A DNA stretch of 64,000 bases from a virus. Below are positions 1-64,000 of this stretch, one piece after another (positions within the stretch are counted from its first letter, which is position 1; each line of letters begins with the position of its first letter). The DNA lies in the IMG/VR virus record IMGVR_UViG_3300029267_002476; one strand, given 5' to 3'. Made by a program: the position numbers and the translations under genes. A model generated the notes under the pieces. It saw nothing but the letters and a program-made list of their open reading frames with translations. It had not been told where the DNA came from and did no database searches.

Positions 1-160
1 CTGTCCTCCCACAAGACTCGCACGATAAACCCGGAACCACAATACTGTGAAAGTATTCGTCATCGACTCCGGTGCCTACAAACATGTATCCACAGTGTTC
101 GCATTCAAACCTCACGTTTAGCTTTTTCCCTTGTCTTGTTATCACTTTAGCGACTTGCAT
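1..160 (-). CDS. hypothetical small Cys-rich (zinc-ribbon-like) protein, truncated by window edge
   Basis: ATG at 160-158 preceded by AAGGGG SD. Reads MQVAKVITRQGKKLNVRFECEHCGYMF...SCESCG and stays open to position 1. Two CxxC pairs. Confidence 0.4.
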   Translation of the reverse strand, partial: MQVAKVITRQGKKLNVRFECEHCGYMFVGTGVDDEYFHSIVVPGLSCESCGRT

Positions 161-209
161 CTTGTCCCCTTAGAATATATTCCGTGTTCCATTATTGTTA
201 ACTATCGCA

Positions 210-1193
210 TTATGGTTCTTGTTTTGTATTTTTGCTACAAATACAAGGTATTAAGTTTTCTTCCTGTGATTGTTCTCCCTCTATCTCACTTAGTAGTTTG
301 TCCGCCGTTCTTTTGACTTGGTTAAGCAGGAAGGTGGCATTACGCACGAAGTCTGGGTTCGATGTTTCTCCGCCGCCTTCTCCGAACCACTCCAGGAACC
401 CCTTCGCTGACAAAGCTTTATATCCACATTTTTCTCTGACCGCATCTCTTAGCGCCCGCAGACCTGCGACCTCGCTGTCCTTATCTTTTCTGTCTTCATA
501 ATCCTCTGTAGCTAGCTGTGTCTCTTTTATCCGGAAATCGTGCCCGCGCCTCATCGCCCGGACCACGAACATCAGATCTGAGAACTCCATGTTCTCCCCC
601 GCGAGTTTGAAGATCTTCCTAAACACCTTCGGAGCCTCGCTCCCTATCTCCGTCATCATCTTGTGCTCAGGATCCTCGCGCCGCATTAGCTTGCCGATCA
701 TGGAATGGACAACGTGCGGACTCCACTCCACGGAACTCTTCTGTGTTCCGACCTTGGACTGCTTTGCTGTTCGCCCGCTCTGGACCTCCAGGAGCCCGCA
801 CCCGTCCGGAACTTCCGACTTATCGATCAGTCCCGTGGGCACAACATACAGGAACTCTGTCCCCAGTCTCATGCCCGGCTCTCGCTTGGATGGATCTCTG
901 ATTTCGTTCAGAAAGTCAGAACGACTGGCTTTTATCTCAAGCACTACAACTCTTGGCGCCCCGCGCACCGAGATAGCCACAATATCGAACCGGCGACAAT
1001 TGCCACGCTCTGGGTTCTCTATCTCTTCTAGGACTACCCACTCAGGAGCCGGGTATCTCATACGCGCCGCCGCGTAGACCTCCTTCGAGACCTCCTTGGT
1101 TGGCATGCCCGCCCACCACTTTGGCTTAATCTGAAATTTTCGAGCACCCCCGCCCTTACCCATTCTTGGCCTCATGGTCCTCGCCCAATTCAA
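210..1193 (-). CDS. PD-(D/E)XK-fold nuclease-like protein (MmcB-like N-terminal half) with C-terminal extension
   Basis: 327-aa ORF. Motif FDIVAISV...VVVLEIKASRSDF resembles the D...(D/E)xK restriction-endonuclease fold. Start could be 1193, 1175 or 1163. Confidence 0.45.
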   Translation of the reverse strand: MNWARTMRPRMGKGGGARKFQIKPKWWAGMPTKEVSKEVYAAARMRYPAPEWVVLEEIENPERGNCRRFDIVAISVRGAPRVVVLEIKASRSDFLNEIRDPSKREPGMRLGTEFLYVVPTGLIDKSEVPDGCGLLEVQSGRTAKQSKVGTQKSSVEWSPHVVHSMIGKLMRREDPEHKMMTEIGSEAPKVFRKIFKLAGENMEFSDLMFVVRAMRRGHDFRIKETQLATEDYEDRKDKDSEVAGLRALRDAVREKCGYKALSAKGFLEWFGEGGGETSNPDFVRNATFLLNQVKRTADKLLSEIEGEQSQEENLIPCICSKNTKQEP

Positions 1194-1689
1194 CCAGTCT
1201 GTCCAGCATGACCGAGAGAATATCCCTCTTCGTCTTGGCCCATGTCGCTCTGTAACAAGTAGTCGCGTCTTTATCGGCTGCTATGTCTTTCCGGGCGCCA
1301 TGGTCAGTCGCCGCGCTCATCCGGCCAGTCGACTCAGCAGCACGCCGAATGGCAATGTGGTCCAGGGTGTCGACGGCTGTAGTAGCAACAGCAAAAGCTA
1401 TAGCCGCCGCCGCTTCCTTCTTGGCTGTGCTCCAATAGTGATACGCCCTCTCGATACGATGAGAGCCTTCTTCGGGGCTTGTAGCGAACTCCCGCGCCCA
1501 GCGCAGAACTACGTCGGTTGGCAGCAACCGAGACACCATCCACAACCTATCATCCACATGGACGCCTATCTCGGAGATCTCCCTCACCGACCGCTCCGGA
1601 TGCTCTCCCCATATTTCGATGATCCTATTGCGAGTGTACTCCCCGCAAATGTTGGCATTCAAGAGATCTACAACGCTAAACTTCTTCAC
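1156..1689 (-). CDS. hypothetical protein
   Basis: 177-aa ORF co-oriented with and tightly packed against its neighbours. No motif recognised. Confidence 0.45.
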   Translation of the reverse strand: MKKFSVVDLLNANICGEYTRNRIIEIWGEHPERSVREISEIGVHVDDRLWMVSRLLPTDVVLRWAREFATSPEEGSHRIERAYHYWSTAKKEAAAAIAFAVATTAVDTLDHIAIRRAAESTGRMSAATDHGARKDIAADKDATTCYRATWAKTKRDILSVMLDRLVELGEDHEAKNG

Positions 1690-2002
1690 TGTCCACCTCG
1701 TTGCATGATTCCGCAGCCTTCCTCACATTATCTAACATCTCCTCGCTATTTAGAATGCCACCCAACTCTTCCAGCATTTCAATCATCCATTCCAGGACCA
1801 TCCCCCCCCCGGCGTGCAAACCCTGCTCATAAACATCAAGCGTCGACTCTTCAGGAACCGAGGCTTCGTATGCAATGTCATGCGCTCGTTCTGCCTTTGC
1901 CTTGTGCGCATTGGCCGCATTGTCCACACTAACCTTCTGCTCGCGCACTCTCTCCAGCGCGATCTTCTTGAATATATTGACACCCTTGCAATAACACGTC
2001 AT
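1676..2002 (-). CDS. hypothetical protein
   Basis: 108-aa ORF, 14-nt overlap with the downstream gene. No motif recognised. Confidence 0.45.
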   Translation of the reverse strand: MTCYCKGVNIFKKIALERVREQKVSVDNAANAHKAKAERAHDIAYEASVPEESTLDVYEQGLHAGGGMVLEWMIEMLEELGGILNSEEMLDNVRKAAESCNEVDSEEV

Positions 2003-2028
2003 TTGCCTTCTCCTTTGAGAATGTGTCT

Positions 2029-2370
2029 CTACACCCCCTTCAAAAGCTCCTCGTCTTCGGGCGCAGGACCATTGTCCCTGCTATCCGCGATCGATTTATA
2101 CTCCACCTGATCTTTTATGTAGATCTGAGCGAATCGTTTCATCTCGTGCTCGTTGAACTCGAACCCCATTCGCGCAGCCAGCCTCTCCAGATACGTCATC
2201 GTTACGCACCCAGCTATTAGGCCCGACTCGTAATCGCTTCCCTTGCTGCCGTATCGCCGGATTAAGCTCCGCATCTTGGGTTTTCCGCAGACGTACCAGT
2301 CCTTACCCCGCTGATCGGTGCCCAGAAAAGTGCATCCGTCACAATCGTGCTCATGAATAGGCTTAGACAT
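2029..2370 (-). CDS. hypothetical protein
   Basis: ORF track gives 2029-2520. The internal ATG at 2370 (MSKPIHEHDCDGC...) removes a 158-nt overlap with ORF 2363-2596. Confidence 0.45.
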   Translation of the reverse strand: MSKPIHEHDCDGCTFLGTDQRGKDWYVCGKPKMRSLIRRYGSKGSDYESGLIAGCVTMTYLERLAARMGFEFNEHEMKRFAQIYIKDQVEYKSIADSRDNGPAPEDEELLKGV

Positions 2371-2596
2371 GAGTTGCCTCGATAATCCTGTCAGCCAGCT
2401 TGTTAACAATCCGCTGAGCCCTGTTTGCCAGATCTTCCGACGCCCTAGAGCATGTTGCGTTGAGCAACTCGCTGCCCACTCTAGCAGCCCGCTCCGCCCA
2501 TTCGGCCTTCTCTTTGCCATCTACACATGCGCAGTAGTCGACGTTAACAACGCGTTCTAGATGGGTAACCAGACTCCTGTATTCTCCAACTTTCAT
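2363..2596 (-). CDS. hypothetical protein
   Basis: 77-aa ORF, co-oriented, 8-nt overlap with the next gene. Confidence 0.4.
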   Translation of the reverse strand: MKVGEYRSLVTHLERVVNVDYCACVDGKEKAEWAERAARVGSELLNATCSRASEDLANRAQRIVNKLADRIIEATHV

Positions 2597-2614
2597 GACT
2601 GCTGCCTTTCTTCT

Positions 2615-2800
2615 CTATGGCTGCTTTGGCTCCCACTCGCTGATGACAGCCGCCTTGGCGCGATCCGCATCCGGGTACTCTCCAGGGCCAAACATGGACT
2701 CTAGGTTCGATATTGAGAAATACTCGTCGATCTCTCTGATCGACTTGAACTCTTCAACACCGAAAGTGCCTAAATACCTCTCGATTAAGTCGTGCATCAC
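2615..2800 (-). CDS. hypothetical protein
   Basis: 61-aa acidic ORF filling the gap between neighbours. Confidence 0.35.
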   Translation of the reverse strand: MMHDLIERYLGTFGVEEFKSIREIDEYFSISNLESMFGPGEYPDADRAKAAVISEWEPKQP

Positions 2801-2820
2801 AACTCCTTATGATTTGTGCC

Positions 2821-3045
2821 CTACAGCTTCAGCACTCGGGCAAATACCTCGCCGTCCTCTGAGCCCCACCCGATGTCATCGGGCGCATTATCAAACACCG
2901 TGGACGGATTGCAGTTCTCGTCCAAAGTCGCCGTCTTCATGGACTCGACAATATTGGTTCTATACATGTACAAGGCCCGATTCGCTTCCACGCCCCAGCA
3001 GTCGCCTGTCCAACATTGACCATGTGAATTCTTTACGTAATACAT
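2821..3045 (-). CDS. hypothetical protein
   Basis: The track start at 3108 lies upstream of the predicted -10 box (3093-3098), so it would not be on the transcript. ATG at 3045 follows an AGAGGA SD (MYYVKNSHGQCW...). Confidence 0.45.
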   Translation of the reverse strand: MYYVKNSHGQCWTGDCWGVEANRALYMYRTNIVESMKTATLDENCNPSTVFDNAPDDIGWGSEDGEVFARVLKL

Positions 3046-3092
3046 CCTGTCCTCTTTCCAGGCCGGGTCTTTCCCTCGCCCTCTCACTGTAC

Positions 3093-3121
3093 AACTTACA
3101 TCCTGCAAAGTAGTTTGTCAA
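3093..3121 (-). promoter_or_regulatory. sigma70-like promoter (GTTGACAAA -35, N17, TAAGTT -10)
   Basis: The minus strand reads GTTGACAaactactttgcaggatgTAAGTT. It is homologous over about 75 nt to the promoter-leader at 35160-35241. Confidence 0.55.
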
Positions 3122-3201
3122 CACCCTCTGGGGAAAGAAACCAAATATCTCTGATCACCCTGATCAGCTACCTTAGATACGTCTAATATCAACCTTACTA
3201 A

Positions 3202-3654
3202 TTACGCCAAATCATCTATCGATGGCATCTTCGCGGACGCATCAAGCCCCTTGATTACATCGGCAATTTCCTGATACAGCAGTCGACCTTCTTTTGTCAA
3301 CACTCCGTCTTCGATGTACCCCCGACTCTTTGCCCATCCCTGGCGCGAGAACACCGGCCACCCTTCTCCCAGTGTCGATTCTAGAAGATCCACAACCATT
3401 CTCTTGCCCGTGTTAATGACAGGTTCTTCCGCCTCTTGTACGCTCACCTCGGATAGAAAAGACATACTAGTCTCAGCATCAGCGAGCCTCACACCACCCT
3501 CGCTACTACAGACCCAGAGCCCCCCTGAGCCATCGCTCACGACCTTTGTTATTGACAGCTCATCTCCGGGGTATTTCTCTCCTTTGCCACTCTCCCTCGT
3601 CAGAAAGAACCCTGGATTGCCAGGCCGAACCTTGCTAAAATCAACCTTACTCAT
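3202..3654 (-). CDS. hypothetical protein
   Basis: 150-aa ORF with GGAGGG SD. No motif recognised. Confidence 0.5.
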   Translation of the reverse strand: MSKVDFSKVRPGNPGFFLTRESGKGEKYPGDELSITKVVSDGSGGLWVCSSEGGVRLADAETSMSFLSEVSVQEAEEPVINTGKRMVVDLLESTLGEGWPVFSRQGWAKSRGYIEDGVLTKEGRLLYQEIADVIKGLDASAKMPSIDDLA

Positions 3655-3911
3655 CGAGCCCTCCGTTTTCTCTGTCTCTTAGATCGATTTCGAATCGTTT
3701 GCGAACTCAAGTTCGCGACCTCTCTCCTTGTCCATCTGTCGACTGTCGCCATAATAAGACACAAAGGAATCACCGGCCAGAGAAGGACAGTAATCAACGC
3801 GCCCTCCCCCTTAAGGCCCGAGCCATGAACCGCTTCAACAACAACCAGCACAATAGCGAACAGCATACCTACAAGCAGATAGGCCAACACCCATGCAATA
3901 GGATCGCCCAC
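3651..3911 (-). CDS. small membrane protein with basic C-terminal tail
   Basis: Two hydrophobic helices (IAWVLAYLLVGMLFAIVLVVV, ALITVLLWPVIPLCLIMA). The tail reads through palindrome 3701-3716. Confidence 0.5.
   Translation of the reverse strand: MGDPIAWVLAYLLVGMLFAIVLVVVEAVHGSGLKGEGALITVLLWPVIPLCLIMATVDRWTRREVANLSSQTIRNRSKRQRKRRAR
3701..3716. promoter_or_regulatory. 16-bp palindrome GCGAACTCAAGTTCGC (family copy 1)
   Basis: Perfect inverted repeat. 46 nt upstream of the start at 3654. Confidence 0.8.
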
Positions 3912-4295
3912 TTATACGCCCATTATTTCACGAGCCCTGCTCACGAGAAATGCCCTGATGTACTGAGGCAACGTCCCGTCTGGAAAAACCATATGATTGC
4001 CAATAACGGATCTGGCTACCCCGAGCCAATGATCCCCGCGCACCCCAGCAAGGGTCTGCCACGACGAATACGAGAATCGAACCCATTCCCACGGGTCACT
4101 GCTCCCTGGGCCACCCTCTTTATCAATCTCATACATTGAAACGGGGACATTAGGCCAGACCGCAATGGCGCGAGCCATCTCTGGAGAGATAGCATTTACC
4201 ATTGACACATTTTCATCGTGGCGCTCTTTGTACGAGATTAGAATGTCCTCAAACTCACTTATGCGCGACGGAATGACACTACTACTATCCAACAT
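3912..4295 (-). CDS. hypothetical protein
   Basis: 127-aa ORF abutting the downstream gene. Confidence 0.5.
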   Translation of the reverse strand: MLDSSSVIPSRISEFEDILISYKERHDENVSMVNAISPEMARAIAVWPNVPVSMYEIDKEGGPGSSDPWEWVRFSYSSWQTLAGVRGDHWLGVARSVIGNHMVFPDGTLPQYIRAFLVSRAREIMGV

Positions 4296-4305
4296 GCTAT
4301 ACCTC

Positions 4306-4500
4306 CTAAATCACAACAATCCGTTGAAGCTCCCCGTCCTTTCCCTTGCTGTACAGGTCCTCATTCACGGACTTGTGCAAAAGCGACACTGCCATGCGGA
4401 CAACCGCCGCCATTGTCTTAGCCCGGCACTTTGCCTTACAGTCATTCACCATTTCTCTGACGTCACCATCCAACGCTACAACAAAGCGATCTCTCATCAT
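4306..4500 (-). CDS. small protein, possible ribbon-helix-helix DNA-binding fold
   Basis: 64 aa. N-terminal beta-like RFVVALDGDV is followed by two helical segments. It is the first gene after a TTGACA element. Confidence 0.35.
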   Translation of the reverse strand: MMRDRFVVALDGDVREMVNDCKAKCRAKTMAAVVRMAVSLLHKSVNEDLYSKGKDGELQRIVVI

Positions 4501-4566
4501 CTTGCCTTTCTGCTATCAACCATCAATCCGGCACCAAAACCAGTGTAATATTACCCTGAACTTGGA

Positions 4567-4595
4567 ATACAACACAGGAAGGGATAATTTGTCAA
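4567..4595 (-). promoter_or_regulatory. candidate promoter (GTTGACAAA -35; weak -10 TTGTAT)
   Basis: The minus strand reads GTTGACAaattatcccttcctgtgTTGTAT, in the gap between the methylase stop and the next gene. Confidence 0.35.
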
Positions 4596-4608
4596 CGAAA
4601 GGATATAA

Positions 4609-5892
4609 TCACTCGTCACTTGCGAGTTCAGACCACTCAGCTCCATCAGAAACGCGAACAGGGGACACCCCGGACATATTAAAGTACCGATCACAAATCA
4701 CATCGCAGTAATGAGGGTCAAGCTCAATCCCGTTGCAACGCCTACCCGTCTTCTCTGCTGCCATCATCGTGGTTCCGCTACCAAGGAAGGAATCGATAAC
4801 CAGGTCGCCCCTAACAGAGCTGTTTTTTATAGCCTTCTCCACAAGCTCTACGGGCTTCATAGTTGGATGCACAGGGTTCCTTCCTGGCTTGTCAAAGAAC
4901 CAAACATCCCCTTGATCCCTGGCCCCGCACCAGTGCCTGTCAGCGGCCCCGTCCGGCCACCCATACAGTATCGGCTCGTACTGGCGCTGGTAGTCCGATC
5001 GACCGATGGTGAAGCGATCCTTCGCCCATATTATGAACGTGGACCAATGTCCTCCGGCCTCCCTGAACGAAGACTGGAGCACATCCAGCTCTGAACTGGA
5101 CATGCAAATATACATAGCCCCTTCGCAGTGGCTGGTCATATTTCTGATCGCGGCCAGAAGGAACGGCTTGAACTCATTACCAAGGTTGTCATTTTCAATT
5201 TTTCGGTCATCGCTATAGTCAACGTTATAAGGAGGATCGGTAAAAACCATCCTTGCCTTCTCGCCGTCCATTAACTGCGACATCACACCAGGGTCCGTCG
5301 AGTCACCACATATCAACCTATGCGGGCCGAGTTTCCAAATGTCCCCCAGGCTAGACACCCCTTTGACATTCTCGTTAATGTCATCGTTCCCGTCAGACGT
5401 CCCTCCGTCCTGCTTATCAAGCATCCGAGTGATAACCTCGTTAACCTCTTTTTCTGAAAACCCTATGCCGTCCATCACATCGGAGTCCTCTTTCAAAAGA
5501 CCCTCTAGCATCTTACCAAGTGCGTCCTTGTCCCAGACCGAGACAATTTCCCCTAGCCTGTTGTCTGAGATGTTGAAGCCAGCAGCCGTCGCGCCATCAT
5601 CATCGGCCCATATAACAGGCACATGCTTAATGCCAAGCTCCTGGAGAGCGTACAGGCGTTGATGCCCCGCCTCTATGACATTGTTCCTCTTATTCACAAT
5701 AATCGGCCACCGAACCCCATACCTGCGAATGCCCGCAACTAGCCTGTCTAGCATCTTCGTTTTTCTAGGATTCGATGGATCAGGTTTAATGTCATCAACA
5801 GAAGTCAGGAAACCAACCAGGTCGCCAAGCACCTCAACACGCCCGCTGCTAGCCTTAACAAAACAACGATCACCGTCCTTCTCGTACAGCAC
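4609..5892 (-). CDS. ParB-like nuclease domain fused to a beta-class N6A/N4C DNA methyltransferase
   Basis: N-terminal ParB/Srx-like region (VIEAGHQRLYALQELG). Catalytic FTDPPYN motif, followed C-terminally by the AdoMet motif VIDSFLGSGTT. GTG start. Confidence 0.85.
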   Translation of the reverse strand: MLYEKDGDRCFVKASSGRVEVLGDLVGFLTSVDDIKPDPSNPRKTKMLDRLVAGIRRYGVRWPIIVNKRNNVIEAGHQRLYALQELGIKHVPVIWADDDGATAAGFNISDNRLGEIVSVWDKDALGKMLEGLLKEDSDVMDGIGFSEKEVNEVITRMLDKQDGGTSDGNDDINENVKGVSSLGDIWKLGPHRLICGDSTDPGVMSQLMDGEKARMVFTDPPYNVDYSDDRKIENDNLGNEFKPFLLAAIRNMTSHCEGAMYICMSSSELDVLQSSFREAGGHWSTFIIWAKDRFTIGRSDYQRQYEPILYGWPDGAADRHWCGARDQGDVWFFDKPGRNPVHPTMKPVELVEKAIKNSSVRGDLVIDSFLGSGTTMMAAEKTGRRCNGIELDPHYCDVICDRYFNMSGVSPVRVSDGAEWSELASDE

Positions 5893-5954
5893 TCTTCACC
5901 TCCATTTGTCATCTGCAATCACTAGAAGGACCGTATCATAAAATAAATAAAACA

Positions 5955-5970
5955 ACGAACTCAAGTTCGC
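5955..5970. promoter_or_regulatory. palindrome family copy 2 (ACGAACTCAAGTTCGC, 15/16)
   Basis: Intergenic, 62 nt upstream of the methylase start. TATGAT lies 14 nt downstream on the minus strand. Confidence 0.75.
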
Positions 5971-5976
5971 ATGGCA

Positions 5977-6411
5977 CTAGCGCCTGCGACGAATACCCAG
6001 CTTGGCCTTAATAGCCGTCAGATCATCCTTCTGCCCATCCAACTTCTCATCCACCTGATCGATCTTGATCTTGGCGCGAGATTGCTCCTCGCGCATCGCA
6101 TTCATTTGGACATTTAGAACCTTCTGCTCGGTTCTCACTTCGCCCTGAGCATCCTTGACCTTCGACAGTGCACCCTCTACGCCCTTCACCCTGTCAGCCA
6201 TGCTGCCGATGCTGTAGTACAATGCACCTGCTGCAAAGACAATGGGAGTAGCCCAGGTTATGATCTTGATCCATATGTCCTTGGACATTGACCCTTGCTG
6301 CTGAGTCCCAGGCGCATAACTATAATGTCGATTTCGCATTTTTGCTCCTGAGCTGTCTGGGGTTTCCTGATCGGGTTTTGGAATAGGGACAGGTTTTGTA
6401 TTCTCTCTCAT
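5977..6411 (-). CDS. membrane-anchored coiled-coil protein
   Basis: ATG at 6411 follows a TAGGAGAGGG SD. TM segment IITWATPIVFAAGALYYSI, then a heptad-like charged region. Confidence 0.5.
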   Translation of the reverse strand: MRENTKPVPIPKPDQETPDSSGAKMRNRHYSYAPGTQQQGSMSKDIWIKIITWATPIVFAAGALYYSIGSMADRVKGVEGALSKVKDAQGEVRTEQKVLNVQMNAMREEQSRAKIKIDQVDEKLDGQKDDLTAIKAKLGIRRRR

Positions 6412-6544
6412 GCCCTCTCCTAAACTGCACGCAAAGCAACACGTGCCACAGTAATAAAATAACACCTGAGTGATTCTATCTCAATACAGAAACAAATTGT
6501 TGAATAATAACGAAGCGTCTTAATCCAGGGCGCGGAGTAACCTG

Positions 6545-7480
6545 CTAATGAACAACGTCTGCCTTCTTAGAGTCTTCCTCTAGAACCTCGTCTTTTGCCT
6601 CTGGCTCGTCGGCTTCATCCTCGTCGTCAAGCTGGCGAATCAAGTCCTCCCCATAGACAACCCGGTCCTCTGACTCGTTGTATGCGATTAGACGCAGGCC
6701 CAAAACTTTCTCATATTTACTCATGAGATCGCCCACCGAGCGGATCGTCATGTTGCTCGCAATGTAGTCGGTGCAGATGAGATCCAGGAGATTCCCTGGC
6801 TTGTCGCTCTCTGCTGGACCCATGGCGATCTCCGCTGCCCTTTTCCAGTTGTCCATTTGAAGCGGGAATAGCTTAAAGTTGAGACCCTTCGGTTTTTCAT
6901 CAGAGTCGTCCGAACTCGAAGGGCCTGTGCCATCATCTTCCGCTGATGTCATCTCCTTCAGCATCTTCTCGATCTCTGCAACTGACTTGCCGTCAATCCT
7001 AGCTCTCCACTCGCGAGCGTTCTCTTCTGTGACTTTGCCGACCAGCATTCTAGCCTTGGTCCATCCGATTGACCGGATCCACGCCTGGATATTTGGCGAC
7101 AGCTCGTTGGTCCATTTTTGAATCTGAACCAGGTATTGAGCCTTGCGCACCTGGATGTCGATCTCGTTCTCGACGTAGTCCTTCCAGGATTCGAATCCCC
7201 ACGCCCGATAGCAGCCCCGCTCGTAAACATCCTCTAAAGCGACCGCGAGATCCCAGTACGACTCGTCTGTCTTGGCCCTCAAGGAGAGAACCTTGCGACG
7301 CAGATCCTTGAACTCGTACTCCGAGTCACTAGACGCACCCTCTGACTCCTCACCGACCACAGCAAGGGCCGTCTCGTCCTTAGACTGCTCGTCTGCTCCG
7401 GATTCCTCTGTCGACGCGTCTTCGCCCTGATAAACGGCCACTGCCTCTTTTGTTTCTTCTTCGGCTGCAACTTTGCCCAT
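6545..7480 (-). CDS. acidic hypothetical protein
   Basis: 311-aa ORF with long D/E-rich termini. The central region YWDLAVALEDVYERGCYRAWGFESWKDYVE is reminiscent of phage DNA-binding proteins, but I did not assign it. Confidence 0.5.
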   Translation of the reverse strand: MGKVAAEEETKEAVAVYQGEDASTEESGADEQSKDETALAVVGEESEGASSDSEYEFKDLRRKVLSLRAKTDESYWDLAVALEDVYERGCYRAWGFESWKDYVENEIDIQVRKAQYLVQIQKWTNELSPNIQAWIRSIGWTKARMLVGKVTEENAREWRARIDGKSVAEIEKMLKEMTSAEDDGTGPSSSDDSDEKPKGLNFKLFPLQMDNWKRAAEIAMGPAESDKPGNLLDLICTDYIASNMTIRSVGDLMSKYEKVLGLRLIAYNESEDRVVYGEDLIRQLDDEDEADEPEAKDEVLEEDSKKADVVH

Positions 7481-7481
7481 C

Positions 7482-7976
7482 TTAACTCCTCCTTAAATAT
7501 TCAGCGATGACATAAGCATCAGCAATGTTGTCATCCTGTGTTTTAAACCCCATGGCATTTACGGCTGAGACTATCTCATTCTTGCCCGCTTTGCCCTTTG
7601 AAAAACGTCCCCTGCCCAACACTTTCTTCCGAGCCTTCGCCGCAGGAATTACCACAGGCGCAACCCCGAAGACTAGCCACATCTGAGTTTTGACAACTCC
7701 GTGGATTTCTCCCAGATCATTCTGTGCACCCCTCGCGCTGAAAGCGTAATTCTCGATCCCTATCCCGCCTATCTCATGGCCGTCGGCAACCACCCCCTTG
7801 ATCGATCTCACGATCCTGCCAGCGATATGCGTCAACCGTTCTATCTTGTCTCTATCAGGCGCATCCTTCTTCAGGCTCAACCCGAAGCACTCACCCAAGA
7901 TGCTCTCTCCTGACTCACCAATAACAGCACAACCTGTCCCGACCAGCGACAGGTCCAACCCGATGAAAATCTTCAA
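7482..7976 (-). CDS. ruvC: RuvC-like Holliday junction resolvase
   Basis: N-terminal MKIFIGLDLSLVGTGCAVI, plus IGIENYAF and NIADAYVIAEY, which correspond to the RuvC acidic catalytic motifs. Confidence 0.7.
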   Translation of the reverse strand: MKIFIGLDLSLVGTGCAVIGESGESILGECFGLSLKKDAPDRDKIERLTHIAGRIVRSIKGVVADGHEIGGIGIENYAFSARGAQNDLGEIHGVVKTQMWLVFGVAPVVIPAAKARKKVLGRGRFSKGKAGKNEIVSAVNAMGFKTQDDNIADAYVIAEYLRRS

Positions 7977-7991
7977 CTGGCATCTCCCCGG

Positions 7992-8318
7992 CTACTTAAA
8001 CGCCGCGTTCATCCATTTTGCTATGGCCCTCCAAATTCGAGCCATAAGCGGTATCTTCGGAGCAGGAATGTACGAAATCATACGCTCCCTGCCCTTGTGA
8101 TCATAGAGCCTCACCGTTACAACTTTTCGATCTCTCTCAGGGACATCTATCACCCACGACCCCCCTCCAGGGGTATCGATGCTGACCTTGTCCTTCTTTT
8201 CCTCTTTTTTTGCCATGGAAACACCAGAGTCGCAATCAAGATGCGAGTCCGATCCTACACGATGCTCATCGCTTTCGCTATAATATCCAACGCTGCACTT
8301 TTTGCCGTTGCTATTCAT
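7992..8318 (-). CDS. hypothetical protein
   Basis: 108-aa ORF, 8-nt overlap with the upstream gene. Confidence 0.45.
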   Translation of the reverse strand: MNSNGKKCSVGYYSESDEHRVGSDSHLDCDSGVSMAKKEEKKDKVSIDTPGGGSWVIDVPERDRKVVTVRLYDHKGRERMISYIPAPKIPLMARIWRAIAKWMNAAFK

Positions 8319-8601
8319 TGGATCCTTTGTCCCATGGCCATTCCCCTACCTTTATATTGACAGACATCCTGGTCGTCATCAACGACCGAGCCGTCCCAGC
8401 TGGCCCACGAGCTACCATGTTGCGCCTCTCAAGCGACTTGACCAAATCAGCAACTGCATTCGTGGATCCTATGCCCAGGTACTCGCAAAGCTCTCGCAAA
8501 GTGGGAGCCACGCCCAACTCACCCCATAGGTGCTCGATAGCATTAACAACATCCATCTGGCGCTTCGTAGGCTCTTTACCCACTGATCCATATCTCTGCA
8601 T
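8311..8601 (-). CDS. LexA N-terminal-type winged-helix DNA-binding protein (no peptidase domain)
   Basis: PTKRQMDVVNAIEHLWGELGVAPTLRELCEYLGIGSTNAVADLVKSLERRNMV parallels the LexA DNA-binding domain. Only 96 aa. Confidence 0.55.
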   Translation of the reverse strand: MQRYGSVGKEPTKRQMDVVNAIEHLWGELGVAPTLRELCEYLGIGSTNAVADLVKSLERRNMVARGPAGTARSLMTTRMSVNIKVGEWPWDKGSNE

Positions 8602-9654
8602 CTACTTCGTTGCCGCCTTTTTCTTGCGAACTCCGAAGCACAGATCCCTGCCAGGACATGTCTTTGGGCGTCCCTTGGACTTCATCACACACTCTGGAAG
8701 CCGCTCGGTTTCCTCTGCAAACTCTTTGAGCTTAGACTTGATCATATCAAAATGCTCGTTCAATTCCTCTGAGTCACCACTCGACACTGGAAGAGGAATC
8801 CCCTCAATCCACCCATCAAAGGCAACATCAACCGTTCCAACCTTGTCAACAATCGCTTTTCTGCGACTCAAGAGATCTTCGTTAACAGAATGATCGAACT
8901 CGACCACATGCTCTACAATGCTGGTCTTGATCCCTCGAACACCCTTGAACACGTAAACGATCCTGGCCCGACGTAGCCCAGTGGCCATCATGCCGATATG
9001 AACCTGCTCAATGTGCTTCTTACGAGGCGCACCACCAAGAAACGGATTCAGACTGTCACGCGCACTCTGATCCTCTGTCTTCACTTCCAACACTTCCAGA
9101 TCCCCATCACCCCAGTCCAGAATGCCGTCCATTTTAACGACCGTTCTAATCCCTGGGAGCCGGACCTTGGATTCGTTGAACATCCAGTCGTCCCCTTCGG
9201 GCTTGCTGGTCCACCCGCGCTCTACATCCGAATTAGGCGGGATCACCGTGTCGCACAGCGCACCTGTGCTCTCCTTTGAAAAGTATCCGTTCTTCTCTTT
9301 CTTGGTCCTGGTCCACATGCCCAGCAAACGACATCCCTTGAGCCCCTGAAGAGTCTCCTTTTGAAATGCGTCATGATAAGCGTGACCAACCGCGAAGATC
9401 CAGCTGAGTTCCGGCTTTACAATATCTTCTGGAGGAGTCATTGTCGCTGCTTGCAACGCGTACATCCTCGGACAGTCATGAGCCGTAGAGGATGCTCCCA
9501 TCCACCACTCCTCATATCTAGTCTTGCCTGATTTGAGCGACACGCACGGCTTAGGATAGCCTGCCCTGCTCGTCTTTAGTATTTCATCAACCAGCCGCGT
9601 GGAGACCGGTTTAACGGCCTCCCCCGCCTTCACTCGCGCAAACTGCCCTAGCAT
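8602..9654 (-). CDS. Cas4/RecB-like PD-(D/E)XK exonuclease with putative 4-Cys cluster
   Basis: N-terminal Cys (DCPRMYALQ), DGILDW...LEVLEVKTE nuclease motif, C-terminal C-x10-C-x5-C (ECVMKSKGRPKTCPGRDLC). Confidence 0.55.
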   Translation of the reverse strand: MLGQFARVKAGEAVKPVSTRLVDEILKTSRAGYPKPCVSLKSGKTRYEEWWMGASSTAHDCPRMYALQAATMTPPEDIVKPELSWIFAVGHAYHDAFQKETLQGLKGCRLLGMWTRTKKEKNGYFSKESTGALCDTVIPPNSDVERGWTSKPEGDDWMFNESKVRLPGIRTVVKMDGILDWGDGDLEVLEVKTEDQSARDSLNPFLGGAPRKKHIEQVHIGMMATGLRRARIVYVFKGVRGIKTSIVEHVVEFDHSVNEDLLSRRKAIVDKVGTVDVAFDGWIEGIPLPVSSGDSEELNEHFDMIKSKLKEFAEETERLPECVMKSKGRPKTCPGRDLCFGVRKKKAATK

Positions 9655-9688
9655 CTGTCAACCTTTCCAGCTCTGTCAGCCTACTCAA

Positions 9689-10039
9689 CTACTTAGACAT
9701 CTCATCGATTCGAAACGAAATATGACAAACGGAATCGTCGTCCTTAACACCCCTGTAGAATTGATTCAAGTGGCCCTTCCATTCCGGGCCAGTGGAAAAC
9801 CCATCCTTCATGACCGTCATCTTGTCACGAGAGAGTTCCCCTATCGTCGACGGACGAACCGACACGATCGTCGCCGTCGCAAACGCAACAGGGTGCCCGT
9901 TCCTCGCCATGAACTCCGTAGTAAACACCAGCTGACTACCCGGCTTATGCGGGCACTCACCAGCAGCATAACGTCTCGTTACTCCCGTTGCCGTCCCATC
10001 CATTATCCTCTGCGTTTCCACCCTTGTACAAGCAAACAT
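9689..10039 (-). CDS. hypothetical protein (possible ASCH/PUA-like fold)
   Basis: 116-aa ORF. The start lies 12 nt from palindrome copy 3 and has a GAGGAGG SD. The fold guess is weak. Confidence 0.45.
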   Translation of the reverse strand: MFACTRVETQRIMDGTATGVTRRYAAGECPHKPGSQLVFTTEFMARNGHPVAFATATIVSVRPSTIGELSRDKMTVMKDGFSTGPEWKGHLNQFYRGVKDDDSVCHISFRIDEMSK

Positions 10040-10051
10040 TGAAACCTCCTC

Positions 10052-10067
10052 GCGAACTCAAGTTCGC
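10052..10067. promoter_or_regulatory. palindrome family copy 3 (GCGAACTCAAGTTCGC)
   Basis: Perfect. Exactly 12 nt upstream of ATG 10039. A TTGACA lies 11 nt further upstream (10079-10084). Confidence 0.8.
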
Positions 10068-10172
10068 AAACTGACACCTGTCAACACGGCATCACATATG
10101 CCCAACATGCTCACCAATGAGTCACTGTAAATCCGACGATACCTAAACTGTGTTCAGTGTCAAGCTGTCGAA

Positions 10173-10565
10173 CTAGCCCTCGGTTATCTTCTTACCCACC
10201 AACTGCTCTAGCACTCTAACCGGGATCATCGCCCAATCCCTGTCACACCGGGGATCTCTTTTCCCGCCCTTGATTTCAATGGCTAACACTGGCTCTTTTT
10301 GCACAGCATCGGCCTCCGCCGTGATCTTCAGCAGCCACTCCCATTTCACAGAAAGGCTCGCGTGCATCGTTTGCTTGCACTCCACAAGGAACTCGACATC
10401 GCACTCCTTGCCCTCAAGCAAAACATCCCTGACATCTGCCTTCGAGTACATGCTCGAACCGGAACCCCGGACCCTCTTGCCCCCAAGTCGATCAGCAACG
10501 CGATCCTCTTGCATAGTAGGAGTGCTCTTGCCGTACCCCATCCCCTTGGGACCACGGAACGGCAT
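10173..10565 (-). CDS. Hjc-like PD-(D/E)XK Holliday junction resolvase/endonuclease
   Basis: QEDRVADRL...RVRGSGSS...ADV...FLVECKQT follows the archaeal Hjc pattern E...GSG...D...ExK. Confidence 0.45.
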   Translation of the reverse strand: MPFRGPKGMGYGKSTPTMQEDRVADRLGGKRVRGSGSSMYSKADVRDVLLEGKECDVEFLVECKQTMHASLSVKWEWLLKITAEADAVQKEPVLAIEIKGGKRDPRCDRDWAMIPVRVLEQLVGKKITEG

Positions 10566-11851
10566 TACTTCTCACCCACCGATTCAAACATTTTCTTGAG
10601 TAGAACAGCACGAAGACTGCGCTGTGTTTCTGGCATCTCGAACGTCGCCAGCATGGATGCTTTCTTATCGAAAACCTTGCCGCCAAGGATCCAGGTTTTC
10701 TTCTTCTTCTCGTTCACGCCCTCTTTCAGAAGGCCATACTTCTCAGCCTGAGCGAGAACGTACTTGGTATCCTCTATCTGCCCGGCCCTTGGCCCAGCAA
10801 TGCACATGACATACCCGCCTGAGATCTTCGCTGTGAATGTTTTGTTCTTCTTTGTCCTGAAATTCAAACGAACTTCCCGGCTCATATCCATCTGCCACTC
10901 GGCCTTGAGATCTGAGTCGAACTTGTCTTTACCCCACTTCGAACTCCACATTTCGAGCGTAAGAACAGGAGCAAACTTCTGACCATTCCCTCCAGGTGCA
11001 GTTTTGTTACTGCCAAACATCACCCCAATCTTCTCTCTCTCTTGGTTAATCCATATGTGTGTAGGTGCATGGCCGTAAGCCCTAAGCACATCCAGGTTCG
11101 CCGCATTGACCTTCCGGATAAACTTATTCATGATCCTCGCATGAAGCCCCTGCTGCCAATCAACAGTGGAAGCCTCGATTTCCTTAGACGGGGTCATGGC
11201 GGCAATCGAGTCCAGAATATACATGTTGACCGCGCCCGTCCTGAGCATGTCGTCGTAAATATCCGCCGCCTCCTCTGCTGACGCCGGACTCACAACAAGA
11301 ACCCTCCGAGGATCCAATCCGAGCCCTCTCGCCCAGCCCGAATCGAATGTCCCCTCGATGTCAAAGAACGCAACACGGAACTCCTCGTAGGAATTCTCCT
11401 TGTACGCCTTCAGACGAGCATTGAAATCCAGCTTGTTCTCACCAGGGAACATAACCGGATCCAGGAGACCCTCATTGAAACAGTCACAGCGCCCCACCGC
11501 GTAATACTCAACCTCACCAGTCTCTCCATCCTCGACGTACTCAACCTCTATGTCATCAACATGCCTGAAACAGTTAGCACACAGATTCTGAGCATTGCCC
11601 GCAACTCGGATAGCAGTAGTAGTTTTGCCAGAACTCTCCCCTCCCTGAAAAATAGAGGTTCGCCCGATGCAGATACCACCGCCTGTCGCAAAATCTAAAC
11701 TAAGACTACCCGTCGATATTCTCGGTATATCCTCTGGCCTGAGATGTATAGCATTGCCAATCGTTCGACCATGCTCCTCGTTGATCTTGCCCTTCAGAGC
11801 CCGTAGACCCTCCCTCAGAACATTCCTGCGCTTAGCGACCTCTTCTGCCAT
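10565..11851 (-). CDS. recA: RecA-family recombinase with a ~70-aa Cys-rich insertion
   Basis: GGESSGKTT Walker A, AFFDIEGTFD, and LVVSPASAEEAADIYDDMLRTGAVNMYILDSIAAMTP are collinear with RecA. A CxxC...CxC insert follows the P-loop helix. Confidence 0.8.
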   Translation of the reverse strand: MAEEVAKRRNVLREGLRALKGKINEEHGRTIGNAIHLRPEDIPRISTGSLSLDFATGGGICIGRTSIFQGGESSGKTTTAIRVAGNAQNLCANCFRHVDDIEVEYVEDGETGEVEYYAVGRCDCFNEGLLDPVMFPGENKLDFNARLKAYKENSYEEFRVAFFDIEGTFDSGWARGLGLDPRRVLVVSPASAEEAADIYDDMLRTGAVNMYILDSIAAMTPSKEIEASTVDWQQGLHARIMNKFIRKVNAANLDVLRAYGHAPTHIWINQEREKIGVMFGSNKTAPGGNGQKFAPVLTLEMWSSKWGKDKFDSDLKAEWQMDMSREVRLNFRTKKNKTFTAKISGGYVMCIAGPRAGQIEDTKYVLAQAEKYGLLKEGVNEKKKKTWILGGKVFDKKASMLATFEMPETQRSLRAVLLKKMFESVGEK

Positions 11852-11885
11852 TCAGTGCCCCTTCCTTTTCTTCTTTGGAGCCAAC

Positions 11886-11914
11886 ATGTTCAACCCTGCA
11901 ACAGCATTTGTCAA
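11886..11914 (-). promoter_or_regulatory. candidate promoter (ATTGACAAA -35; poor -10)
   Basis: The minus strand reads TTGACAaatgctgttgcagggttGAACAT, upstream of recA. Confidence 0.25.
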
Positions 11915-11933
11915 TGTTCATCTGGCGTATTCG

Positions 11934-12218
11934 CTAATACAATAATTCAGTCCAGCGACGACCCGTAATGGCCTCTCCGCTCCCATGACCATCAGGGGCT
12001 CCACCCCCACAGAAAACCCCACTCCCGTAGCCGTGCCCACTTATCGATCCGTACCCGTTTCGCATCTGGTAGCCCCTGCCAGACCCAAACCCGTTGCATT
12101 CACCCCAACCGTATCCACAGCCACAACCATTGTTGCACCGCTGGACATAGTCACGCCCCGGTAATCGACTTGGAAGTTCCAACCCTGGCTCATATTCACG
12201 ATGCACTCGATTTCTCAT
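11934..12218 (-). CDS. Gly/Cys/aromatic-rich small protein
   Basis: ATG at 12218 sits one nt after the upstream stop. GGTGGA SD. CNNGCGCGYGWGECNGFGSGRGYQMRNGYGSISGHGYGSGVFCGGG. Confidence 0.35.
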   Translation of the reverse strand: MRNRVHREYEPGLELPSRLPGRDYVQRCNNGCGCGYGWGECNGFGSGRGYQMRNGYGSISGHGYGSGVFCGGGAPDGHGSGEAITGRRWTELLY

Positions 12219-12219
12219 C

Positions 12220-13269
12220 TTAGAACTTCCACCCTTTCGACTTGGACACAATTTGGTCAAAATCATACCTAGCAGCACCCATGTCATACTTCATCAAATG
12301 CCTATCCCTGAATTCCTTTAGAATGGACTCAGGCTTACGCTTGCGACTCATCTCGTAACGCATCTTCGATAGCTTCTTCTGAACGAACGGCTTCCTCATG
12401 AGAATGTCACCAACGTGACTAGGCGCCCGCGTGCCGTCCTTGAGCTTGAAGTCAACGCGACCCTTTGAGTCCATAGAAGGCTCGTACTTACGTGCAACCT
12501 TATCGCTGACCCTGTCGATATAGCGAGCATCCTTTGTATTCAGATCCTCCGTGGACGTGCCCTCCCAGGCACTTAGAATCCTGCCCGCAGCCCAGACGAC
12601 ATCAAACTCAGCAGGGACCCTCCTGTCCCTATCAAGAGGGATCTGACTAGGCGGGAAATTATATGCTCTGGTTAACCCGCTAATGTTCGCGACGTAGAAT
12701 CCTCCAACAAAGACATCGCCAGGCTTCCCCTTGATGATGCTCCCGTTATAATTGGAAAACACAACGTCCTCATCCTTGATGACTGATCCCTTCCACATGT
12801 CGTAATCGACCTTGTCCACTGAAAACTTAACCTGAAAAGGAGTAGTTAGACTAGGGCAACTGTTGACAGCAAGACCAAAGCACTCTCCAAGGAAATCATC
12901 CTGGTACGTGGTTGCGGTATACTCTCGATCGCCGCTCCTGACTTTGAAATCATGGCCCTCTCTGCCGAGAACCATGGCAGCCATCTTCAGGCCCTCTCCA
13001 TGGGATCCAATAGTGCTGTCATCGCCCCGCTTCCCTGACGTCCCGATCTTGAGAAAGTCCCCCTCAGATTCAGGCACGTAATCGTTACTCAGAGTAACCG
13101 TGACAAAGTCCACCGCTGAGGGATCAGTCAGCGTGTGACTGACATCTTCACTGTGTTCCCCGTAGTCGACGAAGTTCTGATAGATCTCCCGGAGCGCCTC
13201 CTTGGCGCCCCAGTCTGGAAGATATGCCCTGCCTATCCCATACTTGATCATCCCTAGATTGCCGCTCAT
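12220..13269 (-). CDS. GHKL (Bergerat-fold, Hsp90/MutL-type) ATPase-like protein
   Basis: REIYQNFVDYGE matches the ExxxNxxD motif and GSHGEGLK the GxxGxG motif. The DxGxG motif is not obvious. Confidence 0.4.
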   Translation of the reverse strand: MSGNLGMIKYGIGRAYLPDWGAKEALREIYQNFVDYGEHSEDVSHTLTDPSAVDFVTVTLSNDYVPESEGDFLKIGTSGKRGDDSTIGSHGEGLKMAAMVLGREGHDFKVRSGDREYTATTYQDDFLGECFGLAVNSCPSLTTPFQVKFSVDKVDYDMWKGSVIKDEDVVFSNYNGSIIKGKPGDVFVGGFYVANISGLTRAYNFPPSQIPLDRDRRVPAEFDVVWAAGRILSAWEGTSTEDLNTKDARYIDRVSDKVARKYEPSMDSKGRVDFKLKDGTRAPSHVGDILMRKPFVQKKLSKMRYEMSRKRKPESILKEFRDRHLMKYDMGAARYDFDQIVSKSKGWKF

Positions 13270-13278
13270 TCTCCCCTC

Positions 13279-13593
13279 CTACTTACTGGCTGGAGAAGGG
13301 TGAATATCAATGATTCTCTCTGAGTTGGCCGATACAACGATCCTGATGATCCCATCAGACACCGAAACCTTGGCCGTCGAGACGTCGTACTTGGCATCGA
13401 CTTCAATCGCATGACTAATGCCTAGTTCAACCTCATCAGCACATGCCGTTCCCACCAGCTCGGGCTTCGCGTCCACGTACAGATTGGAAGACTCTTTGTC
13501 CGCGCTGACTTTCAATATTTTCTCATGAACGCCGGGAGCAAGAATAAGCATTTCGACGGATCCCACGGACTCTTTTTTGATGATGTTTCCCAT
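13279..13593 (-). CDS. Hsp20/alpha-crystallin-like small protein
   Basis: EMLILAPGVHEKILKVSAD...LYVDAK and AKVSVSDGIIRIVV resemble the two conserved ACD segments. 104 aa is short for the family. Confidence 0.4.
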   Translation of the reverse strand: MGNIIKKESVGSVEMLILAPGVHEKILKVSADKESSNLYVDAKPELVGTACADEVELGISHAIEVDAKYDVSTAKVSVSDGIIRIVVSANSERIIDIHPSPASK

Positions 13594-13648
13594 TAGATTG
13601 TTCCTTTTGAATAGACGACTGCGACACCTCGCCGCAAATACGCACTAT

Positions 13649-13677
13649 CTGTTACTGATTGCCTTGGATTTTGTCAA
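13649..13677 (-). promoter_or_regulatory. sigma70-like promoter (GTTGACAAA, N17, TAACAG)
   Basis: Lies in the 235-nt non-coding gap upstream of 13593. Confidence 0.45.
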
Positions 13678-13822
13678 CTGGAAATAACTAGAAAAACACC
13701 GTCCCACTTTCATGCCTGGCAGGCCCGGTGCCTCCTCGCCAGATCCGACGCAGCCACAAGCGCCGGTAGAGAGGTTCTAGGGTAACCTCCCACATGATTC
13801 ACGTCGATTAACAGGATTCGAC

Positions 13823-13838
13823 GCGAACTTAAGTTCGT
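13823..13838. promoter_or_regulatory. palindrome family copy 4 (GCGAACTTAAGTTCGT, 15/16)
   Basis: Contains the TAA stop (13829-13831) of the upstream gene. Confidence 0.75.
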
Positions 13839-14389
13839 TTTTCAGGATTGCGGATAATGTCCGCTTCTTCGCCTATCCTAACACCAATCTCCTCAGAGAG
13901 TTCATGTATAGTTTGCTCGATTGAATCTTTGTCGCCCACGTGCCTCGACAGCGCCACGTCGACCTTGAAGCTATCCATCCCCTCACCCTTGATGGTAAGG
14001 CCGTACTCAAGCCACACAGACCGCTTCACGCCAAACCCGTCCAGCTTCGGAAACGGCTTCTTAATGACGTCTTGCCCTCTGACCGACGCCTCCTCTCTGT
14101 CGAGGACATGCTTGACCCCCTCGATCATCATGGCATGGGCAAGATGTCGCTCGTCCGAGTTCGGGTTGTGCAACCCGATCCTTATGCCCATGTTGACTCT
14201 CGAAAACTCAAAATTACCAAGTGAAATAGTCCGACCCATCGACACGACGAGATCGTCCGTGTCCTCAGCAGTCTGCTCAACCGGTTTACCGGCATCGTAC
14301 ACGTATTCTTTCACCAACTTCTGATTGCCTCCTCGGTTCGTCACTGTGACCAGTGTCGAATCCTTGCCGTCAACTATTCTCGTCTTCAT
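13829..14389 (-). CDS. hypothetical protein
   Basis: 186-aa ORF. No motif recognised. Confidence 0.5.
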   Translation of the reverse strand: MKTRIVDGKDSTLVTVTNRGGNQKLVKEYVYDAGKPVEQTAEDTDDLVVSMGRTISLGNFEFSRVNMGIRIGLHNPNSDERHLAHAMMIEGVKHVLDREEASVRGQDVIKKPFPKLDGFGVKRSVWLEYGLTIKGEGMDSFKVDVALSRHVGDKDSIEQTIHELSEEIGVRIGEEADIIRNPEKRT

Positions 14390-14927
14390 TTTTCAACTCC
14401 GCCTCGTAAACCCCAAGCTCTCTCCACGCCTCCTCTATTTCGGATTTGAACGTGCTATCGGAACTCGCGACTTTACCCCTTCTTGCAACTGCAACCTTCA
14501 CCGCTAGTATCATGCCATCGGTGTATAACCGATCCCCGCGAGAAGACCGGATAGGCGTCTCGGGAAAAACTCCGATACGCGTCCAATAATTAATCGTATC
14601 CACAGATCTCAGTATCATTCGAGCCGCTATCGTAACGGTGTAGGCTGTCAGCTTCTCGCCGCCCACGATCACCGTCTCAGGCTTTCTAGGAGCGGATCTA
14701 TTAGCTGGGACTATCTCGCCTGACTCAATCTTTCTCCTGCGCTCCTCTTTGCGTCGGATTCGGGCACGCTGGGCAGCTTCCTTGGCCCTCTGACGATATT
14801 CCGGATCTTCCTCATAGCGGCGCTTCTTTGCCGCAGAAAGCTCGTCTCTGCGCTCTTTGTAATAGGCTTGCAAATACTCGCTTCTATCTCGTTTTTCAGG
14901 TTCCTCTCCTTTTGATCCGCTCGCCAT
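14370..14927 (-). CDS. possible MerR/excisionase-type HTH protein with Arg/Glu-rich N-terminus
   Basis: YTVTIAARMILRSVDTINYWTRIGVFPETPIRSSRGDRLYT resembles a MerR-like HTH. Confidence 0.35.
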   Translation of the reverse strand: MASGSKGEEPEKRDRSEYLQAYYKERRDELSAAKKRRYEEDPEYRQRAKEAAQRARIRRKEERRRKIESGEIVPANRSAPRKPETVIVGGEKLTAYTVTIAARMILRSVDTINYWTRIGVFPETPIRSSRGDRLYTDGMILAVKVAVARRGKVASSDSTFKSEIEEAWRELGVYEAELKNEDENS

Positions 14928-14937
14928 GCGTCCTCCG

Positions 14938-16473
14938 TTATTTCATAGCGCCGTTCTTCTTGTAAAAACTCTGACGCCTTATCCACTTGCGCTTCAGCTG
15001 GGGAATGTTCTCATCGATAACATCGACGACTATCGGGTCTGGCTTACCCTTGCACTTCCCCGCTCTCCAGGCACACAACCGCTCGCATTTCCCCTCTTCA
15101 GGAAAGCACCATCGCTGGACCCTCCCGACGAGCTGGACGATGTCACTAATCGGAGTTGCCATAACCAGCACATCCGACGCGGTAACATCGAGACCTTCGC
15201 TCATCATTTGAGATGTGCAGAAGATCACGTTTGCACGCTCGGCCACCTTAAGCTCAGCCTCCGTCCTGGTCTTCATTTTGAAATCACCCCTTTTGTGCCC
15301 TTTGCCACTCTTTTCCCATCGCTCGCTCGTGAACCACTGGCCAGTGTAATAATCGACCCTTGGATCAAACGGGAGCTTCATATCGAACAACGCGCTTATC
15401 AGATCCCTCGACATCTTCCTCAGATGCTCTAAGCGCTCACTCACTACCAGGATCTTCCTGCCAGCAGCTACGCCCTTCACAATATCGTCAACAATCTGTC
15501 GACTCCGGAATTCGTCCGCAGCAATCTGATTGATAACCTGAGCACTGTTCAGGTTGTCTGTACTCACGCGATAATTGCCTCTAACAATTGGCTTCAACTT
15601 CGTCGGGGTAATCACCCTCCGGAGCTTTGGCATCATCATTTTCGACTTGGCAGAATATGTAACCTTGGAGATGTTCATAAAGAAGACATCCTCAGCGCCG
15701 TCCTTGCGCCTCGGAGTCGCCGTTAAGCCAAGTCTGTACGCAGAGGTGAAACTAGGGATAATGGACGCCCACGACCCCGCTCCAACCCTGTGTGTTTCGT
15801 CAGAGATGACGAGTCCAAACGACCTCCACATTGCATCAGGATACTTCTTCCCGTCCATGCCCCTCGACAGTGATTGAAGCATTCCAATTACAAAATCCGG
15901 CTCCTGACCGGTCGCCTCTATCTGATCATATTCACACTTGTTCTGGCGTATCAGCCCGATCCTAACGCCGGGAAGCTGCCACTCTAGGCGCTCCCTCCAC
16001 TGTCGCAAAAGGAACTCTTTGTGAACCAAAATCAGTGTTTTTCTACCTACTCGCCTGGCGAATTCAATGGCCAAGATCGTCTTGCCGAAGCCGGGTGCTC
16101 CGCGCAGCAGGACACCACCCCAGCGCTTGCCCTCCAGTTCGGACATCAACGCCGAGATGGCCGTCTCCTGCTCCACGTATGGCCCTGTAGCACTGAATCG
16201 GGTCTTGAGATCCCGCATCTTCTTGCCGTAGGACACATTCACAATCTCGTCATGCTCGGAGCTTTTCCGAGCAAGGTAATACCCCCTCGGAACGCCGATC
16301 ATCCCTCGATCATCATCGTCCCTGAACATGAATATGGGATCGGGATCTTCAGCCCCGTCAATATCGGTGGTTTTTCTTGGTACAATAGTAAGCTCTCGCC
16401 GAATGTTCTCTAGATTGCGAGACGTCAAGTCTCCCGTTTTCATCCACACTAATCCGTCAACAACTACTTCCAT
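14938..16473 (-). CDS. superfamily-2 DEAD/DEAH-box (DEXH) helicase
   Basis: Motif I GAPGFGKT, motif II VISDETH, motif III GLTATP. C-terminal Cys cluster RWCFPEEGKCERLCAWRAGKC. Confidence 0.8.
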   Translation of the reverse strand: MEVVVDGLVWMKTGDLTSRNLENIRRELTIVPRKTTDIDGAEDPDPIFMFRDDDDRGMIGVPRGYYLARKSSEHDEIVNVSYGKKMRDLKTRFSATGPYVEQETAISALMSELEGKRWGGVLLRGAPGFGKTILAIEFARRVGRKTLILVHKEFLLRQWRERLEWQLPGVRIGLIRQNKCEYDQIEATGQEPDFVIGMLQSLSRGMDGKKYPDAMWRSFGLVISDETHRVGAGSWASIIPSFTSAYRLGLTATPRRKDGAEDVFFMNISKVTYSAKSKMMMPKLRRVITPTKLKPIVRGNYRVSTDNLNSAQVINQIAADEFRSRQIVDDIVKGVAAGRKILVVSERLEHLRKMSRDLISALFDMKLPFDPRVDYYTGQWFTSERWEKSGKGHKRGDFKMKTRTEAELKVAERANVIFCTSQMMSEGLDVTASDVLVMATPISDIVQLVGRVQRWCFPEEGKCERLCAWRAGKCKGKPDPIVVDVIDENIPQLKRKWIRRQSFYKKNGAMK

Positions 16474-16496
16474 CTCGCACTCCAGTCATTCAGCAA

Positions 16497-16982
16497 TCAG
16501 CTTTCTAGCTTGTCTATCTCAGCCTGTCGCTCTACATGGTGTTTCTTACACAGCCAATTTACATCCAACGGACGTGAGTAATCTTCATGATGCGCTTCGG
16601 CAACTGCCTCACCACACTTCTCACAAGGCTGCTTGGTCAACTTGCCAGATCGAATAGCATTGTATACAATGTTCCTAGCACGGACCCTCTCTGGATAACG
16701 CTCTCGCTGCTCCTTAACCTTATCAGGGTTATTCTCGCGCCATTCCTTTAAAACCCGCTTAGCCTTCTCCTTGCGGTGAGGCAACTTTGCCCTCTGGACA
16801 TCATAATCGCGAATCTTTTCGAGGTTCTCTTCACGGTGCTTAGCGACATCTTTTTTCGTACAAACTTTGCACTTGTTCAAATACCCATCAAGCATCGCCC
16901 TATGCCTATAGAACTCAGCCAACAATTTGACCTCGCCGCACTTGAAGCACGCCTTGGCTCTGGTTGCATCGTCGCCCATCAA
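16497..16982 (-). CDS. HNH endonuclease
   Basis: CEKCGEAVAEAHHEDYSRPLDVNWLCKKHH plus N-terminal CFKCG...CKVC zinc-like pairs. Free-standing between the helicase and SSB genes. Confidence 0.65.
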   Translation of the reverse strand: MMGDDATRAKACFKCGEVKLLAEFYRHRAMLDGYLNKCKVCTKKDVAKHREENLEKIRDYDVQRAKLPHRKEKAKRVLKEWRENNPDKVKEQRERYPERVRARNIVYNAIRSGKLTKQPCEKCGEAVAEAHHEDYSRPLDVNWLCKKHHVERQAEIDKLES

Positions 16983-17860
16983 AAAGGAATATCTGGATCG
17001 TCCGGAGGAGTGCCGTCATCATACCCTGCACCCTCTGTACTTCCCTGGCCGCCTTTTTGACCACCGTCATTTCCGCCGCTGTGTCCGCCTACCATGCTCC
17101 TAAGAACATTCACATCCTGGACCTTACAGACCTCAAGCCAGCCAGACTTGTCCCCTTCTGCAAACTCATCGCCAATCGTCTTAACATTGACATCTTCAGG
17201 AGCACCGAATCTCTGGAGGTAGCTAACGTATTCTTCAGGAGCAACCCTGTCGATATAGTCCCACTTGGCTCCGACACCATCTTCCTTCTTGCCAGTCCTT
17301 GTGGCGTCCCAGACGGTTCCCTCCAGGGTGCCTCCGCGCTTCTCAGACTCCCATTGTAATTTCATAAGCGGACCAGGAGTCTCGTTATTCCCTTTTGCCG
17401 CCGCTAACATTTTTCTCTCAAAGCTCGACTCTTTCGTCTCGCCTTGTTTGTTCTTCCAAGTTCGGTGATGCAGGATCATTTCTTTGTCTTTGTACTCGAC
17501 CTGGCCGAGATCAATTATCGAAAGCATCCCCATGAAACGCGGCCAACTGCCATCCTCACAAATAGGGCAAACATCGCCAAGATTGTTCTTCTTGAGACAG
17601 ATTGTATTGTACGCCTTCGTATACTGACGATAGTTGTACAGCCCGTGCTCGAAGAAGCAGAACGGCGCCGCATCAAGAATAAGAACTCTATGCGTCACTG
17701 GTCGCCCAGGGTTAATCGGATTATTCGCCGTGTAATTCATCCGGAAACGGAATTTATAAAGCCGCTCCTTTTCCCAATCATCGCTTAATCCTCCTTCGCC
17801 ACCGCCGTAGTCATCCTCCGGCATATTGTCCCAGCCAACTGAACCAAAGTTTCCTAACAT
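16979..17860 (-). CDS. single-stranded DNA-binding protein (gp32-like Zn motif, acidic DIPF tail)
   Basis: The C-terminus ...DDGTPPDDPDIPF mimics the bacterial SSB tip DDDIPF. CLKKNNLGDVCPICEDG is a Cys cluster. The position in the replication module fits. Confidence 0.6.
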   Translation of the reverse strand: MLGNFGSVGWDNMPEDDYGGGEGGLSDDWEKERLYKFRFRMNYTANNPINPGRPVTHRVLILDAAPFCFFEHGLYNYRQYTKAYNTICLKKNNLGDVCPICEDGSWPRFMGMLSIIDLGQVEYKDKEMILHHRTWKNKQGETKESSFERKMLAAAKGNNETPGPLMKLQWESEKRGGTLEGTVWDATRTGKKEDGVGAKWDYIDRVAPEEYVSYLQRFGAPEDVNVKTIGDEFAEGDKSGWLEVCKVQDVNVLRSMVGGHSGGNDGGQKGGQGSTEGAGYDDGTPPDDPDIPF

Positions 17861-17888
17861 CTTTTGTTACCCTTGCCTTTCTACTAGG

Positions 17889-17928
17889 TTCTCTGTTTCT
17901 CTGTTTTTCTGTTTTTCTGTTTTGTTCT
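17889..17928 (-). repeat. five tandem 8-nt units (ACAGAAAA / ACAGAGAA on the minus strand) in the SSB 5' leader
   Basis: The plus strand reads TTCTCTGT TTCTCTGT TTTTCTGT TTTTCTGT TTTGTTCT. Confidence 0.8.
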
Positions 17929-17943
17929 ATGTTTTGCTTGTAA

Positions 17944-17958
17944 CCAGACGTCGTCTGG
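17944..17958. promoter_or_regulatory. 15-nt palindrome CCAGACGTCGTCTGG (hairpin) in the SSB leader
   Basis: 7-nt arms around a central T. Located between the candidate promoter and the octamer repeats. No U-tract. Confidence 0.5.
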
Positions 17959-17965
17959 CACCTAT

Positions 17966-17994
17966 GGAGTACACATCCACTGTTGTTTTGTCAA
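17966..17994 (-). promoter_or_regulatory. candidate promoter (GTTGACAAA -35; weak -10 TACTCC)
   Basis: Lies between the dnaB stop and the SSB gene. Confidence 0.35.
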
Positions 17995-18006
17995 CAGTTC
18001 GTCTTT

Positions 18007-20616
18007 CTAAAACGACGTAGCCTCGTCCTTGTAGTCATCCTCTTCTTCTGGCATCTCGTCGTACACCATCTTGTCAAAATCCCACCGGATGGAAATCGAA
18101 TCCCTCTTAAACTGACCACGCCGGATCTTTATCGGCTTCATTTTGAGAATGCCGTCGTCCTTGTCATCCTTGGTCTGCTCAAGGGCAATCACTGTATGGG
18201 CATCCTGGCCAACTTCATCCGCATTCGCTATCGTTCCAAGCCTGGCCCCGCCGCCCTTTTTCTCCGAAAGTTCCGCCGACCTGTTTTGTTGTGAATAACC
18301 AACCGCTGCATAGTTGCCCCTCTTACATGACCTCTTGAGCCACTCTACGCCCGCTATCGTCCTCTCTCGCCTGTCGCCCTTAATATGCAAATCGTAGACT
18401 GAATCCACGACTACGCACTCCGCGTCCGTGGCCCTGATCGCAGAGTCTATCCCAGCCGGGGATATGTCATCCTCTTCGTCCATTATCCAGAGATTCTCCG
18501 ATGGATGGGACGCAACAGCACTAAGACTCTCTACCGTCCTCTCCAGTTGGGGTAGCTCGAAATCAGACAATTCGCCAGAGATTAAACGTTTGTACGAAAC
18601 ACAGGAATGGATGACAAAAAACCGCTCTGCAATCTCCTCCTTGGACATCTCAGGAGAGACAAGAAGAACCCGCTTGCCACATAACCAAGCATGGCGAGCA
18701 GCAATGATAGCCACAAACGTGTTGTGAACAACCATGTCGTTTGCAACATAGGCATGCCCGTCCATTACTGTTAAATCGAACACCCTGTGAACGCCGTCGT
18801 CCTCTATGGATTCAATGCGATCCCAGTGATTAACCAGCAGATGCTCAAGATGCTTGGCGTCAAAAGCATCGACAAACGCACGGAATATGCGCCTGCTTAC
18901 TGTGTTCCTCCTGTAGAGCTTGTTCGCGCTGATCCGCACCGTCATCCCAAGCTCACGCGACATCTGCTCATAGCGACGTACTCGCCCGCTCTCATGAAAC
19001 CCTTCAACAATGTGAAGTATCTCCGCTTTCAACTTCGGAGTAATCGGAATGTTATCAACGTTCGGATTCTTAGCATTTTTCAGCAAACGAGCCTTCTCCG
19101 CCTTCTCGCCAACTATCGGTATCTGCTCCTTGAAACGCTCATACGAAGTCGCATAGACCTTGTATATCCAACTATCGAATACGCCCGTCTGACACTTCGA
19201 TCTCTTGTACCTGATTCCGCCGTGTATTCCGAACCTTAAAAACAACCTCTGTATCTGCTCAACCATCTCCTTGGAGGCAAGACCTATCTCGATAGTGCAA
19301 TAGCCATTTTTACCAACAGGAAACGAACCATCGCAGCTCCAGAGCATACCAAGGAACTTGGCCAAGGATTCGTTGTCATACTGGAACACTCTATCAGGAA
19401 TCACCTTGTTCTTTGATAGCGATCTACAGCATCCCCACTCGTCCCATTTCTTCCAAAAATTACGACCACCTTTCACCCTGTAACGACCGTCGTCTTTGCC
19501 CTTTATCATCGGAACAAGCTCACAACCATGATATGACACTGCCTCACGCACAAAACTCACAATCGCCTGATCTCTTTTTGTAAACGTAGGTACATCCTGG
19601 GTCACACCTCCATCAGCCAACATTGCAGCAATGAGCATCGACTCATTGTCACCTACCTTAAACGCCATCTCAGGCTCAGGAACAATACCCACCGCCTCAG
19701 CGTAATCGCCGATCTTAAGTTCGTCCGTCCGCTTCCACCCGTCTACCGTCATCACTGGATGCTCTGGGGTCTGAGACATCTCCCGCCCGCTATAAAAGCG
19801 GACCTTCATACACTCCTTTGTCCCCATATCCAGCCAAGCATCAGGAGTAACACCCACAATAGAACCATTAGACTTTCGGGTGAGAACGTCGTCTCTATCC
19901 TTGACAACCTGCTCTATGGTCTTGTATTGTCCAGTCTTCTTGATGTAGGTTAATGTGCGGGCATGTAGGCATTTCCCTGTGCCGGGGCGGGCCACGAACA
20001 TCGTCAATGTTTTAGGCCACAACCCCGCTGTCATATCATCCAGCGATTTCCAAGGCAGAGGGATCCCCCTGAACCCACTTGCCACCTTGCCGTACGACTC
20101 AAGAACCTGATCACCCATGCCCAACAGACTCATCGGCATGTTAGATTTCTCAAGATCCCTGGTAGCCAGCGCTAGGCCCTCTAACGCCTCTGTCACATGC
20201 AGGGCGTCTCCGCTTGAGAACCCTGCCTCTACGACAATGCGAGCAGCATGGATGACGTTCCTGACCCCTGACAGCTCTCTCACAATCTTGGAGTAATGCT
20301 CTGCATTCGCCGCCGCCGAAATATTATCGGCCAGATCCATCAGCTCGACAGCACCCCCCGCCTTGGAAAGCTCTCCGGTCTTCATCATCTCGTGGCCAAG
20401 GGTAACGTGATCCACTGGCATGCCGCCCTTGGATACACGCTCCATTGCCTTGTATATAATCTTATGGGTTTCGAAGAAAAAGTCGGACGGCTCGATTATC
20501 GTTGCCACGGTTTCCAAAACCGAATTATCCAACAGTACGCTACCCAGGATTTTGCGTTCAGCTTCTCGGTTAGAAGGCGGAACCCTTCCGTTGCCGACAT
20601 CGGCAGCATTCATCAT
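18007..20616 (-). CDS. dnaB: DnaB-family replicative helicase interrupted by an intein
   Basis: N-terminal EAERKILGSVLLDNS. The Walker A motif ARPGTGK|...|TFVAIIAA is split. Downstream are VVVDSVYDL and YSQQNR motifs. Confidence 0.85.
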   Translation of the reverse strand: MMNAADVGNGRVPPSNREAERKILGSVLLDNSVLETVATIIEPSDFFFETHKIIYKAMERVSKGGMPVDHVTLGHEMMKTGELSKAGGAVELMDLADNISAAANAEHYSKIVRELSGVRNVIHAARIVVEAGFSSGDALHVTEALEGLALATRDLEKSNMPMSLLGMGDQVLESYGKVASGFRGIPLPWKSLDDMTAGLWPKTLTMFVARPGTGKCLHARTLTYIKKTGQYKTIEQVVKDRDDVLTRKSNGSIVGVTPDAWLDMGTKECMKVRFYSGREMSQTPEHPVMTVDGWKRTDELKIGDYAEAVGIVPEPEMAFKVGDNESMLIAAMLADGGVTQDVPTFTKRDQAIVSFVREAVSYHGCELVPMIKGKDDGRYRVKGGRNFWKKWDEWGCCRSLSKNKVIPDRVFQYDNESLAKFLGMLWSCDGSFPVGKNGYCTIEIGLASKEMVEQIQRLFLRFGIHGGIRYKRSKCQTGVFDSWIYKVYATSYERFKEQIPIVGEKAEKARLLKNAKNPNVDNIPITPKLKAEILHIVEGFHESGRVRRYEQMSRELGMTVRISANKLYRRNTVSRRIFRAFVDAFDAKHLEHLLVNHWDRIESIEDDGVHRVFDLTVMDGHAYVANDMVVHNTFVAIIAARHAWLCGKRVLLVSPEMSKEEIAERFFVIHSCVSYKRLISGELSDFELPQLERTVESLSAVASHPSENLWIMDEEDDISPAGIDSAIRATDAECVVVDSVYDLHIKGDRRERTIAGVEWLKRSCKRGNYAAVGYSQQNRSAELSEKKGGGARLGTIANADEVGQDAHTVIALEQTKDDKDDGILKMKPIKIRRGQFKRDSISIRWDFDKMVYDEMPEEEDDYKDEATSF
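18721..19971 (-). mobile_element. class-1 intein (417 aa) with LAGLIDADG homing endonuclease, inserted in the DnaB P-loop
   Basis: Starts at Cys216 (CLHARTL) and has block B TPEHPV. Two LAGLIDADG-like motifs (LIAAMLADGG, LAKFLGMLWSCDGS). Ends VVHN|T. Excision restores GTGKT. Confidence 0.8.
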
Positions 20617-20627
20617 ATTTTGCCCCT

Positions 20628-21284
20628 TTAAACCCTGTTTTCGCTCTCAACTTGTATCCTTGCTTTAACTCGCTTATTCCCACCCGCAACACGCACCGGG
20701 ACCACATGCTCTTTCAAAGAGTGCATCGTCGACGCCTTGAGCGATGTCGAGAGAGCATTATTCTCACCCTTAACGCTCATATTGGTCGTAATTATGGTCA
20801 CGAGCTGGTTCGAGTTACGCGCACGAATCAAGTCGTCAATCATACGCTCCCCAAACCCCGTCTTATCCTGAGTCCCCTTGCCCAGGTCATCTATAACCAA
20901 AACAGCAACACTGCACGCACGCTGCCACAAAGTCTCTTGATCATCGAACATTTCGTTCGAGATCACAGAGCCCCTTAATGCAGATGCTTGCACAAACAGA
21001 ACTGCATGGAACTGTCGCCTCAACTCCTTAGCAATAACAACAGCCATAGACGTCTTACCTGTGCCGTTTGGACCCCATAGCATAAGGCCAACCCCATTAG
21101 CCACGTTCTCGCTAGCTGATAGGATATAATCCCTCGCGAGATCCTTGGCACTTTTTCCGTCAATAACTGATTCTGAGATGTCATCGAACGTCACGGACCA
21201 ATACCGCTTCGGGATTCTCATCCGTCGCATGTCTGATCCAGTCAGCGCTCTCCTATGTCGAGACTCCTCCATTTTTCTCACCAA
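20628..21284 (-). CDS. DnaC/IstB-like AAA+ ATPase (putative helicase loader)
   Basis: Walker A GPNGTGKTSMAVVIAKEL and Walker B VLVIDDLG. Immediately downstream of dnaB. Confidence 0.6.
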   Translation of the reverse strand: MVRKMEESRHRRALTGSDMRRMRIPKRYWSVTFDDISESVIDGKSAKDLARDYILSASENVANGVGLMLWGPNGTGKTSMAVVIAKELRRQFHAVLFVQASALRGSVISNEMFDDQETLWQRACSVAVLVIDDLGKGTQDKTGFGERMIDDLIRARNSNQLVTIITTNMSVKGENNALSTSLKASTMHSLKEHVVPVRVAGGNKRVKARIQVESENRV

Positions 21285-21856
21285 CCATGCCCAACATCTT
21301 CCCCCGGATCGACATACTCATCGAAATCCTTGTCTGGCATGTCCTTTTTCGCCGGACGCTTGCGCTTCACAAAACCACGTTGAAGCGACGCATCTGCAAA
21401 TATAATATTCCGAGATGCAAACAGGATATTGATCGTCGGGATACCCCTAAGCGTCCCACCGGACGCCTCGACCATTTTCTCCCAATTCGCGCACATGTAC
21501 CGCACCGCCCTTTCCACTTCTTCCCATCCGTACATTTCAAGGAGCTTCTTCGCCAAGGTCCGCTCCTTGGCACCCCACCACTCCCTGTTTCCCGGTATCG
21601 TAACCGTGTCTCCGTATGCCTCCTCTAGGCACTCGCGCATTAAATGTTGCACTCTTGTAGAGGTTAACCTCTTTTTGTTGGTTTGTCCACCCTCGCACAT
21701 GTCTAAAGAGAATTCTATAGGCTCAAGAACTTTTTTAGCCGGAGCCTCTTTCTTCTTTTTTGCTTTTTTTTCTGCCCTCTTTTTATGGGCATCAGCTGTC
21801 TTTTTCTGAGATCTTTTTACGACTTTTGACAACGCCGAAAGGCTTGGTCTTGGCAT
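21278..21856 (-). CDS. hypothetical protein with Lys-rich N-terminus
   Basis: 192-aa ORF. 65-nt overlap with the upstream ORF, so the start is uncertain (next ATG at 21700). Confidence 0.45.
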   Translation of the reverse strand: MPRPSLSALSKVVKRSQKKTADAHKKRAEKKAKKKKEAPAKKVLEPIEFSLDMCEGGQTNKKRLTSTRVQHLMRECLEEAYGDTVTIPGNREWWGAKERTLAKKLLEMYGWEEVERAVRYMCANWEKMVEASGGTLRGIPTINILFASRNIIFADASLQRGFVKRKRPAKKDMPDKDFDEYVDPGEDVGHGW

Positions 21857-22106
21857 CTCTTCCCTCCATTACTTCAACATCTGACCATTGAAACCGGATA
21901 GGTTTCCCATCAACAACAACAAGTATCTCAACCCACTTCTCTCTGTACTCTTTACCTACCTCCGTCAGACACTTTGCTGAGAACTCCTGGGCCTGCCAGT
22001 CATCCTCCATCTCTTCTATCTTATCTCTCCATGTCCTAACGTCTCGGACTACACCTACGCCGTGTTCAGTGCGGACAACATCTCCGATGTAAATTTCTCT
22101 CTGCAT
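21792..22106 (-). CDS. hypothetical protein
   Basis: 104 aa. GAGGAG SD 9 nt upstream of ATG 22106. Confidence 0.45.
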   Translation of the reverse strand: MQREIYIGDVVRTEHGVGVVRDVRTWRDKIEEMEDDWQAQEFSAKCLTEVGKEYREKWVEILVVVDGKPIRFQWSDVEVMEGRDAKTKPFGVVKSRKKISEKDS

Positions 22107-22528
22107 ACCCCGTACTCCTCTGCAACTTCGTCGATACCTCGCTCATCGTGATCAAACATCCACAACGGAGATCTAACCTTACCTATGAGCATCGACCATC
22201 CATCAGCGACAAGTAAACCAGCAAAAGCATTAACCAGAGAAATCTCACCATCCATCTCTGATAGGCCCTTCGATGCCATGAAGACATCGTCCATTCTTCC
22301 AGAGGGGCTTTGGCGCGGATCCCTCTCTACAACTTCAACCTCTAGGTCACCAAAAACAAATACCGATTTCCCCCTGCTATCATCCCCGCCCATCATTACC
22401 GACATCAGAGCAACCGACTCGGCAATCCCCAGAATAATAGATTCCTCTAGGTCAACAGATTCAACCGTCTCAAGTTGGGCCAGAGACAACATTTCCTCCG
22501 CACACATCCAGGTCCTTCCTGGCATCAT
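22055..22528 (-). CDS. hypothetical acidic protein
   Basis: 157-aa ORF. No motif recognised. Confidence 0.45.
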   Translation of the reverse strand: MMPGRTWMCAEEMLSLAQLETVESVDLEESIILGIAESVALMSVMMGGDDSRGKSVFVFGDLEVEVVERDPRQSPSGRMDDVFMASKGLSEMDGEISLVNAFAGLLVADGWSMLIGKVRSPLWMFDHDERGIDEVAEEYGVCREKFTSEMLSALNTA

Positions 22529-22579
22529 GTTTTTCAGTGCGACCGGAGAAATACACTTATACAGTGTCTAAATCAAGCT

Positions 22580-22903
22580 CTAATTTCGGGCACCAGCCCG
22601 CATATTCCCGCGAGCATTCCCCCGCGCATTATCCTCTTCTGTCACATAATCAAGATCGATTTTAATCTTGTGCTTCCCCGCAACCGCAGCCAGGAGAGCC
22701 CTCAGCGAAGTGGTCAAATAACCATTGCGCCCCACCACCTGGCCAACGTCGCCAGGATGAGTGTACAGTTCAACAGTCAAGCGGTATGGCCCTTCGCGAA
22801 CCTCCACAATTATATCATCAGGGTGATCAACAAAGTGCCGGACAGACCCCACGATTTCACGTGCGGCATCCAATATTTCAGAACTGATTCTGCTATCGCT
22901 CAT
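22580..22903 (-). CDS. KH-domain RNA-binding protein (KhpA/YlqC-like)
   Basis: IIVEVREGPYRLTVELYTHPGDVGQVVGRNGYLTTSLRALL matches the type-II KH GxxG pattern (VGRNG). Confidence 0.55.
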   Translation of the reverse strand: MSDSRISSEILDAAREIVGSVRHFVDHPDDIIVEVREGPYRLTVELYTHPGDVGQVVGRNGYLTTSLRALLAAVAGKHKIKIDLDYVTEEDNARGNARGNMRAGARN

Positions 22904-22904
22904 G

Positions 22905-23222
22905 TCAAAAACCTACATCCATCCTGCTGCGAATCTCGTCCGCACGCCTCTTTTCAACTCTGCGATCCGCTTCCTGCACAGTGAGCCCCATAGCCCTGAG
23001 ACCATTGGTCCTCTTGGCACGCTGCCTCGACTCATGAAGCTCTAATAACTGTCTGGAATACTGAGTGCACATTCGCCGGATCTTAACCTTTTCAAGGGCC
23101 GGGAGATCCCCCTTGGCCTCAAAAACTGCCCGCATTCGATCAACGTACCCGCGTAACTCCTTCCGGAGCTTAACGGAACGTAAATCTTTCAGTAATTGTC
23201 CAATCGTCAATTCTTCAAACAT
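22905..23222 (-). CDS. hypothetical helical, basic protein
   Basis: 105-aa ORF downstream of a promoter-like element. Confidence 0.5.
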   Translation of the reverse strand: MFEELTIGQLLKDLRSVKLRKELRGYVDRMRAVFEAKGDLPALEKVKIRRMCTQYSRQLLELHESRQRAKRTNGLRAMGLTVQEADRRVEKRRADEIRSRMDVGF

Positions 23223-23234
23223 CAGCTTCCACCG

Positions 23235-23262
23235 TTTTATAATTCCAATAACGTTTTGTCAA
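23235..23262 (-). promoter_or_regulatory. candidate promoter (ATTGACAAA, N15-16, TATAAA/ATAAAA)
   Basis: The minus strand reads TTGACAaaacgttattggaatTATAAA, 10 nt downstream of palindrome copy 5. Confidence 0.4.
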
Positions 23263-23272
23263 TCAACTCACC

Positions 23273-23288
23273 GCGAACTTGAGTTCGC
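23273..23288. promoter_or_regulatory. palindrome family copy 5 (GCGAACTTGAGTTCGC)
   Basis: Perfect. Intergenic, 50 nt upstream of the start at 23222. Confidence 0.8.
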
Positions 23289-23333
23289 AGAGGTGCGCCT
23301 GGATACAGCGTTTTCTGTTGCCTGTTCGTCAGA

Positions 23334-23933
23334 TCACACCGGGGACGTAGCAATTATGAAATCAACGATGTCCTCGTCCAAAGACAGGTCGATCTCAAAC
23401 CTGGAACGCCCTACCTCTATGGCAGCCACCATGCTCTCTGTTCCATCTTTCTCGCTGCGCCTCTCCACATGCGCTCTCTGCCCAATGAGCCCCTCAAACT
23501 GACCGCTGTCGCGCTCAAACAAGAAATCAGCGCCCTCCATGTAACCCATACCGGGCTCTCTGAACCAGCGGATTACGTCTTCGGGGCAATCACCGTACCC
23601 CTCTGAAATCATATTCACGGCGTGGCGCATCATGGCAACAGAGAAAACTCCGAACTTCACCGGACTACACATCTTGGCAATCTCGTCGGTCAACCAAATC
23701 TCTCCGATTATCTTCCACGGATCGCCCCACTCGAAGCCATGAACATGGCCCGATCTTTCAATGTCCCCGTCCGGGTCCACCTCGAAAACGGTGCTGCCCC
23801 TCACTTCGTGCCGCCGATGATATGAAATAACGAGCGCATTGCCCTTTATCTCACCCTTCGTCCACAGCCCCTTTGCGCTTCGCCGCAAAAGCTCTTGAGA
23901 GTCCCGAGACTCCTTTTTTCCTCTCGACATCAT
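23334..23933 (-). CDS. hypothetical protein
   Basis: 199-aa ORF. It overlaps the upstream ORF by 83 nt, so the start is uncertain. Confidence 0.45.
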   Translation of the reverse strand: MMSRGKKESRDSQELLRRSAKGLWTKGEIKGNALVISYHRRHEVRGSTVFEVDPDGDIERSGHVHGFEWGDPWKIIGEIWLTDEIAKMCSPVKFGVFSVAMMRHAVNMISEGYGDCPEDVIRWFREPGMGYMEGADFLFERDSGQFEGLIGQRAHVERRSEKDGTESMVAAIEVGRSRFEIDLSLDEDIVDFIIATSPV

Positions 23934-24195
23934 ATTCCGACTCCGTAAGAACGTCCGTCCTCCATACGTACCTAAGCTGACCGGCGAGATCTACGCACAC
24001 AGCCTTCGCAGATGGGAGATCATCCCTGCTGTCCTCCATCCGGTCCAGGTAACGCCTTATCTTGGTGTCGTACCGAGGTTTTCTACATTTAGTATACTTG
24101 TGGATCGTCGTGATGCCCTTCCCCTTCACGACAAAGAGCAAATCCCTAGATGTCCAAAGGTCGATCACCGAAAGTTCAACCTTAGTAAGAGCCAT
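23851..24195 (-). CDS. hypothetical protein
   Basis: 114-aa ORF whose ATG overlaps the upstream stop. Confidence 0.45.
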   Translation of the reverse strand: MALTKVELSVIDLWTSRDLLFVVKGKGITTIHKYTKCRKPRYDTKIRRYLDRMEDSRDDLPSAKAVCVDLAGQLRYVWRTDVLTESEYDVERKKGVSGLSRAFAAKRKGAVDEG

Positions 24196-25145
24196 TATTC
24201 CTCGCGAGACTTCTGGATTTGCTCAATGCCGAGCTTCATGAATTCGGGCATCATGACATTCTCTTCATCCCCCTTGGGAGACTCATCGCTCACGCCTATG
24301 GAGTCCTCAAGATCATCTTGATCGTTGACCGGACCATTGACGTTGATACGCCTCACCTCACTGGGTTCTATGCCGCCCTCCTGAGCCTCCTCGCTCGGCC
24401 CCTGAGCCTCTCCATTCATCGCAGCCTGAATACGCTGGGCCTTCGCCATTAGGGCGTCAAACTTCGCCCTGGCGGCGTCTGTCCACGCCACTCCATCTCC
24501 ACCTATAGGAATGTGCTCGAACGATCTAACTGCTCCCTTCGGAGGCTCGTTCCCGGCCTTCTCATACATCTCACATGCTTCCTCTTCCGAGAGAAAAACC
24601 TCAGTAATCGGAGGAGTGCCCGGCTCGTCACGAATAGTCTCCACCACGTAAGCCACGGTTTCGTCTGGGGAGATCTGAAGCGCTGGATCGTCAAGCCCTG
24701 GGCGACGAGGTTCCAACCCTACCGGGATAGTACTGCCACCCTCGAACGCCCACATGTAACAGTGATAGCTCTTGATCTCTTTCAGCCTTCGACGCTCTGC
24801 TGGGAAGATCTCGACAGCCTCGAACTCAGGACCAAGAATCTCATTCTTGATCTTCTGCTTGTCTATCCACGAGATCTCTTTGGTGGACTTATCAACCCTC
24901 ATTATCGTTAGATGAGCGATGTCCATGGGACGCGGCTTCCCATCCTCTCCAGCTACCTGGAATCCGTTGGACACCGTGGTCCGAATGAACACCATGTATT
25001 TGTTGTTCTGAAAAGCACCCAGAACCCCCGAACCCTTCATCTCTTCGCTAACCGGAGTCCTCGCAAAAGGGGTCATTGGCCCAGAATTCCGATTTCTATC
25101 GATAGGCCGACCGTCTAAACCAACAATACGTCCACTCATCTTCAA
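24195..25145 (-). CDS. hypothetical protein with acidic C-terminus
   Basis: 316-aa ORF. HLTIMRVDKSTKEISWIDKQKIKNEILG resembles a segment common in phage proteins of unknown function. Confidence 0.5.
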   Translation of the reverse strand: MKMSGRIVGLDGRPIDRNRNSGPMTPFARTPVSEEMKGSGVLGAFQNNKYMVFIRTTVSNGFQVAGEDGKPRPMDIAHLTIMRVDKSTKEISWIDKQKIKNEILGPEFEAVEIFPAERRRLKEIKSYHCYMWAFEGGSTIPVGLEPRRPGLDDPALQISPDETVAYVVETIRDEPGTPPITEVFLSEEEACEMYEKAGNEPPKGAVRSFEHIPIGGDGVAWTDAARAKFDALMAKAQRIQAAMNGEAQGPSEEAQEGGIEPSEVRRINVNGPVNDQDDLEDSIGVSDESPKGDEENVMMPEFMKLGIEQIQKSREE

Positions 25146-25327
25146 TCTCCTTTGGTGCCGTTTTCCAGCTCCGTTAAACGCTTCGTCATCACGTAATTCC
25201 CAGCTCTCTCATTTTCCCAGAGTTGAGAATACATCCGCACCTTCGCAATTGCTAAAGCCGCGATCAATGCGCCTGGTGCAAACCCGGACAACAAAAGACC
25301 TGTAACTATCATCCATTCAGCCGTCAT
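25142..25327 (-). CDS. small membrane protein
   Basis: 61 aa. TM segment WMIVTGLLLSGFAPGALIAALAIA. 4-nt overlaps on both sides. Confidence 0.45.
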   Translation of the reverse strand: MTAEWMIVTGLLLSGFAPGALIAALAIAKVRMYSQLWENERAGNYVMTKRLTELENGTKGD

Positions 25328-25845
25328 CTCTCCTCCGGTGCCATCAACTTAGACCACTCGTCTATCCTTAACCGCATATACTTAGCAGCCGCATCAAGGG
25401 GGCCTCTTTGGTAAGTCCTATCGGATGGCTTCCCATCGGGGCCAATACCGGGAATCTGAGGACAATAACCGTCCGGGTACGTCTGTCTCCCGGCCCAGTC
25501 GTCGATAACATGTCCTATCCCTACTACTCCAGACTGAAGCATCTCAGACGCCTGCTTACAAATTGTCTCACACGACGAACGAGCCAAGTCCATCTTGGCC
25601 GTTTCTAGGGAAACCTCAAGGGGTGTCGATGCCCCGTTCTCGTTGGAACACCCAGAAAGAGTCAAGTCTATCCTAACTATCGACCCGTTCCTCCACGCTG
25701 TCTTTAGATAGACGTCATGGTCTCCTATTTCCAACTTCGCAGTAATCCCCGGTAGGGATTCTTCGTGGAGAGCCTTCTCTATACCCAGCCACCGATCACC
25801 GGCATGCAGCCCTGGCCCTAACAAATCCGACATTACAATCTCCAA
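25324..25845 (-). CDS. hypothetical protein (weak TSCPD-domain resemblance)
   Basis: 173-aa ORF. The domain guess rests only on overall pattern. Confidence 0.45.
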   Translation of the reverse strand: MEIVMSDLLGPGLHAGDRWLGIEKALHEESLPGITAKLEIGDHDVYLKTAWRNGSIVRIDLTLSGCSNENGASTPLEVSLETAKMDLARSSCETICKQASEMLQSGVVGIGHVIDDWAGRQTYPDGYCPQIPGIGPDGKPSDRTYQRGPLDAAAKYMRLRIDEWSKLMAPEER

Positions 25846-25858
25846 TTAAAGGCGATGA

Positions 25859-25922
25859 TCGACGACCGGTAGGTGCGGATAGATCTGTAGGAGTGAACAT
25901 ACGAATCTCCACCGGTCGTCGA
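25859..25922. repeat. 12-bp perfect inverted repeat TCGACGACCGGT / ACCGGTCGTCGA separated by 40 nt
   Basis: Read directly. It fills the intergenic gap 25846-25937. Confidence 0.8.
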
Positions 25923-25937
25923 GTCATCATAAGAAGT

Positions 25938-26777
25938 CTAAATATCCTTGCTCGTGGCACCCAGCGCCCGAGCACGTGACGTAACCCGCCTATCGTATCT
26001 CCTACTCCTGTGCCCAGGCCAATATGCCCACGGGCGTTCTGTATTATTATAGACAGCTCTCGAAATCATATTCTTCGCCGCCGCCTCTGTACTGCCGTTC
26101 AGCGAAATCATTAAAGCAAAATCATTCCGTCGAGGATAGAACCGGGATAGCAACTGTGCTGTCCCGAGATCGTATCCAGACTTCGGAAAGAACCTTTGCA
26201 ACTTGGCACTGCGAACGGCCCTTAGGACCTCTTTCTCCGTATGCGATATGGTCTTGCGCCGTGGTTGAATCAGACCGAGGTCATACGCCTTGCGCCTCGG
26301 ATGCAGCCCTAGCGCACATCGGTCAAAGTTGCTCTCATTGAACACTGTACCTGCTAACCCCCATGGATTCAGCACCGCGTACTTGCCACTCCTGGATCGG
26401 ATCATCAACTGCGAAGCCTCGTGAGAATACTTCACAATAGCGTGCGCATATTTGATCGCCAGATCTCGTATATCCTCATCCTTGTCAATAAGTTTTCCGC
26501 ACTCCCACCAGCCGCCCTCATGCTTCTTTATCTTGAAGATGCCATCAGCGATACGACCAATGGTGATCGTCTGCTCCTTGTTGGGGAACTTGTTCGACTC
26601 GACCTCCGTCTCAACCACCGGCTCAGCAACCTCTGCGTACTCCCATTGATCGTCAGCTGTCTCACACTCGTAATAGTCAGCCACCTCAATGCGACCGCTA
26701 TTTGTGGGACTGTTGACCGCAAACGCGACCGCCCCAACCAGAATACTCGATACCAACAGAATCATCGGAATCTTCAT
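25938..26777 (-). CDS. membrane-anchored protein, possible lytic transglycosylase (SLT-like)
   Basis: ATG 26777 follows a GGAGGAAG SD. Signal-anchor MKIPMILLVSSILVGAVAFAV. FNESNFDRCALG...YDLGLIQ resembles the SLT ES...GLMQ motifs. Confidence 0.4.
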   Translation of the reverse strand: MKIPMILLVSSILVGAVAFAVNSPTNSGRIEVADYYECETADDQWEYAEVAEPVVETEVESNKFPNKEQTITIGRIADGIFKIKKHEGGWWECGKLIDKDEDIRDLAIKYAHAIVKYSHEASQLMIRSRSGKYAVLNPWGLAGTVFNESNFDRCALGLHPRRKAYDLGLIQPRRKTISHTEKEVLRAVRSAKLQRFFPKSGYDLGTAQLLSRFYPRRNDFALMISLNGSTEAAAKNMISRAVYNNTERPWAYWPGHRSRRYDRRVTSRARALGATSKDI

Positions 26778-27073
26778 TTCGCTTCCTCCATATATGCAGT
26801 GTCGACCGTTCTTCGGCCACACACTGGACAAATCCTGTTCTCTTTCTGACTCAAAGTCTGGGGCGTACTCGATAAATTAGAACGCCACCCGCATGTCTCC
26901 ACAACCGTCTTAACATGCCTACACGTCCCCTTGAAAGTAAACCCAGGGCAGGAGCACCTAACGAACCCATTCATTATAGTGCCCTGCACCTCGTAGGTCT
27001 TATCCCCCTTCGAGGACGGAACCTCGACAGCGAAACTCGCAACCTCTGATTGACATGCCTGGAAAATTCTCAT
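26774..27073 (-). CDS. SWIM zinc-finger protein
   Basis: CSCPGFTFKGTCRHV matches CxCxnCxH. A second CPVCG pair lies near the C-terminus. Confidence 0.55.
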   Translation of the reverse strand: MRIFQACQSEVASFAVEVPSSKGDKTYEVQGTIMNGFVRCSCPGFTFKGTCRHVKTVVETCGWRSNLSSTPQTLSQKENRICPVCGRRTVDTAYMEEAK

Positions 27074-27081
27074 GTGGCCCT

Positions 27082-27708
27082 CTAGACCGCACGACCATAA
27101 GACATGCGCCTGCGCTCATGCCTCTGGATCGCCTCTTTGCCCCAGGACCCCTGCCAGTCAGCCCGACGCCCATACTTGCGATGCAGTCTAGCCATCTCAG
27201 GGAGGTTGTCTCCGCACAAGTAATCCCAGATGTCGTGCCACACGACAGCGTACCGTTCCCCCTTGGGCGGCCTATATTCATACGCATCGGCGTTAATGCA
27301 CTCAAACCTGTGCCCGTACCGATCGCGGAAATAAGGAGCTACCAAGTCAATGACATCGACCGACTTCTCAATGACGGTAACCTTGTCTACCGCCAATTTG
27401 TCTACAGCCGAAAGTCTCTCCAGCATCCCCTTCACAACACAACCAAGCCCTAACCCGTTGACCAGGCACAGCCTCTTGGCCTCCCGAACTGGCGATAGGT
27501 GATCCCTTATCTCGGCGGGGGTGTCGCTCATGATCACTTGACCCCTGCGATAGAGGCCAGTGTAACGCCCAGCAGTCACGTACCTGGATCCCTCTTTGAT
27601 CCTGGTCCACTCGGACTGCTCTTCGCCGACTGAGAACTTCTTAACCTCCCAGTCGCCCGACTTGCCTTGAGGGATCTCGCACCTCATAGATTCAACGATA
27701 TTCATCAA
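27082..27708 (-). CDS. class-I SAM-dependent methyltransferase-like protein
   Basis: Motif I-like CLVNGLGLGCVV, followed by VTVIEKS and VVWHDIW. Substrate unknown. Confidence 0.45.
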   Translation of the reverse strand: MMNIVESMRCEIPQGKSGDWEVKKFSVGEEQSEWTRIKEGSRYVTAGRYTGLYRRGQVIMSDTPAEIRDHLSPVREAKRLCLVNGLGLGCVVKGMLERLSAVDKLAVDKVTVIEKSVDVIDLVAPYFRDRYGHRFECINADAYEYRPPKGERYAVVWHDIWDYLCGDNLPEMARLHRKYGRRADWQGSWGKEAIQRHERRRMSYGRAV

Positions 27709-27733
27709 TCACTCCTTGCCTATCCGCAAAGGA

Positions 27734-27762
27734 GCAATAGCCCGATGGACGTGCTTTGTCAA
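27734..27762 (-). promoter_or_regulatory. sigma70-like promoter (GTTGACAAA, N17, TATTGC)
   Basis: Intergenic, about 25 nt upstream of the AAGGAG SD of gene 27082-27708. Confidence 0.45.
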
Positions 27763-27781
27763 CTAATTGATGGTTGGAATA

Positions 27782-28774
27782 CTACTCTTCTAGCCTGTTA
27801 CCCTTGGGGAAGAAATTGATAACTTTTTGATCTTCGTCTATGCCGCGAAACCGGTCGTACTCTATACACGCTTCGCTAATAGCCGGGACGATCTGTGGAT
27901 CGTAGTATTTTATATCAATGACTTTGCTCCCAAGGATCGAGATGCCCCTAAGACCCATGACCGGCTTGCAATACTTTGACCCATCTCCGTATCCCAGCTT
28001 TCGAATTCGCGCCGCGATGAACTGAGCCGACCTACCCAGATGTCGTCCGATGTCGCCCGCCGTCATCCAGCCCGGATCTTTTTGGATAGCTGGCTTGAGC
28101 ATTCCAAAGTCAATACCTGTTGTTCGCTCCGCCGCAATAATCTTGCAAGACATAACAACACTACTAGGCCGTCCGTGCTGTTCTAACAAGTCAGCTATCT
28201 CTTTTATTGCATTGCCTTCGGCTTGCCTTTGTAGCCTGCGCTCACGCGCCTCTGATAGAGCTAGTCTTCTCTCAGAAAGAGATGGGGCATTGTCTTCCTC
28301 TGGCTCATCAATTTCCTTCTCAACAATCTCCTTCTCGACAATCTTTCCGCTTACAACTTCCCTCTCAGGAAGATACGCGCCATCGCGAGCAATCTGAGGA
28401 AGAACGTCGTCAACGATAAGCCTCCGCAACTTTCGACCTGTTGGCTTGTTCACCTTAACCAATGCCATGTGCATCCCCGTCTCAAAAAGAAGAGTAAGAT
28501 GGGAAGCGTAGCCAACTACGTTTTCCGTAGTTGCCTCAAAAAGCCTTTTGAACTCGGCAAGTTCGCGACCCTTCAAGACAGCATAGTCCTTGCCTTCAAT
28601 AAAATCATCCTTCCATTCGTGCGTGATATTTGTACCCAGACGACCACCATTGTCGGAGTACCCAAGAGCCCTCCCGACGTCCTTTGCAATCCAGCAAGGT
28701 CTGCCTTTGTACGTTATCGTAGCGAAGGGGGACCCCTCGAACTCTCTGTTGAAAACCTTCACAATGTCAGTCAT
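27782..28774 (-). CDS. Bro-N domain protein (antirepressor-like)
   Basis: ATG 28774 follows a GGGAG SD. FNREFEGSPFATITYKGRPCWIAKDVGRALGY is typical of the BRO-N domain. Confidence 0.6.
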   Translation of the reverse strand: MTDIVKVFNREFEGSPFATITYKGRPCWIAKDVGRALGYSDNGGRLGTNITHEWKDDFIEGKDYAVLKGRELAEFKRLFEATTENVVGYASHLTLLFETGMHMALVKVNKPTGRKLRRLIVDDVLPQIARDGAYLPEREVVSGKIVEKEIVEKEIDEPEEDNAPSLSERRLALSEARERRLQRQAEGNAIKEIADLLEQHGRPSSVVMSCKIIAAERTTGIDFGMLKPAIQKDPGWMTAGDIGRHLGRSAQFIAARIRKLGYGDGSKYCKPVMGLRGISILGSKVIDIKYYDPQIVPAISEACIEYDRFRGIDEDQKVINFFPKGNRLEE

Positions 28775-28808
28775 GCTAATCTCCCTAGATGAACTACCAC
28801 GCACCATG

Positions 28809-30062
28809 CTAACGCATGGAGGTGGTTCCGTGCCTCAACGGACCAGTAATCTGGCACCTCCACACTTCGGACGGTTCCCGCCCGGATTGCTTGAAACCTC
28901 TCGATAGAATATTGATTGCGGCATTGTGATCGCGATTAGCCTCGAAACCACAAACAGGACAAGAATGCCACCTGTCCCCCAGCGACTTCTCGACATGCTC
29001 CCCACAACGGGCGCATTGCTGCGTCGTTCCACTCGGGTCTACTCGCTCAAACTGAGTGCCAGCTTCCACCGCTTTGTACTCAAGCTTTTGATAGAACATT
29101 CCCAGGCTTGCATCCAACATCGACCGATTGAGGCCGGATTTCTGTCTGATTTTACGACCCGGTTTCTCTAGCGTCCCCTTCGCCGACCGGATCATGTTTT
29201 TGATCTTGAGATCCTCCACAGCTATAAAGCAATATGCTCCGACTAGCATCGCAGAAATCTGATGAAGAAAATTCTTCCGTTGATTGGCGACTCGCCTATG
29301 AAGACGAGAAACCCTATCCTGAGCCTTGCTCTTATTCTTCGAACCGCGCTTTTTACGAGACGAATCTCGCTGAGCCGACTTGATTAGCTTCGAGGATTGG
29401 GCAAGATACTTCGGATTCTTTATCTCTATCCCGTTAGACAAATACGCAAGAACTTTAACTCCGCCATCAATACCTACTGAAGTGCGTGGATTTATCTCAG
29501 GGCGAAATACTGTGGTAATCGCGTGTCGATAACCAAACGTCGCAAACCATCTACCTTGTCGCCTTTGTACAGTGAGCGTTCTACGCTCTCCGTCCTCAAG
29601 AGGCACACGAGCCCTTCCTCGCATCGAGAAAAAACCGAGATTAGAAATCCGAAGTTTGCCACCTTTCTCCGTCCACTTCTCGACATTCCACCCTGCTGGA
29701 TCAGGATAGCAAAACGAATCATAGCGCTTGCGGTTCCTGAAACGCGGGAAACCAGCCTTCCCAGCTTTCATTTTGACTCGACGGAAGAAAGCAGAAAATG
29801 CTCGGTCAACCCGCCGAACAGTCTCTTGGAGAGCATGACTCCCAAGCGGATTAAACTCTGGCCTGTCGAGCTTGATGGCGGGAAGCTGATTCTGCTGATC
29901 GTTGTACGTGACGCGAATACCATTCTTTCGCCACGCATCACGTCGCTCTTGAAGCGCAGCGTTGTACATCTCACAGTGAAGACCGAGCCAACCAATTAAA
30001 ACTGATTCCTGTTTACTGGTTGGATAAAGTCGAAATTCGTAATTTCTAGTTGTGGTTTCCAC
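28809..30062 (-). CDS. tnpB: TnpB (IS200/IS605 OrfB) RNA-guided nuclease
   Basis: RuvC triad candidates GIDGG, AVEDL, RDHNAAINI. Zinc finger CARCG...CPVCG. GTG start. Confidence 0.85.
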   Translation of the reverse strand: METTTRNYEFRLYPTSKQESVLIGWLGLHCEMYNAALQERRDAWRKNGIRVTYNDQQNQLPAIKLDRPEFNPLGSHALQETVRRVDRAFSAFFRRVKMKAGKAGFPRFRNRKRYDSFCYPDPAGWNVEKWTEKGGKLRISNLGFFSMRGRARVPLEDGERRTLTVQRRQGRWFATFGYRHAITTVFRPEINPRTSVGIDGGVKVLAYLSNGIEIKNPKYLAQSSKLIKSAQRDSSRKKRGSKNKSKAQDRVSRLHRRVANQRKNFLHQISAMLVGAYCFIAVEDLKIKNMIRSAKGTLEKPGRKIRQKSGLNRSMLDASLGMFYQKLEYKAVEAGTQFERVDPSGTTQQCARCGEHVEKSLGDRWHSCPVCGFEANRDHNAAINILSRGFKQSGREPSEVWRCQITGPLRHGTTSMR

Positions 30063-30085
30063 TTTGCTTCCCTATCATAGTTTCA

Positions 30086-30496
30086 ATGCTGCAACAAGAC
30101 CTAAGATGCCATGCACACTGCGTATTTCGCATATTCTACCACATAGTCTTTGTCACTAAGTACCGACACAAAGCTCTTTCTGATCCAATCCTGGAACGTC
30201 TGGGCGACCACTTTCGAAGAGTTTGCGAAAATGCAGGCTGCAAACTCACCGAATACAATGGCGAACGTGACCATGTACACTTGCTCATTGATGCTCATCC
30301 AAACATCCAGCCGAGCAAACTCGTAAACACACTCAAAACAATTAGCTCTCGCGAAATCCGACGTGAGTTCGAAGGTGAACTCAAAAAATACTACTGGAAA
30401 CCCGTACTGTGGAATCGGGCATACTGCGTGCTCTCGGCTGGCGGAGCCCCTCTTGAAGTAATAAAACGATATATCCAAAATCAAAATGGCGGCTAA
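30086..30496 (+). CDS. tnpA: IS200/IS605 Y1 (HUH) transposase TnpA
   Basis: YHIVFVTKYR, HUH motif HVHLLI, and catalytic Tyr context KRYIQNQ. The track start at 30050 would overlap the tnpB start. Confidence 0.8.
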   Translation: MLQQDLRCHAHCVFRIFYHIVFVTKYRHKALSDPILERLGDHFRRVCENAGCKLTEYNGERDHVHLLIDAHPNIQPSKLVNTLKTISSREIRREFEGELKKYYWKPVLWNRAYCVLSAGGAPLEVIKRYIQNQNGG

Positions 30497-30527
30497 CTCC
30501 ATCCTACGCTGCGCTTAGAGGATGGAG
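30497..30527. promoter_or_regulatory. hairpin CTCCATCC-N15-GGATGGAG at the tnpA-proximal IS end
   Basis: 8-bp stem read directly. The loop contains the stop of convergent gene 30515-30949. Confidence 0.6.
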
Positions 30528-30949
30528 AATGCGCCGCCCGGATCCAGCTTCATCTCACCAATGTGGGCAATGCCAACACCGGAGGCATGCTCCATCCAAT
30601 AATACGCCTCTTTTCGGGTTACCCCCCCCTCTTTCCACAATAGATCAAAAACCTCGTGTGCCTTCTTACGCCAGTCCTTGCCCTCCTGATTTGTCGGGAT
30701 ACCCAGCGGCCTCCCGTCCGGATGGCACCCAATAGACCCGTTGCACCCAGTTTCGAAGAAATTAACGCAACCGTAAAAATGCCTTCGATACCTCTTAGAG
30801 AACCGACGCTTCAGCTTCCCGTCACACATGGGACAGTCGAAGTCCTGCTCTGGGGCCAAACCTGGCCTTTGAACAAACTCTCGTCTCGGTATACGCTCTC
30901 CTGCTGCTTTGGGATTCAAACCATTAGGAAGATGGTCAATACGTGACAT
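30515..30949 (-). CDS. zinc-finger protein (topoisomerase-type C4 ribbon-like)
   Basis: CPMCDGKLKRRFSKRYRRHFYGCVNFFETGC. 144 aa. Confidence 0.45.
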   Translation of the reverse strand: MSRIDHLPNGLNPKAAGERIPRREFVQRPGLAPEQDFDCPMCDGKLKRRFSKRYRRHFYGCVNFFETGCNGSIGCHPDGRPLGIPTNQEGKDWRKKAHEVFDLLWKEGGVTRKEAYYWMEHASGVGIAHIGEMKLDPGGAFSIL

Positions 30950-31250
30950 CCAAGTTCTTACCCCTTTGTCTCATCGCTGCCTCCGAGTCGTCCAACTGGG
31001 CGGGTCTAGCCCATTGCCTCGGCTGATGTAGCCTGCCGCTCCCACCGTCAGGACCAGGGAGCAGCTCATTATGCCACTCTATTGCGCGTATCGATTGTCT
31101 CATGCTCATATTGCATTCTCGGCACAGCCTTACGCGAACAATATCTCGGCTTTCTGACTCTGTGAAAAAATGGACGTTCACGGACCGCATCTCATCTCTC
31201 GGAACCACCACCCCGCATCTCTTGCACGCTGCATAATTCATACTCTGCAC
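30936..31250 (-). CDS. hypothetical zinc-ribbon protein
   Basis: CKRCG...CRECN. The start may be 31250 or 31241. Confidence 0.4.
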   Translation of the reverse strand: MQSMNYAACKRCGVVVPRDEMRSVNVHFFTESESRDIVRVRLCRECNMSMRQSIRAIEWHNELLPGPDGGSGRLHQPRQWARPAQLDDSEAAMRQRGKNLDVTY

Positions 31251-31410
31251 CTCTATCGGTGTCCTCTTTGTGCCCTCCCTTGATCCCCTGGTAGAACAAC
31301 TCGATACCCAGGATCACAACTAAAAACACAAAAAAAACAACCCACCGAGACCTCTCGCCTCGGACACGTTCATCCTCCTCCCACGGGAGGACCAATTCTG
31401 CTCTCTTCAT
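31192..31410 (-). CDS. small membrane protein (tentative)
   Basis: 72 aa. TM segment WVVFFVFLVVILGIELF. 59-nt overlap with the next ORF. Confidence 0.35.
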   Translation of the reverse strand: MKRAELVLPWEEDERVRGERSRWVVFFVFLVVILGIELFYQGIKGGHKEDTDRGAEYELCSVQEMRGGGSER

Positions 31411-31456
31411 CTGTTCGCCCCTTCAACTCATGCAACATTCAACTTATAGCAGATTT

Positions 31457-31768
31457 TTAAACTATGGCGATAATGTCTCCCGCCACGACAGCACACAAAT
31501 CCTTGTCGCCGACCTCGAAGTCAGTACCGACGAATCTGCCAATAACAACCTTGTCTCCAACGTTGATACCATCAACGTCCGGCCCTACACCTACGACACA
31601 CGCCGTTTGGGGAGGCTTCTCGGCACTAGCCGGGAGAACAATCCCGCCAGGGCTCATTTGCTCGCTGCCTTCGGCCTTGTCGCGCTCGACGACAACATAC
31701 CCGCCTAACACTTTCATCTCTTCAGCAACCGCTTCTCCGCATTTTGAATCACAACTACAATCGCTCAT
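31457..31768 (-). CDS. groS: GroES/Cpn10-like co-chaperonin
   Basis: KVLGGYVVVERDK...GGIVLP...VVGVGP...GDKVV...AIV follows the GroES pattern. ATG 31768 overlaps the upstream stop (ATGA). Confidence 0.7.
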   Translation of the reverse strand: MSDCSCDSKCGEAVAEEMKVLGGYVVVERDKAEGSEQMSPGGIVLPASAEKPPQTACVVGVGPDVDGINVGDKVVIGRFVGTDFEVGDKDLCAVVAGDIIAIV

Positions 31769-31974
31769 TGGTTCTCTGCCCTCCACTTTAGACATTTCTG
31801 ACCTATTTCCATAATGCGCCGCCTGTCCTCGCGAGTGACACTCTGGGACGTGACGCAATTACAACCTCGTCTTTTTTTCGCCGCCGCCATAAAGGCAATC
31901 TCCTCATCTGAGAGGACCATCTCACCCACGGCCTCTGCAAGGCCAAACGACTCCAAGATTCCTACCACTCTCAC
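31765..31974 (-). CDS. hypothetical protein
   Basis: 69-aa ORF. Confidence 0.4.
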   Translation of the reverse strand: MRVVGILESFGLAEAVGEMVLSDEEIAFMAAAKKRRGCNCVTSQSVTREDRRRIMEIGQKCLKWRAENQ

Positions 31975-32264
31975 CGAGTGTTCTCCAGAATTAAATCTGT
32001 TTCTTCGATTCCCTCATCTGGCAACAGAACCGATATACGGCCTTGGCCATCCCATCGGCAAGCCAGTCGTCCGACCGGACCAAAGAGAGATTCGTATACA
32101 GGTCCCCAGATGCTAAAGCTCGTCTTAATCGGACCAGACGCCTCCGCCTGCTGGACTCCATGAAATGGAGCCACCGCCCGTTCTGCCCATGCCCTAAGAG
32201 CCTCTGGGCCTGGTTCTGCTGTATTTTCACACCTCAATGATATACCCTGCTTTCTAAAGTGCAT
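31971..32264 (-). other. 97-aa ORF or tnpB-associated omega-RNA/right-end region (unresolved)
   Basis: It lies immediately 3' of tnpB. Several reading frames are open on both strands. Multiple local hairpins, for example CTCCATttcATGGAG. Confidence 0.3.
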
Positions 32265-33446
32265 TCAAACACTTTCGCGCCTGACACAGCTTAGTTCCCG
32301 ATTCACCGAAGCTGGTTTCACGAACAGATCACTGCTCGCCAGGGCCTTCTTCTCCACGGGCGTCACTTCGGGCAAAGCCTGCCCTAGTTTTTTCAAATTT
32401 ACAGCGGCATTGATGTCTCGGTCGTGTGAAGATCCGCACTCCGGACAATCCCATTTTCGGGTGCCTAATGACAAAATATCCAGTTTGAACCCACAATCCG
32501 AACACGTCTTCGACGACGGATACCAGCGATCAGCCACTACTAAACGACCACCGTGATCCGCAACCTTGTACTCAATCTGCCGTCGAAACTCCCCAAACCC
32601 CACGTCGGAAATAGCCCGCGACAGATACCGGTTGCGGACCATGCCCTTCAAGTTCAGGTCTTCAATGACCACTGTACCAAATCGCTGTACTAACCCCGTT
32701 GTCAGCTTGTGCAGCGCGTCGTTGCGGACACACGACACTCGATAATGAAACCGCGCCAACTTTTGCTTGGCCTTCCACCGACGATTCGACCCCTTCTGCT
32801 TGCGGGACAACTGCCGACTCAACCTCTGCAACTTCGCCAATGACTTCTTTAACGGCTTCGGTGCCTCGAACTTCTCCCCAGTGGATAATGTCGCCAGCGA
32901 CTTGATTCCCAGGTCCACCCCAACCACGGCTTGGTTCTCGCTCGTTGTCAGAGTTTTAGGAATATCCACCGCTATTGACACAAACCACTTGTGAGCTGTT
33001 CTTGACACCACCGCTGAAGTTATCTTTCCCGTGAAACGAAGCTCTTCCCTCATCCTTATCCACCCAATACGCGGAATCCGGATTCTCTGGCCATCTACTG
33101 CAAGTCTATCGCTCGACACATAGAAGCTATCACGGACACCTTTCTTCTTGAACCGAGGATACTTCCCTCTTTTTTTAAAAAAACTCTGATAGGCTTTTTC
33201 AACATTCATGAACGGCCGTGCCGTCGCATCACGTAACACTTCCCCAGTCCATGAAAAATCGACATGGCGAATGGCATTAAACTGCTTCCTCAATGCAAAC
33301 CCACTTGGATCCCCGCCCAGATCATACTGCCTCTTCCACTCAGCCAACGCCCAGTTGTATGTGAACCGCGACACTCCGCACGCTCGCCGAAAATACCTCT
33401 CCTGACGAGGGGTCGAATCGAGTGCTATTTTATGGCTACGATTCAA
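32265..33446 (-). CDS. tnpB: TnpB-family RNA-guided nuclease, solo copy (no adjacent tnpA)
   Basis: VGVDLGIKS, VVIEDLNLKGM, HDRDINAAVNL and zinc finger CSDCG...CPECG. It differs clearly from the copy at 28809-30062. Confidence 0.85.
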   Translation of the reverse strand: MNRSHKIALDSTPRQERYFRRACGVSRFTYNWALAEWKRQYDLGGDPSGFALRKQFNAIRHVDFSWTGEVLRDATARPFMNVEKAYQSFFKKRGKYPRFKKKGVRDSFYVSSDRLAVDGQRIRIPRIGWIRMREELRFTGKITSAVVSRTAHKWFVSIAVDIPKTLTTSENQAVVGVDLGIKSLATLSTGEKFEAPKPLKKSLAKLQRLSRQLSRKQKGSNRRWKAKQKLARFHYRVSCVRNDALHKLTTGLVQRFGTVVIEDLNLKGMVRNRYLSRAISDVGFGEFRRQIEYKVADHGGRLVVADRWYPSSKTCSDCGFKLDILSLGTRKWDCPECGSSHDRDINAAVNLKKLGQALPEVTPVEKKALASSDLFVKPASVNRELSCVRRESV

Positions 33447-33452
33447 CTGCCC

Positions 33453-33689
33453 TTACCTCTTCATATCCTCTCTGAAGACTCCATCAGGAGCAATTATGTA
33501 CCCCCCAGAGCGAAGATAATCCATCTCTTCTTCCGACGCTGACATAATACATGCTGGGAAAGACGTGAACATCATATACGCCAAAACTGGCCCAAACGCA
33601 TCACCATCTCCAACCTGAAGCAGCAACTCTTTTCCGCACTTCACGGTGTCCACTTCAATAATAGATCCGGTCATGTGTTGCAGCCTCAT
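33453..33689 (-). CDS. hypothetical protein
   Basis: 78-aa ORF ending 6 nt before the tnpB start. Confidence 0.45.
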   Translation of the reverse strand: MRLQHMTGSIIEVDTVKCGKELLLQVGDGDAFGPVLAYMMFTSFPACIMSASEEEMDYLRSGGYIIAPDGVFREDMKR

Positions 33690-33720
33690 AAAGATCGATT
33701 ACCACGTCAATTCTAAAACG

Positions 33721-33936
33721 TCAACTTGCTGCATATCCCGGATTTAGCCACTGATTAGCAACCGTTCGACCGCCCTGGTCTGCCACGTACTCAGAGACAG
33801 ACGCGCCCCACCTTGTTGCGATAGTGCTCGCCCTCTCCTCGGTGGTGAACACCCCGTATACAACCACGTCGACCCGCTGAATGGTTCCCGTGGAGCTTTT
33901 CTCTTCCGACGTCTTGGAAACAACATACAATGTCAT
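33721..33936 (-). CDS. hypothetical protein
   Basis: 71 aa. The start lies 12 nt from palindrome copy 6. GGGAG SD. Confidence 0.5.
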   Translation of the reverse strand: MTLYVVSKTSEEKSSTGTIQRVDVVVYGVFTTEERASTIATRWGASVSEYVADQGGRTVANQWLNPGYAAS

Positions 33937-33948
33937 ACTGATCTCCCG

Positions 33949-33964
33949 GCGAACTTGAGTTCGC
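33949..33964. promoter_or_regulatory. palindrome family copy 6 (GCGAACTTGAGTTCGC)
   Basis: Perfect. It abuts the upstream TAG stop and lies 12 nt from ATG 33936. Confidence 0.8.
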
Positions 33965-34323
33965 TACCGTTTCCTCTTTGCTGGCTTCTTTTTTGCCCTC
34001 TTAGGCTGCCTTTTTCGCCAACCAGTGCGACCGATCATTTTGTACCGATACTGATCGCGTATCTGAGCCCACATGAACTTACCCTTGCTTCTGGCGTTGA
34101 TCATGTGGTGGTAGACCAAAAACGGGACATCGAAGTACTTGTAGATATTCCCCGAGACCTGAGATCGGCGAGTTGTGGAATCCTTCCAATATCGGATGTA
34201 CAGGATCCCTTTTAGATAGTCGTACCCCACCGAATGGACGTTGGAACTCTCAACTTCCTGCATTGCAGGTATTGATTCAGCTTCAATCATTTTTGCCTCT
34301 ATCAGTGCCCTCATGAATCCCAT
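33964..34323 (-). CDS. KTSC-domain protein with basic tail
   Basis: VESSNVHSVGYDYLKGILYIRY...YKYFDVPFLVYHHMINARSKGKFMW matches the KTSC pattern. Confidence 0.5.
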   Translation of the reverse strand: MGFMRALIEAKMIEAESIPAMQEVESSNVHSVGYDYLKGILYIRYWKDSTTRRSQVSGNIYKYFDVPFLVYHHMINARSKGKFMWAQIRDQYRYKMIGRTGWRKRQPKRAKKKPAKRKR

Positions 34324-34376
34324 ATTACATCACACGGGCTTGCAAGCAAAAATAAAAGGCGAGGCAGAAGGATGGA

Positions 34377-34658
34377 TTACCCGCAGATTACGCCCGGCGC
34401 AGCAGCCGCCTCAGCCGCCTCAGCGGACTCATTGGCAATGCGTTGTTTCCGACTTGGAACCGGCGTCACGCATCCGCACGCCTCGCACTCAATGAAAAGA
34501 TCCCCTGGGGAATTGGGGCTGTGAACCCCCTTGGTCTTGCTGGATTTACACTTCGGACAACCTTGACTCATTGCACCCTCCTCTTTTTTGGGTCTCTCTA
34601 CGACCAAAGGGGAGTCGACTAGATAGCCGCTCCCCTCGGTTAAGGCAGGATTTTTCAA
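34377..34658 (-). CDS. zinc-ribbon protein
   Basis: CPKCKS...CEACGC. 93 aa. Confidence 0.45.
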   Translation of the reverse strand: MKNPALTEGSGYLVDSPLVVERPKKEEGAMSQGCPKCKSSKTKGVHSPNSPGDLFIECEACGCVTPVPSRKQRIANESAEAAEAAAAPGVICG

Positions 34659-34661
34659 AGG

Positions 34662-35159
34662 CTAGACAGCCTCTTTCTTTGCCTCCTCTTTGATTTTGAT
34701 AGTCGGAGCGCTAACCTGGGTGACCTCTCCCTCAAACTCAACCTTGCCCGAGCACGTTGTGCGCGGAACCTTGGCTTTCACACCCTCGAAAATCGCGGAG
34801 ATTTTACCCTCCGGGTCCGCCTCTTTGACCGCTGCCTTGCGAGCAGCCTTGGCCTCTTTTTTCGCCGCAGCGCCCCCTGTCCATCCCTTGAGGTACTCGC
34901 TGGCCACTTCCTCGATAACCTTGGCCGCGCCGTCGCGAGTCACCCCGCAGCGCTGAAGAACGAGAATCATGAACTCCTCACTAATAAGCGAGGAAGTGGA
35001 AGCGCGAGTGTAGTCCTCGCCAACCGAGACTTCACCCTGGACACGGACAACAACATCGACATCGTATTTCTCGCCAGCGACGAGATCTTTGCGAGCTGCC
35101 TTGGCGACTTTGGTTTCGACGGCTTTTGCAACAGCAACGGTTTCAACAGATGTCAACAT
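34662..35159 (-). CDS. hypothetical Ala/Lys/Glu-rich protein
   Basis: ATG 35159 lies 6 nt after a GGAG SD. The track start at 35165 is TTG. Confidence 0.5.
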   Translation of the reverse strand: MLTSVETVAVAKAVETKVAKAARKDLVAGEKYDVDVVVRVQGEVSVGEDYTRASTSSLISEEFMILVLQRCGVTRDGAAKVIEEVASEYLKGWTGGAAAKKEAKAARKAAVKEADPEGKISAIFEGVKAKVPRTTCSGKVEFEGEVTQVSAPTIKIKEEAKKEAV

Positions 35160-35210
35160 TTTCAACTCCTCAGTTTCGGGCCGGGGGTTTTCCCCGTCCT
35201 CTCACTATAC

Positions 35211-35239
35211 AATTTACGTCCTGCAAAGGGGTTTGTCAA
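35211..35239 (-). promoter_or_regulatory. sigma70-like promoter (GTTGACAAA, N17, TAAATT)
   Basis: The minus strand reads GTTGACAaacccctttgcaggacgTAAATT. It is a paralog of the promoter at 3093-3121. Confidence 0.55.
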
Positions 35240-35265
35240 CAAGCTGAGGAAAGAAAAAAGCATTT

Positions 35266-35898
35266 CTACAAAAAGAGTGTCTTATCGAAGAAAACGTGCA
35301 TAGGGGGCAGCACCTCCACTCTCATGTCCGATCGCTCCATGAGCATTATCAAGTATTGAGATGTCTCTGTAACAACACCTCCCTTTTCTATTACCTTATA
35401 CGCCGCCTCCAGGCTCTTCTGAGTCACGTCAATGTCTTTCTGCTTGCATCCATATGCCTTGAGCCGACTGGCCACAAGAGCCGGTTCTAGCATCTCTCCC
35501 GTGAGGTACTTGTACACCTCCATGCTGGCCCGCATCGATTCCATCTCATAGTGAGCCCGCGCCGATGTGCTAGTGATGTACTTGAACGGGAACTTCACCG
35601 GATTCTTGCGAAACTGAACAACGTGATGAGCCTCATGAGCTAGATTCGTAACCTGGCTAACCAAGCCCCAGCGCCCCGCCGCCTTCCCTATCTCATAGGG
35701 TATGTAAATCTTATCCCAAAATGTCACGGCGTACTTGTTCATAAAATCTCCGCGATCCTGAACACCGATCATTTGGAGAAAACTCCCAACCATGCGCATC
35801 GTGGATGACTTGTTCTTTCTCAGTACCTTGAAATTGAACTCCGACTGCATGTCGGCCCATAGCTTTACAACCAGATCGCCCGTTAATACCTTTGCCAT
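35266..35898 (-). CDS. HEXXH-motif protein (possible zinc metallopeptidase)
   Basis: NLAHEAHHVVQF contains HEAHH. 210 aa. Confidence 0.4.
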   Translation of the reverse strand: MAKVLTGDLVVKLWADMQSEFNFKVLRKNKSSTMRMVGSFLQMIGVQDRGDFMNKYAVTFWDKIYIPYEIGKAAGRWGLVSQVTNLAHEAHHVVQFRKNPVKFPFKYITSTSARAHYEMESMRASMEVYKYLTGEMLEPALVASRLKAYGCKQKDIDVTQKSLEAAYKVIEKGGVVTETSQYLIMLMERSDMRVEVLPPMHVFFDKTLFL

Positions 35899-36170
35899 CA
35901 GTCACACCCCCCTGGGAGACACGTAGACTCCCCGTCTGTATCCACACAGCATTTCCAGTCCGCCCCGTCGGCGCTCCAGACATCACTGCAATCCATGACC
36001 TCGTCCCAGTCGCCATCGGCGTTGCATATCTCCACCGAGTTCCCAGCGCACCTAGTCACTTCTGCCTCGCACCCCTCGCCGCAAGAGGTAAGGACAAGCA
36101 CAAGGAACCCAAAGCACGTGGCGATGGCCATTAGCGCAAAAAAGGACAACACACCGTTATCAATTCTCAT
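35898..36170 (-). CDS. Cys-rich putative lipoprotein
   Basis: ATG 36170 lies 6 nt after GGGAGG. Signal sequence plus lipobox-like LVLTSC. Nine Cys in the mature part. Confidence 0.45.
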   Translation of the reverse strand: MRIDNGVLSFFALMAIATCFGFLVLVLTSCGEGCEAEVTRCAGNSVEICNADGDWDEVMDCSDVWSADGADWKCCVDTDGESTCLPGGCD

Positions 36171-36414
36171 CTTCATCCTCCCATACTCCAAGGTTCACAT
36201 AGGCGCTTCTCCCGCCCAGCTTCCTGGCCACCTCTGTGCGCTCACATTCAGAGCAGCGAATATCAACATGATAGACATCTCTCTCTGTCGAGAAAGCGCC
36301 CGACTCGGATCTCCTAGCTTGAATATCCTCGGATCCGCATGGACAGACGAGCTTAAACTGAGATGGGCGCGGGCCTCGACGAACGTTAACAATTCGTATC
36401 CTGTCTTCGGTCAC
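36160..36414 (-). CDS. small Cys-containing protein
   Basis: The GTG start lies 12 nt from palindrome copy 7, with a GAGGAGGG SD. CPCG...CSEC. Confidence 0.45.
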   Translation of the reverse strand: MTEDRIRIVNVRRGPRPSQFKLVCPCGSEDIQARRSESGAFSTERDVYHVDIRCSECERTEVARKLGGRSAYVNLGVWEDEDEN

Positions 36415-36426
36415 CTAGCCCTCCTC

Positions 36427-36442
36427 GCGAACTCAAGTTCGC
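36427..36442. promoter_or_regulatory. palindrome family copy 7 (GCGAACTCAAGTTCGC)
   Basis: Perfect. It contains the TGA stop of the MT-A70 gene and lies 12 nt from the next start. Confidence 0.8.
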
Positions 36443-37038
36443 TGTGATAAAGCTCGCAAACCAGACCGTATATCAAGCGGGGATTTCTCCTCGATGAAAT
36501 CGAATACATCCTTGCCGTCGAGTTCCAAGCCTGTCTGATCCCATCCCTCGCATTTGCTGCGAGCGAAAAGCTCAAGCCTCGGAACATCACCATAGAGCTG
36601 GACAATCCGATCTCTGACGGACTCCGGCTTCTCAGAATGCTTGCCGACAGGATCCATGACAACTGAATGAACACCCGCCGAAACGCGAGGCACCTTGCCG
36701 CGCAGCCCAAGCAGCACAAACTCAGCGCAGGCTCTTGTTGTATTTCCCATCCCCCAAAAAAGCGTCTTGGCTTTCTTGTTGGTCTTCACCCACGTGAAGG
36801 CTATGTTCTTGTACTTGAAGCCATATGACCGCATCAAATCGATAGCTTCCGGCATCAGAGGACTCGTGGCCCATAAGAAGAGCGCACAATTCTCCGCAGC
36901 GAGATCCCTTATTCTCATCTGCGAAAGATCTCTCATGCTCATAGTGCTGTATTTATAATCAACGCCGCGCTTGCCTGCGCTCGCCTTGTCCGAATATGAC
37001 CACGGGAAGTCCGCGAGAATAACATTATATTTAGACAC
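36433..37038 (-). CDS. MT-A70-family N6-adenine DNA methyltransferase
   Basis: ILADFPWSY (DPPW-type motif), LFLWATSP, and small size (201 aa). Confidence 0.7.
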   Translation of the reverse strand: MSKYNVILADFPWSYSDKASAGKRGVDYKYSTMSMRDLSQMRIRDLAAENCALFLWATSPLMPEAIDLMRSYGFKYKNIAFTWVKTNKKAKTLFWGMGNTTRACAEFVLLGLRGKVPRVSAGVHSVVMDPVGKHSEKPESVRDRIVQLYGDVPRLELFARSKCEGWDQTGLELDGKDVFDFIEEKSPLDIRSGLRALSQRT

Positions 37039-37096
37039 TCAACCCTGCTTTCAATATTCAACTTGGAAACACTCTACCAGAGACACCTCTTGATTG

Positions 37097-37336
37097 CTAG
37101 CTTGAGCCCTTTGGCTGCTGCGGAGTCTCCGGAAGCTCCATCTTCGTGTAGCCGTACTCTTTAATCAGCTCCGCCCCTTTTTTGGAATCATACTGAAACG
37201 CCCATTCTTTCCCGAATACCGCGAACATTCGATCCCTTGTCTCGTCCCCGGTCCCCTCTATCTCGACGTACCTGCCACGATTCTCGGTGCCCATACCAAA
37301 AGTAAAAATGTATTTGTCTCTCTTCAGAAAATTCAT
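37097..37336 (-). CDS. hypothetical protein
   Basis: ATG 37336 (MNFLKRDKYIF...) follows a GAAAGG SD and avoids overlap with 37350-37802. Confidence 0.45.
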   Translation of the reverse strand: MNFLKRDKYIFTFGMGTENRGRYVEIEGTGDETRDRMFAVFGKEWAFQYDSKKGAELIKEYGYTKMELPETPQQPKGSS

Positions 37337-37349
37337 AACTTCAAACCTT

Positions 37350-37802
37350 TCAACCCTCATGCTTGTCCCAACACGCATTACACAACTGATTAATGGCTCC
37401 CCTTGCCCTGTCGCCGATCCATCTTGAAACCCCGCCTGGTCTGCCCAAGAGCCTCCTGAGCAGCCTCCCTCGTATATCCTCAGCAACCCTGTTGCCGCAA
37501 CCAGGACAGCCCCAGGAAAGCTCGCCCCCTTCGCCAATCGGCACAAACTGATAATCGACACGAACGCATGGGCCGTCCCAGCCGAAAGGCCACCGAACCT
37601 TGATTATCCCCGTTACCTTGGGAGAGCGACCTGCCAGAGATGCTATCCCCGGCTTCTTCTTGTTCTTGACCATGGCCTTAGAAAGACGAAGCTCTATCTC
37701 TCGAACCCTCTCAAGGGCATTTTCTTTCTCAGCAGCCGGGGTGTCTGGGTGATCTATCAAGCGCTCCAGGTCCGCGAGCAAAGCCTTTTTATCAAAACTC
37801 AT
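37350..37802 (-). CDS. hypothetical protein with CxxC pairs
   Basis: 150 aa. It is the first gene downstream of the control region. CPGCG...CNAC. Confidence 0.5.
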   Translation of the reverse strand: MSFDKKALLADLERLIDHPDTPAAEKENALERVREIELRLSKAMVKNKKKPGIASLAGRSPKVTGIIKVRWPFGWDGPCVRVDYQFVPIGEGGELSWGCPGCGNRVAEDIRGRLLRRLLGRPGGVSRWIGDRARGAINQLCNACWDKHEG

Positions 37803-37900
37803 TCAGAAACCTTCCATCAACTTGCCTCAGCTACCAACATGGCCCAATCTTTGAGCCCCTCTTACACGCTAGCTTTTGGGTTTTCAAATCAGCCAAGCGG

Positions 37901-37929
37901 ACGTTAGAGCCTGCTTACTGCTTTGTCAA
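37901..37929 (-). promoter_or_regulatory. sigma70-like promoter (GTTGACAAA, N17, TAACGT)
   Basis: Lies in the divergent control region and would drive the 37802-downward operon. Confidence 0.5.
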
Positions 37930-38001
37930 CCCATATATTGTTACCCTGGGGTATTCGCTTCTTCTTGGCTTTGGAAAGGAAAGAATTTTTAGGTGGAGAA
38001 C

Positions 38002-38030
38002 AATATGCGCGATCATTTTTTGCGTGTCAA
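38002..38030 (-). promoter_or_regulatory. second candidate minus-strand promoter (TTGACA, N17, CATATT)
   Basis: The minus strand reads TTGACAcgcaaaaaatgatcgcgCATATT. Confidence 0.4.
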
Positions 38031-38092
38031 TACCCTAAATTCAAATTCGTATTTCACCCGTGATTCCACATACATAGGTCACTTTTTGACCT

Positions 38093-38108
38093 GCGAACTT
38101 AAGTTCGT
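38093..38108. promoter_or_regulatory. palindrome family copy 8a (GCGAACTTAAGTTCGT, 15/16)
   Basis: Part of the 19-nt direct repeat ACCTGCGAACTTAAGTTCG (38089-38107 and 38129-38147). Confidence 0.8.
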
Positions 38109-38132
38109 TTGCCCAAAAAGGGGCTAAAACCT

Positions 38133-38148
38133 GCGAACTTAAGTTCGC
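38133..38148. promoter_or_regulatory. palindrome family copy 8b (GCGAACTTAAGTTCGC)
   Basis: Perfect. 40 bp from copy 8a, between the divergent promoters. Confidence 0.8.
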
Positions 38149-38195
38149 GGCTTACATTTTTTCAAAACAGGGCCGCGATCCTCCCTGTTGGACAG

Positions 38196-38223
38196 TTGAC
38201 AAACCCATGCTATGCGTTATTTT
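38196..38223 (+). promoter_or_regulatory. plus-strand sigma70-like promoter (GTTGACAAA, N16, TATTTT)
   Basis: This is the only GTTGACAAA copy on the plus strand. It lies upstream of the plus-strand gene. Confidence 0.5.
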
Positions 38224-38323
38224 TTAATAGAAACCAAGCCACCCAGGGAGAGGCAAACTGGAAGAAGCAAACAAGCAAGAAGTCGCTCAGGAAATCTTCC
38301 GACAGTTCGGCGGAAACCGATCA

Positions 38324-38566
38324 ATGGCAATGATCGGTGGTACTCCCATTGCCGACGGCAACACGCTCCGCATTCGCTTCAAAATGAGAGCGGCCAACAA
38401 GGCTAACCTTTTCAAGATAACGCTCAACTCAATGGACACTTATGACCTGGAATTCGGTCGAGTACACGGGATGAAATACAGGATCATCAAGGAGTACAAC
38501 GGCATCTACGCCGATCAACTCCAAGAGATCTTCCGGCAAGATACCTGTCTAGCTCTTAACCTCTAA
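38324..38566 (+). CDS. hypothetical protein (plus strand); the true start may be upstream at CTG 38258
   Basis: 80-aa ATG ORF. The frame is open from 38231. A strong GGGAGAGG SD at 38246-38253 precedes CTG 38258. Convergent with 38567-38929. Confidence 0.5.
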   Translation: MAMIGGTPIADGNTLRIRFKMRAANKANLFKITLNSMDTYDLEFGRVHGMKYRIIKEYNGIYADQLQEIFRQDTCLALNL

Positions 38567-38929
38567 TTAAGAAGTAACAATCGCTACGACAACGGCGCTC
38601 GCTGGGCTCGTGGTCCCCATTGTCCCGCCAGCCGTGACCACAGCAAACGAAAGATTACTGAAGTCCATGCCGCCCGGACAAACGATCTGGCGAACTTGGT
38701 TAGCAGGCACACGGAAGACGTGATCGGGAACCGTGGTCCCTATTGTGGGCGCCGCGTCGTCGTATATCTTCATGAACGAAGAAGACGAGTTTGCAGCATT
38801 ATCCACCTCGATCATGTAGATGGTCCCAGATGTCCCGGTGACATCATTGTTGGCCGTTGCGCCTGCGCTGGTCTCCTTGATTAGATTGGATCCAACTGGA
38901 GAAACTTGGGTGCTTACACTCAGTGTCAT
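38567..38929 (-). CDS. hypothetical structural-module protein
   Basis: 120 aa, Ser/Thr/Ala/Val-rich. It is the last gene of the long minus-strand structural block. Confidence 0.5.
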   Translation of the reverse strand: MTLSVSTQVSPVGSNLIKETSAGATANNDVTGTSGTIYMIEVDNAANSSSSFMKIYDDAAPTIGTTVPDHVFRVPANQVRQIVCPGGMDFSNLSFAVVTAGGTMGTTSPASAVVVAIVTS

Positions 38930-38947
38930 TTAATAGCTCCTTGCTTC

Positions 38948-39214
38948 TTACATTATCCCAGTTACGTCATAGTCGAAGCGATAACCACTGGCATTGCAAC
39001 GCGCCCGCGCATACTCAAGACCCGCCTCATCACCAGACACGATAAACTTCCCCCTTTTAGTAGGGTGGTCATAAATCCTGTCTCCTCCAACACTATCAGC
39101 AAACGCACGTTTCACCCTCCCGTAGTTGTCAATTTTCCTGACCTTCTTGGGTGTCACAGTCCAAGTCTGCGTGCCTTCTATAAGCATCTCGATTTTTTCG
39201 ATCAGCTTCCTCAT
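38948..39214 (-). CDS. hypothetical protein
   Basis: ATG 39214 (MRKLIEKIEML...) follows a GGTGGTGA SD. The longer track ORF overlaps the upstream gene. Confidence 0.45.
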   Translation of the reverse strand: MRKLIEKIEMLIEGTQTWTVTPKKVRKIDNYGRVKRAFADSVGGDRIYDHPTKRGKFIVSGDEAGLEYARARCNASGYRFDYDVTGIM

Positions 39215-39233
39215 CGCAGTCACCACCCGGCGT

Positions 39234-39539
39234 CTATGAGTAGTCGTTAAAGATGACAGCTGCTCGCTTGAGGCACTTTTGTGCGTCCGCGTAGCATTGC
39301 TCGATTTCCTTCTTGTGCTTGTCGGACATCTCGGATTTGCCAAAGCTACCCTTAATGCCTTTGTAGGTCGCCGCAAGCTGGCGTGCCAACTTGATGGACG
39401 CAGTCCAGTTGTTTGCAGCAAAACCAGCTGCCTTGTTAGAGGTTACCTCTTCGAGTTCCCCTTTGTCAGCCTCGGGTTTTTGCTCCTCGGCGGACTTTTC
39501 GATTTTCATTCGGTCGATCATTTCTTGAATTGTGGTCAT
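39234..39539 (-). CDS. hypothetical protein, MTTIQEMI paralog 1
   Basis: 101 aa. It shares its first 9 residues and its SD region with 39600-39872. Confidence 0.5.
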   Translation of the reverse strand: MTTIQEMIDRMKIEKSAEEQKPEADKGELEEVTSNKAAGFAANNWTASIKLARQLAATYKGIKGSFGKSEMSDKHKKEIEQCYADAQKCLKRAAVIFNDYS

Positions 39540-39599
39540 TTTTTTGTTCTCCGATTGATAGCAACTATTACCCTGACAACAACCTGGGCCTGGCTACGA

Positions 39600-39872
39600 C
39601 TAAACATCCCCTATCAAAACACCCTCGATCTCATCGATAATATGCTCGAACTCATCCTCTATCCTAGAGAGCGCCATGATAATGCGCTTGTTCTCTTCGG
39701 AAGTTAGACCAAAACGTTCTTTTTTCTTGAAAATCCCTACCTGGGTCTCAACCCAGCCCGTCTGCTTCTCGATAGCCTTGAGAAATGCTTTAGCCTGCTT
39801 CTTGCCGACCTCTTCCGCCGAAGAGAACTCTTCGAGGTTTCGCTTCTCGATCATTTCTTGAATGGTGGTCAT
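39600..39872 (-). CDS. hypothetical protein, MTTIQEMI paralog 2
   Basis: 90 aa. Its start codon abuts the upstream stop. Confidence 0.5.
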   Translation of the reverse strand: MTTIQEMIEKRNLEEFSSAEEVGKKQAKAFLKAIEKQTGWVETQVGIFKKKERFGLTSEENKRIIMALSRIEDEFEHIIDEIEGVLIGDV

Positions 39873-40670
39873 TTACTTTTTCTCCATATCAGCAGTGACG
39901 GAAATCTCCACGGGTATCCAGATCTCTGTCCGTCCCGATGGCCATTTGCGCCGGGTTGGGTCTACGATAGCATCCCCGAGCTTAATCCCGGAGATGTTGA
40001 CATCCTTCACGGTCCAATCGTTTCTCTCATCCCAACCGACTACTCGCCACACCCAATTGTCTTTCTTGGATAGCCACTTGTCGGCCTGGGATCCAATGCT
40101 ACGCATGGCCTTCTTCGCAGCCGAAGAGAAAGCCTTCCGCAGGCCGTCTATGGCGGGCTTGTCCGTACCTGCAAGGTTGAAGTAATGGTTGGATGCAGCA
40201 GCCTCTACAGTGGCCCCTCCGCCGCCTCCACGACCCGGACGAAGAGTAATCACGAAGGTCGCCTTGCCGCCCTTGAATCGCTTCTTGGTAACGAGGACTT
40301 CCCCCTCATAACCGAGACGAATCTTAGGTTTGCCACCGGCCCATTTGGAACCGTCGGGAAGGATGCCTTTGGCGAAAAACGAAACACCGTTATTGCCCTC
40401 TTTAGACTCGGACAACTCAGACGCCTCAATCCCAGAGACAATCCCTTCAATTTGCTCGATCAAGTTCTTCATATGAGTGCTCTCTGTCTTCCCTGCGATT
40501 CCGCATGTGTGCTTTTCGCTGCTACAGATTTTCTTATAAATTGACGTGACGACCGCGTAAAACTTGTCCGGGTCGGATTTCTCCAGAGAATCACCGTACT
40601 CGTCCTTAACGATCTTCTTGGCCTTCTCCCATGTGACTTCGCCATCTTTACCGGCTATCCATTTTGGCAT
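39873..40670 (-). CDS. hypothetical structural-module protein
   Basis: ATG 40670 (MPKWIAGKDG...) lies next to the upstream stop. Contains a Gly run RPGRGGGGGA. Confidence 0.5.
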   Translation of the reverse strand: MPKWIAGKDGEVTWEKAKKIVKDEYGDSLEKSDPDKFYAVVTSIYKKICSSEKHTCGIAGKTESTHMKNLIEQIEGIVSGIEASELSESKEGNNGVSFFAKGILPDGSKWAGGKPKIRLGYEGEVLVTKKRFKGGKATFVITLRPGRGGGGGATVEAAASNHYFNLAGTDKPAIDGLRKAFSSAAKKAMRSIGSQADKWLSKKDNWVWRVVGWDERNDWTVKDVNISGIKLGDAIVDPTRRKWPSGRTEIWIPVEISVTADMEKK

Positions 40671-40671
40671 C

Positions 40672-41394
40672 TTATTGCCCACCATCAACAATGTCCTTGT
40701 CCAGGAAAGCCCTGATTTTGTTTGGGTTCTCCACCTTCCAACCTGGAGAAAAAGACAAAAAGCCATCAACATCCAAAGTGTCTCCGCGCATTAGTAGCTT
40801 CTTTCTCTTGTTAAAAAGCCACACAACATTTCTGGATGAATCGTTCAGATCGCTCATCCAGCGAGGCTTGGGCCTGTTTGCATAGAAATCGTTAAACTTC
40901 ATAATCGCATCACGTATAGCAGAGGCACCACCGTGAGCGCAGGATACACTAAGGGCTTTGACCCAAGCCTCATAGTTCGACTTCCTGTACTCATCATCTT
41001 CTTTTTTCTTCTTCAATGCCCGCTCGGTAGTAATCTTGGCCTTGATCTTGTCAAGCTGTGACTTCTTAAGCTCACGAGGATACCCAAGAATCATATGCAG
41101 GTGATCCCCGCCGTAAGGAAGAATATCTCCCTCTTTCGTCTCAACCCAATATACATGCACAATCCTGCGACGGCACGACGCACAATTCATCGCATTGTCC
41201 CAATCACTCACTTTCTTAGAAACAAGACCATCCTCTTTCTTGCTCCAAACCTCATCCCACATCCACTTCCACTCGTACGCGATGGCTTTGTTGCCGTTCG
41301 GCCCCTCGACAACCTTGGACTTGGCAGCTTTTTTGACCCAAGAAGGAATGACAGATTCATGAAGCTGTATATATCTCTCGATCAACTCACGCAT
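40672..41394 (-). CDS. hypothetical protein
   Basis: ATG 41394 follows a GAGAGG SD (MRELIERYIQL...). Confidence 0.5.
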   Translation of the reverse strand: MRELIERYIQLHESVIPSWVKKAAKSKVVEGPNGNKAIAYEWKWMWDEVWSKKEDGLVSKKVSDWDNAMNCASCRRRIVHVYWVETKEGDILPYGGDHLHMILGYPRELKKSQLDKIKAKITTERALKKKKEDDEYRKSNYEAWVKALSVSCAHGGASAIRDAIMKFNDFYANRPKPRWMSDLNDSSRNVVWLFNKRKKLLMRGDTLDVDGFLSFSPGWKVENPNKIRAFLDKDIVDGGQ

Positions 41395-41482
41395 GATAAC
41401 CTCTCTCAAATGGCAAAAAAACAACGCCCTTAAATAAATACCACACGAACAATACCATTGTCATTAAACGCGGAACAGGCAG

Positions 41483-41854
41483 CTAGATGGAAGAAATAAC
41501 AGCTTTCATAACTTTACCAACAACGTGGCCAACATCCGTGAAGAATTTGCTAATCCGATCCTTCCGATCAGCCTCAAGCATCTGACGGATACACAGAATG
41601 TCATTCATGGACCATGGGCTCAAAAACGAAAGATCGGGGTTGCCACCGTCGGCCACCTCCATGAATGCTTCGCGAGCCAGCTCGACGCCGCTCCATCCAT
41701 TCCTGGAGACAGAGTCCATGATGACGTTAATGATCGCCAATTGCCACGGGCTCTTGGCCACCTCCCGAAGGTAGGCAATCGCTCCGTTCGCTGCCTCCGT
41801 ATCCTTCACCCCTAACTTCTGATGGGTCGCCAATAGAATGTCGTGCATCGTCAC
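41483..41854 (-). CDS. hypothetical protein
   Basis: 123-aa ORF with protein-like composition. It is partly overlapped by alternative ORF 41727-41963. Confidence 0.5.
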   Translation of the reverse strand: MTMHDILLATHQKLGVKDTEAANGAIAYLREVAKSPWQLAIINVIMDSVSRNGWSGVELAREAFMEVADGGNPDLSFLSPWSMNDILCIRQMLEADRKDRISKFFTDVGHVVGKVMKAVISSI

Positions 41855-41996
41855 TGGGTGCCTCCATCCATGTTTCCTGTGCTTCTAGCGCCCCCATCAT
41901 CCTCCGAGCAGAGCGTTGCCGAGTTCGGAATGACTGATGGATTCTCCGTCGGACGTTCTTCATTGATACCTCCCAGGAATCGCATAAAAGCCGCCC

Positions 41997-42012
41997 GCGA
42001 ACTTGAGTTCGT
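41997..42012. promoter_or_regulatory. palindrome family copy 9 (GCGAACTTGAGTTCGT, 15/16)
   Basis: It abuts the TGA stop at 42012-42014 and lies 33 nt upstream of ATG 41963. Confidence 0.75.
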
Positions 42013-42242
42013 CACGTGATCACTCCTATTCCAGGCGGAACCAGAGCAGAACCACCCGGAGCTTCCGTCACGGATACCTCTGCGTTAGCCACTATGTAGT
42101 CTATGATCGCCGCCGCCTCTTTGTTCAGAGCCGGAGCATCCTTCTCCACCCTGTAACTCTTCCCCCACGCCTCTTTGCGAGCAGCAGCTATGGCGCCAGC
42201 AAGACCAGTCCCCAATAAAGCGTCCCCTGCCTCAAGCGCCAT
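42012..42242 (-). CDS. hypothetical Ala/Gly-rich small protein
   Basis: 76-aa ORF. Confidence 0.45.
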   Translation of the reverse strand: MALEAGDALLGTGLAGAIAAARKEAWGKSYRVEKDAPALNKEAAAIIDYIVANAEVSVTEAPGGSALVPPGIGVIT

Positions 42243-42507
42243 TTTCTGCCTCCTCGGACTTCAATTGCAACAATTTCAAAGCGACGCTCATGACTTGAGC
42301 AACGGACCCGCCATGCTTCTTTGCAAGATCTTCCATCGCATTGAACGTTACCCTCGGAACGAGCATCATCACAAGCTCGTCCATGTTCTCTGCCTGGACA
42401 CTGCCAGCGGTAGACGGCTCTCTGCTCGCCGGAGCAGGCTTCTGGACCGGTCGAGCAACGGGCTCTTCTCTGCTATCAGCAGTGCATTCTACAGCCTTCA
42501 TCGCCAT
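42232..42507 (-). CDS. hypothetical protein, possible C-terminal ribbon-helix-helix
   Basis: MLVPRVTFNAMEDLAKKHGGSVAQVMSVALKLL has a beta-alpha-alpha pattern. Confidence 0.4.
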   Translation of the reverse strand: MAMKAVECTADSREEPVARPVQKPAPASREPSTAGSVQAENMDELVMMLVPRVTFNAMEDLAKKHGGSVAQVMSVALKLLQLKSEEAENGA

Positions 42508-43292
42508 TACAACGCCCCCCCGCCCTTGATCTTGTTAAGGGGGCGCTTGCCGCCCTTGTTCACATTGTCGCTATTGGGGTTTTGAAATGCGTATCGAACC
42601 TTTGTGTTGTCGTCCAAGGCATGGCCAACAGCATACACAACCTTGTCAATTGGATCCTGATGAATCTGCCTAAATGTCAGCGATACGGACGCCTTGCGGG
42701 GTGTTCCATCCGGAAAGCACAATTGATAATTGACGTCGCAACCTGTCATAATGCAGTAAATTGCGTTCCCGCCTGTGGCGTCCCCTAATCCCATTTTGGG
42801 CATAGACAAAATAGCGACAGGCGGAGGATATGCAGTCCTGTAAGAGTCGACGTCCGCATAACATGGATAGCAAAACGCACGGAGCCACTTGATCTCTTGA
42901 ACCACATCCACATTGTGTGGACGGTTGGTCTTTATAATGTCGTTCTCAGGCCGGTTTAACTTGAACGGATCGAGCACAGTCTCAAAGAAGTTACGAGTCT
43001 TAACGGGCTTCATTAGCCTGTGAAGATGAACCTCGAAAGCAATCGTTCGGCCCGAGTTCCCAGACCACTGGGCCAGGGCCGAAGATGCACCTGGTATATC
43101 CTTCCAGTTCCAGCCCACATCAATCGTGTCCGTGACCGTCTCCGGCCAATACTGAAAGGTGTGCTCTCCGAGATCTCCAAGAGGCTTGCCTGTCTTAGGG
43201 TTGATCCCAAGCATAGACGCAGCCTTGTAATCGGATCCTTCCGGACCATACATGATCGACTCAACTATTGATCCGATGACTCCAAGGGCCAT
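42507..43292 (-). CDS. structural protein (possible tail tube/baseplate-hub-type)
   Basis: 261 aa. FQYWPETVTDTIDVGWNWKDIPGASSALAQWSGNSGRTIAFEVHL resembles contractile-injection tube-initiator-like proteins. This is a weak call. Confidence 0.45.
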   Translation of the reverse strand: MALGVIGSIVESIMYGPEGSDYKAASMLGINPKTGKPLGDLGEHTFQYWPETVTDTIDVGWNWKDIPGASSALAQWSGNSGRTIAFEVHLHRLMKPVKTRNFFETVLDPFKLNRPENDIIKTNRPHNVDVVQEIKWLRAFCYPCYADVDSYRTAYPPPVAILSMPKMGLGDATGGNAIYCIMTGCDVNYQLCFPDGTPRKASVSLTFRQIHQDPIDKVVYAVGHALDDNTKVRYAFQNPNSDNVNKGGKRPLNKIKGGGAL

Positions 43293-43294
43293 GA

Positions 43295-43825
43295 CTACTC
43301 CTCTTCTGAGATGTACTTGCCTATGATCGCCCTAACCTTGGCACCAGCGCTCCGATGCTCATCCGTAACAACCCGAACATCATTGATGCCTAGATTGCGA
43401 TTAGGCACCATCATGGTCGCACCCTCTGGTAACACAAAATCTGTATTGCCCAGACAGGTAGATCCATCCGAGATAACCTCGTCAAAGGCTTCTCTCTTGT
43501 ACGTGGGAGAAGCCGGAAAACTATCGATCTCTGCTGTCAGATCAGAATGCACACTGTCCAAGGCAGAGATAGCACCCTCTATCTCTGCAAAGAACTCAGG
43601 GCTCTCCGATTTCAGCGCAGGATCGTTATCCAGGACAGCCTGAAGAGCCTCTGATGTAGATCTCGCACGATTAGCCAGGCTGGACGCGACATTCCTGTCA
43701 GATTCATTATTCCGAGACACTGCTAACAACACCTTCCCCACTCTCTCCATCATTTTTTTAGCGTTACCCCGATGATCAACAGGATTGATCGTTTTCTTTT
43801 TTCTTTTTTTCACAACAATGCCCAT
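43295..43825 (-). CDS. hypothetical structural-module protein
   Basis: 176-aa ORF. Confidence 0.5.
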   Translation of the reverse strand: MGIVVKKRKKKTINPVDHRGNAKKMMERVGKVLLAVSRNNESDRNVASSLANRARSTSEALQAVLDNDPALKSESPEFFAEIEGAISALDSVHSDLTAEIDSFPASPTYKREAFDEVISDGSTCLGNTDFVLPEGATMMVPNRNLGINDVRVVTDEHRSAGAKVRAIIGKYISEEE

Positions 43826-43834
43826 GGAAGCCTC

Positions 43835-46492
43835 CTAAATGTTTTTCACATTTGGAATACGGAATATCCACCCAGCCATAGTGCCGGTTCCGGCTGCATA
43901 TCCATCCAGCGTGTACCAGACATCCTCGCCGTCAAAAGCTATTGCCCCAACTGCGAGATCATCCGCTGCGACATTCGGCTCCTGCAAAGGATCGCATATC
44001 CCTATGGTCTCTTTCAGGAGGTCCGCATACGTAGAAGTAAAATTCGCTATATCCTGGACACCGCCCCGAACAGAAAGGCGATTACAGGCTACAGTGCCCT
44101 TTGCCGGATCGGTCGTGATATGCCAGATGTCCTTGCCATCAAAACAAGCCGGGCCAAACTGCTCATCAAAGCCAGTCATATCGACCACGTCGACTTCACC
44201 ATTAGTTGTAAACCCTGATTGAGTGACACCGCCATCAAGCGAGCCAGTGACAGTGCTACCGGCAAACCCCCAAATATAATATCCGTCAAACACCAAATCT
44301 ATTGCATTAACTGGAGGTTGACCATCTGCGTAATACCAGGAATACCACCCAGTAATGAGAGAGGGAGGAAGATGAGGATTGGCAATCTGACAGACACCAA
44401 TGTTGATTCCAGCAATGCCACCGCCACCAGTCTCTTTTACGCAGCTAAAATATATATTGGAGCCATCAGAGGCAATAGGCCCCGAACAGTAGGACGAGTT
44501 GAGTGCGGGAATCGGGCTTGTCCCAGAGGTCACAAGATCCCCTGTGCCGTTGCCTATTATCACTCCGTCCGACTTGCGGATCACATAAACACCGCCAACG
44601 TTTGAGGCCGCCCCGTTAACCTCTGTCGTTTGATCGTTGGCAGCCAAGTAATTAAGATTGGCGTTTATAACATTGGCACGCTTAGGAATTAACGAACCAA
44701 ATCCCGCCACGGTCCCGGCGTCGAAAGCGCCCAGCAATACGCCATTCGTAGGCCAGGCAGAATCTACTGTTAAACCGTACAGTAGCTTCAGAAGCCTGTT
44801 GTTGCCGGTCACTGAGTCGTCTGCGACTCTAATGTATATGGCATTGTCATCTACGCACAGATCCTGGAACACCCATTTTGTTCCGTCACTGGCCGGGAGA
44901 AATGACTCAAGCCTGGTCACAGTTGTTTCCCCAGTGGAAGGATCAACGAACCCTACAGCAGGCCCCCCTGTGGCCGGATAAGCATTATCTAGACCCACAA
45001 CAATAACCTTCGCCCCTATGCCTCCAAGACGCCACGGTGCAATTTTGCGAACAGCATACTTATTGGCCCCAATATCGGCAAATGGAATCCCAAAATACGG
45101 AAACGTGTTCTCTATAGCAAACGGATGAGCATCAGCCGCACCCTGCTCATGAAATACAGTAGAGGAGATCTTATGCAGCGCCATGTTCAAATTGGTTGCA
45201 GACAAAGATCTGGCAACCGGGCCTCTTAGACGCCTGTGGAGATCATGCACTACATCCTGAAGACCATTCCGCTCATCATCCAAAGCCGTTGAAGTCTCTC
45301 CCCAGAGAGGAGGAGAAGACAAGCGCTTAACACTGACATTCTGAGCATTAGCAGACGGGTACTCAGCAGGACTCACTGGTGCCTGTTCCATTGTCCCCTG
45401 CTGTTTTTTCTTGTACCCAGCAATCGTGAATTCCTGCGTGAGAACCTGCTCGGTATCCATATAGAGCTGGAGTTGAGGATCCGTATAAAAACCCTCCGTA
45501 TCGCTAGCAGACGACGGAGTCAATGCCGTCGTGCCAGCGGTATCCCATACCCTGATCGGCCTAACGCCGCCGTAGTCCAATGCAAACGAAGCATCGTATC
45601 CCATGACCGTTGAATCCTTGGAGTACACCTTAAAATACCGAGCTGCATCACTAGCTCGTGCGCCATCTCCGATGTACCAGTCTCCAGACAGGGCAATCTT
45701 CTGTTTGCCGTCAACGCTGGCTGTCGGATCAATAGTCACGTCATAGGCTGTCCACTCCGCTGTGTACATCCTGTTCGTGTCGTCCATTGTCGCAAACGGA
45801 TTAGCAGCATCCGGAGAATTCGCATTCACCATGGCCTTCTTCTCGTCCACAGTAGGGGTCCGCCATGCGCTCAGGGAGTCGTAGTAACCCCAGAGCTTGT
45901 CGCCTGCCCCGAGATCCGTCAATAATTCCGCCGCAGTTGGAGCGGGATAGGTCCGAGGAGTAAGGACGTCCACCCAGGTTGAAGCATTAGAAATGTCAAA
46001 ACTGATTGAAGTAGCCGCAGGAGTAACCGGTATCCGGCCAATCACAATAGTATCGACATCGTAATTGGAACTGACTGCATTGTGAGGATCCTCGTCGGAG
46101 ACCCTGTACTCAACATCGGTCGTCTGACCCACCGCGTAATCCGCATACATGTACACGTACAGATAGGTTACGCCCGCAGGAATCGGATCAAACGCCGTCC
46201 CGGACAGCTCAATATAAATGTCCGTGGACTCCCTGATGGAAAGGGACCAGCCCTCTCCGGACTCATTATACCGGTTAAAGACAGCAAACGAATCCGTGTC
46301 ATACTCGAAGCTCAAAGGGTCGATGTTTAGATGGATCTTCATATCCGGAACGGTTGAGTCCTCCGGAATGAACCCACGATAACACCCAGACGGATAAGCC
46401 AAGGATCGCTCGTTCTCACCCTCTGTCACATACCGCTCTCGATATTTAAGTTTTACTTTGTCGGGACTGACAGTGGTTCCATATACAGTCAT
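43835..46492 (-). CDS. large tail/baseplate-associated protein with C-terminal propeller-like repeats
   Basis: 885 aa. The C-terminal part has recurring FDG..(I/V)W-type segments (VFDGYYIWGF, CFDGKDIWHI, IAFDGEDVWYT). Confidence 0.55.
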   Translation of the reverse strand: MTVYGTTVSPDKVKLKYRERYVTEGENERSLAYPSGCYRGFIPEDSTVPDMKIHLNIDPLSFEYDTDSFAVFNRYNESGEGWSLSIRESTDIYIELSGTAFDPIPAGVTYLYVYMYADYAVGQTTDVEYRVSDEDPHNAVSSNYDVDTIVIGRIPVTPAATSISFDISNASTWVDVLTPRTYPAPTAAELLTDLGAGDKLWGYYDSLSAWRTPTVDEKKAMVNANSPDAANPFATMDDTNRMYTAEWTAYDVTIDPTASVDGKQKIALSGDWYIGDGARASDAARYFKVYSKDSTVMGYDASFALDYGGVRPIRVWDTAGTTALTPSSASDTEGFYTDPQLQLYMDTEQVLTQEFTIAGYKKKQQGTMEQAPVSPAEYPSANAQNVSVKRLSSPPLWGETSTALDDERNGLQDVVHDLHRRLRGPVARSLSATNLNMALHKISSTVFHEQGAADAHPFAIENTFPYFGIPFADIGANKYAVRKIAPWRLGGIGAKVIVVGLDNAYPATGGPAVGFVDPSTGETTVTRLESFLPASDGTKWVFQDLCVDDNAIYIRVADDSVTGNNRLLKLLYGLTVDSAWPTNGVLLGAFDAGTVAGFGSLIPKRANVINANLNYLAANDQTTEVNGAASNVGGVYVIRKSDGVIIGNGTGDLVTSGTSPIPALNSSYCSGPIASDGSNIYFSCVKETGGGGIAGINIGVCQIANPHLPPSLITGWYSWYYADGQPPVNAIDLVFDGYYIWGFAGSTVTGSLDGGVTQSGFTTNGEVDVVDMTGFDEQFGPACFDGKDIWHITTDPAKGTVACNRLSVRGGVQDIANFTSTYADLLKETIGICDPLQEPNVAADDLAVGAIAFDGEDVWYTLDGYAAGTGTMAGWIFRIPNVKNI

Positions 46493-46494
46493 TT

Positions 46495-49305
46495 TTACCT
46501 CTGATAGCGGGATACAGTAAAAGTGAAACGGACATCACCGTAAGTGATGCCTGCTGCTGCAATTGCCTCTATTTTTACATTGGCATTGTTACCAATGTCC
46601 GAAGTTACATCTTCATTTTCAGTCACAGTGTACCAAGTGGTTGCATCGCTAACCCCTGTCGTGTCCGTAGAAGTCCAAACCACCGATGCTGATTCATCGT
46701 AAAGATTGAACGTCTGAGTCTGAGACAAACTCATGTCTCCGCGCTGCTCAACCTTCATCAGTATCTTGGTAGGCATGGGCCGCAAAGACCCGTCTCCAAC
46801 GGCACTGGGAACAGCCGTCGTTACACCCACATCGGTGTCTTCCTCGTTGGCATTTAGGACCACGGTGTCTATCACGTAGTCACCGTCGTTGGCCGTCGAG
46901 TCAACGATGGTAATCGTCTCGCCAGCCGCCAGATCCTTCGTCCTGTCGCCAGTGATCGTAAACGTATTCGTGACTGTGCTGGCAGCGGTAACCCCAGAAA
47001 GATCGTCCGAAAGGAATTCAGACGCCAGAGTCTCTTCTATCGTCGCTCCGGTATCCACGTTCTCAAGCGTCCATTCTTTCGAGACAGCCCAGTCCACTAC
47101 ACGAGTATGAATGGGAGCCAGGGTCGCTACAATCTTGCGCCGAAGGCGACCCACCGCCGCGTCCATGCTGACCCCAGATCCGTAATGCTCGTAAGCCTCA
47201 GCAGTCGGGGTGATCTCCACGCGCCGCTTGTAAGACAAGCAGAAACAACAATTCTCAAGATCCAATTCAGGCACATACCGGATAGCAATATCCGTCCAAT
47301 GAACCTCTCCGTCGGCTCCAGAGTCAGCCGCAGGCCCAGGAGATACAACGAGGTCTGTGTTCACCCCGTTGAGAGTCGCAGAGATGACCGTGTAATCGGT
47401 GTCATTGGCCGTCGACCGAATGATACCAATGGAATCGCCAGCGGAGACAGTAGCCGTATGATCCCCCGAAATCTTAACCGTAGCCGATGCCGCAACAACA
47501 GACACGATGTCCGCGTGACCTACGACGGGACCATCGACGGCTACCCCAGAGGAATCCGTTCCAACTCCAATGACAACAGTCATCGACCCAACGTCGTCGT
47601 CCGATGGCGTCGCAGGAGAAGTCGGGTCGGACCATGCACTCAGCACACTATCAATCCAGAATATATCGTCCCCGTAAGCTGGTGGAACGCTGGCGGCCTT
47701 CTGGTATTCTGTGATACCAAACTTGCCCTTCACCCAACTCCAGTTCTCTGCCTGGCAACGCATCATACGAATCTCTACGAAATACCCGGCCTGCAAACCG
47801 TAAGACAGGAGCTGTTCATTAGTGAGGGCGGTCACGGATACAGCACCTGCCGGATCTCTCGGAATAGCAGACAGCGGATGAGGAGTATCGGCCACGTTGG
47901 CATAATACCCCTGCGCTACGTCGAGAGCGTACGCCAGCCCGACCGAATACCCGTCCGTGGAATCGTCCAAGTGCACAATCGCGTTGTCCACTAACGTGAC
48001 CCATGACGACGTGTCCGGATCGTAAAGTTCTTCATCGGCGGCGATGTCGTCAAAACGCAGATACTTAGGCTCGATGTCCGTGTACATGGTCCCGTGATAC
48101 ATGAACGCATTCTGAACGGGTATAGACGCCCAAAAAGAAGAATCGCAAATCCTCCACAGCGACCGCACAAACACGTCGAACAGGCTTATCTCACCTCTGA
48201 TCCTGTACGAATCCTGAGACGCTTTTAACCCAAAATACTTCGAAATATTGGCAATCGTAGATCTCTGAACATCCTCTGGGTCGTTCCGGTCGTTCTCGAA
48301 CCCGAAGTCACGAGCAAGATGGTCAATTATCCGAGGGCGCTGCATGGATAGGTAATACCCGCGCACCGTGAATTTACTCGTAATATCGACGTCCGCATCA
48401 GCGTTCGTCGGGAGAGCCATCACAATCTCTCCAGTCTCGTAGTTGACAGTTCCGTATGAGGTGGCCGTAACGATGTCCGTCCCGGAAGCCGGATACATGT
48501 TCCCGGAGCCGTCCCACGGAACATTCGGGACATCATAAAGAGGCACGATAGACGAGGAAATCGACACGTTTATGTTCACCTTCGCGTTGGCAACGAGCCA
48601 AGGAGTTGGAGAATCGGTGTCATTGTACGCAAGGCGCAGAGGCTTGAACGGCAAAACCACGCTAGGCTCTTGAGAGTTGTCACCCTCTCCGATCACCACG
48701 TCTTCCCATTCAAACGGAATATAGAGATCGTCGCTCTTTATCCAGACCTCATTCCCAAGGGAAGAACCAGAGATGTACTGCCCCGGCCAATCGAAGTTCC
48801 TCGTCCTGACCTTGACTACTTCGTACCTTGCATCTTCCCCGGCTACCCCATCGTCGGTAACACCGTGCCATCGACACCACCACCACCGCGCAATCGAGGA
48901 AATAGGAGCATAAGGAAACCACGGATACCACTCATCAAGGACCGACTGGGTCGCCGACGGGGGATCCTCTTCGTCTGTCTCTGGCATCTGGGTATAATCA
49001 GGCTCGCCAACCAGACGAACAACTTTACCCCAGTAGTCATCCTCATACGAAAGAGCGCTCGTGAAATAGAACCATTCCTCCACGCCTTCTTCCGCTATCA
49101 CCTGATAAGGATCTCTCTGAGACGGCAAGGCAGCGATTTGATTCAGGAAACTTTCCCCTTCGTCACCGAGAACCTTGAGGAACCCTTCCATCCACCCATC
49201 TACATCCAGGGCTTTTTGCTGCGTAGGGACATTCCCCCAGAATATCCGTCGCCCCCAGTAGCCTTTCCCAAAGAAGCCGTAACCACCTGGATCGCTAGAT
49301 GACAT
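46495..49305 (-). CDS. large baseplate/tail-fibre-associated protein
   Basis: 936 aa. N-terminal FLNQIAALPSQRDPY is reminiscent of P2 gpI-type tail proteins. The start lies 12 nt from palindrome copy 10. Confidence 0.55.
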   Translation of the reverse strand: MSSSDPGGYGFFGKGYWGRRIFWGNVPTQQKALDVDGWMEGFLKVLGDEGESFLNQIAALPSQRDPYQVIAEEGVEEWFYFTSALSYEDDYWGKVVRLVGEPDYTQMPETDEEDPPSATQSVLDEWYPWFPYAPISSIARWWWCRWHGVTDDGVAGEDARYEVVKVRTRNFDWPGQYISGSSLGNEVWIKSDDLYIPFEWEDVVIGEGDNSQEPSVVLPFKPLRLAYNDTDSPTPWLVANAKVNINVSISSSIVPLYDVPNVPWDGSGNMYPASGTDIVTATSYGTVNYETGEIVMALPTNADADVDITSKFTVRGYYLSMQRPRIIDHLARDFGFENDRNDPEDVQRSTIANISKYFGLKASQDSYRIRGEISLFDVFVRSLWRICDSSFWASIPVQNAFMYHGTMYTDIEPKYLRFDDIAADEELYDPDTSSWVTLVDNAIVHLDDSTDGYSVGLAYALDVAQGYYANVADTPHPLSAIPRDPAGAVSVTALTNEQLLSYGLQAGYFVEIRMMRCQAENWSWVKGKFGITEYQKAASVPPAYGDDIFWIDSVLSAWSDPTSPATPSDDDVGSMTVVIGVGTDSSGVAVDGPVVGHADIVSVVAASATVKISGDHTATVSAGDSIGIIRSTANDTDYTVISATLNGVNTDLVVSPGPAADSGADGEVHWTDIAIRYVPELDLENCCFCLSYKRRVEITPTAEAYEHYGSGVSMDAAVGRLRRKIVATLAPIHTRVVDWAVSKEWTLENVDTGATIEETLASEFLSDDLSGVTAASTVTNTFTITGDRTKDLAAGETITIVDSTANDGDYVIDTVVLNANEEDTDVGVTTAVPSAVGDGSLRPMPTKILMKVEQRGDMSLSQTQTFNLYDESASVVWTSTDTTGVSDATTWYTVTENEDVTSDIGNNANVKIEAIAAAGITYGDVRFTFTVSRYQR

Positions 49306-49317
49306 TTTCGCTCCATT

Positions 49318-49333
49318 GCGAACTCAAGTTCGC
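49318..49333. promoter_or_regulatory. palindrome family copy 10 (GCGAACTCAAGTTCGC)
   Basis: Perfect. Exactly 12 nt upstream of ATG 49305. Confidence 0.8.
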
Positions 49334-49508
49334 GAGATTTAATCTGCCTTGGCGCCGACACCAGAAAAACGACCTGGATCGTTTTCTTTCCTCATATCCT
49401 ACTCAACAAAAGCATGATTAACAAACAATATGAACTACTGCGCTGCAAGCCAGTATTTGATTCTATCAGACTAAGACTCGATGCAAAGGCATTTGGCGCT
49501 CGCGAGGA

Positions 49509-50078
49509 CTAGGCTTGAGGGTGTTCTTCAGATGCGTCTGAGTCGGAACTCTCTGAACTCACAACGTTGTCATCCATCTCCATTATACCCAGCCTGATAA
49601 GGAAAAGCATCTCATTCCCAGAGAGGAGCCCCTCACACATGGACGGCTTAAGCTTGACATTACAAGGAACGTCAACCTCCTCTGCCAGCAGCATAATGAC
49701 CTCTTGCTGGCGCTTAGTCTCGTTTTCAAGAAGATCTGAATGATCCTTGTTCAGATCCAGCACCTCTTTGTCAAAAAGCTCCTGATCCTTAAGAGAATAA
49801 TGATCAACCCAACCAGCATGAGCAGGAACCTCTACCCGCCTCTTGATGGGCATACCCTGCTCATCCTTCACCGCATGCCTCTCGCAAAGTGCCGTATATT
49901 TACGCGAATACTCTTGATAGTCCGGATCCGGGGTCCTCGCCGTGGTCAGAGCCTCCATAATGGGATCGATCGCTTGTCCTAGCACAACAACTCTGTACGC
50001 CAGCAACGGAGACTTGTCGTTCCCTAGCGACCCAACAATCTTACTCAGCATCTCAACCTGCCCATGTGTCATCTTCAT
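49509..50078 (-). CDS. hypothetical protein
   Basis: 189 aa. AGGAGG SD. Confidence 0.5.
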   Translation of the reverse strand: MKMTHGQVEMLSKIVGSLGNDKSPLLAYRVVVLGQAIDPIMEALTTARTPDPDYQEYSRKYTALCERHAVKDEQGMPIKRRVEVPAHAGWVDHYSLKDQELFDKEVLDLNKDHSDLLENETKRQQEVIMLLAEEVDVPCNVKLKPSMCEGLLSGNEMLFLIRLGIMEMDDNVVSSESSDSDASEEHPQA

Positions 50079-50181
50079 CTTTTCCTCCTGATTTGCTCAA
50101 TTCTCAATAACCATGTCACAGCTATGACTCAAAATGAAATACTAATGTTTAATCTTCCAGGCAAGGCTGTCTTGACGGTCA

Positions 50182-51285
50182 CTAACAATTATTAACATAC
50201 GGCGACAGCAAACCCTCAAGTGCCAGCGTATCAATCCCGCCTGGCACTAGCTCTGTCAAAAACAACGAATAAGTAATGTCAAACGCGGGCGCGTAAATTT
50301 TACCGTTAGGTCCGAGGACTCGCCCATAAAACTTGTACTGAGACGCCTGATACCCAGTGTACGTGGTCGTGTCAGTCGAATCGTCGCCAGGGTCGATCAC
50401 AAGGGCATTCGTAAACAGCATTGGAAGGCAATAAATCTTGCCGTTTGGAGCTAGGATTCCTTGGCAATATTTGTTGCTACCAGTAAGGCTAGCGATCGTC
50501 GATTCATCCTTGCTATCGTCACTCGGGTCAACTATCAAAACCGACGTTCCATTTCTTGGGGAAAAGTAAATCTTGCCATTTGGAGCCAGGCAGCCTTGTC
50601 GCCACGAAGACGCAGCATATGTAGACATCGAAGCGATCGTTGTGATGTCAGTACTAGGCGTATCCACATCGATAATCAACACACTGTTGTGATTGTACGG
50701 AGCACAATAAATCTTTCCATTTTGCGCAAGGCAGCCGCCGTACCACTTCGCAGCCCCTGATGGTAGCCCAGTGAGTCCAGTTGTCGTACTGCTAAACGTA
50801 TTAGTTGACGGCGTGTATACACCGACGTTCTGAGCGCCAGACGGAATCAAATAGATATTTCCATTTGGATGCAAGGTCGCGCCGAGGTAATCAGAACTTC
50901 CGCCAACTCCTGTTTTGTGACTCGTGTTAACTTCGTGCGTTTCAGGATTTATAGACATTATTGTTGACACTGAACCGTAAGGAAAACAATAGATAAACCC
51001 ATCATGCGCAGCGACCGCCCCATAGCCAGACCACGAGCCACAATCGAGACGCTCCGTTGTTCCAGCAATCGGATCAATAACGAGCACCTTGGTACTCCCC
51101 GAATTACTTCCAGGTATAAAGTAAATCTTTCCGTTTGGTGCTAAACAACCTGCCGAAAGAGAAGCATCTGATATACTTGAATTTGTATATTCCGCAACAG
51201 GCGACGCATAATCAAAAAAGTCACACACATTACCAGACGTGAGTCTGCCAAGCACGTCAAATTTATTTCTTACCACTGTAGACAT
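50182..51285 (-). CDS. beta-propeller repeat protein, paralog 3 of 3 (putative receptor-binding/tail-tip)
   Basis: About seven repeats containing (A/G)PNGKIY(C/F)xP (APNGKIYFIP, HPNGNIYLIP, AQNGKIYCAP ...). Confidence 0.6.
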   Translation of the reverse strand: MSTVVRNKFDVLGRLTSGNVCDFFDYASPVAEYTNSSISDASLSAGCLAPNGKIYFIPGSNSGSTKVLVIDPIAGTTERLDCGSWSGYGAVAAHDGFIYCFPYGSVSTIMSINPETHEVNTSHKTGVGGSSDYLGATLHPNGNIYLIPSGAQNVGVYTPSTNTFSSTTTGLTGLPSGAAKWYGGCLAQNGKIYCAPYNHNSVLIIDVDTPSTDITTIASMSTYAASSWRQGCLAPNGKIYFSPRNGTSVLIVDPSDDSKDESTIASLTGSNKYCQGILAPNGKIYCLPMLFTNALVIDPGDDSTDTTTYTGYQASQYKFYGRVLGPNGKIYAPAFDITYSLFLTELVPGGIDTLALEGLLSPYVNNC

Positions 51286-51294
51286 CTTGGCTCC

Positions 51295-52377
51295 TCAGCT
51301 ATTTACGTACGATGTTAAAATTGGCTCAATCGGGTATTTTGAAAACCCAGGGGTGATAACAATGACCTCTGAATACCCATAAAACGGCGCACAATAAATC
51401 TTCCCGTCCGGCCCGAGTATCAGAAAGTAATTTTTGTAATCGTAGGTAGAAACAGGAATGCTGGTTTGGTCAATAGTGTCGTTCTCCGGGTCAATTATCC
51501 CAACATGGTTCGTCGACAGGGAGCTGCAATAGATCTTGCCGTCTGGTGCTAGGCAACTGTCCCCATATTTGTCGTTACCTGTCAGGCCAGTAATAGAGGT
51601 TTCTTCTGCTGTGTCCGCACTAGGGTCAATTATCAACACCGTCGTTGCATTCCTTGGGGCACAGTAAATCTTCCCATTATGCGCCAGTGTTCCTCCGTAG
51701 TATTTTGCTGAACCCGAATTGACACTGATCGTTGTCGTGTCCATAGTCTCAGCCACAACATCTATGATCCCTACGTAATTAACGCTGTACGGTGTGCAAT
51801 AGATTTTCCCATTAGATGCCAGCGCCGCACCTGAGAACTTACTCCCAGCAGGAGCCGTTATCGATGTCGTGTCCAATGTCTCATTCGATGGGTCGAAAAT
51901 ACCAACATGAGTTGCTGCGTAAGGAATCAAATATATCTTGCCATTCGGGTGCAGAACCGCTGCCGTATATTTTAGGGACCCTGTTATCCCAGTAACAACA
52001 TCTAACCGTACCTCATGCGTATATGGATTTAGAGATGTTATGTTTTCGTAACTGAACGGGAAAGAATAGATCAAACCATTCGGCGCTGAAATGCTCGACT
52101 GACCATCGTACGCAGCGCCAAAAGGAATCTCAACCATCGTTGGACCATTTACACCCGGAGTTAACTCTAAGATTCTATAATCCGCAGCACTGACCGGCAT
52201 GAAATAAATCTTTCCATTTTGGCCCAATGCGCCCTGCTGTGACTGTCTCGTGTATACTGATGGCGTAGTGAACGTTTCAGACCCTATAACATGCGATGCT
52301 TGTCGCATATACCCAGGCATGTTACCAGCGCTCAGACTCCCCCTGATTGCCGCATCATTTCGAATCTTGGTAGACAT
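51295..52377 (-). CDS. beta-propeller repeat protein, paralog 2 of 3
   Basis: Same NGKIY repeat architecture. Conserved N-terminus MSTKIRN and C-terminus ILTSYVNS. Confidence 0.6.
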   Translation of the reverse strand: MSTKIRNDAAIRGSLSAGNMPGYMRQASHVIGSETFTTPSVYTRQSQQGALGQNGKIYFMPVSAADYRILELTPGVNGPTMVEIPFGAAYDGQSSISAPNGLIYSFPFSYENITSLNPYTHEVRLDVVTGITGSLKYTAAVLHPNGKIYLIPYAATHVGIFDPSNETLDTTSITAPAGSKFSGAALASNGKIYCTPYSVNYVGIIDVVAETMDTTTISVNSGSAKYYGGTLAHNGKIYCAPRNATTVLIIDPSADTAEETSITGLTGNDKYGDSCLAPDGKIYCSSLSTNHVGIIDPENDTIDQTSIPVSTYDYKNYFLILGPDGKIYCAPFYGYSEVIVITPGFSKYPIEPILTSYVNS

Positions 52378-52386
52378 GCTGACTCC

Positions 52387-53490
52387 TTAACTGTTTTGGT
52401 ACGGGCTTAACAGCGGTGCAATTGGGTACTTGGCAATCCCTGGATTGATGACTGTAAACTTGTCAAACGTCCCCTCTGGAGGGCAATATATTTTCCCGTT
52501 TGGCGCTAGAACCATGCAATGATGCTTAAAGCTAGTCGATGACAATCCTGATATTGTTGTTGTATCTGCCGTGTCTGTTTCTGGGTCAATTATCAAGATA
52601 TTCGTTGCATCACTTGGGCAACAATAAATCTTTCCGTCTTGGGCCAGAACACTATTGCCGTACTTGTCCGTTCCTGTCAGCCCAGTGATAGAAGTTTCCT
52701 CGGCTGTATCGTCAGAGGTGTCAACTATCAAGACTTTCGTCGAACTTGTCGGTGGGAAATAGATTTTCCCATTATGCGCAAGCGTTCCAGGTGCATACCC
52801 TGAAGATACTCCTGTGATTGTAGTCCAGTCTGCTGTTCCTGCCTCTGGGTCAATTATCAAGACATTAGTTGCGCCACTTGGCGCACAATATATCTTACCA
52901 TTCGGAGCTAAGACGCCGCCATGATACATGTAAGAACCAGTTGGCCCAGTGATAGATGTGTCAATGGTGTTGTTGCTTGTATCAATCACTCCTATGTGAC
53001 CACTAGACGTTTGAACCCATGGCGCACAATATATCTTGCCATTCGGATGCAACGCCCCGCCTTTGTATAGCTCCGATGTAAGTCCAGTAATAGGGGCTAA
53101 CACCTCATGAGTGTCAGGGTTTATTGTCATCACCCTTGTGTCCTGCAATGGGACGCAATAAATCAAACCATTCGGCGCAAGCGCACAATAGACACCCTGC
53201 CATGTATACGGGGCTCCTATTGAGTCTAGTGAAAGCTGTTCATATTCAAGCCCATTATCAGTAATGGTCACCGCGAACGGTTTTTTGTCGGTCGACACTG
53301 AATATTGAACGCAATACAATTTTCCGTTTTGTGCCAAAACTATTCCACTGTTTGCGTTATAGCTCGTTGGCGGAACGGTGATTGTTGTCGCGCTAACAAC
53401 ACACGATGCCAACCTGTTATAAGTTGATAGATTTCTGCCTTCAGCGTTTTCAGTTACCTCAACAGCGTTTCTGTAAACCGTCCCTGGCAT
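52387..53490 (-). CDS. beta-propeller repeat protein, paralog 1 of 3
   Basis: Same NGKIY repeat architecture. The C-terminus LLSPYQNS parallels LLSPYVNNC. Confidence 0.6.
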   Translation of the reverse strand: MPGTVYRNAVEVTENAEGRNLSTYNRLASCVVSATTITVPPTSYNANSGIVLAQNGKLYCVQYSVSTDKKPFAVTITDNGLEYEQLSLDSIGAPYTWQGVYCALAPNGLIYCVPLQDTRVMTINPDTHEVLAPITGLTSELYKGGALHPNGKIYCAPWVQTSSGHIGVIDTSNNTIDTSITGPTGSYMYHGGVLAPNGKIYCAPSGATNVLIIDPEAGTADWTTITGVSSGYAPGTLAHNGKIYFPPTSSTKVLIVDTSDDTAEETSITGLTGTDKYGNSVLAQDGKIYCCPSDATNILIIDPETDTADTTTISGLSSTSFKHHCMVLAPNGKIYCPPEGTFDKFTVINPGIAKYPIAPLLSPYQNS

Positions 53491-53498
53491 GGCGACTC

Positions 53499-56381
53499 CT
53501 AAATGATCGTTTTGACCAGCCGTATTACATTGTAATTCTTAGTTGCAGTCGCTCTTAAGCGTACAAGACCTGAATCAATATCAACCGTGAACGTAAAATC
53601 GTCTGTATCCCCAATAGAGGTTACAGCAGAATCGTCTGATTCGTAAGTATTACCAACGCCATCCCAGTGTGCCCTTACAGTCCCAGAGCGTATGTTCGTT
53701 CCTGCATTCGAAATGAAATACTGGTATTGGACTGCTCCATTGACTGAATCAGAAAACGCATCAAGGGTTGCTGTGGTCGCATTCAGCGAAGTGTGTATCT
53801 TGCCTCCGGCAGTCGAAACACGAACCCAACCCTCCGTCGCCTCGGCATAGACAAAAGTAGCTGCGTCTCCTTTAGTAAGATACGGATCGTAAGCCGAACC
53901 CTCAACGTTGTTTGTGTTTCTGTTTACAGCGACATTATATGTCGAGTCGTAAACCTGAACACCTACAATGTCCCCTTCACTCGGGGATGCTGGCAACGAC
54001 AATGTAACAGTGTTGCTCGCCGCATCGATTAGATAACCGTTACCTGAAGTTGCTGTAGTATTCGAGGTTATCCTCGACCAGGACATCCCACCACCGCCGC
54101 CGCCAGCAAAAGCGAGATTGATCGCGCCAATCAGAGATACTTCCCCGCTGCAATTCGATTCCAAGGACGACCATTCGGCACTCGAATCGGACAAGGTAAT
54201 ATAGGATTGACCCGTCCAAGTGGACCCCGATCGATACTGGTCGTCCAGGCGGATTTTGCACGTAGAGGAGCCCGCTAGGATATAGGCAGATCCGCCGCTT
54301 GCGTCCAATGATAGAACGCCCGGCCCCGTGCTACCGGCAGACGCTTTGATCTCGACTTCTGTCAGACCACCCGTTCCGGACCCGCTAGCCTGGACCAGTA
54401 ATTCAGCCGTTCCATTGTTTGCGCCGGAAGACGTCAACCATAGCTGGCCTGATCCTGACGTGCCAGCGGCCTCGCTCTGAACTCTAAGAATGCTGCTCGT
54501 ATCGGCGACATTCTTCAGATACACACCCAAAGCATTAACCGTAGATCCGATATACAACTCTTTATCCGACCAAACAGACTGCTTCCCCGAGCCCGTGCTG
54601 GTCAAGAATATCGAAGATCCCGACTCGGTCTGGAACGTGTCCAGATCGTTGATTATCCTAAGAGGGCTCCCCGTCGCAGAAACACCTCCGTCAGAGCGAG
54701 TCAGCTCAAGTGTATCCGTGGAATCATTTGCTGCGTTCGTGATCGCTACAGCCCCAGAATCAGCCGTAATCGTCCGACCAACGCCGGACCCACCCTGATC
54801 ATATGCTCCATCCAGCGTGTTCCCACTACCACCAGCAAAAGCGAGATTGATCGCGTTAATCAGGGATACTTCACCACTACAGTTGGACTCTAGCAAATCC
54901 CATTCTGCGCTAGAAGCGGACAACTGGATGAATTCTTGACCTGTCCATGTTGATCCAGCACGGTTGTCGTCATTGAGACGAACGTCACAATCATCACCAC
55001 CGATATTGACAGAAGCCGCCCCGCCACTTGCATAAATATCTACAACACCGGGCCCGGTGCTGCCAGCTGTGGCTCGCATCTCTATCTTGGATTGCCCACC
55101 AGTTCCAGCTCCAGCGGCCTGAAGAAGGAGATAGCCTGTGCTGTTATCCGCTGTTGCACCATTGGCCGTGACCCACATCACAGAATCACCGGTAGTGACT
55201 GCCTCAGCCTGCACCCTTAGCAGAGCACCGCCTGTGGCCTTGTTCTGCACATACATCCCGAGTACCGGCTCGCTAGTACCGATGTAAAGTTCCTGATCAG
55301 ACCATATCGTTTGCGCTGCCGGTGAAGCAGCCGTCAAGAAGATGGACTTCCGGTTCGTAGAATCCGGGTATCCGCCGTAATCATTCTGTAGCTTCAGAAC
55401 GTTGCCTGTCCCGACACTCCTTGACAACTCCAACACGCCTGTTGTGTCAGCAACAGCATTCGTGACCGTTACAGCCCCTGAGTCAGCCGTAATAGCTCGA
55501 CCCGCTCCAGAGCCACCGTAGTCATACGCATCGTCGAGAGTGCCGCCGCCCGACGCCGCAGCCCAAGTATTGTCACCCCTTAGATACGTGGAAGCAGAGG
55601 GCGTCCCTGTGGCGCTCAAATGAGCAACCCCTACAACCCCGCTAGCAATGGACAAGGCTCCGCTTCCCGTAACATCACCCGTGTGCGTAGCGTTCGTAAC
55701 TTTCGCCGTGTTGGCGGCCACGTCAGCTCCAACATTGATCCCGTCAACCGTGCCACCTACTATGATATTTCCGCCTACGGAAAGGTTGCTGCCGTCAAAT
55801 GTTAGGTTCGAGTCGCCCTCGACTGTCCCGTTCCCCGTCCACACCGCAACCTGATCGTTCACAGGAGTCCCTACCTTGGTTACGTCTCCGCCCCCGCCAC
55901 CAGACGCAGATCCAAACAACGGGAGAGCACTCCCGCCAGCCGTCAACTGAGCACCGTTCCACCATATGATGTTGTAGCTGTCATCCACGTAACCAAACGG
56001 GATAATATCTGGAGAAGTATCGATCCCGCTCATGAACGTCTGCCACTCTATGGATTGAGCACCCACCGCCCCTGGGGTCACAGTGAGAGCAAGGACGGAG
56101 TTTGCCGTTAAAGCAGTCGTGCCCACCGGGACCGTGATCGAGACACTATGCGTCCTCGAACGAATGACCAATGGACCGCTCATGCTCAGATTATAACCTG
56201 GGCCACTGGACACAATCGAAGCATTCGGAAGCGACTCAAACATGAGCCTGTTACCGTCAACAGATGAGAAAACAGTGGAATCCACATTGGTTACAAGGTC
56301 TCTGAACACGCCCTGCCATTGCTGCCAATCAGCGTTCCACGCAGGCACAGGCCATCTATATCTGGATGTTTCGTTGGTCAT
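53499..56381 (-). CDS. tail fibre protein with internal tandem duplication
   Basis: 960 aa. It shares the GDVTKVGTP...WTG.GT.EGD...KVTNATHTGDVTG...LRGDNTW cassette with the 2050-aa protein. Two ~238-aa tandem copies each end AINLAFAGG. Confidence 0.65.
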   Translation of the reverse strand: MTNETSRYRWPVPAWNADWQQWQGVFRDLVTNVDSTVFSSVDGNRLMFESLPNASIVSSGPGYNLSMSGPLVIRSRTHSVSITVPVGTTALTANSVLALTVTPGAVGAQSIEWQTFMSGIDTSPDIIPFGYVDDSYNIIWWNGAQLTAGGSALPLFGSASGGGGGDVTKVGTPVNDQVAVWTGNGTVEGDSNLTFDGSNLSVGGNIIVGGTVDGINVGADVAANTAKVTNATHTGDVTGSGALSIASGVVGVAHLSATGTPSASTYLRGDNTWAAASGGGTLDDAYDYGGSGAGRAITADSGAVTVTNAVADTTGVLELSRSVGTGNVLKLQNDYGGYPDSTNRKSIFLTAASPAAQTIWSDQELYIGTSEPVLGMYVQNKATGGALLRVQAEAVTTGDSVMWVTANGATADNSTGYLLLQAAGAGTGGQSKIEMRATAGSTGPGVVDIYASGGAASVNIGGDDCDVRLNDDNRAGSTWTGQEFIQLSASSAEWDLLESNCSGEVSLINAINLAFAGGSGNTLDGAYDQGGSGVGRTITADSGAVAITNAANDSTDTLELTRSDGGVSATGSPLRIINDLDTFQTESGSSIFLTSTGSGKQSVWSDKELYIGSTVNALGVYLKNVADTSSILRVQSEAAGTSGSGQLWLTSSGANNGTAELLVQASGSGTGGLTEVEIKASAGSTGPGVLSLDASGGSAYILAGSSTCKIRLDDQYRSGSTWTGQSYITLSDSSAEWSSLESNCSGEVSLIGAINLAFAGGGGGGMSWSRITSNTTATSGNGYLIDAASNTVTLSLPASPSEGDIVGVQVYDSTYNVAVNRNTNNVEGSAYDPYLTKGDAATFVYAEATEGWVRVSTAGGKIHTSLNATTATLDAFSDSVNGAVQYQYFISNAGTNIRSGTVRAHWDGVGNTYESDDSAVTSIGDTDDFTFTVDIDSGLVRLRATATKNYNVIRLVKTII

Positions 56382-56485
56382 CTTGAACTCCTACGCTCAG
56401 AGCTTGAATCAGCCTTTTTAATTCTATCCGCCTTTGCCGACTCTAGATAGTTTTGTTCGTGACATCTGGGATCTAGCGAAATCAT

Positions 56486-57811
56486 TTAGTTATTCATCAG
56501 CAACAACGATCCGAAAAATGCTGGGGGGTCTACTTGAAGCTCGTAGGCCCCCATGTCACTGTACGCAGGGGTCCCCGTTCCGGTCGTTGTAGTATCAGGA
56601 TCGTCACACCGGGCACGCCCAAGTATGTCCGTAGTAGGATAATCTGTTGCCCCAGCATTACCTGAGTCAACCGCTTCACTAGAGCCCGACAGATCGTAAG
56701 GATCATCTCCGGTGCCCACGAAAAGCGGGTCATCGTTAACATTGCCGGTGCCTGTATAGGTGCCAGTGCCATCTACGTCAGAATACGTTACGGTTATGGT
56801 CCCGGTTCCATCAATCTGGTTAGCCACTGAATTAGCAGTATTGTCCCAGAAGATGCAGTTGGTTGCGACCAGGGTCTCAGTTGAGCCCTCTAGAAACACA
56901 GCGCCCCCGCCGCTTGCATCAGAACAGTCATTATCAGCAAGCGTACAGTTTGTAATGGTAACAGTGGAGTTCCAGCCCAAATATATGGCCCCGCCCTTGG
57001 CGTCCGATGAGCCCCCTGAGAACACAGAATTGATAATATCAGTGTCAGTACCGTAGTAAGTAAAGATGTGCCCCGCACTACTAATAGTCGCAGTATTGTT
57101 GATGAATTTACAATTTTCTATAGTGGTAGTAGTGGCCGTAAGGAGCATTGCGCCCCCCGTGCCATCGGTGGTCGTATTGCCTGTGAATGTGCAGTTGGAG
57201 ATCGTAGCACTTGCCAAGGCATCGTCCGTGAGAGAGGTCGCAAGCGCCCCGCCGTGATTGTAAGAAGTGCATCCCGTGAAAAGACAAGAATCCACGACAA
57301 CATCACACGAAGAGTTGCTGGAGAAAAACAAGCCCGCACCGCCGTCAGGAAACGAAAATTGCCTTGGGGTATCGCAGCCATTGAATTCACAATTGGAAAT
57401 TGTTATCGCGCTTGTCCCTGTCGTCGTGACATATATCCCAGCACCCTCTGTGTCTTGAGTATAACCGTCCAGGAGCTTGAATCCATCAAACGTCCCTTCC
57501 CACCCAGAAGTCAGAACACACCTGTAGGTATCACCACCATCTAAAGTAGTTATATCGTTCGCAAGATCCCGACCCGCAACACTGCCATTCGTTCCTGTCA
57601 AATCAGTAGCAAATCCGCCGTAGAAATCCGGATCATTGGCGTTGTCAACGTCAAGCGGGGCAGTCAGAACTATGACCCTTGCCTTTACCCATACCTGATT
57701 CCCTGTAGACGCAGAAGCGTCCCCGGCAACCTGTAAGGACTCATACGCATCCTCCCAGGATGTTCCATCATTGTCTCCCGATGCCGATGGATCACAAAAG
57801 ATAATAGCCAT
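56486..57811 (-). CDS. right-handed parallel beta-helix repeat protein (possible tailspike/depolymerase)
   Basis: PbH1-like repeats: ISNCEFNGC, CLFTGCTSYNHGGAL, ISNCTFTGNTT, NCKFINNTA, ITNCTLADNDC, NCIFWDN. Confidence 0.6.
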   Translation of the reverse strand: MAIIFCDPSASGDNDGTSWEDAYESLQVAGDASASTGNQVWVKARVIVLTAPLDVDNANDPDFYGGFATDLTGTNGSVAGRDLANDITTLDGGDTYRCVLTSGWEGTFDGFKLLDGYTQDTEGAGIYVTTTGTSAITISNCEFNGCDTPRQFSFPDGGAGLFFSSNSSCDVVVDSCLFTGCTSYNHGGALATSLTDDALASATISNCTFTGNTTTDGTGGAMLLTATTTTIENCKFINNTATISSAGHIFTYYGTDTDIINSVFSGGSSDAKGGAIYLGWNSTVTITNCTLADNDCSDASGGGAVFLEGSTETLVATNCIFWDNTANSVANQIDGTGTITVTYSDVDGTGTYTGTGNVNDDPLFVGTGDDPYDLSGSSEAVDSGNAGATDYPTTDILGRARCDDPDTTTTGTGTPAYSDMGAYELQVDPPAFFGSLLLMNN

Positions 57812-57821
57812 CGATTAACTC

Positions 57822-60800
57822 CTACGTCCATTCGCTCAGGTTTTTTGCTCCAAATGCCAGTGTGTATTCCGTTCCCTCTTTGACGATCATCAGGATGTCT
57901 TTAGCTCCCGCTGTCGTAGAGAAAGTCAACGAAGACCCGTCAGGGGTTAGAATCGTTCCACCAGAAACAGAAGCGCTCGTTATCCCGAAGGATCCCCCTG
58001 TGTTTTGCTCACAGATGAGCCTCCACGTTCCGTCGCCAATGTTCCCCGTGTCCACAATCGTCAATGCGATTGCCGCATTGCCCAACTTGACCTTTTGAAG
58101 CTGCCCGTTGCTCAGCGTGACCGAGAGGGCTGTTCCTGTGACTGTCCCATTGTCGTAGGCTGAGGTGTACCCAAGGGTTTTAACATTCTCTACGCGGTCG
58201 CTGTCGTCAACAGTGATGCCTGTGTCCTGCACACCCTTGGATCCGCCGTCGCCCTTGATCAGCGTGTTGTCTGTCATCGCAGCAGCCGCTGTGACGTCTC
58301 CATCGCTATCGAAATTCACCCAAGCTGAGCCCGTGTATCCCCGGAAATTACTACCATCCCACTCAGTGGCGCCAGCCACATCGGTATTCACCCAGCTAGA
58401 CAGTTTGTGTCCTCCAGCCGTTTGATAAATATCGCCGGAGCCCTGGATGATTAGTGTAGTTGAACCGGCTGCCGTACCCTTTGCAACGGAGAATACGTTA
58501 TCCGTGTTTGCCATCGTAGCTGAGCCAGTGCCGCCATCCGACTTACGGGCCATAAGATGAACACCACCGCGAGAGGAAGTGGTTGTAGTCGTCGAAGGAG
58601 TTTGAACTCTAGCATTGAGATTAACAGCAACCTCGTTGCCCGTTGAAGAGCAACCGGTGAGCTGAACACCACCAAGTGTCCCGCTCCACTTATTGAATGT
58701 ACCGTACGTGTCAGCCTCTTCAGACCCGGTAAACGGATGCGATACATCCGAACTCTTCATGGTCAGGATCTTCAGGTCATTGGTCCCTTGTTGCAAGCAA
58801 AGCCCACCCGGATCACAGTCCGGAGAAGTCTCTCCGCCTGTGGAAATCTGGCCTGTGTCTGTGATGAGAACAGTGCTGCCCTGGACATCCCTTGAACCCC
58901 CGTTGCCTCTAACAATGGAATGATCTGCCACCACCGAGGCCGCAGTTACCGCTGTTCCGCTCACGCCGTCCAGATTGACCCAGCCAGATCCAGTGTAGCC
59001 ACGGAAGTTGCTACCGTTCCACTCCATCACGCCCGCAGCTGCCGTCCCGCCAAATGCTCCGACCTTCACACCGGCAACGGTAATGATGTCGCCAGAGCCG
59101 CGAACAGTAACCTTAACGGTGCTGTTGTTCGCGTAAGTAAGTCCAACATCGGTATCAGCCAGGGCCGCGAGACCAGTGCCTCCGTCAGACTCCCTGACAT
59201 TCAGAGCAATCACGCCTGGATTAGTATCCACTGCGTGTGGCGCCTGAGTAAACGCATCTAGCACTAGACCAGAAGAGTCATTCTCGGCAAACCCGCGAAT
59301 ATGCGCACCGCCCTCAGCGCCAGTGAACTTCCTGATATGGAAATAAGTGTCTGAATTAGCAATAGTGGTAAACGGGTGACTGATGTCAGAGCTTTTCAGC
59401 GTGAAGATATTCCCGTCGCCAGCGCCCTGATCCAGGATGATTCCACCAGGATTCACATCGATTGCGGTGTTGCCGCCAGTAGTAAGAATCGTATTCGCAC
59501 CGAGAGTTAGACGATGGTTCACATCGTCCCAGGTCATATCGGTGTCGCCGCCGAACGATCCACCATTATTGTACTGAATTTGGCCGTCGGATCCACCGGG
59601 AGATGTGGCCGAAGTCTGGGCATCAAGGTTCACCCAAGCAGACCCGGTGTATCCCCTGAAATTCGACCCATCCCACTCTACCGCGCCAGCAGCCGCCATG
59701 GCTTGGTATTCGCCAACCAGAAGACCTCCAGCAAGGAGCTTGAAGTCTCCGTCGCCACTCATTGTGAATTTGTGCGAATATGCCGTTGCTCCAAGAGCGG
59801 TCGTCCAGAAATTAAATCCTGTCCCACTTTGCGTTAGAGACCACGCCTCTTCAGCTCTAGCCGTTACTAAAGCCGCAGTCCTTGCTGTGCTCGCGTCAGC
59901 TTGGCCTACGAAATAGATGTTACCCAGTGCTCCAAGATCAGCCGTAGCAATCGGAGTTCCTACCGTGCCCCTAGAGGAGTGCAATCCAAAAGCAGCCGAG
60001 TAACCAGAGTTACTATAGGCCCTGCAACCCATAAGAGCGTGCGCACCATCCACTGTATTGTGAACTTCGAGATCCCAAGCCGGGTCTGTGACGCCTAGCC
60101 CTACATGATCAGTCGAGTCATTGTAGTAAAGCCTTGAAGCGCCACCGAAAGCACCACCGTTGTTGTATTGAATTTGAGCATCTGAACCACCCGGAGATGT
60201 CGCCGCACCCTGAGTGTCTAGGTTCACCCAGGCCGAGCCTGTGTAGCCCCGGAAATTACTGCCATCCCATTCAATCGCACCAGCTACATCTGCGTTGACC
60301 CAACTAGAGAGCTTGTAACCACCGGCTATCTGATAGATGTCACCAGAGCCCTGCATGATCCATCTCGTGGCGCTGCCACCGGAGGACAAAGCAAACATGT
60401 TATCCGTGTTGCCTAGGTTCGCTGTGCCTGTGCCGCCGTCACTTTTCCGAGAATATATATGGACGTTTCCCCACGAGCTGGCCGTGGTAGTGGTTTGAGG
60501 AGCAGCCCCTTGAGCGCTAAGACCGATTGCAGGGTTTCCACCTGTCTCGGTTAACCCGACTATAGCCAGCCCGCCCACTGTTGGATTCCAACATGAAAGT
60601 GCACCAAAGGTATCCGCATCATCGGCGCTTGTGAATGGGTGTGAGACCCCTGAATTCTTCAGGGTCACTGTCCTACCAGTCTCTGCGCCCTGATTCAGCG
60701 TTATCCCGCCAGGGGAACAATCCGGAGCAGCCTCAGCCCCAGTAGACAACCTACCGTCTCCAGTGATCAGGAATCTCTCAACTGTGTAATCCCCAACCGT

Positions 60801-63800
60801 AGAAGACGACGTTCGAAAGGACATGTTGCAGGGTCTTACGTTGGTAGCCCAATCACCCTCTGCGTCACAGTAAATGTAAGCCGCACCCTTTAGGATCCCA
60901 GCAGTCTCGTACCCCGCAAAGTTCAGTGCCCCTAAAGTGTCTCCGCTTTTGATAGCCGTGGGAGATGCAGCCGTTCCTCTACCCCTGCACATCGTAAAGA
61001 TGGGGAACACGTTAGTATCGTTCGTGTTGATCATCTTGAGGAATGTGTAGTTCGTGTCCTCCCTGGCCATATGGAGAGATGAATCTGGGGTATTAGTGCC
61101 AATTCCGAGATATTCGTTGGTCCCATCCCAATACAGATTAGCGTCGCCTTCGATAGTTCCGTCACCGGTCCAGACGCCCACCTGGTTATTTACGGGTGTT
61201 CCAACCTTGGTGACGTCTCCGCTCCCTGTCCCTGTATTGTCCAGGTTGACCCAGCTTGCGCCGTCGTACCCACGGAAATTACTACCGTCCCATTCGATAG
61301 CTCCTGCAACATTGGTATTTACCCAACTAGAGAGTTTGTGTCCTCCCGCTGTCTGATAAATGTCTCCAGAGCCTTGGATGATCAGCGTAGTCGAGCCAGC
61401 TGCTGTTCCCTTGGCAACAGAGAACACGTTATCCGTATTCCCCATGGTCGCCGAACCAGTACCGCCGTCGGACTTGCGAGACATTAGATGAACGCCACCG
61501 CGAGAGGAGGTAGTTGTAGTTGTCGAAGGGGTCTGAACTCGCGAACTTAAGTTCACCCCTACTTCGTTTCCTGTAGAGGCACAACCTGTAAGCTGGACGC
61601 CACCCAGCGTCCCGTTCCACTTATTGAACGATCCATACGTATCGGCCTCTTCGGATCCCGTGAACGGATGCGAAACGTCCGAGCTTTTAAGGGTCAGAAT
61701 CTTCAGATCCCCTGTCCCTTGCTGCAATGTCAGTCCGCCAGGATCAACATCAGGAGATGCCGTGTTCCCAGTCGATACTCGTCCGTTTCCCGTGATCCTG
61801 AGTCTCTCAACCCCGAGATCGCTAACGGTCGAAGAGGACGTGCGGAACGACAGGTATGTTGGGCGGATATTTGTGCTCCAGTCACCCTCTGCAACACCGT
61901 AGATGTAAGCGGACCCTTTCCGGTTCCCCGTGCCATCTGCTTCGACGCCTGCCCAACTTATAACGCCAAGGTTGTCCCCGGTTTCCACTGCCAGGGGAGA
62001 CGCCTCTGTGCCCCTTCCACGAGAGAAGGAAAGGCTGCCGTGTTCTCCAGTGTTGTTTGTGTTCTGGAGGATAATATCAGACGCATTCGCGTCCTCTCTC
62101 GAAATGAAAAGAGATGCTGCTGGATTAGAGGTCCCGATCCCCAAGGCTTCATTTGTCCCATCCCAGACAAAGTCAGCGTCGCCTTCGATAGTCCCGTCAC
62201 CGGTCCAAACACCAATCTGATTATTTGCTGGCGTTCCGACCTTGGTTACATCCCCACTGCCCCCAAGGTCACTCACGAGCGCTTTCTTTAGGTTTCCACT
62301 GTCACTTGTGTCGCTCAATAACACGTAATCAGCACCGTCCGCTGTGACGGTGCCCTTGCCAGTAATGGCAGCGTTAGCCAGCGTTAGAGCCCCAGAACCA
62401 GTCGCGTCTCCCGTGTGAGTCGCGTTGGTAGTTTTAGCGGTATTGAGCCCGATGGCCGTATCCATTATCTCGATCTTGTCCCGGATCGCATTCTTGGACG
62501 CAGCATCGGTATTGGCATTCCAGCTCGTAGCGTTGTAAGCAATGTCGCTGACCGTTACCGCTGTGGCACCATCCGCCACATTGATCATAGCCCTGACCTG
62601 GGTCGCTGTTAATTCAACAACCGGCTCACCTGCCCCTGCGACGTTACCCAGGATTCTCTCATCCGCTACAACGTTCTGCATCTTCGCGTAAGTAACAGCG
62701 TCGGCAGCTATAGTGAGCGCACCGTCCCCGGTCACATCACCTGTATGCGTAGCGTTTGTGACTTTCAACGTATTGGCAGCCACATCGGTTCCAATATCGA
62801 TCCCGTCTACCGTACCGCCAACAACAATATTTCCACCGACACTTAGGTTACTACCATCGAACGTGAGATCAGTGTCCCCTTCAATGGTTCCGTCCCCGGT
62901 CCATACGCCAACTTGATTATCTACAGGAGTCCCGACCTTGGAAACATCACCGGCCCCGGCTGGAACGGACCACGTGTTGTCACCACGCAGGAATGTGGTT
63001 GCGCCTGGAGTTCCGGATGCGCTCAGCATCGCAATGTCGACTGCGCCCGCAGCAATGGTCAGCGCTCCATCACCGGTTACGTCCCCCGTATGGGTCGCAT
63101 TCGTGACTTTAGCCGTGTTGAGACCGACCGCTGTTTCGATAGCGTCGAGGTCAACAGCCTGGGTTACCGAAATGTGGCCGACCTTGGTTTTCTCGGCGTC
63201 CGTGTATGCGTTCGTGTCAGAGTTGGACTCGTACTGCGTCTTGATACTCGCAGCAGACAAATTAGCCTGCGTGATCACCCAGTGCGCTGCCGTGGTCGGA
63301 GCATCCTGCTTTGCGGTAAGCATGTCGCCAATCTCGACATCAATCGTAAAGAAGGTTCCGGCAACAGTTACGTCGTACACATCTCCGATTTCAATCGATG
63401 AACTAGGGGAGACATCCAGGTCAGGAGTATTCGTATCCGCGTTATACCCGCCCTTGTATGCCTTGGCACTAGCAACCACAGAGCCAACATACGCTACGAT
63501 GGACTGCTGCGATGCGACTTTCGTGGCATCGTCAGAGGCCATATTGTCCTCATCCAGGAAGTACCCATTACCGGCCAAGGAAGTGTCCGCATTTAACGTC
63601 GCCCCAGTTACCGTGGTGTCTATCTCGTCAATAGCGTCCTGGTAGTTCGTAGCAGTCAGGCCAGAGGATGTGTTGTCGTACTCAGATTTACCCTTTGGTA
63701 CATAATCTGAACTGTCTACGTAGATTACAGCCGATCCACTCGCAGCGTTCGAGATCCTCTGTTCTGCAACAACATCGGCGAAATCAGCAGTGATCACAGA

Positions 63801-63974
63801 CGGATCATTCGCCAACACGATCTCGTTGGTCACCGTGTCAGTTATCGCCCCGAAATCTCCATCGGACGTCACCAGAAGCGTATTGCCAACGAGGTTCACT
63901 GCATTAGTAACATTTTTGAACCGGACCCCTGAGCCGACATCTTGCAACGCCGACATATCGATCAGGGACCCCAT
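57822..63974 (-). CDS. giant modular tail fibre-like protein (2050 aa)
   Basis: Single ORF. It has three DV(S/T)KVGTP..NQ.GVWTGDGTIEGD collars and five modules ending EW(D/N)GSNFRGY.G..WVN(L/F)D. Gly/Thr/Ser-rich. Confidence 0.7.
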   Translation of the reverse strand: MGSLIDMSALQDVGSGVRFKNVTNAVNLVGNTLLVTSDGDFGAITDTVTNEIVLANDPSVITADFADVVAEQRISNAASGSAVIYVDSSDYVPKGKSEYDNTSSGLTATNYQDAIDEIDTTVTGATLNADTSLAGNGYFLDEDNMASDDATKVASQQSIVAYVGSVVASAKAYKGGYNADTNTPDLDVSPSSSIEIGDVYDVTVAGTFFTIDVEIGDMLTAKQDAPTTAAHWVITQANLSAASIKTQYESNSDTNAYTDAEKTKVGHISVTQAVDLDAIETAVGLNTAKVTNATHTGDVTGDGALTIAAGAVDIAMLSASGTPGATTFLRGDNTWSVPAGAGDVSKVGTPVDNQVGVWTGDGTIEGDTDLTFDGSNLSVGGNIVVGGTVDGIDIGTDVAANTLKVTNATHTGDVTGDGALTIAADAVTYAKMQNVVADERILGNVAGAGEPVVELTATQVRAMINVADGATAVTVSDIAYNATSWNANTDAASKNAIRDKIEIMDTAIGLNTAKTTNATHTGDATGSGALTLANAAITGKGTVTADGADYVLLSDTSDSGNLKKALVSDLGGSGDVTKVGTPANNQIGVWTGDGTIEGDADFVWDGTNEALGIGTSNPAASLFISREDANASDIILQNTNNTGEHGSLSFSRGRGTEASPLAVETGDNLGVISWAGVEADGTGNRKGSAYIYGVAEGDWSTNIRPTYLSFRTSSSTVSDLGVERLRITGNGRVSTGNTASPDVDPGGLTLQQGTGDLKILTLKSSDVSHPFTGSEEADTYGSFNKWNGTLGGVQLTGCASTGNEVGVNLSSRVQTPSTTTTTSSRGGVHLMSRKSDGGTGSATMGNTDNVFSVAKGTAAGSTTLIIQGSGDIYQTAGGHKLSSWVNTNVAGAIEWDGSNFRGYDGASWVNLDNTGTGSGDVTKVGTPVNNQVGVWTGDGTIEGDANLYWDGTNEYLGIGTNTPDSSLHMAREDTNYTFLKMINTNDTNVFPIFTMCRGRGTAASPTAIKSGDTLGALNFAGYETAGILKGAAYIYCDAEGDWATNVRPCNMSFRTSSSTVGDYTVERFLITGDGRLSTGAEAAPDCSPGGITLNQGAETGRTVTLKNSGVSHPFTSADDADTFGALSCWNPTVGGLAIVGLTETGGNPAIGLSAQGAAPQTTTTASSWGNVHIYSRKSDGGTGTANLGNTDNMFALSSGGSATRWIMQGSGDIYQIAGGYKLSSWVNADVAGAIEWDGSNFRGYTGSAWVNLDTQGAATSPGGSDAQIQYNNGGAFGGASRLYYNDSTDHVGLGVTDPAWDLEVHNTVDGAHALMGCRAYSNSGYSAAFGLHSSRGTVGTPIATADLGALGNIYFVGQADASTARTAALVTARAEEAWSLTQSGTGFNFWTTALGATAYSHKFTMSGDGDFKLLAGGLLVGEYQAMAAAGAVEWDGSNFRGYTGSAWVNLDAQTSATSPGGSDGQIQYNNGGSFGGDTDMTWDDVNHRLTLGANTILTTGGNTAIDVNPGGIILDQGAGDGNIFTLKSSDISHPFTTIANSDTYFHIRKFTGAEGGAHIRGFAENDSSGLVLDAFTQAPHAVDTNPGVIALNVRESDGGTGLAALADTDVGLTYANNSTVKVTVRGSGDIITVAGVKVGAFGGTAAAGVMEWNGSNFRGYTGSGWVNLDGVSGTAVTAASVVADHSIVRGNGGSRDVQGSTVLITDTGQISTGGETSPDCDPGGLCLQQGTNDLKILTMKSSDVSHPFTGSEEADTYGTFNKWSGTLGGVQLTGCSSTGNEVAVNLNARVQTPSTTTTTSSRGGVHLMARKSDGGTGSATMANTDNVFSVAKGTAAGSTTLIIQGSGDIYQTAGGHKLSSWVNTDVAGATEWDGSNFRGYTGSAWVNFDSDGDVTAAAAMTDNTLIKGDGGSKGVQDTGITVDDSDRVENVKTLGYTSAYDNGTVTGTALSVTLSNGQLQKVKLGNAAIALTIVDTGNIGDGTWRLICEQNTGGSFGITSASVSGGTILTPDGSSLTFSTTAGAKDILMIVKEGTEYTLAFGAKNLSEWT
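58308..58823 (-). repeat. intragenic direct repeat, copy B (aa 1718-1889 of the giant fibre)
   Basis: About 89-90% amino-acid identity by eye to copy A, offset 2931 nt. Confidence 0.75.
61239..61754 (-). repeat. intragenic direct repeat, copy A (aa 741-912 of the giant fibre)
   Basis: See copy B. It contains palindrome copy 11. Confidence 0.75.
61541..61556. promoter_or_regulatory. palindrome family copy 11 (GCGAACTTAAGTTCAC, 15/16), intragenic
   Basis: Inside the giant fibre gene, where it encodes NLSSR. The paralogous repeat copy B lacks it. Confidence 0.6.
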
Positions 63975-64000
63975 GGGAGCTATTGCGTTCGTAACGTTCT

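Follow-up and report, generated by a model that had tools for sequence, protein, structure and literature searches.

A conserved 16-base palindrome with a LexA-box core at cistron boundaries of an uncultivated large phage, and its possible role as a transcription gate

The genome of an uncultivated large phage contains a recurrent 16-base palindrome, refined here to [G/A]CGAACT-YR-AGTTCG[C/T], which may be a LexA-type operator acting as a stoperator-like gate to transcription. This explanation, which is based on analogy with known systems, is considered plausible, if somewhat short of probable. All positions refer to the window, i.e., the whole stretch of 64,000 nucleotides (64 kb) that was analysed. 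The 14-bp core of the palindrome, CGAAC-N4-GTTCG, is present in 11 of the 12 copies in the window (the exception, at 61541, carries GTTCA) and fits all perfect copies in related genomes. The same sequence is the LexA (SOS) consensus of B. subtilis, S. aureus, and B. thuringiensis (PMC4551915, PMC9578287). An earlier note on this DNA had listed the product of a LexA-type winged helix-turn-helix gene (8311-8601) among the candidate binders but missed the identity of the core with the LexA/SOS box. Because the operator is identifiable, a candidate binder is encoded nearby, and deep conservation shows which bases are key, the element can be regarded as the subject of a testable hypothesis rather than as an unknown repeat.

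The exact pattern GCGAACTYRAGTTCGC occurs seven times in the window (shuffle mean 0.00), and when up to two mismatches are allowed, 12 matches are found, each with at most one mismatch (shuffle mean 0.03). All 12 copies described in the earlier note were thus recovered at the same positions, as was its division into seven perfect copies and five with a single mismatch within the two outermost positions of an arm; four of the latter differ at position 1 or 16 and one (61541) at position 15. The arms are invariant, as are the T and A beside the core, and the flanking G/C bases are 85-89% conserved; outside the motif, no position is conserved except for the downstream SD. A search for other recurrent palindrome families in the window found none.

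The copies are strongly biased towards cistron boundaries. Nearly all genes in the window are on the minus strand (the only plus-strand gene is 38324-38566), and non-coding DNA makes up 6.3% of the window according to the gene list of this analysis. Nine copies are mostly non-coding, two (13823 and 36427) overlap the last codons of a gene, and one (61541) is intragenic; the binomial probability of at least nine mostly non-coding copies is 3e-9. Hence, the earlier placement of 11 of the 12 copies between cistrons, in gene termini, or in the control region is upheld. In particular, the ATG of gene 3654-3202 is preceded, at a distance of 46 nt, by a perfect copy (3701-3716; coding-strand centre TG) in an intergenic gap of 257 nt. 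A copy with one outer mismatch (5955-5970) lies 6 nt after the stop of gene 6465-5977, upstream of the ParB-MTase gene. No other copy in the window is followed on the coding strand by a T-run, here TGTTTTATTTATTTT, and this one was flagged as terminator-like; the earlier statement that no U-tract follows the copies therefore holds for the other 11 but not for this one. The further claim that the copies are not intrinsic terminators stands: a terminator of this kind requires a GC-rich hairpin with a U-tract after it on the transcribed strand, and a T-run occurs at copy 5955 only. The perfect copy at 10052-10067 abuts the GAGGAGG and ATG (10039) of the gene that opens the operon including the LexA-like gene; a predicted promoter (10163-10136) lies approx. 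60 nt upstream of the copy. At 13823-13838 (one mismatch), the centre holds the stop codon TAA of gene 14389-13829, and the promoter k-mer TTGACAAA follows 146 nt downstream, at 13677. The perfect copy at 23273-23288 is located 10 nt upstream of a -35 element of the same sequence (23262), which belongs to an operon with a 105-aa gene and a KH gene.

In three further cases, the motif marks the junction between adjoining genes. A perfect copy (33949-33964) fills the 27-nt gap between the stop of gene 34323-33964, whose TAG overlaps its first base, and the SD and ATG of gene 33936-33721. Another perfect copy (36427-36442) holds in its centre the stop codon TGA of an MT-A70 methylase gene and is followed by GAGGAGG and GTG (36414), and a copy with one mismatch (41997-42012) overlaps the TGA of gene 42242-42012, 33 nt upstream of the ATG at 41963. 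The stop codons reported earlier as lying in or abutting the palindrome (13829, 36433, 33964, and 42012) all match ORF ends. A tandem pair, composed of a copy with one mismatch (38093-38108) and a perfect copy (38133-38148) 40 bp apart from centre to centre, is found between predicted divergent promoters in a control region of approx. 520 bp. The perfect copy at 49318-49333 lies 12 nt upstream of the ATG of a gene for a 936-aa structural protein, in a 203-nt gap that also contains a terminator-like hairpin and a promoter-like site (49487-49460). Finally, the degenerate copy at 61541-61556 (right arm GTTCAC), within the gene for a 2050-aa protein, is probably non-functional.

The same 16-mer is found in multiple copies in protein-level relatives (45-65% amino acid identity, 66-72% DNA identity, GC 33-56%); the copies often occupy orthologous junctions and form the sole conserved block there. 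This recurrence and positional conservation bear out the view that the element is under selection. Orthologous sites were identified for copies 5955 (locus L025, 4684), 10052 (L025, 9353), and 49318 (L052, 674), and when copy 36427 is aligned with its orthologous sites (L051, 6140; L017, 6583), nothing but the 16-mer is invariant. In relatives, copies also abut tRNA genes, either before or between them (L011, 5491; L018, 1995). Moreover, a copy within a conserved head gene (285 aa, after the portal gene) is kept at the nucleotide level, even at 35% GC. Since the loci were ascertained by the motif, a codon-conservation test on this copy is circular, and only the four orthologues fetched as bystanders count; the copy is present in all four. 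Among 101 unique copies, 53 lie close behind an upstream stop codon and 43 end 0-4 nt before an SD, with the start codon 9-22 nt downstream (9.8% for random positions). Single-copy matches in unrelated viral contigs occur as chance predicts. An apparent G-C to A-T covariation at the outermost pair was discarded, as it is confined to a low-GC subclade and is not above expectation. Searches for a cultured relative gave no match, either by megablast (10 kb against phage records) or by tblastn with the 936-aa protein. A full-text literature search for the motif sequence returned primer coincidences only, in agreement with the earlier statement that no described phage element with this sequence is known. 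The motif, like the strong G-over-C skew of the coding strand, is a practical marker for this uncultivated clade in metagenomes.

The candidate trans factor is a 96-aa protein encoded on the minus strand (8311-8601) that consists of a LexA DNA-binding domain (winged HTH; PF01726, E 5.6e-9) and lacks both the S24 peptidase and the dimerisation domain, a domain composition that fits a truncated LexA of the gp6 type. Its best PDB sequence matches are LexA chains, and the best Foldseek matches of its AlphaFold model are the LexA-DNA complexes 3JSP and 3JSO. The operon containing the gene is bracketed by copies 10052 and 5955. A homologue is encoded in a relative (L011, 7933-8412), and copies also bracket the homologue in relative 17990_12 (L115, 7556 and 12274); the two known LexA-like homologues are 38% identical and comprise 96 and 159 aa. 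However, relative L025 lacks the gene at the syntenic position but retains both flanking copies, and therefore host LexA or another core factor could be the binder. A pattern search of IMG/VR found the LexA-like gene in only one contig of the clade, and a word-indexed protein search with the LexA-like protein recovered only itself and one relative with 68% identity. The sole match among phage records was in Myxococcus phage Mx4 (43% identity). A RecA-based locus search for more LexA-like genes yielded one truncated locus only, and a wider LexA-like alignment was too divergent for a pattern search. The recognition helix of the protein, STNAVADLV, resembles that of proteobacterial/myxobacterial LexA and not that of Gram-positive LexA, and viral contigs with the same helix type (L112 and L114) have no such box within 10 kb. 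In other viral contigs, a GAAC-N4-GTTC box is located 60-280 bp upstream of LexA-DBD genes. As for the host, a search of a genome collection with TnpB gave one 36% match, in a Steroidobacteraceae MAG, which does not identify it, and a comparison of RecA with PDB could not tell lineages apart.

The motif and the host-type promoters are separate elements, and no ribosome-binding site lies inside the motif. A generic sigma-70 promoter scan gave no excess over shuffles; the informative signal is instead the host-type promoter k-mer TTGACAAA, found at 11 places on the coding strand and at one on the opposite strand, for the most part between genes. Of approx. nine intergenic promoters of this type, a single one adjoins a motif copy (10 nt upstream of the -35), and the remaining copies are located 60-200 nt from promoters or at cistron junctions. 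A search for promoters at a constant spacing from the motif found none. Unlike classical SOS boxes, the copies do not overlap the predicted promoters. In the divergent control region, a predicted sigma-70-type promoter, TTGACA-17-CATATT (38002-38030, minus strand), would drive the leftward operon from a position downstream of the tandem motif pair, and a predicted promoter TTGACAAA...TATTTT (38196-38223, plus strand) would serve gene 38324-38566 in the opposite direction. Along the operons, promoters and motifs tend to alternate, with 13 runs versus 9.2 +/- 1.9 expected (a post hoc count).

In the proposed mechanism, the palindrome would be a double-stranded DNA operator of the LexA/SOS-box type, with the half-site GCGAACT and a two-base YR centre, and its reader would be a dimeric winged-helix protein from the LexA family that recognises it symmetrically. 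The candidate binders, which are not necessarily exclusive, are the truncated LexA homologue of the phage (8311-8601), which has no cleavage domain, and host LexA. Because the sites are located at cistron boundaries and in 5' leaders, off promoters, the bound protein might act as a roadblock, or gate, to transcription elongation, as at a stoperator. Every unit driven by a promoter would thereby be divided in two, with expression of the distal part conditional, and the tandem pair in the divergent control region could allow cooperative binding. The motif, its conservation, positions, symmetry, and identity with the LexA-box consensus, and the presence of a LexA-DBD gene, are direct observations; the binding of the motif by a LexA-family protein, for which the argument is one of analogy, and the blocking of read-through are inferred. 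Several observations count against a LexA gate, in addition to the missing gene in L025, the divergence of the LexA-like homologues, their rarity in IMG/VR, and the recognition helix of non-Gram-positive type described above. First, 43% of the copies end 0-4 nt before an SD, even in the large gaps of copies 10052 and 49318, and such adjacency is also predicted by an RNA-level role in translation or mRNA stability. Second, the sites lie off predicted promoters, unlike classical SOS boxes, and third, the target of the LexA homologue gp6 of phage GIL01 is not a LexA box.

A bolder extension, which we consider unlikely, is that throughout the clade LexA gates transcription genome-wide by way of approx. 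30 SOS-box palindromes of high affinity at cistron boundaries, the LexA being that of the host, a cleavage-proof version encoded by the phage, or both in competition. If so, most phage operons would be coupled to, or deliberately uncoupled from, the DNA-damage state of the host, and the system would be a palindromic, LexA-based counterpart of stoperators. Should LexA-family proteins gate elongation at approx. 30 sites, SOS-linked phage control would extend from single promoters to whole-genome architecture, and a second, symmetric kind of stoperator would have to be recognised. Genome-wide conserved palindromes have been seen in a few phage groups (e.g., Cluster O), none with an assigned binder or function.

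The earlier note left a choice between a dimeric DNA-binding site and an RNA hairpin; the present data tend to favour the former. When only copies not used to ascertain loci are counted, the centre is YR in 40 of 41. In genomes with a GC of at least 0.48, CA and TG centres on the coding strand number 29 and 22, and they flip between orthologous sites (e.g., from CA in copy 23273 to TG in L015, 2768), in line with the earlier observation that the centre has no strand preference. Variants of the A.C type (14) and the G.U type (10) reveal no G.U bias. The bases beyond the 16-mer are not complementary, so that the hairpin is confined to a 6-pair stem (-6.7 kcal/mol), and a search of the window against Rfam 15 at the gathering threshold gave no matches. 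Because the centre is YR-limited and orientation-free, G.U bias is lacking, the stem is not extended, and copies occur next to tRNA genes and within a gene, the sequence evidence leans towards recognition as double-stranded DNA.

It is nonetheless conceivable, if rather improbable, that the motif functions as an RNA hairpin (a 6-bp stem with a UYRA loop) in polycistronic mRNA, in processing, end protection, or insulation or enhancement of ribosome-binding sites. It might be read by an RNA-binding protein of the phage, for instance the conserved KH protein (22580-22903), which is of the KhpA type and is kept in relatives (70% and 49% identity); a motif copy precedes the KH operon in two genomes. 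The hairpin reading accounts for the excess of copies just before an SD (43 of 101) and close after a stop codon (53 of 101). Moreover, copies 10052 and 49318 abut the SD in spite of the large gaps in which they lie, downstream of predicted promoters and thus in the 5' leader, the stability of the hairpin is moderate, and copies between tRNA genes could assist processing. However, the arms are invariant over a GC range of 33-56% with no compensatory stem variants, which would be unusual for a structural RNA. UCAA and UUGA loops are chemically different RNAs and yet are interchangeable, even at orthologous sites, as predicted for a symmetric DNA site. The lack of a G.U excess, of stem extension into the flanks, and of an Rfam match also argues against a hairpin, as does the conserved copy in the middle of a coding sequence. 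In addition, the DNA that holds the tandem pair, flanked by divergent promoters and preceded by a terminator-like hairpin, is possibly untranscribed. An RNase III site was rejected since the stem is too short.

The evidence for symmetric DNA recognition applies equally to a second alternative, likewise judged unlikely, in which the motif is bound by a different core phage protein or has a role outside transcription; it might organise or condense the nucleoid, mark hot spots of replication or recombination, be nicked site-specifically, or act as a ParB-like loading site. The cis element occurs throughout the clade, but the LexA-like gene does not keep a syntenic position, and most proteins encoded in the window have no family assignment. 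The window encodes a ParB_N-methyltransferase fusion and two further methylase domains, and one ENA contig terminates exactly at a motif copy (L105, 19701-19716). For the Cluster O palindromes, the authors who described them likewise questioned a role in transcription and observed that copies had recombined with each other (PMC4351075). On the other hand, the cistron-boundary bias and the avoidance of coding DNA point to gene expression, and the exact match of the core to a known operator consensus would have to be a coincidence. As regards ParB-like loading, the ParB_N fusion has no recognisable parS-binding HTH; parS was dismissed on the same grounds.

It is very unlikely that the motif is a promoter, or an activator site close to one, from which a phage-modified RNA polymerase would transcribe middle or late genes. 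Many of the genes preceded by a copy lack a TTGACAAA promoter, structural genes among them (49318 and 41997), a TTGACA-like hexamer occurs 17-18 nt before the motif centre in three cases (10052, 38133, and 3701), and GIL01 gp6 is an activator (PMC6182141). However, a perfect palindrome has no direction, and no -35 or -10 element is conserved at a fixed distance. With the start codon 9-19 nt after the motif, class I/II activator geometry would place the transcription start within the gene, and copies are also found between tRNA genes, intragenically, and a short way upstream of ordinary promoters.

A host REP-like or selfish miniature repeat without function for the phage, to which the shortness, symmetry, and intergenic location of the motif and the presence of two TnpB (IS605 OrfB) genes might point, is hardly credible given the exact conservation across relatives of 33-56% GC at orthologous positions with diverged flanks, the distance of the copies from TnpB gene ends, and the chance-level single-copy matches in unrelated viral contigs. 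IS605/REP ends were discarded on account of the same distance. An N4-type hairpin promoter was also rejected, as the 2050-aa protein matches nothing in PHROG or Pfam and is encoded among tail genes, and so was a restriction or methylation target: the centre, CTYRAG, is a SmlI site, but conservation extends over 16 bp, well beyond it.

Regarding the proposed LexA-type operator, its closest match in sequence is the operator of Gram-positive LexA (DinR), the SOS or 'Cheo' box, with which it shares the palindromic core with a four-base centre; here, the phage also carries a LexA-DBD gene. Compared with the boxes of Gram-positive LexA regulons, the phage sites are far less degenerate and occur at approx. 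12 copies per 64 kb at cistron boundaries, not at promoters of DNA-repair genes. Phage GIL01 combines dinBoxes for host LexA with a truncated LexA homologue, gp6 (PMC6182141, PMC4551915), and thus resembles the phage studied here in having LexA-type boxes and encoding a LexA-DBD-only protein. Nevertheless, gp6 is a regulator that binds a 14-bp palindrome, GACACAC-GTGTGAC, rather than the LexA box (PMC6182141). Furthermore, the 15-kb tectivirus has few boxes, located on promoters P1 and P3, whereas the present phage is tailed, approx. 140-160 kb in size, and has sites genome-wide.

The two comparisons drawn in the earlier note fared less well. The intercistronic RNase III hairpins of T7 find no support in a 6-pair stem of -6.7 kcal/mol. 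The SAS/ESAS elements of Cluster K mycobacteriophages are short repeats upstream of the start codons of some genes (PMC3203893) and are similar in that the repeat is start-codon-proximal, often with the stop codon of the upstream gene inside. They are, however, asymmetric, have a single orientation, include the SD, and lie 3-7 bp from the start codon; the present motif is palindromic and precedes the SD, and fewer than half of its copies (approx. 43%) are start-adjacent, which leaves this likeness weak.

The stoperators of Cluster A (L5 gp71 type) are dispersed repressor sites in short intergenic regions that block elongation within operons (PMC9283540). The motif shares with them the many copies dispersed in short intergenic regions. 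Cluster A stoperators are 13-bp asymmetric sites that are read by a monomer, oriented with transcription, and linked to temperate immunity. None of these features was seen here, where the palindrome is perfect and its centre randomly oriented (29 CA : 22 TG). In Cluster O mycobacteriophages, a 17-bp palindrome, TGTTCGGNNNCCGAACA, is present in more than 30 copies per genome, mostly in short intergenic regions, with some intragenic copies (PMC4351075). It has no orientation bias, is absent from the host, and was proposed to be the site of a dimeric protein, although its function was not assigned (PMC4351075). Both elements combine invariant 7-bp arms with a short variable centre, occur in tens of copies, favour intergenic DNA, and are not oriented. 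The Cluster O palindrome differs in sequence, with its GTTCG/CGAAC pentamers in everted order and a 3-bp rather than a 2-bp centre, and it is known from five very similar genomes only, whereas the present motif spans genomes with 45-65% protein identity and a 23-point GC range. The Cluster O palindromes and the Cluster A stoperators are closer counterparts of the motif than the start-associated sequences; because its sequence and centre length differ from those of Cluster O, the motif is an analogue of the Cluster O palindromes and not the same element.

The 16-bp palindrome GCGAACTYRAGTTCGC occurs in the window seven times as an exact match and twelve times when up to one mismatch is allowed, compared with 0.00 (exact) and 0.03 (mismatch-tolerant) hits in dinucleotide-preserving shuffles. 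The pattern scan returned precisely the twelve start coordinates that an earlier note had listed (3701, 5955, 10052, 13823, 23273, 33949, 36427, 38093, 38133, 41997, 49318, and 61541), and the four stop codons placed there at copies of the motif (TAA 13829, TGA 36433, TAG 33964, and TGA 42012) coincide with ORF ends in the ORF map. According to a scan of all palindromes with 6- or 7-bp arms, the motif is the sole recurrent palindrome family in the window. Non-coding DNA accounts for 6.3% of the window (liberal gene list); nine of the twelve copies fall mostly in this fraction, two overlap a gene's final codons, and one is intragenic (binomial p = 3e-9). The degenerate copy 61541 lies within a gene of 2050 aa. 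Copies 38093 and 38133 form a tandem pair with centres 40 bp (about four helical turns) apart, which directly follows a terminator-like hairpin and is flanked by divergent predicted promoters at 38030-38002 (minus strand) and 38196-38223 (plus strand); the DNA around this pair may be wholly untranscribed. Two long non-coding gaps, 13594-13828 (235 nt) and 3655-3911 (257 nt), each have a copy at their start; tRNA and Rfam scans of both gaps gave no match, and they may contain small RNAs or small ORFs.

The window forms part of a large, uncultivated tailed phage. Plus-strand GC skew is strongly negative along its entire length, and virtually all genes, in the ORF map and in gene calls on identical public contigs, are encoded on the minus strand; the contexts of the motif are therefore all read on that strand. 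Recognisable genes include an intein-containing DnaB, a RecA/UvsX-like recombinase, a helicase, a ParB_N-methyltransferase, an MT-A70 methylase, two TnpB, a contractile-tail tube protein, and a beta-helix protein; a family assignment is absent for most proteins. Cultured phages yielded no nucleotide match (megablast of 10 kb) and no protein match (tblastn of the 936-aa protein), and tRNA and Rfam scans of it gave 0 tRNAs and 0 Rfam hits. Metagenomic contigs of up to 143-158 kb carry identical genes; the longer one, of 158,289 bp, has the LexA-like protein too. The end of ENA contig k141_145865 (ERZ27256796; 142,886 bp), a 143-kb assembly of the same phage, coincides exactly with a perfect motif copy (L105 19701-19716 in the fetched locus, the first 16 bases of the contig), ~1.1 kb past the left edge of the window; this end may reflect chance, an assembly break, or a physical end. 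The DnaB-type replicative helicase (18007-20616, minus) is split by an intein that carries a LAGLIDADG homing endonuclease domain. The two TnpB (IS605 OrfB/Cas12f-like TNB) genes (28809-30062 and 32265-33446, minus) have no TnpA nearby, and their best genome match shows only 36% identity. Three tandem paralogous genes of ~365 aa each (50182-53490, minus) contain an internally repeated unit, in which the DNA words GATAATTGACC and AAGATTTATT correspond to a peptide like ..DGKIYC.P.., and are probably a repeat-rich tail-fibre or receptor-binding set. The sole convincing plus-strand gene (38324-38566; 80 aa, no family), with a divergent promoter of its own, is convergent with gene 38929..38567.

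An exact-pattern scan of IMG/VR for the motif returned at least 102 loci. Among the matches listed, approximately one third occur singly, in contigs that lack the skew and are mostly GC-rich, a number as expected by chance; the remainder lie in contigs that share a strong coding-strand G-over-C skew and carry several copies each. Several of the latter contigs are related to the window at the protein level (45-65% amino acid identity in tblastx), with a DNA identity of only 66-72% in alignable parts. Relatives include IMGVR 3300017990_000012 (125 kb), 3300028840_003497 (176 kb), 3300017987_000003 (195 kb), and 3300034989_000065 and _000084. The G-over-C excess on the coding strand (GC skew 0.1-0.45) is present in the window and in all clade loci (e.g., L026, L027, L054, and L055; L numbers denote loci fetched from viral contigs, including those of relatives) whatever the genomic GC (33-56%), and such a strong skew is a handy signature of the clade. 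Despite this span of 33% to 56% GC, the arms of the motif are identical in relatives. Moreover, its positions are conserved: window 36427 corresponds to L051 6140 and L017 6583, where the 16-mer is the sole invariant block in the alignment, 23273 to L015 2768, 10052 and 5955 to L025 9353 and 4684, and 49318 to L052 674. This positional conservation argues against a host REP-type repeat, and the conservation of the motif and its positions bears out the earlier view of a selected element. The motif is real, under selection, and conserved across a broad clade of uncultivated phages.

The anatomy of the motif was deduced from 93-109 non-redundant copies among the matches listed, all turned to read along the coding strand. 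Invariance reaches 99-100% at positions 2-7 and 10-15; at position 1, 85% of copies have G and the rest A, and at position 16, 89% have C and the rest T. The flanks contain no conserved position except a downstream purine-rich Shine-Dalgarno (SD) sequence. In copies with arm mismatches, the set that the scan could not have ascertained and on which the centre was counted, the central dinucleotide is YR in 40 of 41 copies versus 25% expected. All four YR dinucleotides are seen; the centre is mostly CG in a low-GC subclade, and CA and TG stand at 29:22 in genomes with a GC of at least 0.48. These position and centre counts refine the motif to [G/A]CGAACT-YR-AGTTCG[C/T].

With respect to genes, 43 of 101 unique copies among the matches listed lie 0-4 nt 5' of an SD, with the start codon 9-22 nt downstream, compared with 9.8% of random positions in the same segments. 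The stop codon of the upstream ORF is inside or just 5' of the motif in 53 of the 101, and both arrangements are combined in 28. A second class of copies precedes ordinary promoters by 10-40 nt (window 23273; L015, L025 4684, L044/L068, L065, L077, and L086). At L108 1820-1840, in a low-GC relative, the site before the promoter of the operon of the 105-aa and KH genes has decayed to GTGAAATCGAGTTTGT, with 4 mismatches, which is a site loss at an orthologous position. Copies of a third class adjoin tRNA genes: L011 5491 ends 2 nt before a tRNA, and in L018 the 19-nt spacer that separates tRNA-Ala from tRNA-Arg is taken up by a degenerate copy. The tRNA arrays of relatives comprise 16-18 genes (L018 1345-3291; L068 3255-5441; L115 7573-7647 and 10798-11161), and the same loci contain a tmRNA (tag VENYEPMQAAA) and a tRNA whose anticodon loop has 8 nt (ccta). 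The fourth class is one orthologous site within a 285-aa gene located after the portal gene (L024 244-1101, L076 5143-6000). This site, encoded as CGA ACT CRA GTT CGC (R-T-Q/R-V-R), is kept at 35% GC and in 4/4 orthologues that were fetched as bystanders rather than via the motif.

Several properties of the motif fit a symmetric double-stranded DNA site better than an RNA hairpin. The hairpin would be modest (6 pairs, -6.7 kcal/mol), its stem is not extended by flanking bases, and its arms are invariant over a 23-point GC range, with compensatory stem variants absent. Variants with an A.C mismatch (ACGAAC...GTTCGC, 14 copies) are as common as G.U variants (GCGAAC...GTTCGT, 10 copies). UCAA and UUGA are different RNA loops, yet the centre only has to be YR, the flexible step typical at the dyad of dimer-bound operators; CA and TG centres occur in both orientations and are flipped between orthologous sites. 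Copies are also found within coding sequence, between tRNA genes, and, as the tandem pair 38093/38133, in possibly untranscribed DNA between divergent predicted promoters. However, copies 10052 and 49318, located in the two large intergenic gaps, still abut an SD downstream of a predicted promoter, as would also be expected of an RNA element acting in translation or mRNA stability. A function as an RNA hairpin appears unlikely.

The sequence CGAAC-N4-GTTCG, which 11 of the 12 window copies match exactly, is the published LexA (DinR) operator consensus of B. subtilis, S. aureus, and B. thuringiensis (PMC4551915, PMC9578287). A LexA-like protein of 96 aa is encoded in the window (8311-8601, minus) and is a LexA DNA-binding domain and nothing more (Pfam PF01726, E 5.6e-9, above the curated cut-off); LexA chains are its sole significant matches among PDB sequences. 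Its AlphaFold model (pLDDT 73) contains three helices and a two-strand wing, and Foldseek ranks the LexA-DNA complexes 3JSP/3JSO and T. maritima LexA highest for it. Copies 10052 and 5955 bracket the operon of this gene, and a 159-aa homologue in the relative 3300017990_000012 is likewise located between motif copies. Phage GIL01 offers a direct precedent: it is repressed via host LexA boxes, and its truncated LexA homologue gp6 binds a palindrome and activates the late promoter (PMC6182141); the binding site of gp6 itself is not a LexA box. In four unrelated viral contigs whose LexA-DBD protein is of the Gram-positive type, the gene for it has a GAAC-N4-GTTC box at 60-280 bp upstream; two viral contigs with a proteobacterial/myxobacterial-type helix have no such box nearby. 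The recognition helices STNAVADLV (window) and STNGVMDHL (L011) are closer to proteobacterial and myxobacterial LexA than to the Gram-positive type. The purine-rich, strongly G-skewed coding strand and strong GGAGG SDs are features typical of Firmicutes-like hosts and may point to such a host.

Several observations limit the link to LexA. A single clade contig was all that an IMG/VR pattern search for the LexA-like gene recovered, identity between the two clade homologues is 38% and their lengths are unequal, and relative L025 keeps both operon-flanking copies while the gene is missing from its syntenic place. At L025 6648-7884, a metallophosphoesterase-like 224-aa gene and an unrelated 250-aa ORF replace the LexA-like and 108-aa genes of window 7992-8601, a module swap within an otherwise collinear operon. 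A cis element that is universal would require a trans factor that is universal too, and host LexA or another core phage protein is therefore a serious candidate. That the DNA site serves some other factor or process is regarded as rather improbable.

A k-mer census of the window revealed an octamer, TTGACAAA, with 11 copies on the coding strand versus 1 on the other. Nine of the 11 are intergenic (37929, 35239, 27762, 23262, 17994, 13677, 11914, 4595, and 3121, minus), with weak TAAnnT-like -10 hexamers after ~17 nt, and two are within genes (49774 and 3300, minus); the plus-strand copy at 38196 precedes the sole plus-strand gene. These sites look like the host-type (early?) promoters of the phage. 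Near-identical promoter-plus-leader copies at 35239-35165 and 3121-3040 (minus), TTGACAAA..tttgcagga.gtaa.ttgta.agtgagagg..., continue into a GC-rich hairpin-like stretch and then ATG, and may constitute a conserved 5' leader element. Only one TTGACAAA promoter adjoins a palindrome, and no -35 or -10 element was found at a fixed distance from the motif. The earlier observation that no U-tract follows the copies holds for eleven of them; copy 5955 has a coding-strand T-run and scores terminator-like. The motif was thus rejected as a promoter (separate from TTGACAAA promoters, with no fixed-distance -35/-10), as a terminator (U-tract at one copy only), and as an RBS (5' of the SD, which is not inside it). 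On the minus strand, the order of promoters (P) and motifs (M) is P38030/37929, M36427, P35239, M33949, P27762, M23273, P23262, P17994, M13823, P13677, P11914, P10163, M10052, M5955, P4595, M3701, and P3121, which gives 13 runs versus 9.2 +/- 1.9 expected (a post hoc count). This tendency to alternate is only suggestive; it is the layout expected of a conditional stop within promoter-driven units.

The likeliest reading, tentatively proposed from this computational evidence, is that the motif is a DNA-level LexA-type operator serving as a transcription gate; its main rivals are a role as an RNA hairpin and a DNA site for another factor or process. A LexA-family winged-helix dimer would bind the palindromes on double-stranded DNA, and the bound dimer would then act as a roadblock to elongating RNA polymerase. 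Because copies are located at cistron junctions, in 5' leaders, just before the next promoter, and in tRNA arrays, and not on promoters, a roadblock would be the simplest action.

The proposed gate follows the same principle as stoperators (PMC9283540); however, stoperator sites are asymmetric and oriented, whereas the site described here is symmetric. In form, the closest analogue is the repeat TGTTCGGNNNCCGAACA of Cluster O mycobacteriophages, whose invariant arms of 7 bp surround a variable centre; it occurs in more than 30 copies, is biased towards intergenic DNA, shows no orientation, and is of unknown function (PMC4351075). The likeness to mycobacteriophage start-associated sequences drawn in the earlier note lies in proximity to starts; the Cluster K elements (PMC3203893) are asymmetric and contain the SD, whereas the motif is palindromic and lies 5' of the SD. 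Classical SOS boxes share its sequence but differ in copy number and position. These differences set the motif apart from all four families: it represents genome-wide operator-like repeats with LexA-box identity that belong to none of the Cluster O repeats, stoperators, start-associated sequences, or classical SOS boxes.

Follow-up and report, generated by a model that had tools for sequence, protein, structure and literature searches.

The B. subtilis SOS box is published as GAACN4GTTC (PMC4234289), and LexA motifs are stable over whole phyla (PMC8565304). In Bacillus phage GIL01, the P3 leader carries a host-LexA site, dinBox3 (aGCGAACAAACATTCGa), that ends 3 nt before the Shine-Dalgarno sequence (SD), and the truncated LexA homologue gp6 binds a 14-bp perfect palindrome (PMC6182141). 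Cluster K mycobacteriophages carry a repeat, SAS/ESAS, immediately upstream of many start codons, and the ESAS inverted repeats were judged likelier to be DNA-binding sites than RNA hairpins, as their departures are not compensatory (PMC3203893). The stoperators of cluster A mycobacteriophages are repressor sites, present in many short intergenic regions, that halt elongating RNA polymerase (PMC9283540, PMC6550527). In T4-type PeSLs, an early promoter directly follows a stem-loop and is itself followed by an SD and start codon (PMC2839356, PMC4122927).

We analyzed a palindromic box in a 64,000-nt stretch of viral DNA (the whole of which is termed the window). The sequence GCGAACTYRAGTTCGC occurs seven times in the window versus 0.00 expected (100 shuffles), and allowing one mismatch yields 12 sites. 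Exactly the same 12 are recovered with GAAC-N4-GTTC, for which 0.98 are expected (Table 1). The initial annotation had described four of these copies, each ending exactly 12 nt from a start codon; we re-verified the strings and coordinates on the minus strand, which is the coding strand for all four, and found eight additional copies. All but one of the 12 boxes are intergenic or overlap a stop codon. The first base of box 33949 is overlapped by the TAG stop of the upstream gene 33964–34323 and that of box 41997 by the TGA stop of gene 42012–42242, while the center of box 36427 holds the TGA stop of an MT-A70 methyltransferase gene (36433–37038). The SD of gene 9689–10039, GAGGAGG, spans 10045–10051. 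The site at 61541, the only one inside a gene, could be a degenerate box or could match by chance.

Table 1 Boxes and neighboring features in the window.
Feature	Position	Strand	Remarks
Box, additional	3701–3716		Inside a 257-nt gap, 46 nt before ATG 3654
Box, additional	5955–5970		One outer mismatch; 6 nt past the stop at 5977
LexA-DBD gene	8311–8601	-	96 aa; PF01726, 36.1 bits versus cutoff 23.7
Gene after box 10052	9689–10039	-	116 aa, faint ASCH match
Box, start-linked	10052–10067		GCGAACTTGAGTTCGC on coding strand; then GAGGAGGTTTCA, ATG 10039
-35-like TTGACA	10079–10084	-	17-bp spacer puts -10 on TTGAGT, the center of box 10052
Box, additional	13823–13838		One outer mismatch; TAA stop of gene 13829–14389 in center
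Box, additional	23273–23288		TTGACA...TATAAA 10 nt later, PeSL-like arrangement
Gene after box 33949	33721–33936	-	71 aa; DUF7336, 21.5 bits, below the Pfam 25-bit cutoff
Box, start-linked	33949–33964		GCGAACTCAAGTTCGC on coding strand; then CGGGAGATCAGT, ATG 33936
Gene after box 36427	36160–36414	-	84 aa, Cys-X-Cys and Cys-X2-Cys motifs
Box, start-linked	36427–36442		Then GAGGAGGGCTAG, GTG 36414
-35-like TTGCGA	36454–36459	-	11 nt upstream of box 36427
Box, additional	38093–38108		One outer mismatch; second of a tandem pair 40 bp apart, 725-nt gap
Box, additional	38133–38148		TTAA center, fully symmetric
Box, additional	41997–42012		One outer mismatch; 33 nt before ATG 41963
Gene after box 49318	46495–49305	-	936 aa, structural
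Box, start-linked	49318–49333		Then AATGGAGCGAAA, ATG 49305 of the 936-aa structural gene
Box-like site, additional	61541–61556		GTGAACTTAAGTTCGC within a 2050-aa ORF

The consensus is a degenerate, perfectly palindromic 16-base sequence, RCGAACTY·RAGTTCGY. Its 14-bp core is nearly invariant, with 8 mismatches in total over 104 sites that each have 12 specified core positions, which suggests that the sequence is recognized and not merely a fold. Half-site position 1 accounts for 43 of the 51 mismatches counted across the 104 clade sites, always as G>A. Outer-position variants on the coding strand affect both arms equally, 15 being A.C and 15 G.U. A Y-R center is shared by 108 of the 110 oriented sites, so that each half-site reads RCGAACTY, as would be expected of a homodimer on duplex DNA. 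Complementarity ends at the box edge, the first flanking pair being complementary in 25% of sites, which equals chance. The center on the coding strand is TCAA in 50 sites versus TTGA in 25 (2:1), an excess that hints at some strand dependence.

More than 100 non-redundant boxes occur in 66 protein-linked loci (L numbers below) of uncultured phages that are T4-like by their gp20 portal, gp21 protease, gp23 capsid, and sheath. These box-bearing relatives share 35–65% amino-acid identity with the window, and boxes are often retained at their orthologous junctions. The box marks gene boundaries throughout the clade, usually directly ahead of the ribosome-binding site. The fusion of palindrome and SD reported for the window extends to the SD-adjacent clade set (n = 42, including the four window sites), where the SD hexamer begins 0–3 nt past the box in 36 sites and position +6 after the box is a G in 35. 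The fixed spacing claimed alongside it does not hold: box-to-start distances in this set span 7–22 nt, mostly 12–15, and the 12-nt class comprises seven sites, four of them from the window itself. Orthologous junctions have the box at 9 or 12 nt (L017, with two adjacent ATGs), 14 nt (L052, at the junction of box 49318), 15 nt (L051), and 18 nt (L025), so that homologous genes, which had been proposed as the test of a fixed 12-nt arrangement, keep the box and vary its distance. The exact 12-nt spacing is peculiar to the window genome, and the conserved trait is an SD starting 0–3 nt past the box, not the box-to-start distance. A function tied to translation initiation had also been suggested. 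However, the same box is found at tRNA genes, upstream of sigma-70-like promoters, on upstream stop codons, and inside a conserved gp22-like scaffold gene, and its function is therefore not specific to translation initiation.

The two -35-like hexamers previously reported 11 nt upstream of boxes 10052 and 36427 are present and put the box center at the -10 position, as does TTGAAA (38160–38165), 11 nt upstream of box 38133. Thus, 3 of the 12 window boxes have a TTG-type -35 at this spacing, versus ~0.3 of 12 by our own rough estimate, which is not a computed value. A -35 at a fixed distance was not found clade-wide, where 4 of 41 sites have one at offset 17, equal to background. A TTGACA-N17-TAnnnT promoter follows the box at window site 23273, which heads a unit with a KH-domain gene (22580–22903), and at L065, L086, L022, L025:4684, L077:2260, and L068/L044, but most boxes have no promoter between box and SD. 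Box 5955 has a T-run and a TATGAT hexamer after it, and its center, TTGAGT, could therefore serve as a -35; box 13823 has a promoter-like TTGACAAA site ~150 nt downstream.

The box core, CGAAC-N4-GTTCG, matches the Gram-positive LexA operator (SOS/Cheo box GAAC-N4-GTTC), and both are dyads of 14–16 bp. Unlike that operator, the phage box, a putative binding site, has its center constrained to T-Y-R-A and its flanks to R...Y. Its density is 12 or more near-perfect copies per 64 kb, in a phage that is T4-like and shows no lysogeny genes in the window, and it precedes structural genes and tRNAs besides repair-type genes. GIL01 dinBox3 (GCGAACAAACATTCG) has the same leader position and box-then-SD layout as the window boxes. 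GIL01 gp6, like the product of window gene 8311–8601, is a LexA DNA-binding domain without the cleavage/dimerization domain (25% identity over 44 aa), but it activates from a single site centered at -43.5, whereas the start-linked boxes lie 12 nt from start codons, where class II activation could not operate. The gp6 site, GACACAC·GTGTGAC, also has no sequence relationship to the box. SAS/ESAS resembles the box in being phage-specific, sometimes placed over an upstream stop, and conserved across subclusters, and non-compensatory departures are the ground for judging ESAS a DNA site, as for the box here. In contrast, SAS is asymmetric, includes the SD, and lies 3–7 bp from the start codon, and ESAS has imperfect 17-bp arms at variable spacing, whereas the box is a single rigid 16-bp palindrome outside the SD that also occurs at tRNAs and promoters and in a coding sequence. 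The stoperator mechanism is the one we would propose for boxes lacking a promoter, although stoperators are asymmetric, orientation-dependent 13-mers bound by a monomeric immunity repressor in temperate phages. PeSLs share the T4-like background and the gene-border stem-loop, and window box 23273 and several sites in relatives fit their layout. PeSL stems are variable and generic, whereas the box stem is invariant across distant phages and is mostly not followed by a promoter.

The window encodes a protein that may read the box. The 96-aa product of gene 8311–8601 consists of the LexA N-terminal winged-helix DNA-binding domain alone, without the S24 peptidase domain. Its gene is third in a string headed by box 10052 (g9689_10039 > g8602_9654 > LexA-DBD gene), and this box overlaps the predicted promoter of the string (TTGACA, 17 bp, TTGAGT). 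Based on the sequence, we tentatively interpret the box as a double-stranded DNA site for a symmetric, dimeric LexA-type protein, an interpretation that is plausible yet short of an even chance. The initial annotation had proposed a translational operator, an RNA processing site, or an operator over a promoter; each is possible, and among them the symmetric conservation favors a protein recognizing DNA.

The box could also act as RNA punctuation, which we regard as a somewhat unlikely but serious competitor. The transcribed hairpin would be recognized by a conserved phage or host factor; a translational repressor, a protector of 5' ends, and an endoribonuclease that cleaves at the stem's 3' base are all conceivable in this role. 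Whatever lies downstream, be it a tRNA or an SD-led cistron, would start right after the hairpin, and the upstream unit would end with it. The box does adjoin the starts of RNA units, directly ahead of the SD and 1–2 nt ahead of tRNA genes in relatives (2 nt in L109), and in L018 it occupies the 19-nt spacer between two tRNAs of an array. It also falls on or just past stop codons, and every box lies in a co-directional transcribed context, none at a strand switch. Four inner-stem transition variants are all wobble (G.U)-compatible on the coding strand (p ~ 0.06), and the TCAA excess is a bias of that strand too. In T4, translational operators combine a hairpin with the SD (gene 43), and RegB targets the SD. 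The hairpin, however, is weak (6 bp, 4-nt loop, -6.7 kcal/mol), and sequence is kept rather than pairing: the near-invariant core shows no covariation, G.U is not preferred to A.C among outer-pair variants, and mid-stem transversions that destroy the stem (-2.2 kcal/mol) are conserved in three phages. The Y-R loop center and invariant T7/A10 have no natural RNA explanation, the box has no match in Rfam, and the analysis identified no candidate for an RNA-binding protein specific to the hairpin. The KH protein was found in one relative only.

Two further readings appear improbable. The palindrome could be the stem-loop of a PeSL-like terminator/promoter/SD cassette that dampens upstream read-through and, as a microhomology shared at gene borders, also promotes modular recombination between related phages. 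The T4-like clade and the promoters found after several boxes fit this proposal, as do the 23-nt string GCGAACTTGAGTTCGCGAGGAGG, identical at boxes 10052 and 36427, and a box that flanks different genes in the rearranged relatives L035 and L025. It is countered by the scarcity of promoters between box and SD, by a core that is invariant at 35–65% amino-acid identity when PeSL stems vary within and between phages, and by copies within a coding sequence and a tRNA array. The box is not an intrinsic terminator, because a T-run follows only a few copies (5955, L025:4684), and selection for evolvability cannot hold 14 of 14 bases at >100 sites. We give equally little credence to the box, or part of it, being recognized in phage-directed transcription, with starts at or just past its 3' edge and leaders beginning right at the SD or tRNA. 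In the window subclade, no other upstream motif is strongly enriched, although this sample is biased because its loci were chosen for containing the box, and a clear late motif of the TATAAATA type was not found. Boxes precede many late-type genes (terminase-like, tail, head), they form tandems with sigma-70-like promoters in the manner of T4 late and early promoters, and the last 10 nt ahead of the box are AT-rich (0.62 versus 0.52–0.55 farther upstream). Yet a perfect palindrome would fire both ways while the genes run almost all in one direction, the box is unlike any -10 element, transcripts starting 6–7 nt beyond a -10-like core would lose part of the SD, and the window yielded neither a phage RNA polymerase nor a sigma factor.

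The LexA-type reading has its own difficulties. Not every clade member carries the LexA-domain gene: of the motif-bearing IMG/VR contigs, only the window phage and contig 3300017990_000012 were found to have it, and it is absent from the syntenic position of a 176-kb relative. The recognition helix, STNAVAD, is closer to that of E. coli LexA (SPNAAEE) than to that of Gram-positive LexA, and other phages with related truncated LexA proteins lack a GAAC box. Without a fixed-distance promoter across the clade, most sites would need roadblock action. The tight abutment of the box to the SD or tRNA 5' end is unexplained by a DNA model alone, and the wobble-compatible variants and TCAA excess also speak against it. 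We nonetheless infer that a protein binds this DNA and represses by binding. The box would be a high-affinity duplex-DNA site for a dimeric winged-helix LexA-type protein, most likely the phage 96-aa protein, host LexA, or both, and the stability of LexA motifs across phyla would account for the recurrence of one box in AT-rich and GC-rich phages alike. The 12-nt distance would be a by-product of two local optima, an SD 2–3 nt past the box and a start 5–6 nt after GGAG. Boxes sit at expression-unit borders, within the short leader that immediately precedes the SD, and some lie over a promoter -10/+1 or -35. An occupied box would keep RNA polymerase from initiating or elongating and so gate the downstream unit, which can be a tRNA, a promoter-led operon, or a cistron.

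The initial annotation had placed four palindromes exactly 12 nt before start codons, fused to the Shine-Dalgarno sequence (SD), and all four strings, read on the minus strand, are exact. In each, a GGAG starts 2-3 nt past the palindrome, and 5-6 nt separate its end from the start codon. These sites are one third of a larger family of 16-bp boxes, named here by their start coordinates. The GCGAACTYRAGTTCGC pattern occurs seven times in the window versus 0.00 in shuffles, and 12 sites are found once one mismatch is permitted; GAAC-N4-GTTC falls at the same 12 places and nowhere else in the window, against 0.98 expected. The pattern is real and strongly non-random, and these counts exclude a chance origin. 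All window genes except one lie on the minus strand, and 11 of the 12 boxes are intergenic or overlap the upstream gene's stop codon, with only 61541 located within an ORF. The upstream stop codon falls in the box centre at 36427 and 13823 and at the first base of the box at 33949 and 41997.

Boxes at four gene starts, and example intergenic regions of the window that contain the GTTGACAAA -35-like motif (coordinates are those of the region)
Feature	Coordinates	Reading	Followed by
Box	10052-10067	minus strand	GAGGAGGTTTCA, then ATG 10039
Box	33949-33964	minus strand	CGGGAGATCAGT, then ATG 33936
Box	36427-36442	minus strand	GAGGAGGGCTAG, then GTG 36414
Box	49318-49333	minus strand	AATGGAGCGAAA, then ATG 49305
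GTTGACAAA motif	35166-35265		
GTTGACAAA motif	27709-27781		
GTTGACAAA motif	17861-18006		
GTTGACAAA motif	13594-13828		
GTTGACAAA motif	11852-11917		
GTTGACAAA motif	4501-4608		
GTTGACAAA motif	3109-3201		

A 23-nt string, GCGAACTTGAGTTCGCGAGGAGG, is identical at approximately 10052-10074 and 36427-36449, next to two unrelated genes, which suggests copying or gene conversion of a box-plus-SD unit. Elsewhere, a 725-nt apparent gap (window 37562-38566) contains tandem boxes, further small hairpins (GCCCCTTTTTGGGC, AGGTCAAAAAGTGACCT), and two predicted minus-strand TTGACA promoters; none of the small ORFs surrounding the tandem boxes matches a Pfam family. The same region contains the sole gene that the window has on the plus strand (about 38250-38566; 80 aa if read from ATG 38324, though it may be longer). 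This gene has its own predicted TTGACAAA promoter at 38196-38201, and has neither a Pfam match nor a homologue in the fetched loci.

Scanning IMG/VR with the box pattern recovered at least 102 loci. Protein similarity joins 66 of the listed loci to the window, with 35-65% identity to window proteins, and their hallmark genes encode a T4-type portal gp20, prohead protease gp21, capsid gp23, and tail sheath. No cultured phage has a capsid protein more than 31% identical to that of the clade, the window helicase reaches less than 30% identity to cultured phages, and INPHARED gave no nucleotide or protein match for the 20-kb core of the window or its 936-aa protein. Judged from these comparisons, the loci form a deep, uncultured, T4-like clade, because T4-type hallmark genes accompany so divergent a capsid; its members range from AT-rich to about 55% GC. 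Across the clade, more than 100 gene boundaries bear one invariant 16-bp dyad, followed by replication, structural, and tRNA genes. Orthologous junctions keep the box after the MT-A70 methylase (L017, L051; L-numbers denote box-bearing IMG/VR loci), before the homologue of gene 9689-10039 (L025), and before the homologue of the 936-aa protein (L052). A search of the accessible literature with the 16-mer found the motif in no paper, returning shRNA constructs only, and nowhere in the window is there an Rfam match at gathering threshold.

Mobile element ends (IS605 or REP) were rejected as a source of the box, since neither TnpB gene of the window is flanked by boxes and the orthologous junctions keep theirs. 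The two TnpB/OrfB_IS605 genes (28809-30062 and 32265-33446, minus strand) have a Cas12f-like TNB domain and lie about 2 kb apart. No TnpA was seen, and the best match of TnpB against genomes is just 36% identical, in a Steroidobacteraceae MAG.

The position of the box relative to the genes that follow is tight. An SD and start codon lie within 40 nt downstream of 48 of 93 clade sites. In the 42 closest, the SD hexamer starts 0-3 nt past the box in 36, a G occupies position +6 in 35, and the box-to-start distance spans 7-22 nt, including 12 nt (n = 7), 13 nt (n = 5), 14 nt (n = 6), 15 nt (n = 7), and 18 nt (n = 4). The fixed 12-nt spacing seen in the window does not extend to relatives, whose orthologous junctions keep the box at 9 or 12 nt (L017, with two adjacent ATGs), 14 nt (L052), 15 nt (L051), and 18 nt (L025). 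Because these distances differ, the exact 12 nt is special to this genome, a local arrangement and not the conserved feature. What is conserved, throughout the T4-like clade, is a rigid LexA-box-like dyad at the 5' edge of expression units.

The same abutment is seen at tRNA genes, of which the window contains none. In L109/L011, 1-2 nt separate the end of the box from a tRNA gene, and in L018 the box fills the 19-nt spacer between tRNA-Ala and tRNA-Arg within an 18-tRNA array. Arrays of 16-18 tRNAs are found in L018 and L068. Several relatives (L109 at 7573-7647 and 10798-11161, L034, L036, L100, and L102) have a tmRNA with unusual tag endings (...MQAAA, ...WAEAA, ...LAEAA) and also, directly after a box, a tRNA in which ARAGORN reads a 4-base anticodon (ccta).

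In about 20 of the listed loci (L061/L089/L076/L034 and others), a box lies within a gp22-like scaffold gene, which is absent from the window. Here it reads CGA-ACT-CAA-GTT-CGC, encoding R-T-Q-V-R in the context ...S-R-T-Q-V-R-E.... A Q>R replacement (TCAA to TCGA) leaves the palindrome intact, and a synonymous CGA>CGC change disrupts it in the L030/L063 lineage. Nucleotide conservation at this site exceeds what the protein requires.

The anatomy of the box is that of a two-fold symmetric element. Over 104 non-redundant clade sites with at most two mismatches each, G>A changes at the outermost position of the half-site account for 43 of the 51 mismatches, and the 14-bp core CGAACT-YR-AGTTCG has 8 mismatches in total over its 12 specified positions per site. 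We oriented 110 sites by SD and GC skew, two methods that agree at 42 of 43. Outer variants are distributed symmetrically (15 on the left arm only, 15 on the right arm only, 8 on both), and the centre is Y-R in 108 of the 110 (CA 50, TG 25, CG 24, TA 9), so the box is a perfect degenerate palindrome with half-sites RCGAACTY and RAGTTCGY. Past the box edges there is no further complementarity.

Four features, the symmetry of both conservation and degeneracy, the Y-R centre, the sharp edges, and a weak hairpin whose stem-breaking variants are tolerated, favour a symmetric dimer that recognises the box as duplex DNA. As RNA, the box folds into a 6-bp stem of only -6.7 kcal/mol, and mid-stem transversion variants (-2.2 kcal/mol) are kept in three related phages. 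Such weakness counts against a role as an RNA hairpin, which we consider unlikely but not negligible. In its favour, the box tightly abuts RNA starts and ends, its contexts are exclusively co-directional, inner variants are wobble-compatible (4/4), and there is a TCAA>TTGA bias. No box was found at any strand switch, a setting in which the DNA and RNA models would have made different predictions. The tight abutment to an SD or tRNA 5' end is not accounted for by the DNA model alone. An intrinsic terminator was rejected: beyond the low stability of the hairpin, a T-run follows only box 5955 and a few relatives' sites, and the four SD-fused sites are followed by purine-rich SDs, not U-runs. A KH-domain protein as clade-wide RNA reader was also discarded, having been found in only one relative. 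The KhpA-like KH-domain (RNA-binding) protein of the window (22580-22903, minus strand) belongs to a unit that opens with box 23273 and a TTGACA promoter and is the protein best conserved between the window and L015 (70% identity).

Promoter-like sequences near the box were weighed in the same way. Predicted window promoters generally have a strong TTGACAAA -35 and weak -10s. Hexamers reported 11 nt upstream of two boxes are indeed present, TTGACA at 10079-10084 (box 10052) and TTGCGA at 36454-36459 (box 36427). A -35-like hexamer places the box at -10 at 10052, 36427, and 38133; box 5955 could supply a -35, and box 23273 sits 10 nt upstream of one. Predicted TTGACA-N17-TAnnnT promoters follow the box at window 23273 and in L065, L086, L022, L068/L044, and others. 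Clade-wide, there is no conserved sequence upstream of the box, and a fixed-distance -35 is found in 4/41, equal to background; a T4 late-promoter motif is weakly enriched just upstream. A promoter-defining role agrees with boxes before late genes but is at odds with palindromy, and we regard it as very improbable. Similarly remote is a cassette for termination and recombination like the promoter-early stem-loop, or PeSL (PMC4122927), which suits a minority of sites. The PeSL order of stem-loop, sigma-70-like promoter, SD, and start is found at window 23273 and about seven relatives' sites, but not at the four SD-fused window sites or most SD-adjacent ones, where the 9-18 nt to the start cannot accommodate a promoter. 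A hairpin promoter of the N4 type was set aside: no virion RNA polymerase is evident in the window, and the box loop has 4 nt, not 3. The only match of the 2050-aa ORF is a faint one to a DUF5907 repeat.

Other promoter-like motifs occur in the window. A -35-like motif, GTTGACAAA, recurs in intergenic regions, and the -10 hexamers 17 bp further on are weak and variable; these sites probably serve as the phage's early promoters, used by host RNA polymerase. Within 17861-18006, gene 16979-17860 has an A-rich tandem repeat, AACAGAAAAACAGAAAAACAGAGAAACAGAGAAC, in its leader, downstream of a TTGACAAA site. Three longer gaps of the structural region (49306-49508, 50079-50181, and 56382-56485) contain an AGA(A)TTAAA-like motif (GATAGAATTAAAAAGG, GGAAGATTAAACATT, GATAGAATCAAATAC, and CAGATTAAATCTC, the last directly before box 49318) that could be a late-promoter element.

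By its sequence the box is of the Gram-positive LexA operator type: all 12 window sites match GAAC-N4-GTTC. The flanked form CGAAC...GTTCG, usual for such operators, is unbroken in 11 of the 12, and 61541 has TGAAC on one arm. The B. subtilis SOS box is GAACN4GTTC (PMC4234289), and LexA motifs are highly stable within phyla (PMC8565304). The window shows no enrichment of the E. coli-type SOS box, CTGT-N8-ACAG.

A Pfam scan of 68 window proteins identified one LexA_DNA_bind domain, in the 96-aa product of 8311-8601 (minus strand; PF01726, residues 12-67, 36.1 bits versus a cutoff of 23.7). Its best PDB matches are LexA N-terminal domains, and the S24 peptidase/dimerisation domain is absent. The protein consists of the N-terminal LexA winged-helix DNA-binding domain only, and in domain composition is a truncated LexA homologue; its recognition helix resembles that of E. 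coli LexA more than that of Gram-positive LexA. Exhaustive searching with HMMER gave 639 relatives, the best 150 of which are mostly LexA-domain-only proteins of 75-160 aa, in a large, mostly unnamed family. The gene is third in a string headed by box 10052, which overlaps the string's predicted promoter. A RecA-like gene (10565-11851) lies in the string after box 13823, about 2 kb off, with its own promoter-like site between, and structural genes lie downstream of many boxes.

Among the IMG/VR loci listed, a LexA-domain gene is found in just one other motif-bearing contig, and it is missing from the syntenic position in a 176-kb relative. No box was found in the other IMG/VR loci encoding relatives of the 96-aa protein, in a 122-kb contig carrying the related protein P0003, or in Myxococcus phage Mx4, which also has a related protein; a second scan with the L011 homologue recovered that homologue alone. 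The link between LexA domain and box is therefore circumstantial.

Bacillus phage GIL01 offers the closest precedents. Its gp6 is a truncated LexA homologue that has a 14-bp palindrome as its target and acts as an activator of late transcription (PMC6182141). The box (14-16 bp) is likewise a short palindrome, and the gene for the 96-aa protein lies in a box-headed unit; the pairwise similarity of this protein to gp6 is weak. In the GIL01 P3 leader, the host-LexA site dinBox3 (GCGAACAAACATTCG) ends 3 nt before the SD, the same layout as box and SD. Because of the LexA-box match, the LexA-domain gene, and these precedents, a LexA-type protein is our best specific guess for the putative box reader, a tentative one and somewhat short of an even chance. 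The start-associated sequences (SAS) of cluster K mycobacteriophages are asymmetric 13-mers that contain the SD core, 3-7 bp from the start and in a single orientation (PMC3203893), unlike the box, a palindrome outside the SD and 9-18 nt from the start. The nearest known systems are LexA operators (especially in GIL01), gp6, SAS/ESAS (PMC3203893), stoperators, and PeSLs, and we rate the box as a phage genome-wide operator-like repeat.

Several other window genes deserve mention. The DnaB-type replicative helicase (18007-20616, minus strand) is split by an intein whose endonuclease domain is of the LAGLIDADG type; the L072 portal gene also has an intein, there with an HNH domain. Three tandem genes (50182-53490, minus strand; 367, 360, and 367 aa), at least two with DUF6923/DUF5074 repeat matches in Pfam, look like paralogous tail-fibre or receptor-binding genes by size and position. 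A beta-helix (pectate-lyase-like) protein is encoded at 56486-57811.

The wider reading of a LexA-type operator is that this clade of large, apparently lytic T4-like phages wires dozens of genes, tRNAs, and promoters to one such site directly before the ribosome-binding site, with genome-wide gating by host LexA or a phage LexA domain; we think this distinctly doubtful. Host LexA would be cleared through the SOS signal or titrated by the growing number of genome copies; or else the gate would be a LexA DNA-binding domain that the phage encodes and that cannot be cleaved. To our knowledge, nearly all that is understood of regulation in T4-like phages comes from T4 itself (sigma appropriation, gp55 late promoters, RegA, and RegB), and we know of no replication-coupled or damage-coupled timer of this kind described for T4-like phages. 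In practice the box is a marker of the clade in metagenomes, where dozens of related contigs came up in the 16-mer pattern scan, and of true gene starts, and it is a small, directly testable DNA/RNA ligand for the 96-aa LexA-domain protein. If it is an RNA signal, it would amount to a new kind of sequence-specific punctuation between cistrons. If the box is a LexA-type operator, it would tie the programme of a lytic phage to the SOS regulator of its host or a phage LexA mimic, and would carry the "stoperator" logic of mycobacteriophages over into another viral lineage; if the gating is true, it would be a replication-coupled or damage-coupled timer of phage expression.

Follow-up and report, generated by a model that had tools for sequence, protein, structure and literature searches.

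Whether a tnpB gene that lies among phage genes with no transposase of its own is a mobile element or a nuclease that the phage has domesticated, and where its guide RNA is encoded, are the questions raised by the locus described here. The locus belongs to a stretch of viral DNA of 64,000 nucleotides (hereafter the window), and the features assigned to it are collected in Table 1.

Table 1. Features of the tnpB locus in the window (all on the minus strand)
Feature	Position	Strand	Basis
Conserved phage protein gene, 88 aa	31971-32237	-	TTG start; dN/dS, open frame in relatives
Predicted 20-nt guide, GGTATATCATTGAGGTGTGA	32227-32246	-	First bases past the conserved right end
Right copy of the duplicated target, GGGTATATCATTG	32235-32247	-	Start of the right arm; 11/13 identical to the left copy
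Omega-RNA (reRNA) scaffold of 147 nt or more	32247-32393	-	RNAalifold, covariance model; ends at right terminus ...TTAGAAAGCAG
tnpB, 393 aa, IS607-lineage RNA-guided nuclease	32265-33446	-	TTG start, ORF listing, Pfam, alignments
RAGATH-18-like core of the scaffold	32295-32360	-	Rfam RF03064, sub-threshold
Left segment of the insertion, 44 nt	33447-33490	-	Absent from empty sites
Upstream phage ORF, 78 aa here, 68 aa natively	33453-33689	-	Homologues P0122 and P0123; coding score
Left copy of the duplicated target, GGGTACATAATTG	33491-33503	-	Empty-site comparison
G-run GGGGGG, candidate TAM	33501-33506	-	Directly 5' of the target; native Shine-Dalgarno-like motif of the downstream gene

A solo TnpB with intact catalytic residues in a phage-like genome

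Pfam searches with the 393-aa protein returned HTH_OrfB_IS605, OrfB_IS605, and Cas12f1-like_TNB, all above their gathering scores (E-values of 6e-13, 1e-31, and 4e-24, respectively), which together make up an HTH/REC, RuvC (OrfB_IS605), and zinc-ribbon TNB architecture. The protein was aligned with the structure of ISDra2 TnpB (E = 7e-64) and with the IS607-type ISFba1 TnpB (E = 1e-51), and comparison with the catalytic residues of both placed the RuvC triad at D178, E262, and D342. The CxxC...CxxC zinc finger was present as C315, C318, C334, and C337 (CSDC/CPEC), and the triad and zinc-finger residues were kept in 50-52 of the 52 close-clade members. A sequence-only reading of the locus had described a 393-aa TnpB with intact D/E/D residues and had named their loss on proper alignment as a result that would speak against it; the alignment bears the description out. 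The same reading was right that tnpB has no tnpA beside it, as no transposase gene adjoins it, and an IS607-type TnpA was found neither in the whole window nor at the close-clade loci. It was also right to call the gene divergent, its identity with the other tnpB of the window (28809-30062) being 29%.

The window was identical to a 101.7-kb Logan contig, and all nine contigs encoding the identical protein showed the same context. Phage-type replication and recombination genes are encoded in the window, including an intein-containing DnaB and a RecA/UvsX-like recombinase (10565-11851), and every gene between 27 and 36 kb lies on the minus strand. A scan of 31900-33800 for promoters and terminators gave nothing above chance on the minus strand, and blastn of the INPHARED phages with 30500-35500 gave no match. 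Judged from the alignments and gene content, the 393-aa gene is a solo TnpB with intact catalytic residues in a phage-like genome.

Empty sites in related phages delimit the insertion

Four contigs from related phages (L218-L221), reached through homologues of the 78-aa ORF upstream, carried the same gene block without tnpB, in the order of 71 aa, 68 aa, 88/94 aa, 69 aa, Cpn10, 72 aa, 101 aa, and DUF3268. The flanks of these empty-site phages were 72-87% identical to those of the window. The left homology arm ended at 33491 and the right arm began at 32247, and this comparison gave an insert of 1243 nt (33490-32248). The same 13 nt of the empty site were present on both sides of the insert, forming an imperfect target duplication. 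The left junction was read as ...CTCTGGGGGG / TACATAATTG (the slash marks the junction), with integration at or just after GG, and the G-run at this border was carried by the empty sites as CTGGGGG(G).

The insertion changed the end of the upstream gene. Its homologues P0122 and P0123 are 68 aa long and end in ...GGYIIEM and ...GGYILEV, respectively, whereas the window ORF continues into the insert and ends in ...GGYIIAPDGVFREDMKR, its last 10 codons (APDGVFREDMKR) being inserted DNA. The 44-nt left segment provides both the new stop codon of this ORF and the ribosome-binding site of tnpB (AGAGG, 33460-33456). The sequence-only reading had counted 6 nt before the tnpB start and concluded that there was no space for a left end. 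The count was exact (33447-33452), but the conclusion fell, as 33490-33447 is inserted; both the small gap and the seeming lack of room exist because the insertion altered the end of the upstream ORF. These comparisons show that the element is a fairly recent insertion in the overlap of two small phage genes, 3' of a G-rich motif.

Other searches gave nothing in the material they covered: a pattern scan of IMG/VR with the upstream ORF returned nothing, an exact look-up of the 69-aa protein gave no empty site, and exact IMG/VR scans for the reconstructed empty sites of two other copies (L121 and L120) found none. Within the window, there was no other copy of the element or of its ends.

The two tnpB genes of the window had earlier been pictured as bracketing a groES segment. 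However, L218 has the groES block with neither element, so the block is native phage DNA, and a composite transposon with groES as cargo between the two tnpB genes was rejected. The only Y1 tnpA of the window (30050-30496) is part of the other element, which is separate and independently absent from L218.

The downstream ORF is a conserved phage gene

The 97-aa ORF called from the ATG at 32264 was found to consist of a native 88-aa gene and nine in-frame codons (MHFRKQGIS) supplied by the right end of the element. In L218-L221, its frame ran uninterrupted from a TTG that is conserved (32237) as far as the same stop, and the other frames had stops. Compared with L221, there were 44 substitutions, 35 of them at third and none at second positions (dN/dS 0.05), and compared with L218 the dN/dS was 0.14; this frame also had the best coding score among the six. 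By these measures, the 97-aa ORF encodes a conserved phage protein, and purifying selection acts on it. A word-indexed protein search with the 97-aa ORF returned the query only, which reflects the sensitivity limit of that search, because homologues were later obtained by synteny.

The omega RNA had earlier been placed in this region (31971-32264), which was described as open in several frames on both strands and rich in hairpins. The ORF listing confirms the open frames (97 and 79 aa on the minus strand; 100, 65, and 61 aa on the plus strand). The folding was only marginally beyond that of shuffled sequences (z = -2.1, with 6 of 200 shuffles folding as well), which does not confirm the richness in hairpins. 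Conservation of the 97-aa ORF as a protein had been named in advance as evidence against the placement, and it is what the substitutions show. For annotation, the native genes are of 88 and 68 aa, and they appear as ORFs of 97 and 78 aa, respectively, since the insertion changed their ends.

The right end and the omega-RNA scaffold that overlaps tnpB

Close homologues of the protein (61-81% identity) came in a protein search from metagenomes only, many of them on contigs of 45-185 kb, and ten contexts of this clade were compared (L001, L120, L121, both copies of L122, L204, L205, L206, L210, and the window). DNA similarity among the ten ended abruptly at the position equivalent to 32247 of the window. 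In multi-copy bacterial relatives (Thiothrix and Malikia), the copies diverged exactly at the homologous ...GAACGG, and because they diverge there, the homologue of 32247 is taken as the true right end. The conserved terminus is ...AGCAG, followed in the window by GG that can be assigned to either the element or the target, and reads ...GAACGG in the bacterial relatives. A scan of IMG/VR with a right-end DNA pattern had as its sole match the contig of L001 itself. In the window, the right end of the element reads AAAGCAGGG, and it may drive translation of the 88-aa gene, either from the TTG at 32237 or from the ATG at 32264.

RNAalifold folded the ten clade sequences into a structure of 34 pairs, 17 of which showed compensatory changes. 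A covariance model built from the ten had one match in the window (152 bits) and, in IMG/VR and in bacterial genomes, also matched almost all family members at their 3' end, and the end of the model coincided with the point at which the bacterial IS copies and the clade copies diverge. Across 78 bacterial copies, 95.3% of the cells were paired and 31 of the 34 pairs changed on both sides, values reached in none of 500 shuffles, with approximately 40% pairing in slid controls; the alignment of these copies was fitted to the model, which biases it towards the structure, yet the margin is very wide. About 90 relatives are spanned by the covariation support.

Because of the covarying fold and the right end at 32247, the scaffold is placed over the last 129 nt of tnpB, and it ends 18 nt past the stop codon. 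A conserved RNA structure encoded at the 3' end of tnpB that finishes at the right end and is followed by a predicted flank-derived guide was thus found, as judged from the covariation, the clade, the bacterial copies, and the empty sites. The earlier expectation of a guide RNA on the 3' side of tnpB is upheld by this scaffold, yet its position (32393-32247, overlapping the ORF) differs from that proposed. The single Rfam match in the region was to RF03064 (RAGATH-18) over the core of the scaffold, with 26.1 bits against a gathering threshold of 44.9 and an E-value of 0.19; L121 and L122 gave 25-26 bits at the equivalent place. IS607 TnpBs use RAGATH-18-derived RNAs as their guides (PMC11061315). 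The search with omega-RNA covariance models that had been suggested matched the scaffold with the new model, and with the Rfam model the scaffold stayed below the threshold.

The guide should be the ~20 nt with which the flanking DNA begins past the right end, a prediction made from the position of that end. So defined, it matched the empty sites of L218 and L221 at 18 and 16 of 20 positions, respectively. No other match with up to three mismatches was present in the window, and an exact scan of IMG/VR for the guide found none. Between the guide and the known empty-site alleles there are 2-4 mismatches, some of them inside the TAM-proximal 12 nt, and the guide of the window may therefore not cut these relatives.

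A phage-associated clade of IS607 lineage without a transposase

Most relatives with 51-58% identity, from both bacterial genomes and viral contigs, had an ORF of ~220 aa overlapping the start of tnpB, in which Pfam recognised MerR-HTH and Resolvase, that is, an IS607 serine-recombinase TnpA. A metagenome scan with TnpB gave relatives of 51-58% identity only. Because these relatives pair with a serine-recombinase TnpA, the lineage is IS607 and not IS200/IS605. Neither a Y1 (HUH) TnpA nor subterminal hairpin ends, as in IS200/IS605 elements, belong to the window element. It also departs from IS607 elements themselves, which make no target duplication or one of at most 2 bp: its imperfect duplication is 13 nt long, and no adjacent serine-recombinase TnpA occurs in the window or at the close-clade loci. 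Throughout the 61-81% clade, the elements lie on phage-like contigs, without TnpA, and have a sharp right end and unconserved left ends.

The placement of the clade elements was regular with respect to the genes around them. An ATG-initiated ORF of at least 50 codons began 5-10 nt past the right end in nine of the ten contexts, compared with 6.8% of random positions in the same loci and 5 of 71 bacterial copies (7%); the counterpart in the window is the TTG at 32237, 9 nt past the end of the element. On the other side, a Shine-Dalgarno-like pentamer (AGGAG, GGAGG, GAGGG, or GGGGG) was found at -67 to -59 of the tnpB start in 6/10 copies, compared with 12.5% expected for a random 35-nt window (P = 5e-4, for a window picked post hoc). 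From the pentamer and the start spacing together, the clade elements lie between the Shine-Dalgarno motif of a gene and its start codon. With a single mismatch, the right terminus AAAGCAG(G) is similar to AAGGAG, and it could stand in for the displaced ribosome-binding site without being a TAM.

The left side was far less regular. The 60 nt and the 44 nt upstream of tnpB in the window were compared with the nine other copies, both locally and in register, and no significant conserved left end was found; left segments were conserved only within the sub-lineages L121/L122b, L122a/L204, and L120/L205. In L120 and L121, the left border likewise repeated the first bases of the flank (~9 nt). Such a flank duplication was individually significant in 3 of the 10 copies (P ~0.04 by Fisher's method, combined by hand), and it is firm for the window only, because there the empty site proves it.

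Copies with 78-81% identity occupied unrelated gene contexts. L122, a distant relative of the window phage, had one copy on the opposite side of the homologue of the 69-aa gene; from their positions, the copies of the window and L122 are independent insertions. L122 also contained a solo, 5'-truncated copy resembling the omega RNA, without tnpB, 5 nt before a start codon.

How the element may spread

Phage-borne TnpB genes are already known, as is the idea of OMEGA homing, and homing between co-infecting phages has been set out for these systems (PMC13565253). On the sequence evidence, we consider it probable that the window carries a transposase-less mobile element of IS607 lineage, composed of tnpB and the overlapping omega RNA, with homing between co-infecting phages as its most likely way of spreading. 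Homing had also been among the functions suggested by the sequence-only reading, and of these it appears the most plausible.

According to this mechanism, tnpB would be translated from the operon transcript and the omega RNA would be made from the 3' part of the same transcript. The TnpB-RNA complex would recognise a G-rich TAM followed by a guide match, the predicted target being CTGGGGGG and then the guide match, and this combination is expected to exist only in element-free alleles of related phages. During co-infection, the complex would cut such alleles, and recombinational repair would copy the element across, or the competitor would merely be disadvantaged. The phage-encoded recombinase of RecA/UvsX type supports the copying of the element by recombination. 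Two features would protect the copy in the window itself: by the insertion, the TAM and the full target have been moved apart, and the right terminus AGCAG differs from an AGGAG TAM at one position. We infer the TAM from its context, the G-rich border; the TAMs published for IS607 TnpBs read AGGAG or GAGGG (PMC11061315).

The 13-nt duplication and the unconserved left segment would be expected neither from IS607 or IS605 transposition nor from clean homologous homing. It is conceivable, though on balance doubtful, that the clade spreads without any transposase through insertion started by TnpB. The right junction would then form through homology with the guide region or priming on it, and the left junction by non-homologous joining, either in one-ended break repair or in target-primed copying of the tnpB/omega-RNA transcript. 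This route would explain the sharp right end together with the ragged left ends and variable duplications (13 nt here, ~9 nt in L120 and L121), as well as the 5'-truncated solo RNA in L122 and the placement between Shine-Dalgarno-like TAM and start codon.

The duplication and the left segment also bear on whether the element is a non-autonomous IS607 element, moved by a host IS607 TnpA in trans, with TnpB serving only for retention after excision. The family relatives carry TnpA, a G-run directly precedes the insertion, which is what IS607 needs, and the right end shares homology with the canonical right ends of IS607 (...GAACGG), but its conserved terminus finishes in AG and not GG, the GG that follows being assignable to either element or target. 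Moreover, 13 nt are duplicated where IS607 would give none or at most 2 bp, the 44-nt left segment is not conserved and shows no recognisable TnpA binding sites, and the close-clade loci are without TnpA. We think this explanation unlikely.

A decaying remnant that neither cuts nor moves, tolerated because the operon is undisrupted, would fit the missing transposase, the missing conserved left end, and the mismatches between the guide and the empty sites of relatives. It is a quite improbable account of an ORF of full length whose triad and zinc finger are kept in 50-52/52 clade members and whose RNA structure is maintained within the clade by compensatory changes. Least probable is the initial reading of an immobilised, domesticated nuclease acting against host or competitor DNA with an omega RNA in 31971-32264: despite the co-oriented gene packed tightly with phage genes, the intact catalytic residues, and the context shared by the nine contigs, it is contradicted by the empty sites in close relatives and the 78-81% identical copies in unrelated contexts, by the purifying selection on 31971-32237, by the covariance-supported scaffold at 32393-32247, and by a guide whose only matches are in its own flank and at the homologous site in relatives.

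Comparison with known systems

Among known systems, the IS607 TnpB of ISFba1 (PDB 8iaz; PMC11061315) is alike in length (~390 aa), domains, and triad, in the RAGATH-18-like RNA core (GUGGAG...UGAAGC.GGAA), and in the G-rich, Shine-Dalgarno-like upstream context, which fits the published TAMs, and the relatives of the window element carry a serine-recombinase TnpA. The differences are the RNA below the Rfam threshold (26 vs 44.9 bits), the absence of TnpA from the window, and a phage host instead of a gut bacterium; the TAM-contact lysines K80 and K83 of ISFba1 are apparently not conserved, as judged by eye from the alignment. The reRNA of the ISFba1 type has been described as wholly separate from the ORF (PMC11061315), whereas the scaffold of the window overlaps the coding sequence. 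In this respect, the locus resembles the IS200/IS605 element ISDra2, whose TnpB (PDB 8exa, 8bf8, and 8h1j) is its best natural structural relative by sequence: in ISDra2, the omega RNA and the 3' end of tnpB overlap, the RNA stops at the right end and is followed by the guide, and a restorative homing model applies. ISDra2 differs in its Y1 TnpA, TTGAT TAM, and hairpin ends, where the relatives of the window element have serine recombinases and G-rich borders. A RAGATH-18-like scaffold overlapping tnpB thus links the IS607 reRNA family to the ISDra2-type arrangement.

The natural pair of occupied and empty sites and the ORF-overlapping RAGATH-18-like scaffold look new, and so do the duplication combined with ragged left ends and the way in which the elements are systematically placed between a Shine-Dalgarno motif and a start codon. 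The case for RNA-guided homing between co-infecting viruses has until now been made mostly by analogy with homing endonucleases, and with occupied and empty TnpB alleles in related phages, such homing becomes directly testable. The lack of TnpA, the ragged left ends, the 13-nt duplication, and the start codon at Shine-Dalgarno distance are explained by neither IS607 nor IS605 transposition and may point to another route of mobility.

The free-standing homing endonuclease genes of T-even phages (Seg and Mob) offer a parallel, in that a selfish nuclease gene lies between conserved phage genes, is missing in close relatives, and should spread through cleavage of element-free alleles in co-infection. 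For the window element, target recognition would instead be RNA-guided, and the insertion itself would discriminate self from non-self. TldR, the phage-encoded, nuclease-dead repressor derived from TnpB, is likewise a phage-borne TnpB homologue with a guide RNA. TldRs are without the RuvC residues, and a TldR-type repressor was rejected for the window gene, in which D, E, and D are intact.

Insertion of the TnpB elements into the phage genome

The tnpB insertion site is one of the overlaps between the small phage genes surrounding it. At positions 31971-31974, the sequence GTGA is common to the 88-aa and 69-aa genes, with the stop codon of one lying over the start codon of the other. Likewise, in empty sites, where the block is free of the solo tnpB, the 68-aa gene overlaps the region where the 88-aa gene begins. 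From this arrangement, the small-gene block around the insertion appears to be translationally coupled.

The IS605-type element, judged from the alignment of its flanks, is an insertion too, relative to the related-phage contig L218. Positions 1734-2186 of L218 aligned to 31026-30550 of the window on one flank, and positions 2332-2402 aligned to 28774-28704 on the other. The adjoining DUF3268 gene encodes 144 aa in the window, whereas its counterpart in L218 encodes 168 aa, and the C-termini differ, indicating that the IS605-type insertion replaced the 3' end of this gene. The intein inside the DnaB-type helicase bears a LAGLIDADG homing endonuclease. Thus, at least three selfish elements, the DnaB intein and the two TnpB elements, are present in 64 kb of genome. 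The Pfam RecA match to the recombinase was split into two stretches.

Features in the window and in related contigs
Feature	Location	Strand	Basis
RecA/UvsX-like recombinase	window 10565-11851	-	Pfam RecA
DnaB-type replicative helicase with intein	window 18007-20616	-	Pfam Intein_splicing, LAGLIDADG_3
IS605-type element	window 28775-30549
 tnpA	window 30050-30496	+
 tnpB	window 28809-30062	-
Promoter-like site TTGACA-N17-TAAAAT	L206, about 2925-2970		near-consensus sigma-70
Solo omega-RNA-like copy, no tnpB	L122 946-1096		136 bits, model R1

Promoter-like sites and omega-RNA copies

Near-consensus sigma-70 promoter-like sites were found in the left segments of some copies of the phage-associated tnpB clade, on contigs L206 and L122, suggesting that such elements may carry their own promoter. 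No site of this kind was found for the window tnpB copy. The L122 site (TTGACA-N16-TAGGAT, 880-907) lies, together with two hairpins, upstream of the solo omega-RNA-like copy, which ends 5 nt upstream of the ATG of the next gene. This copy is a 5'-truncated element or else serves the two full TnpBs of the contig as a stand-alone guide RNA.

The Ectothiorhodospira scaffold L108 gave two identical omega-RNA matches (3078-3222 and 4030-4174) on either side of a run of N; the pair probably reflects an artefact of assembly, not a second copy.
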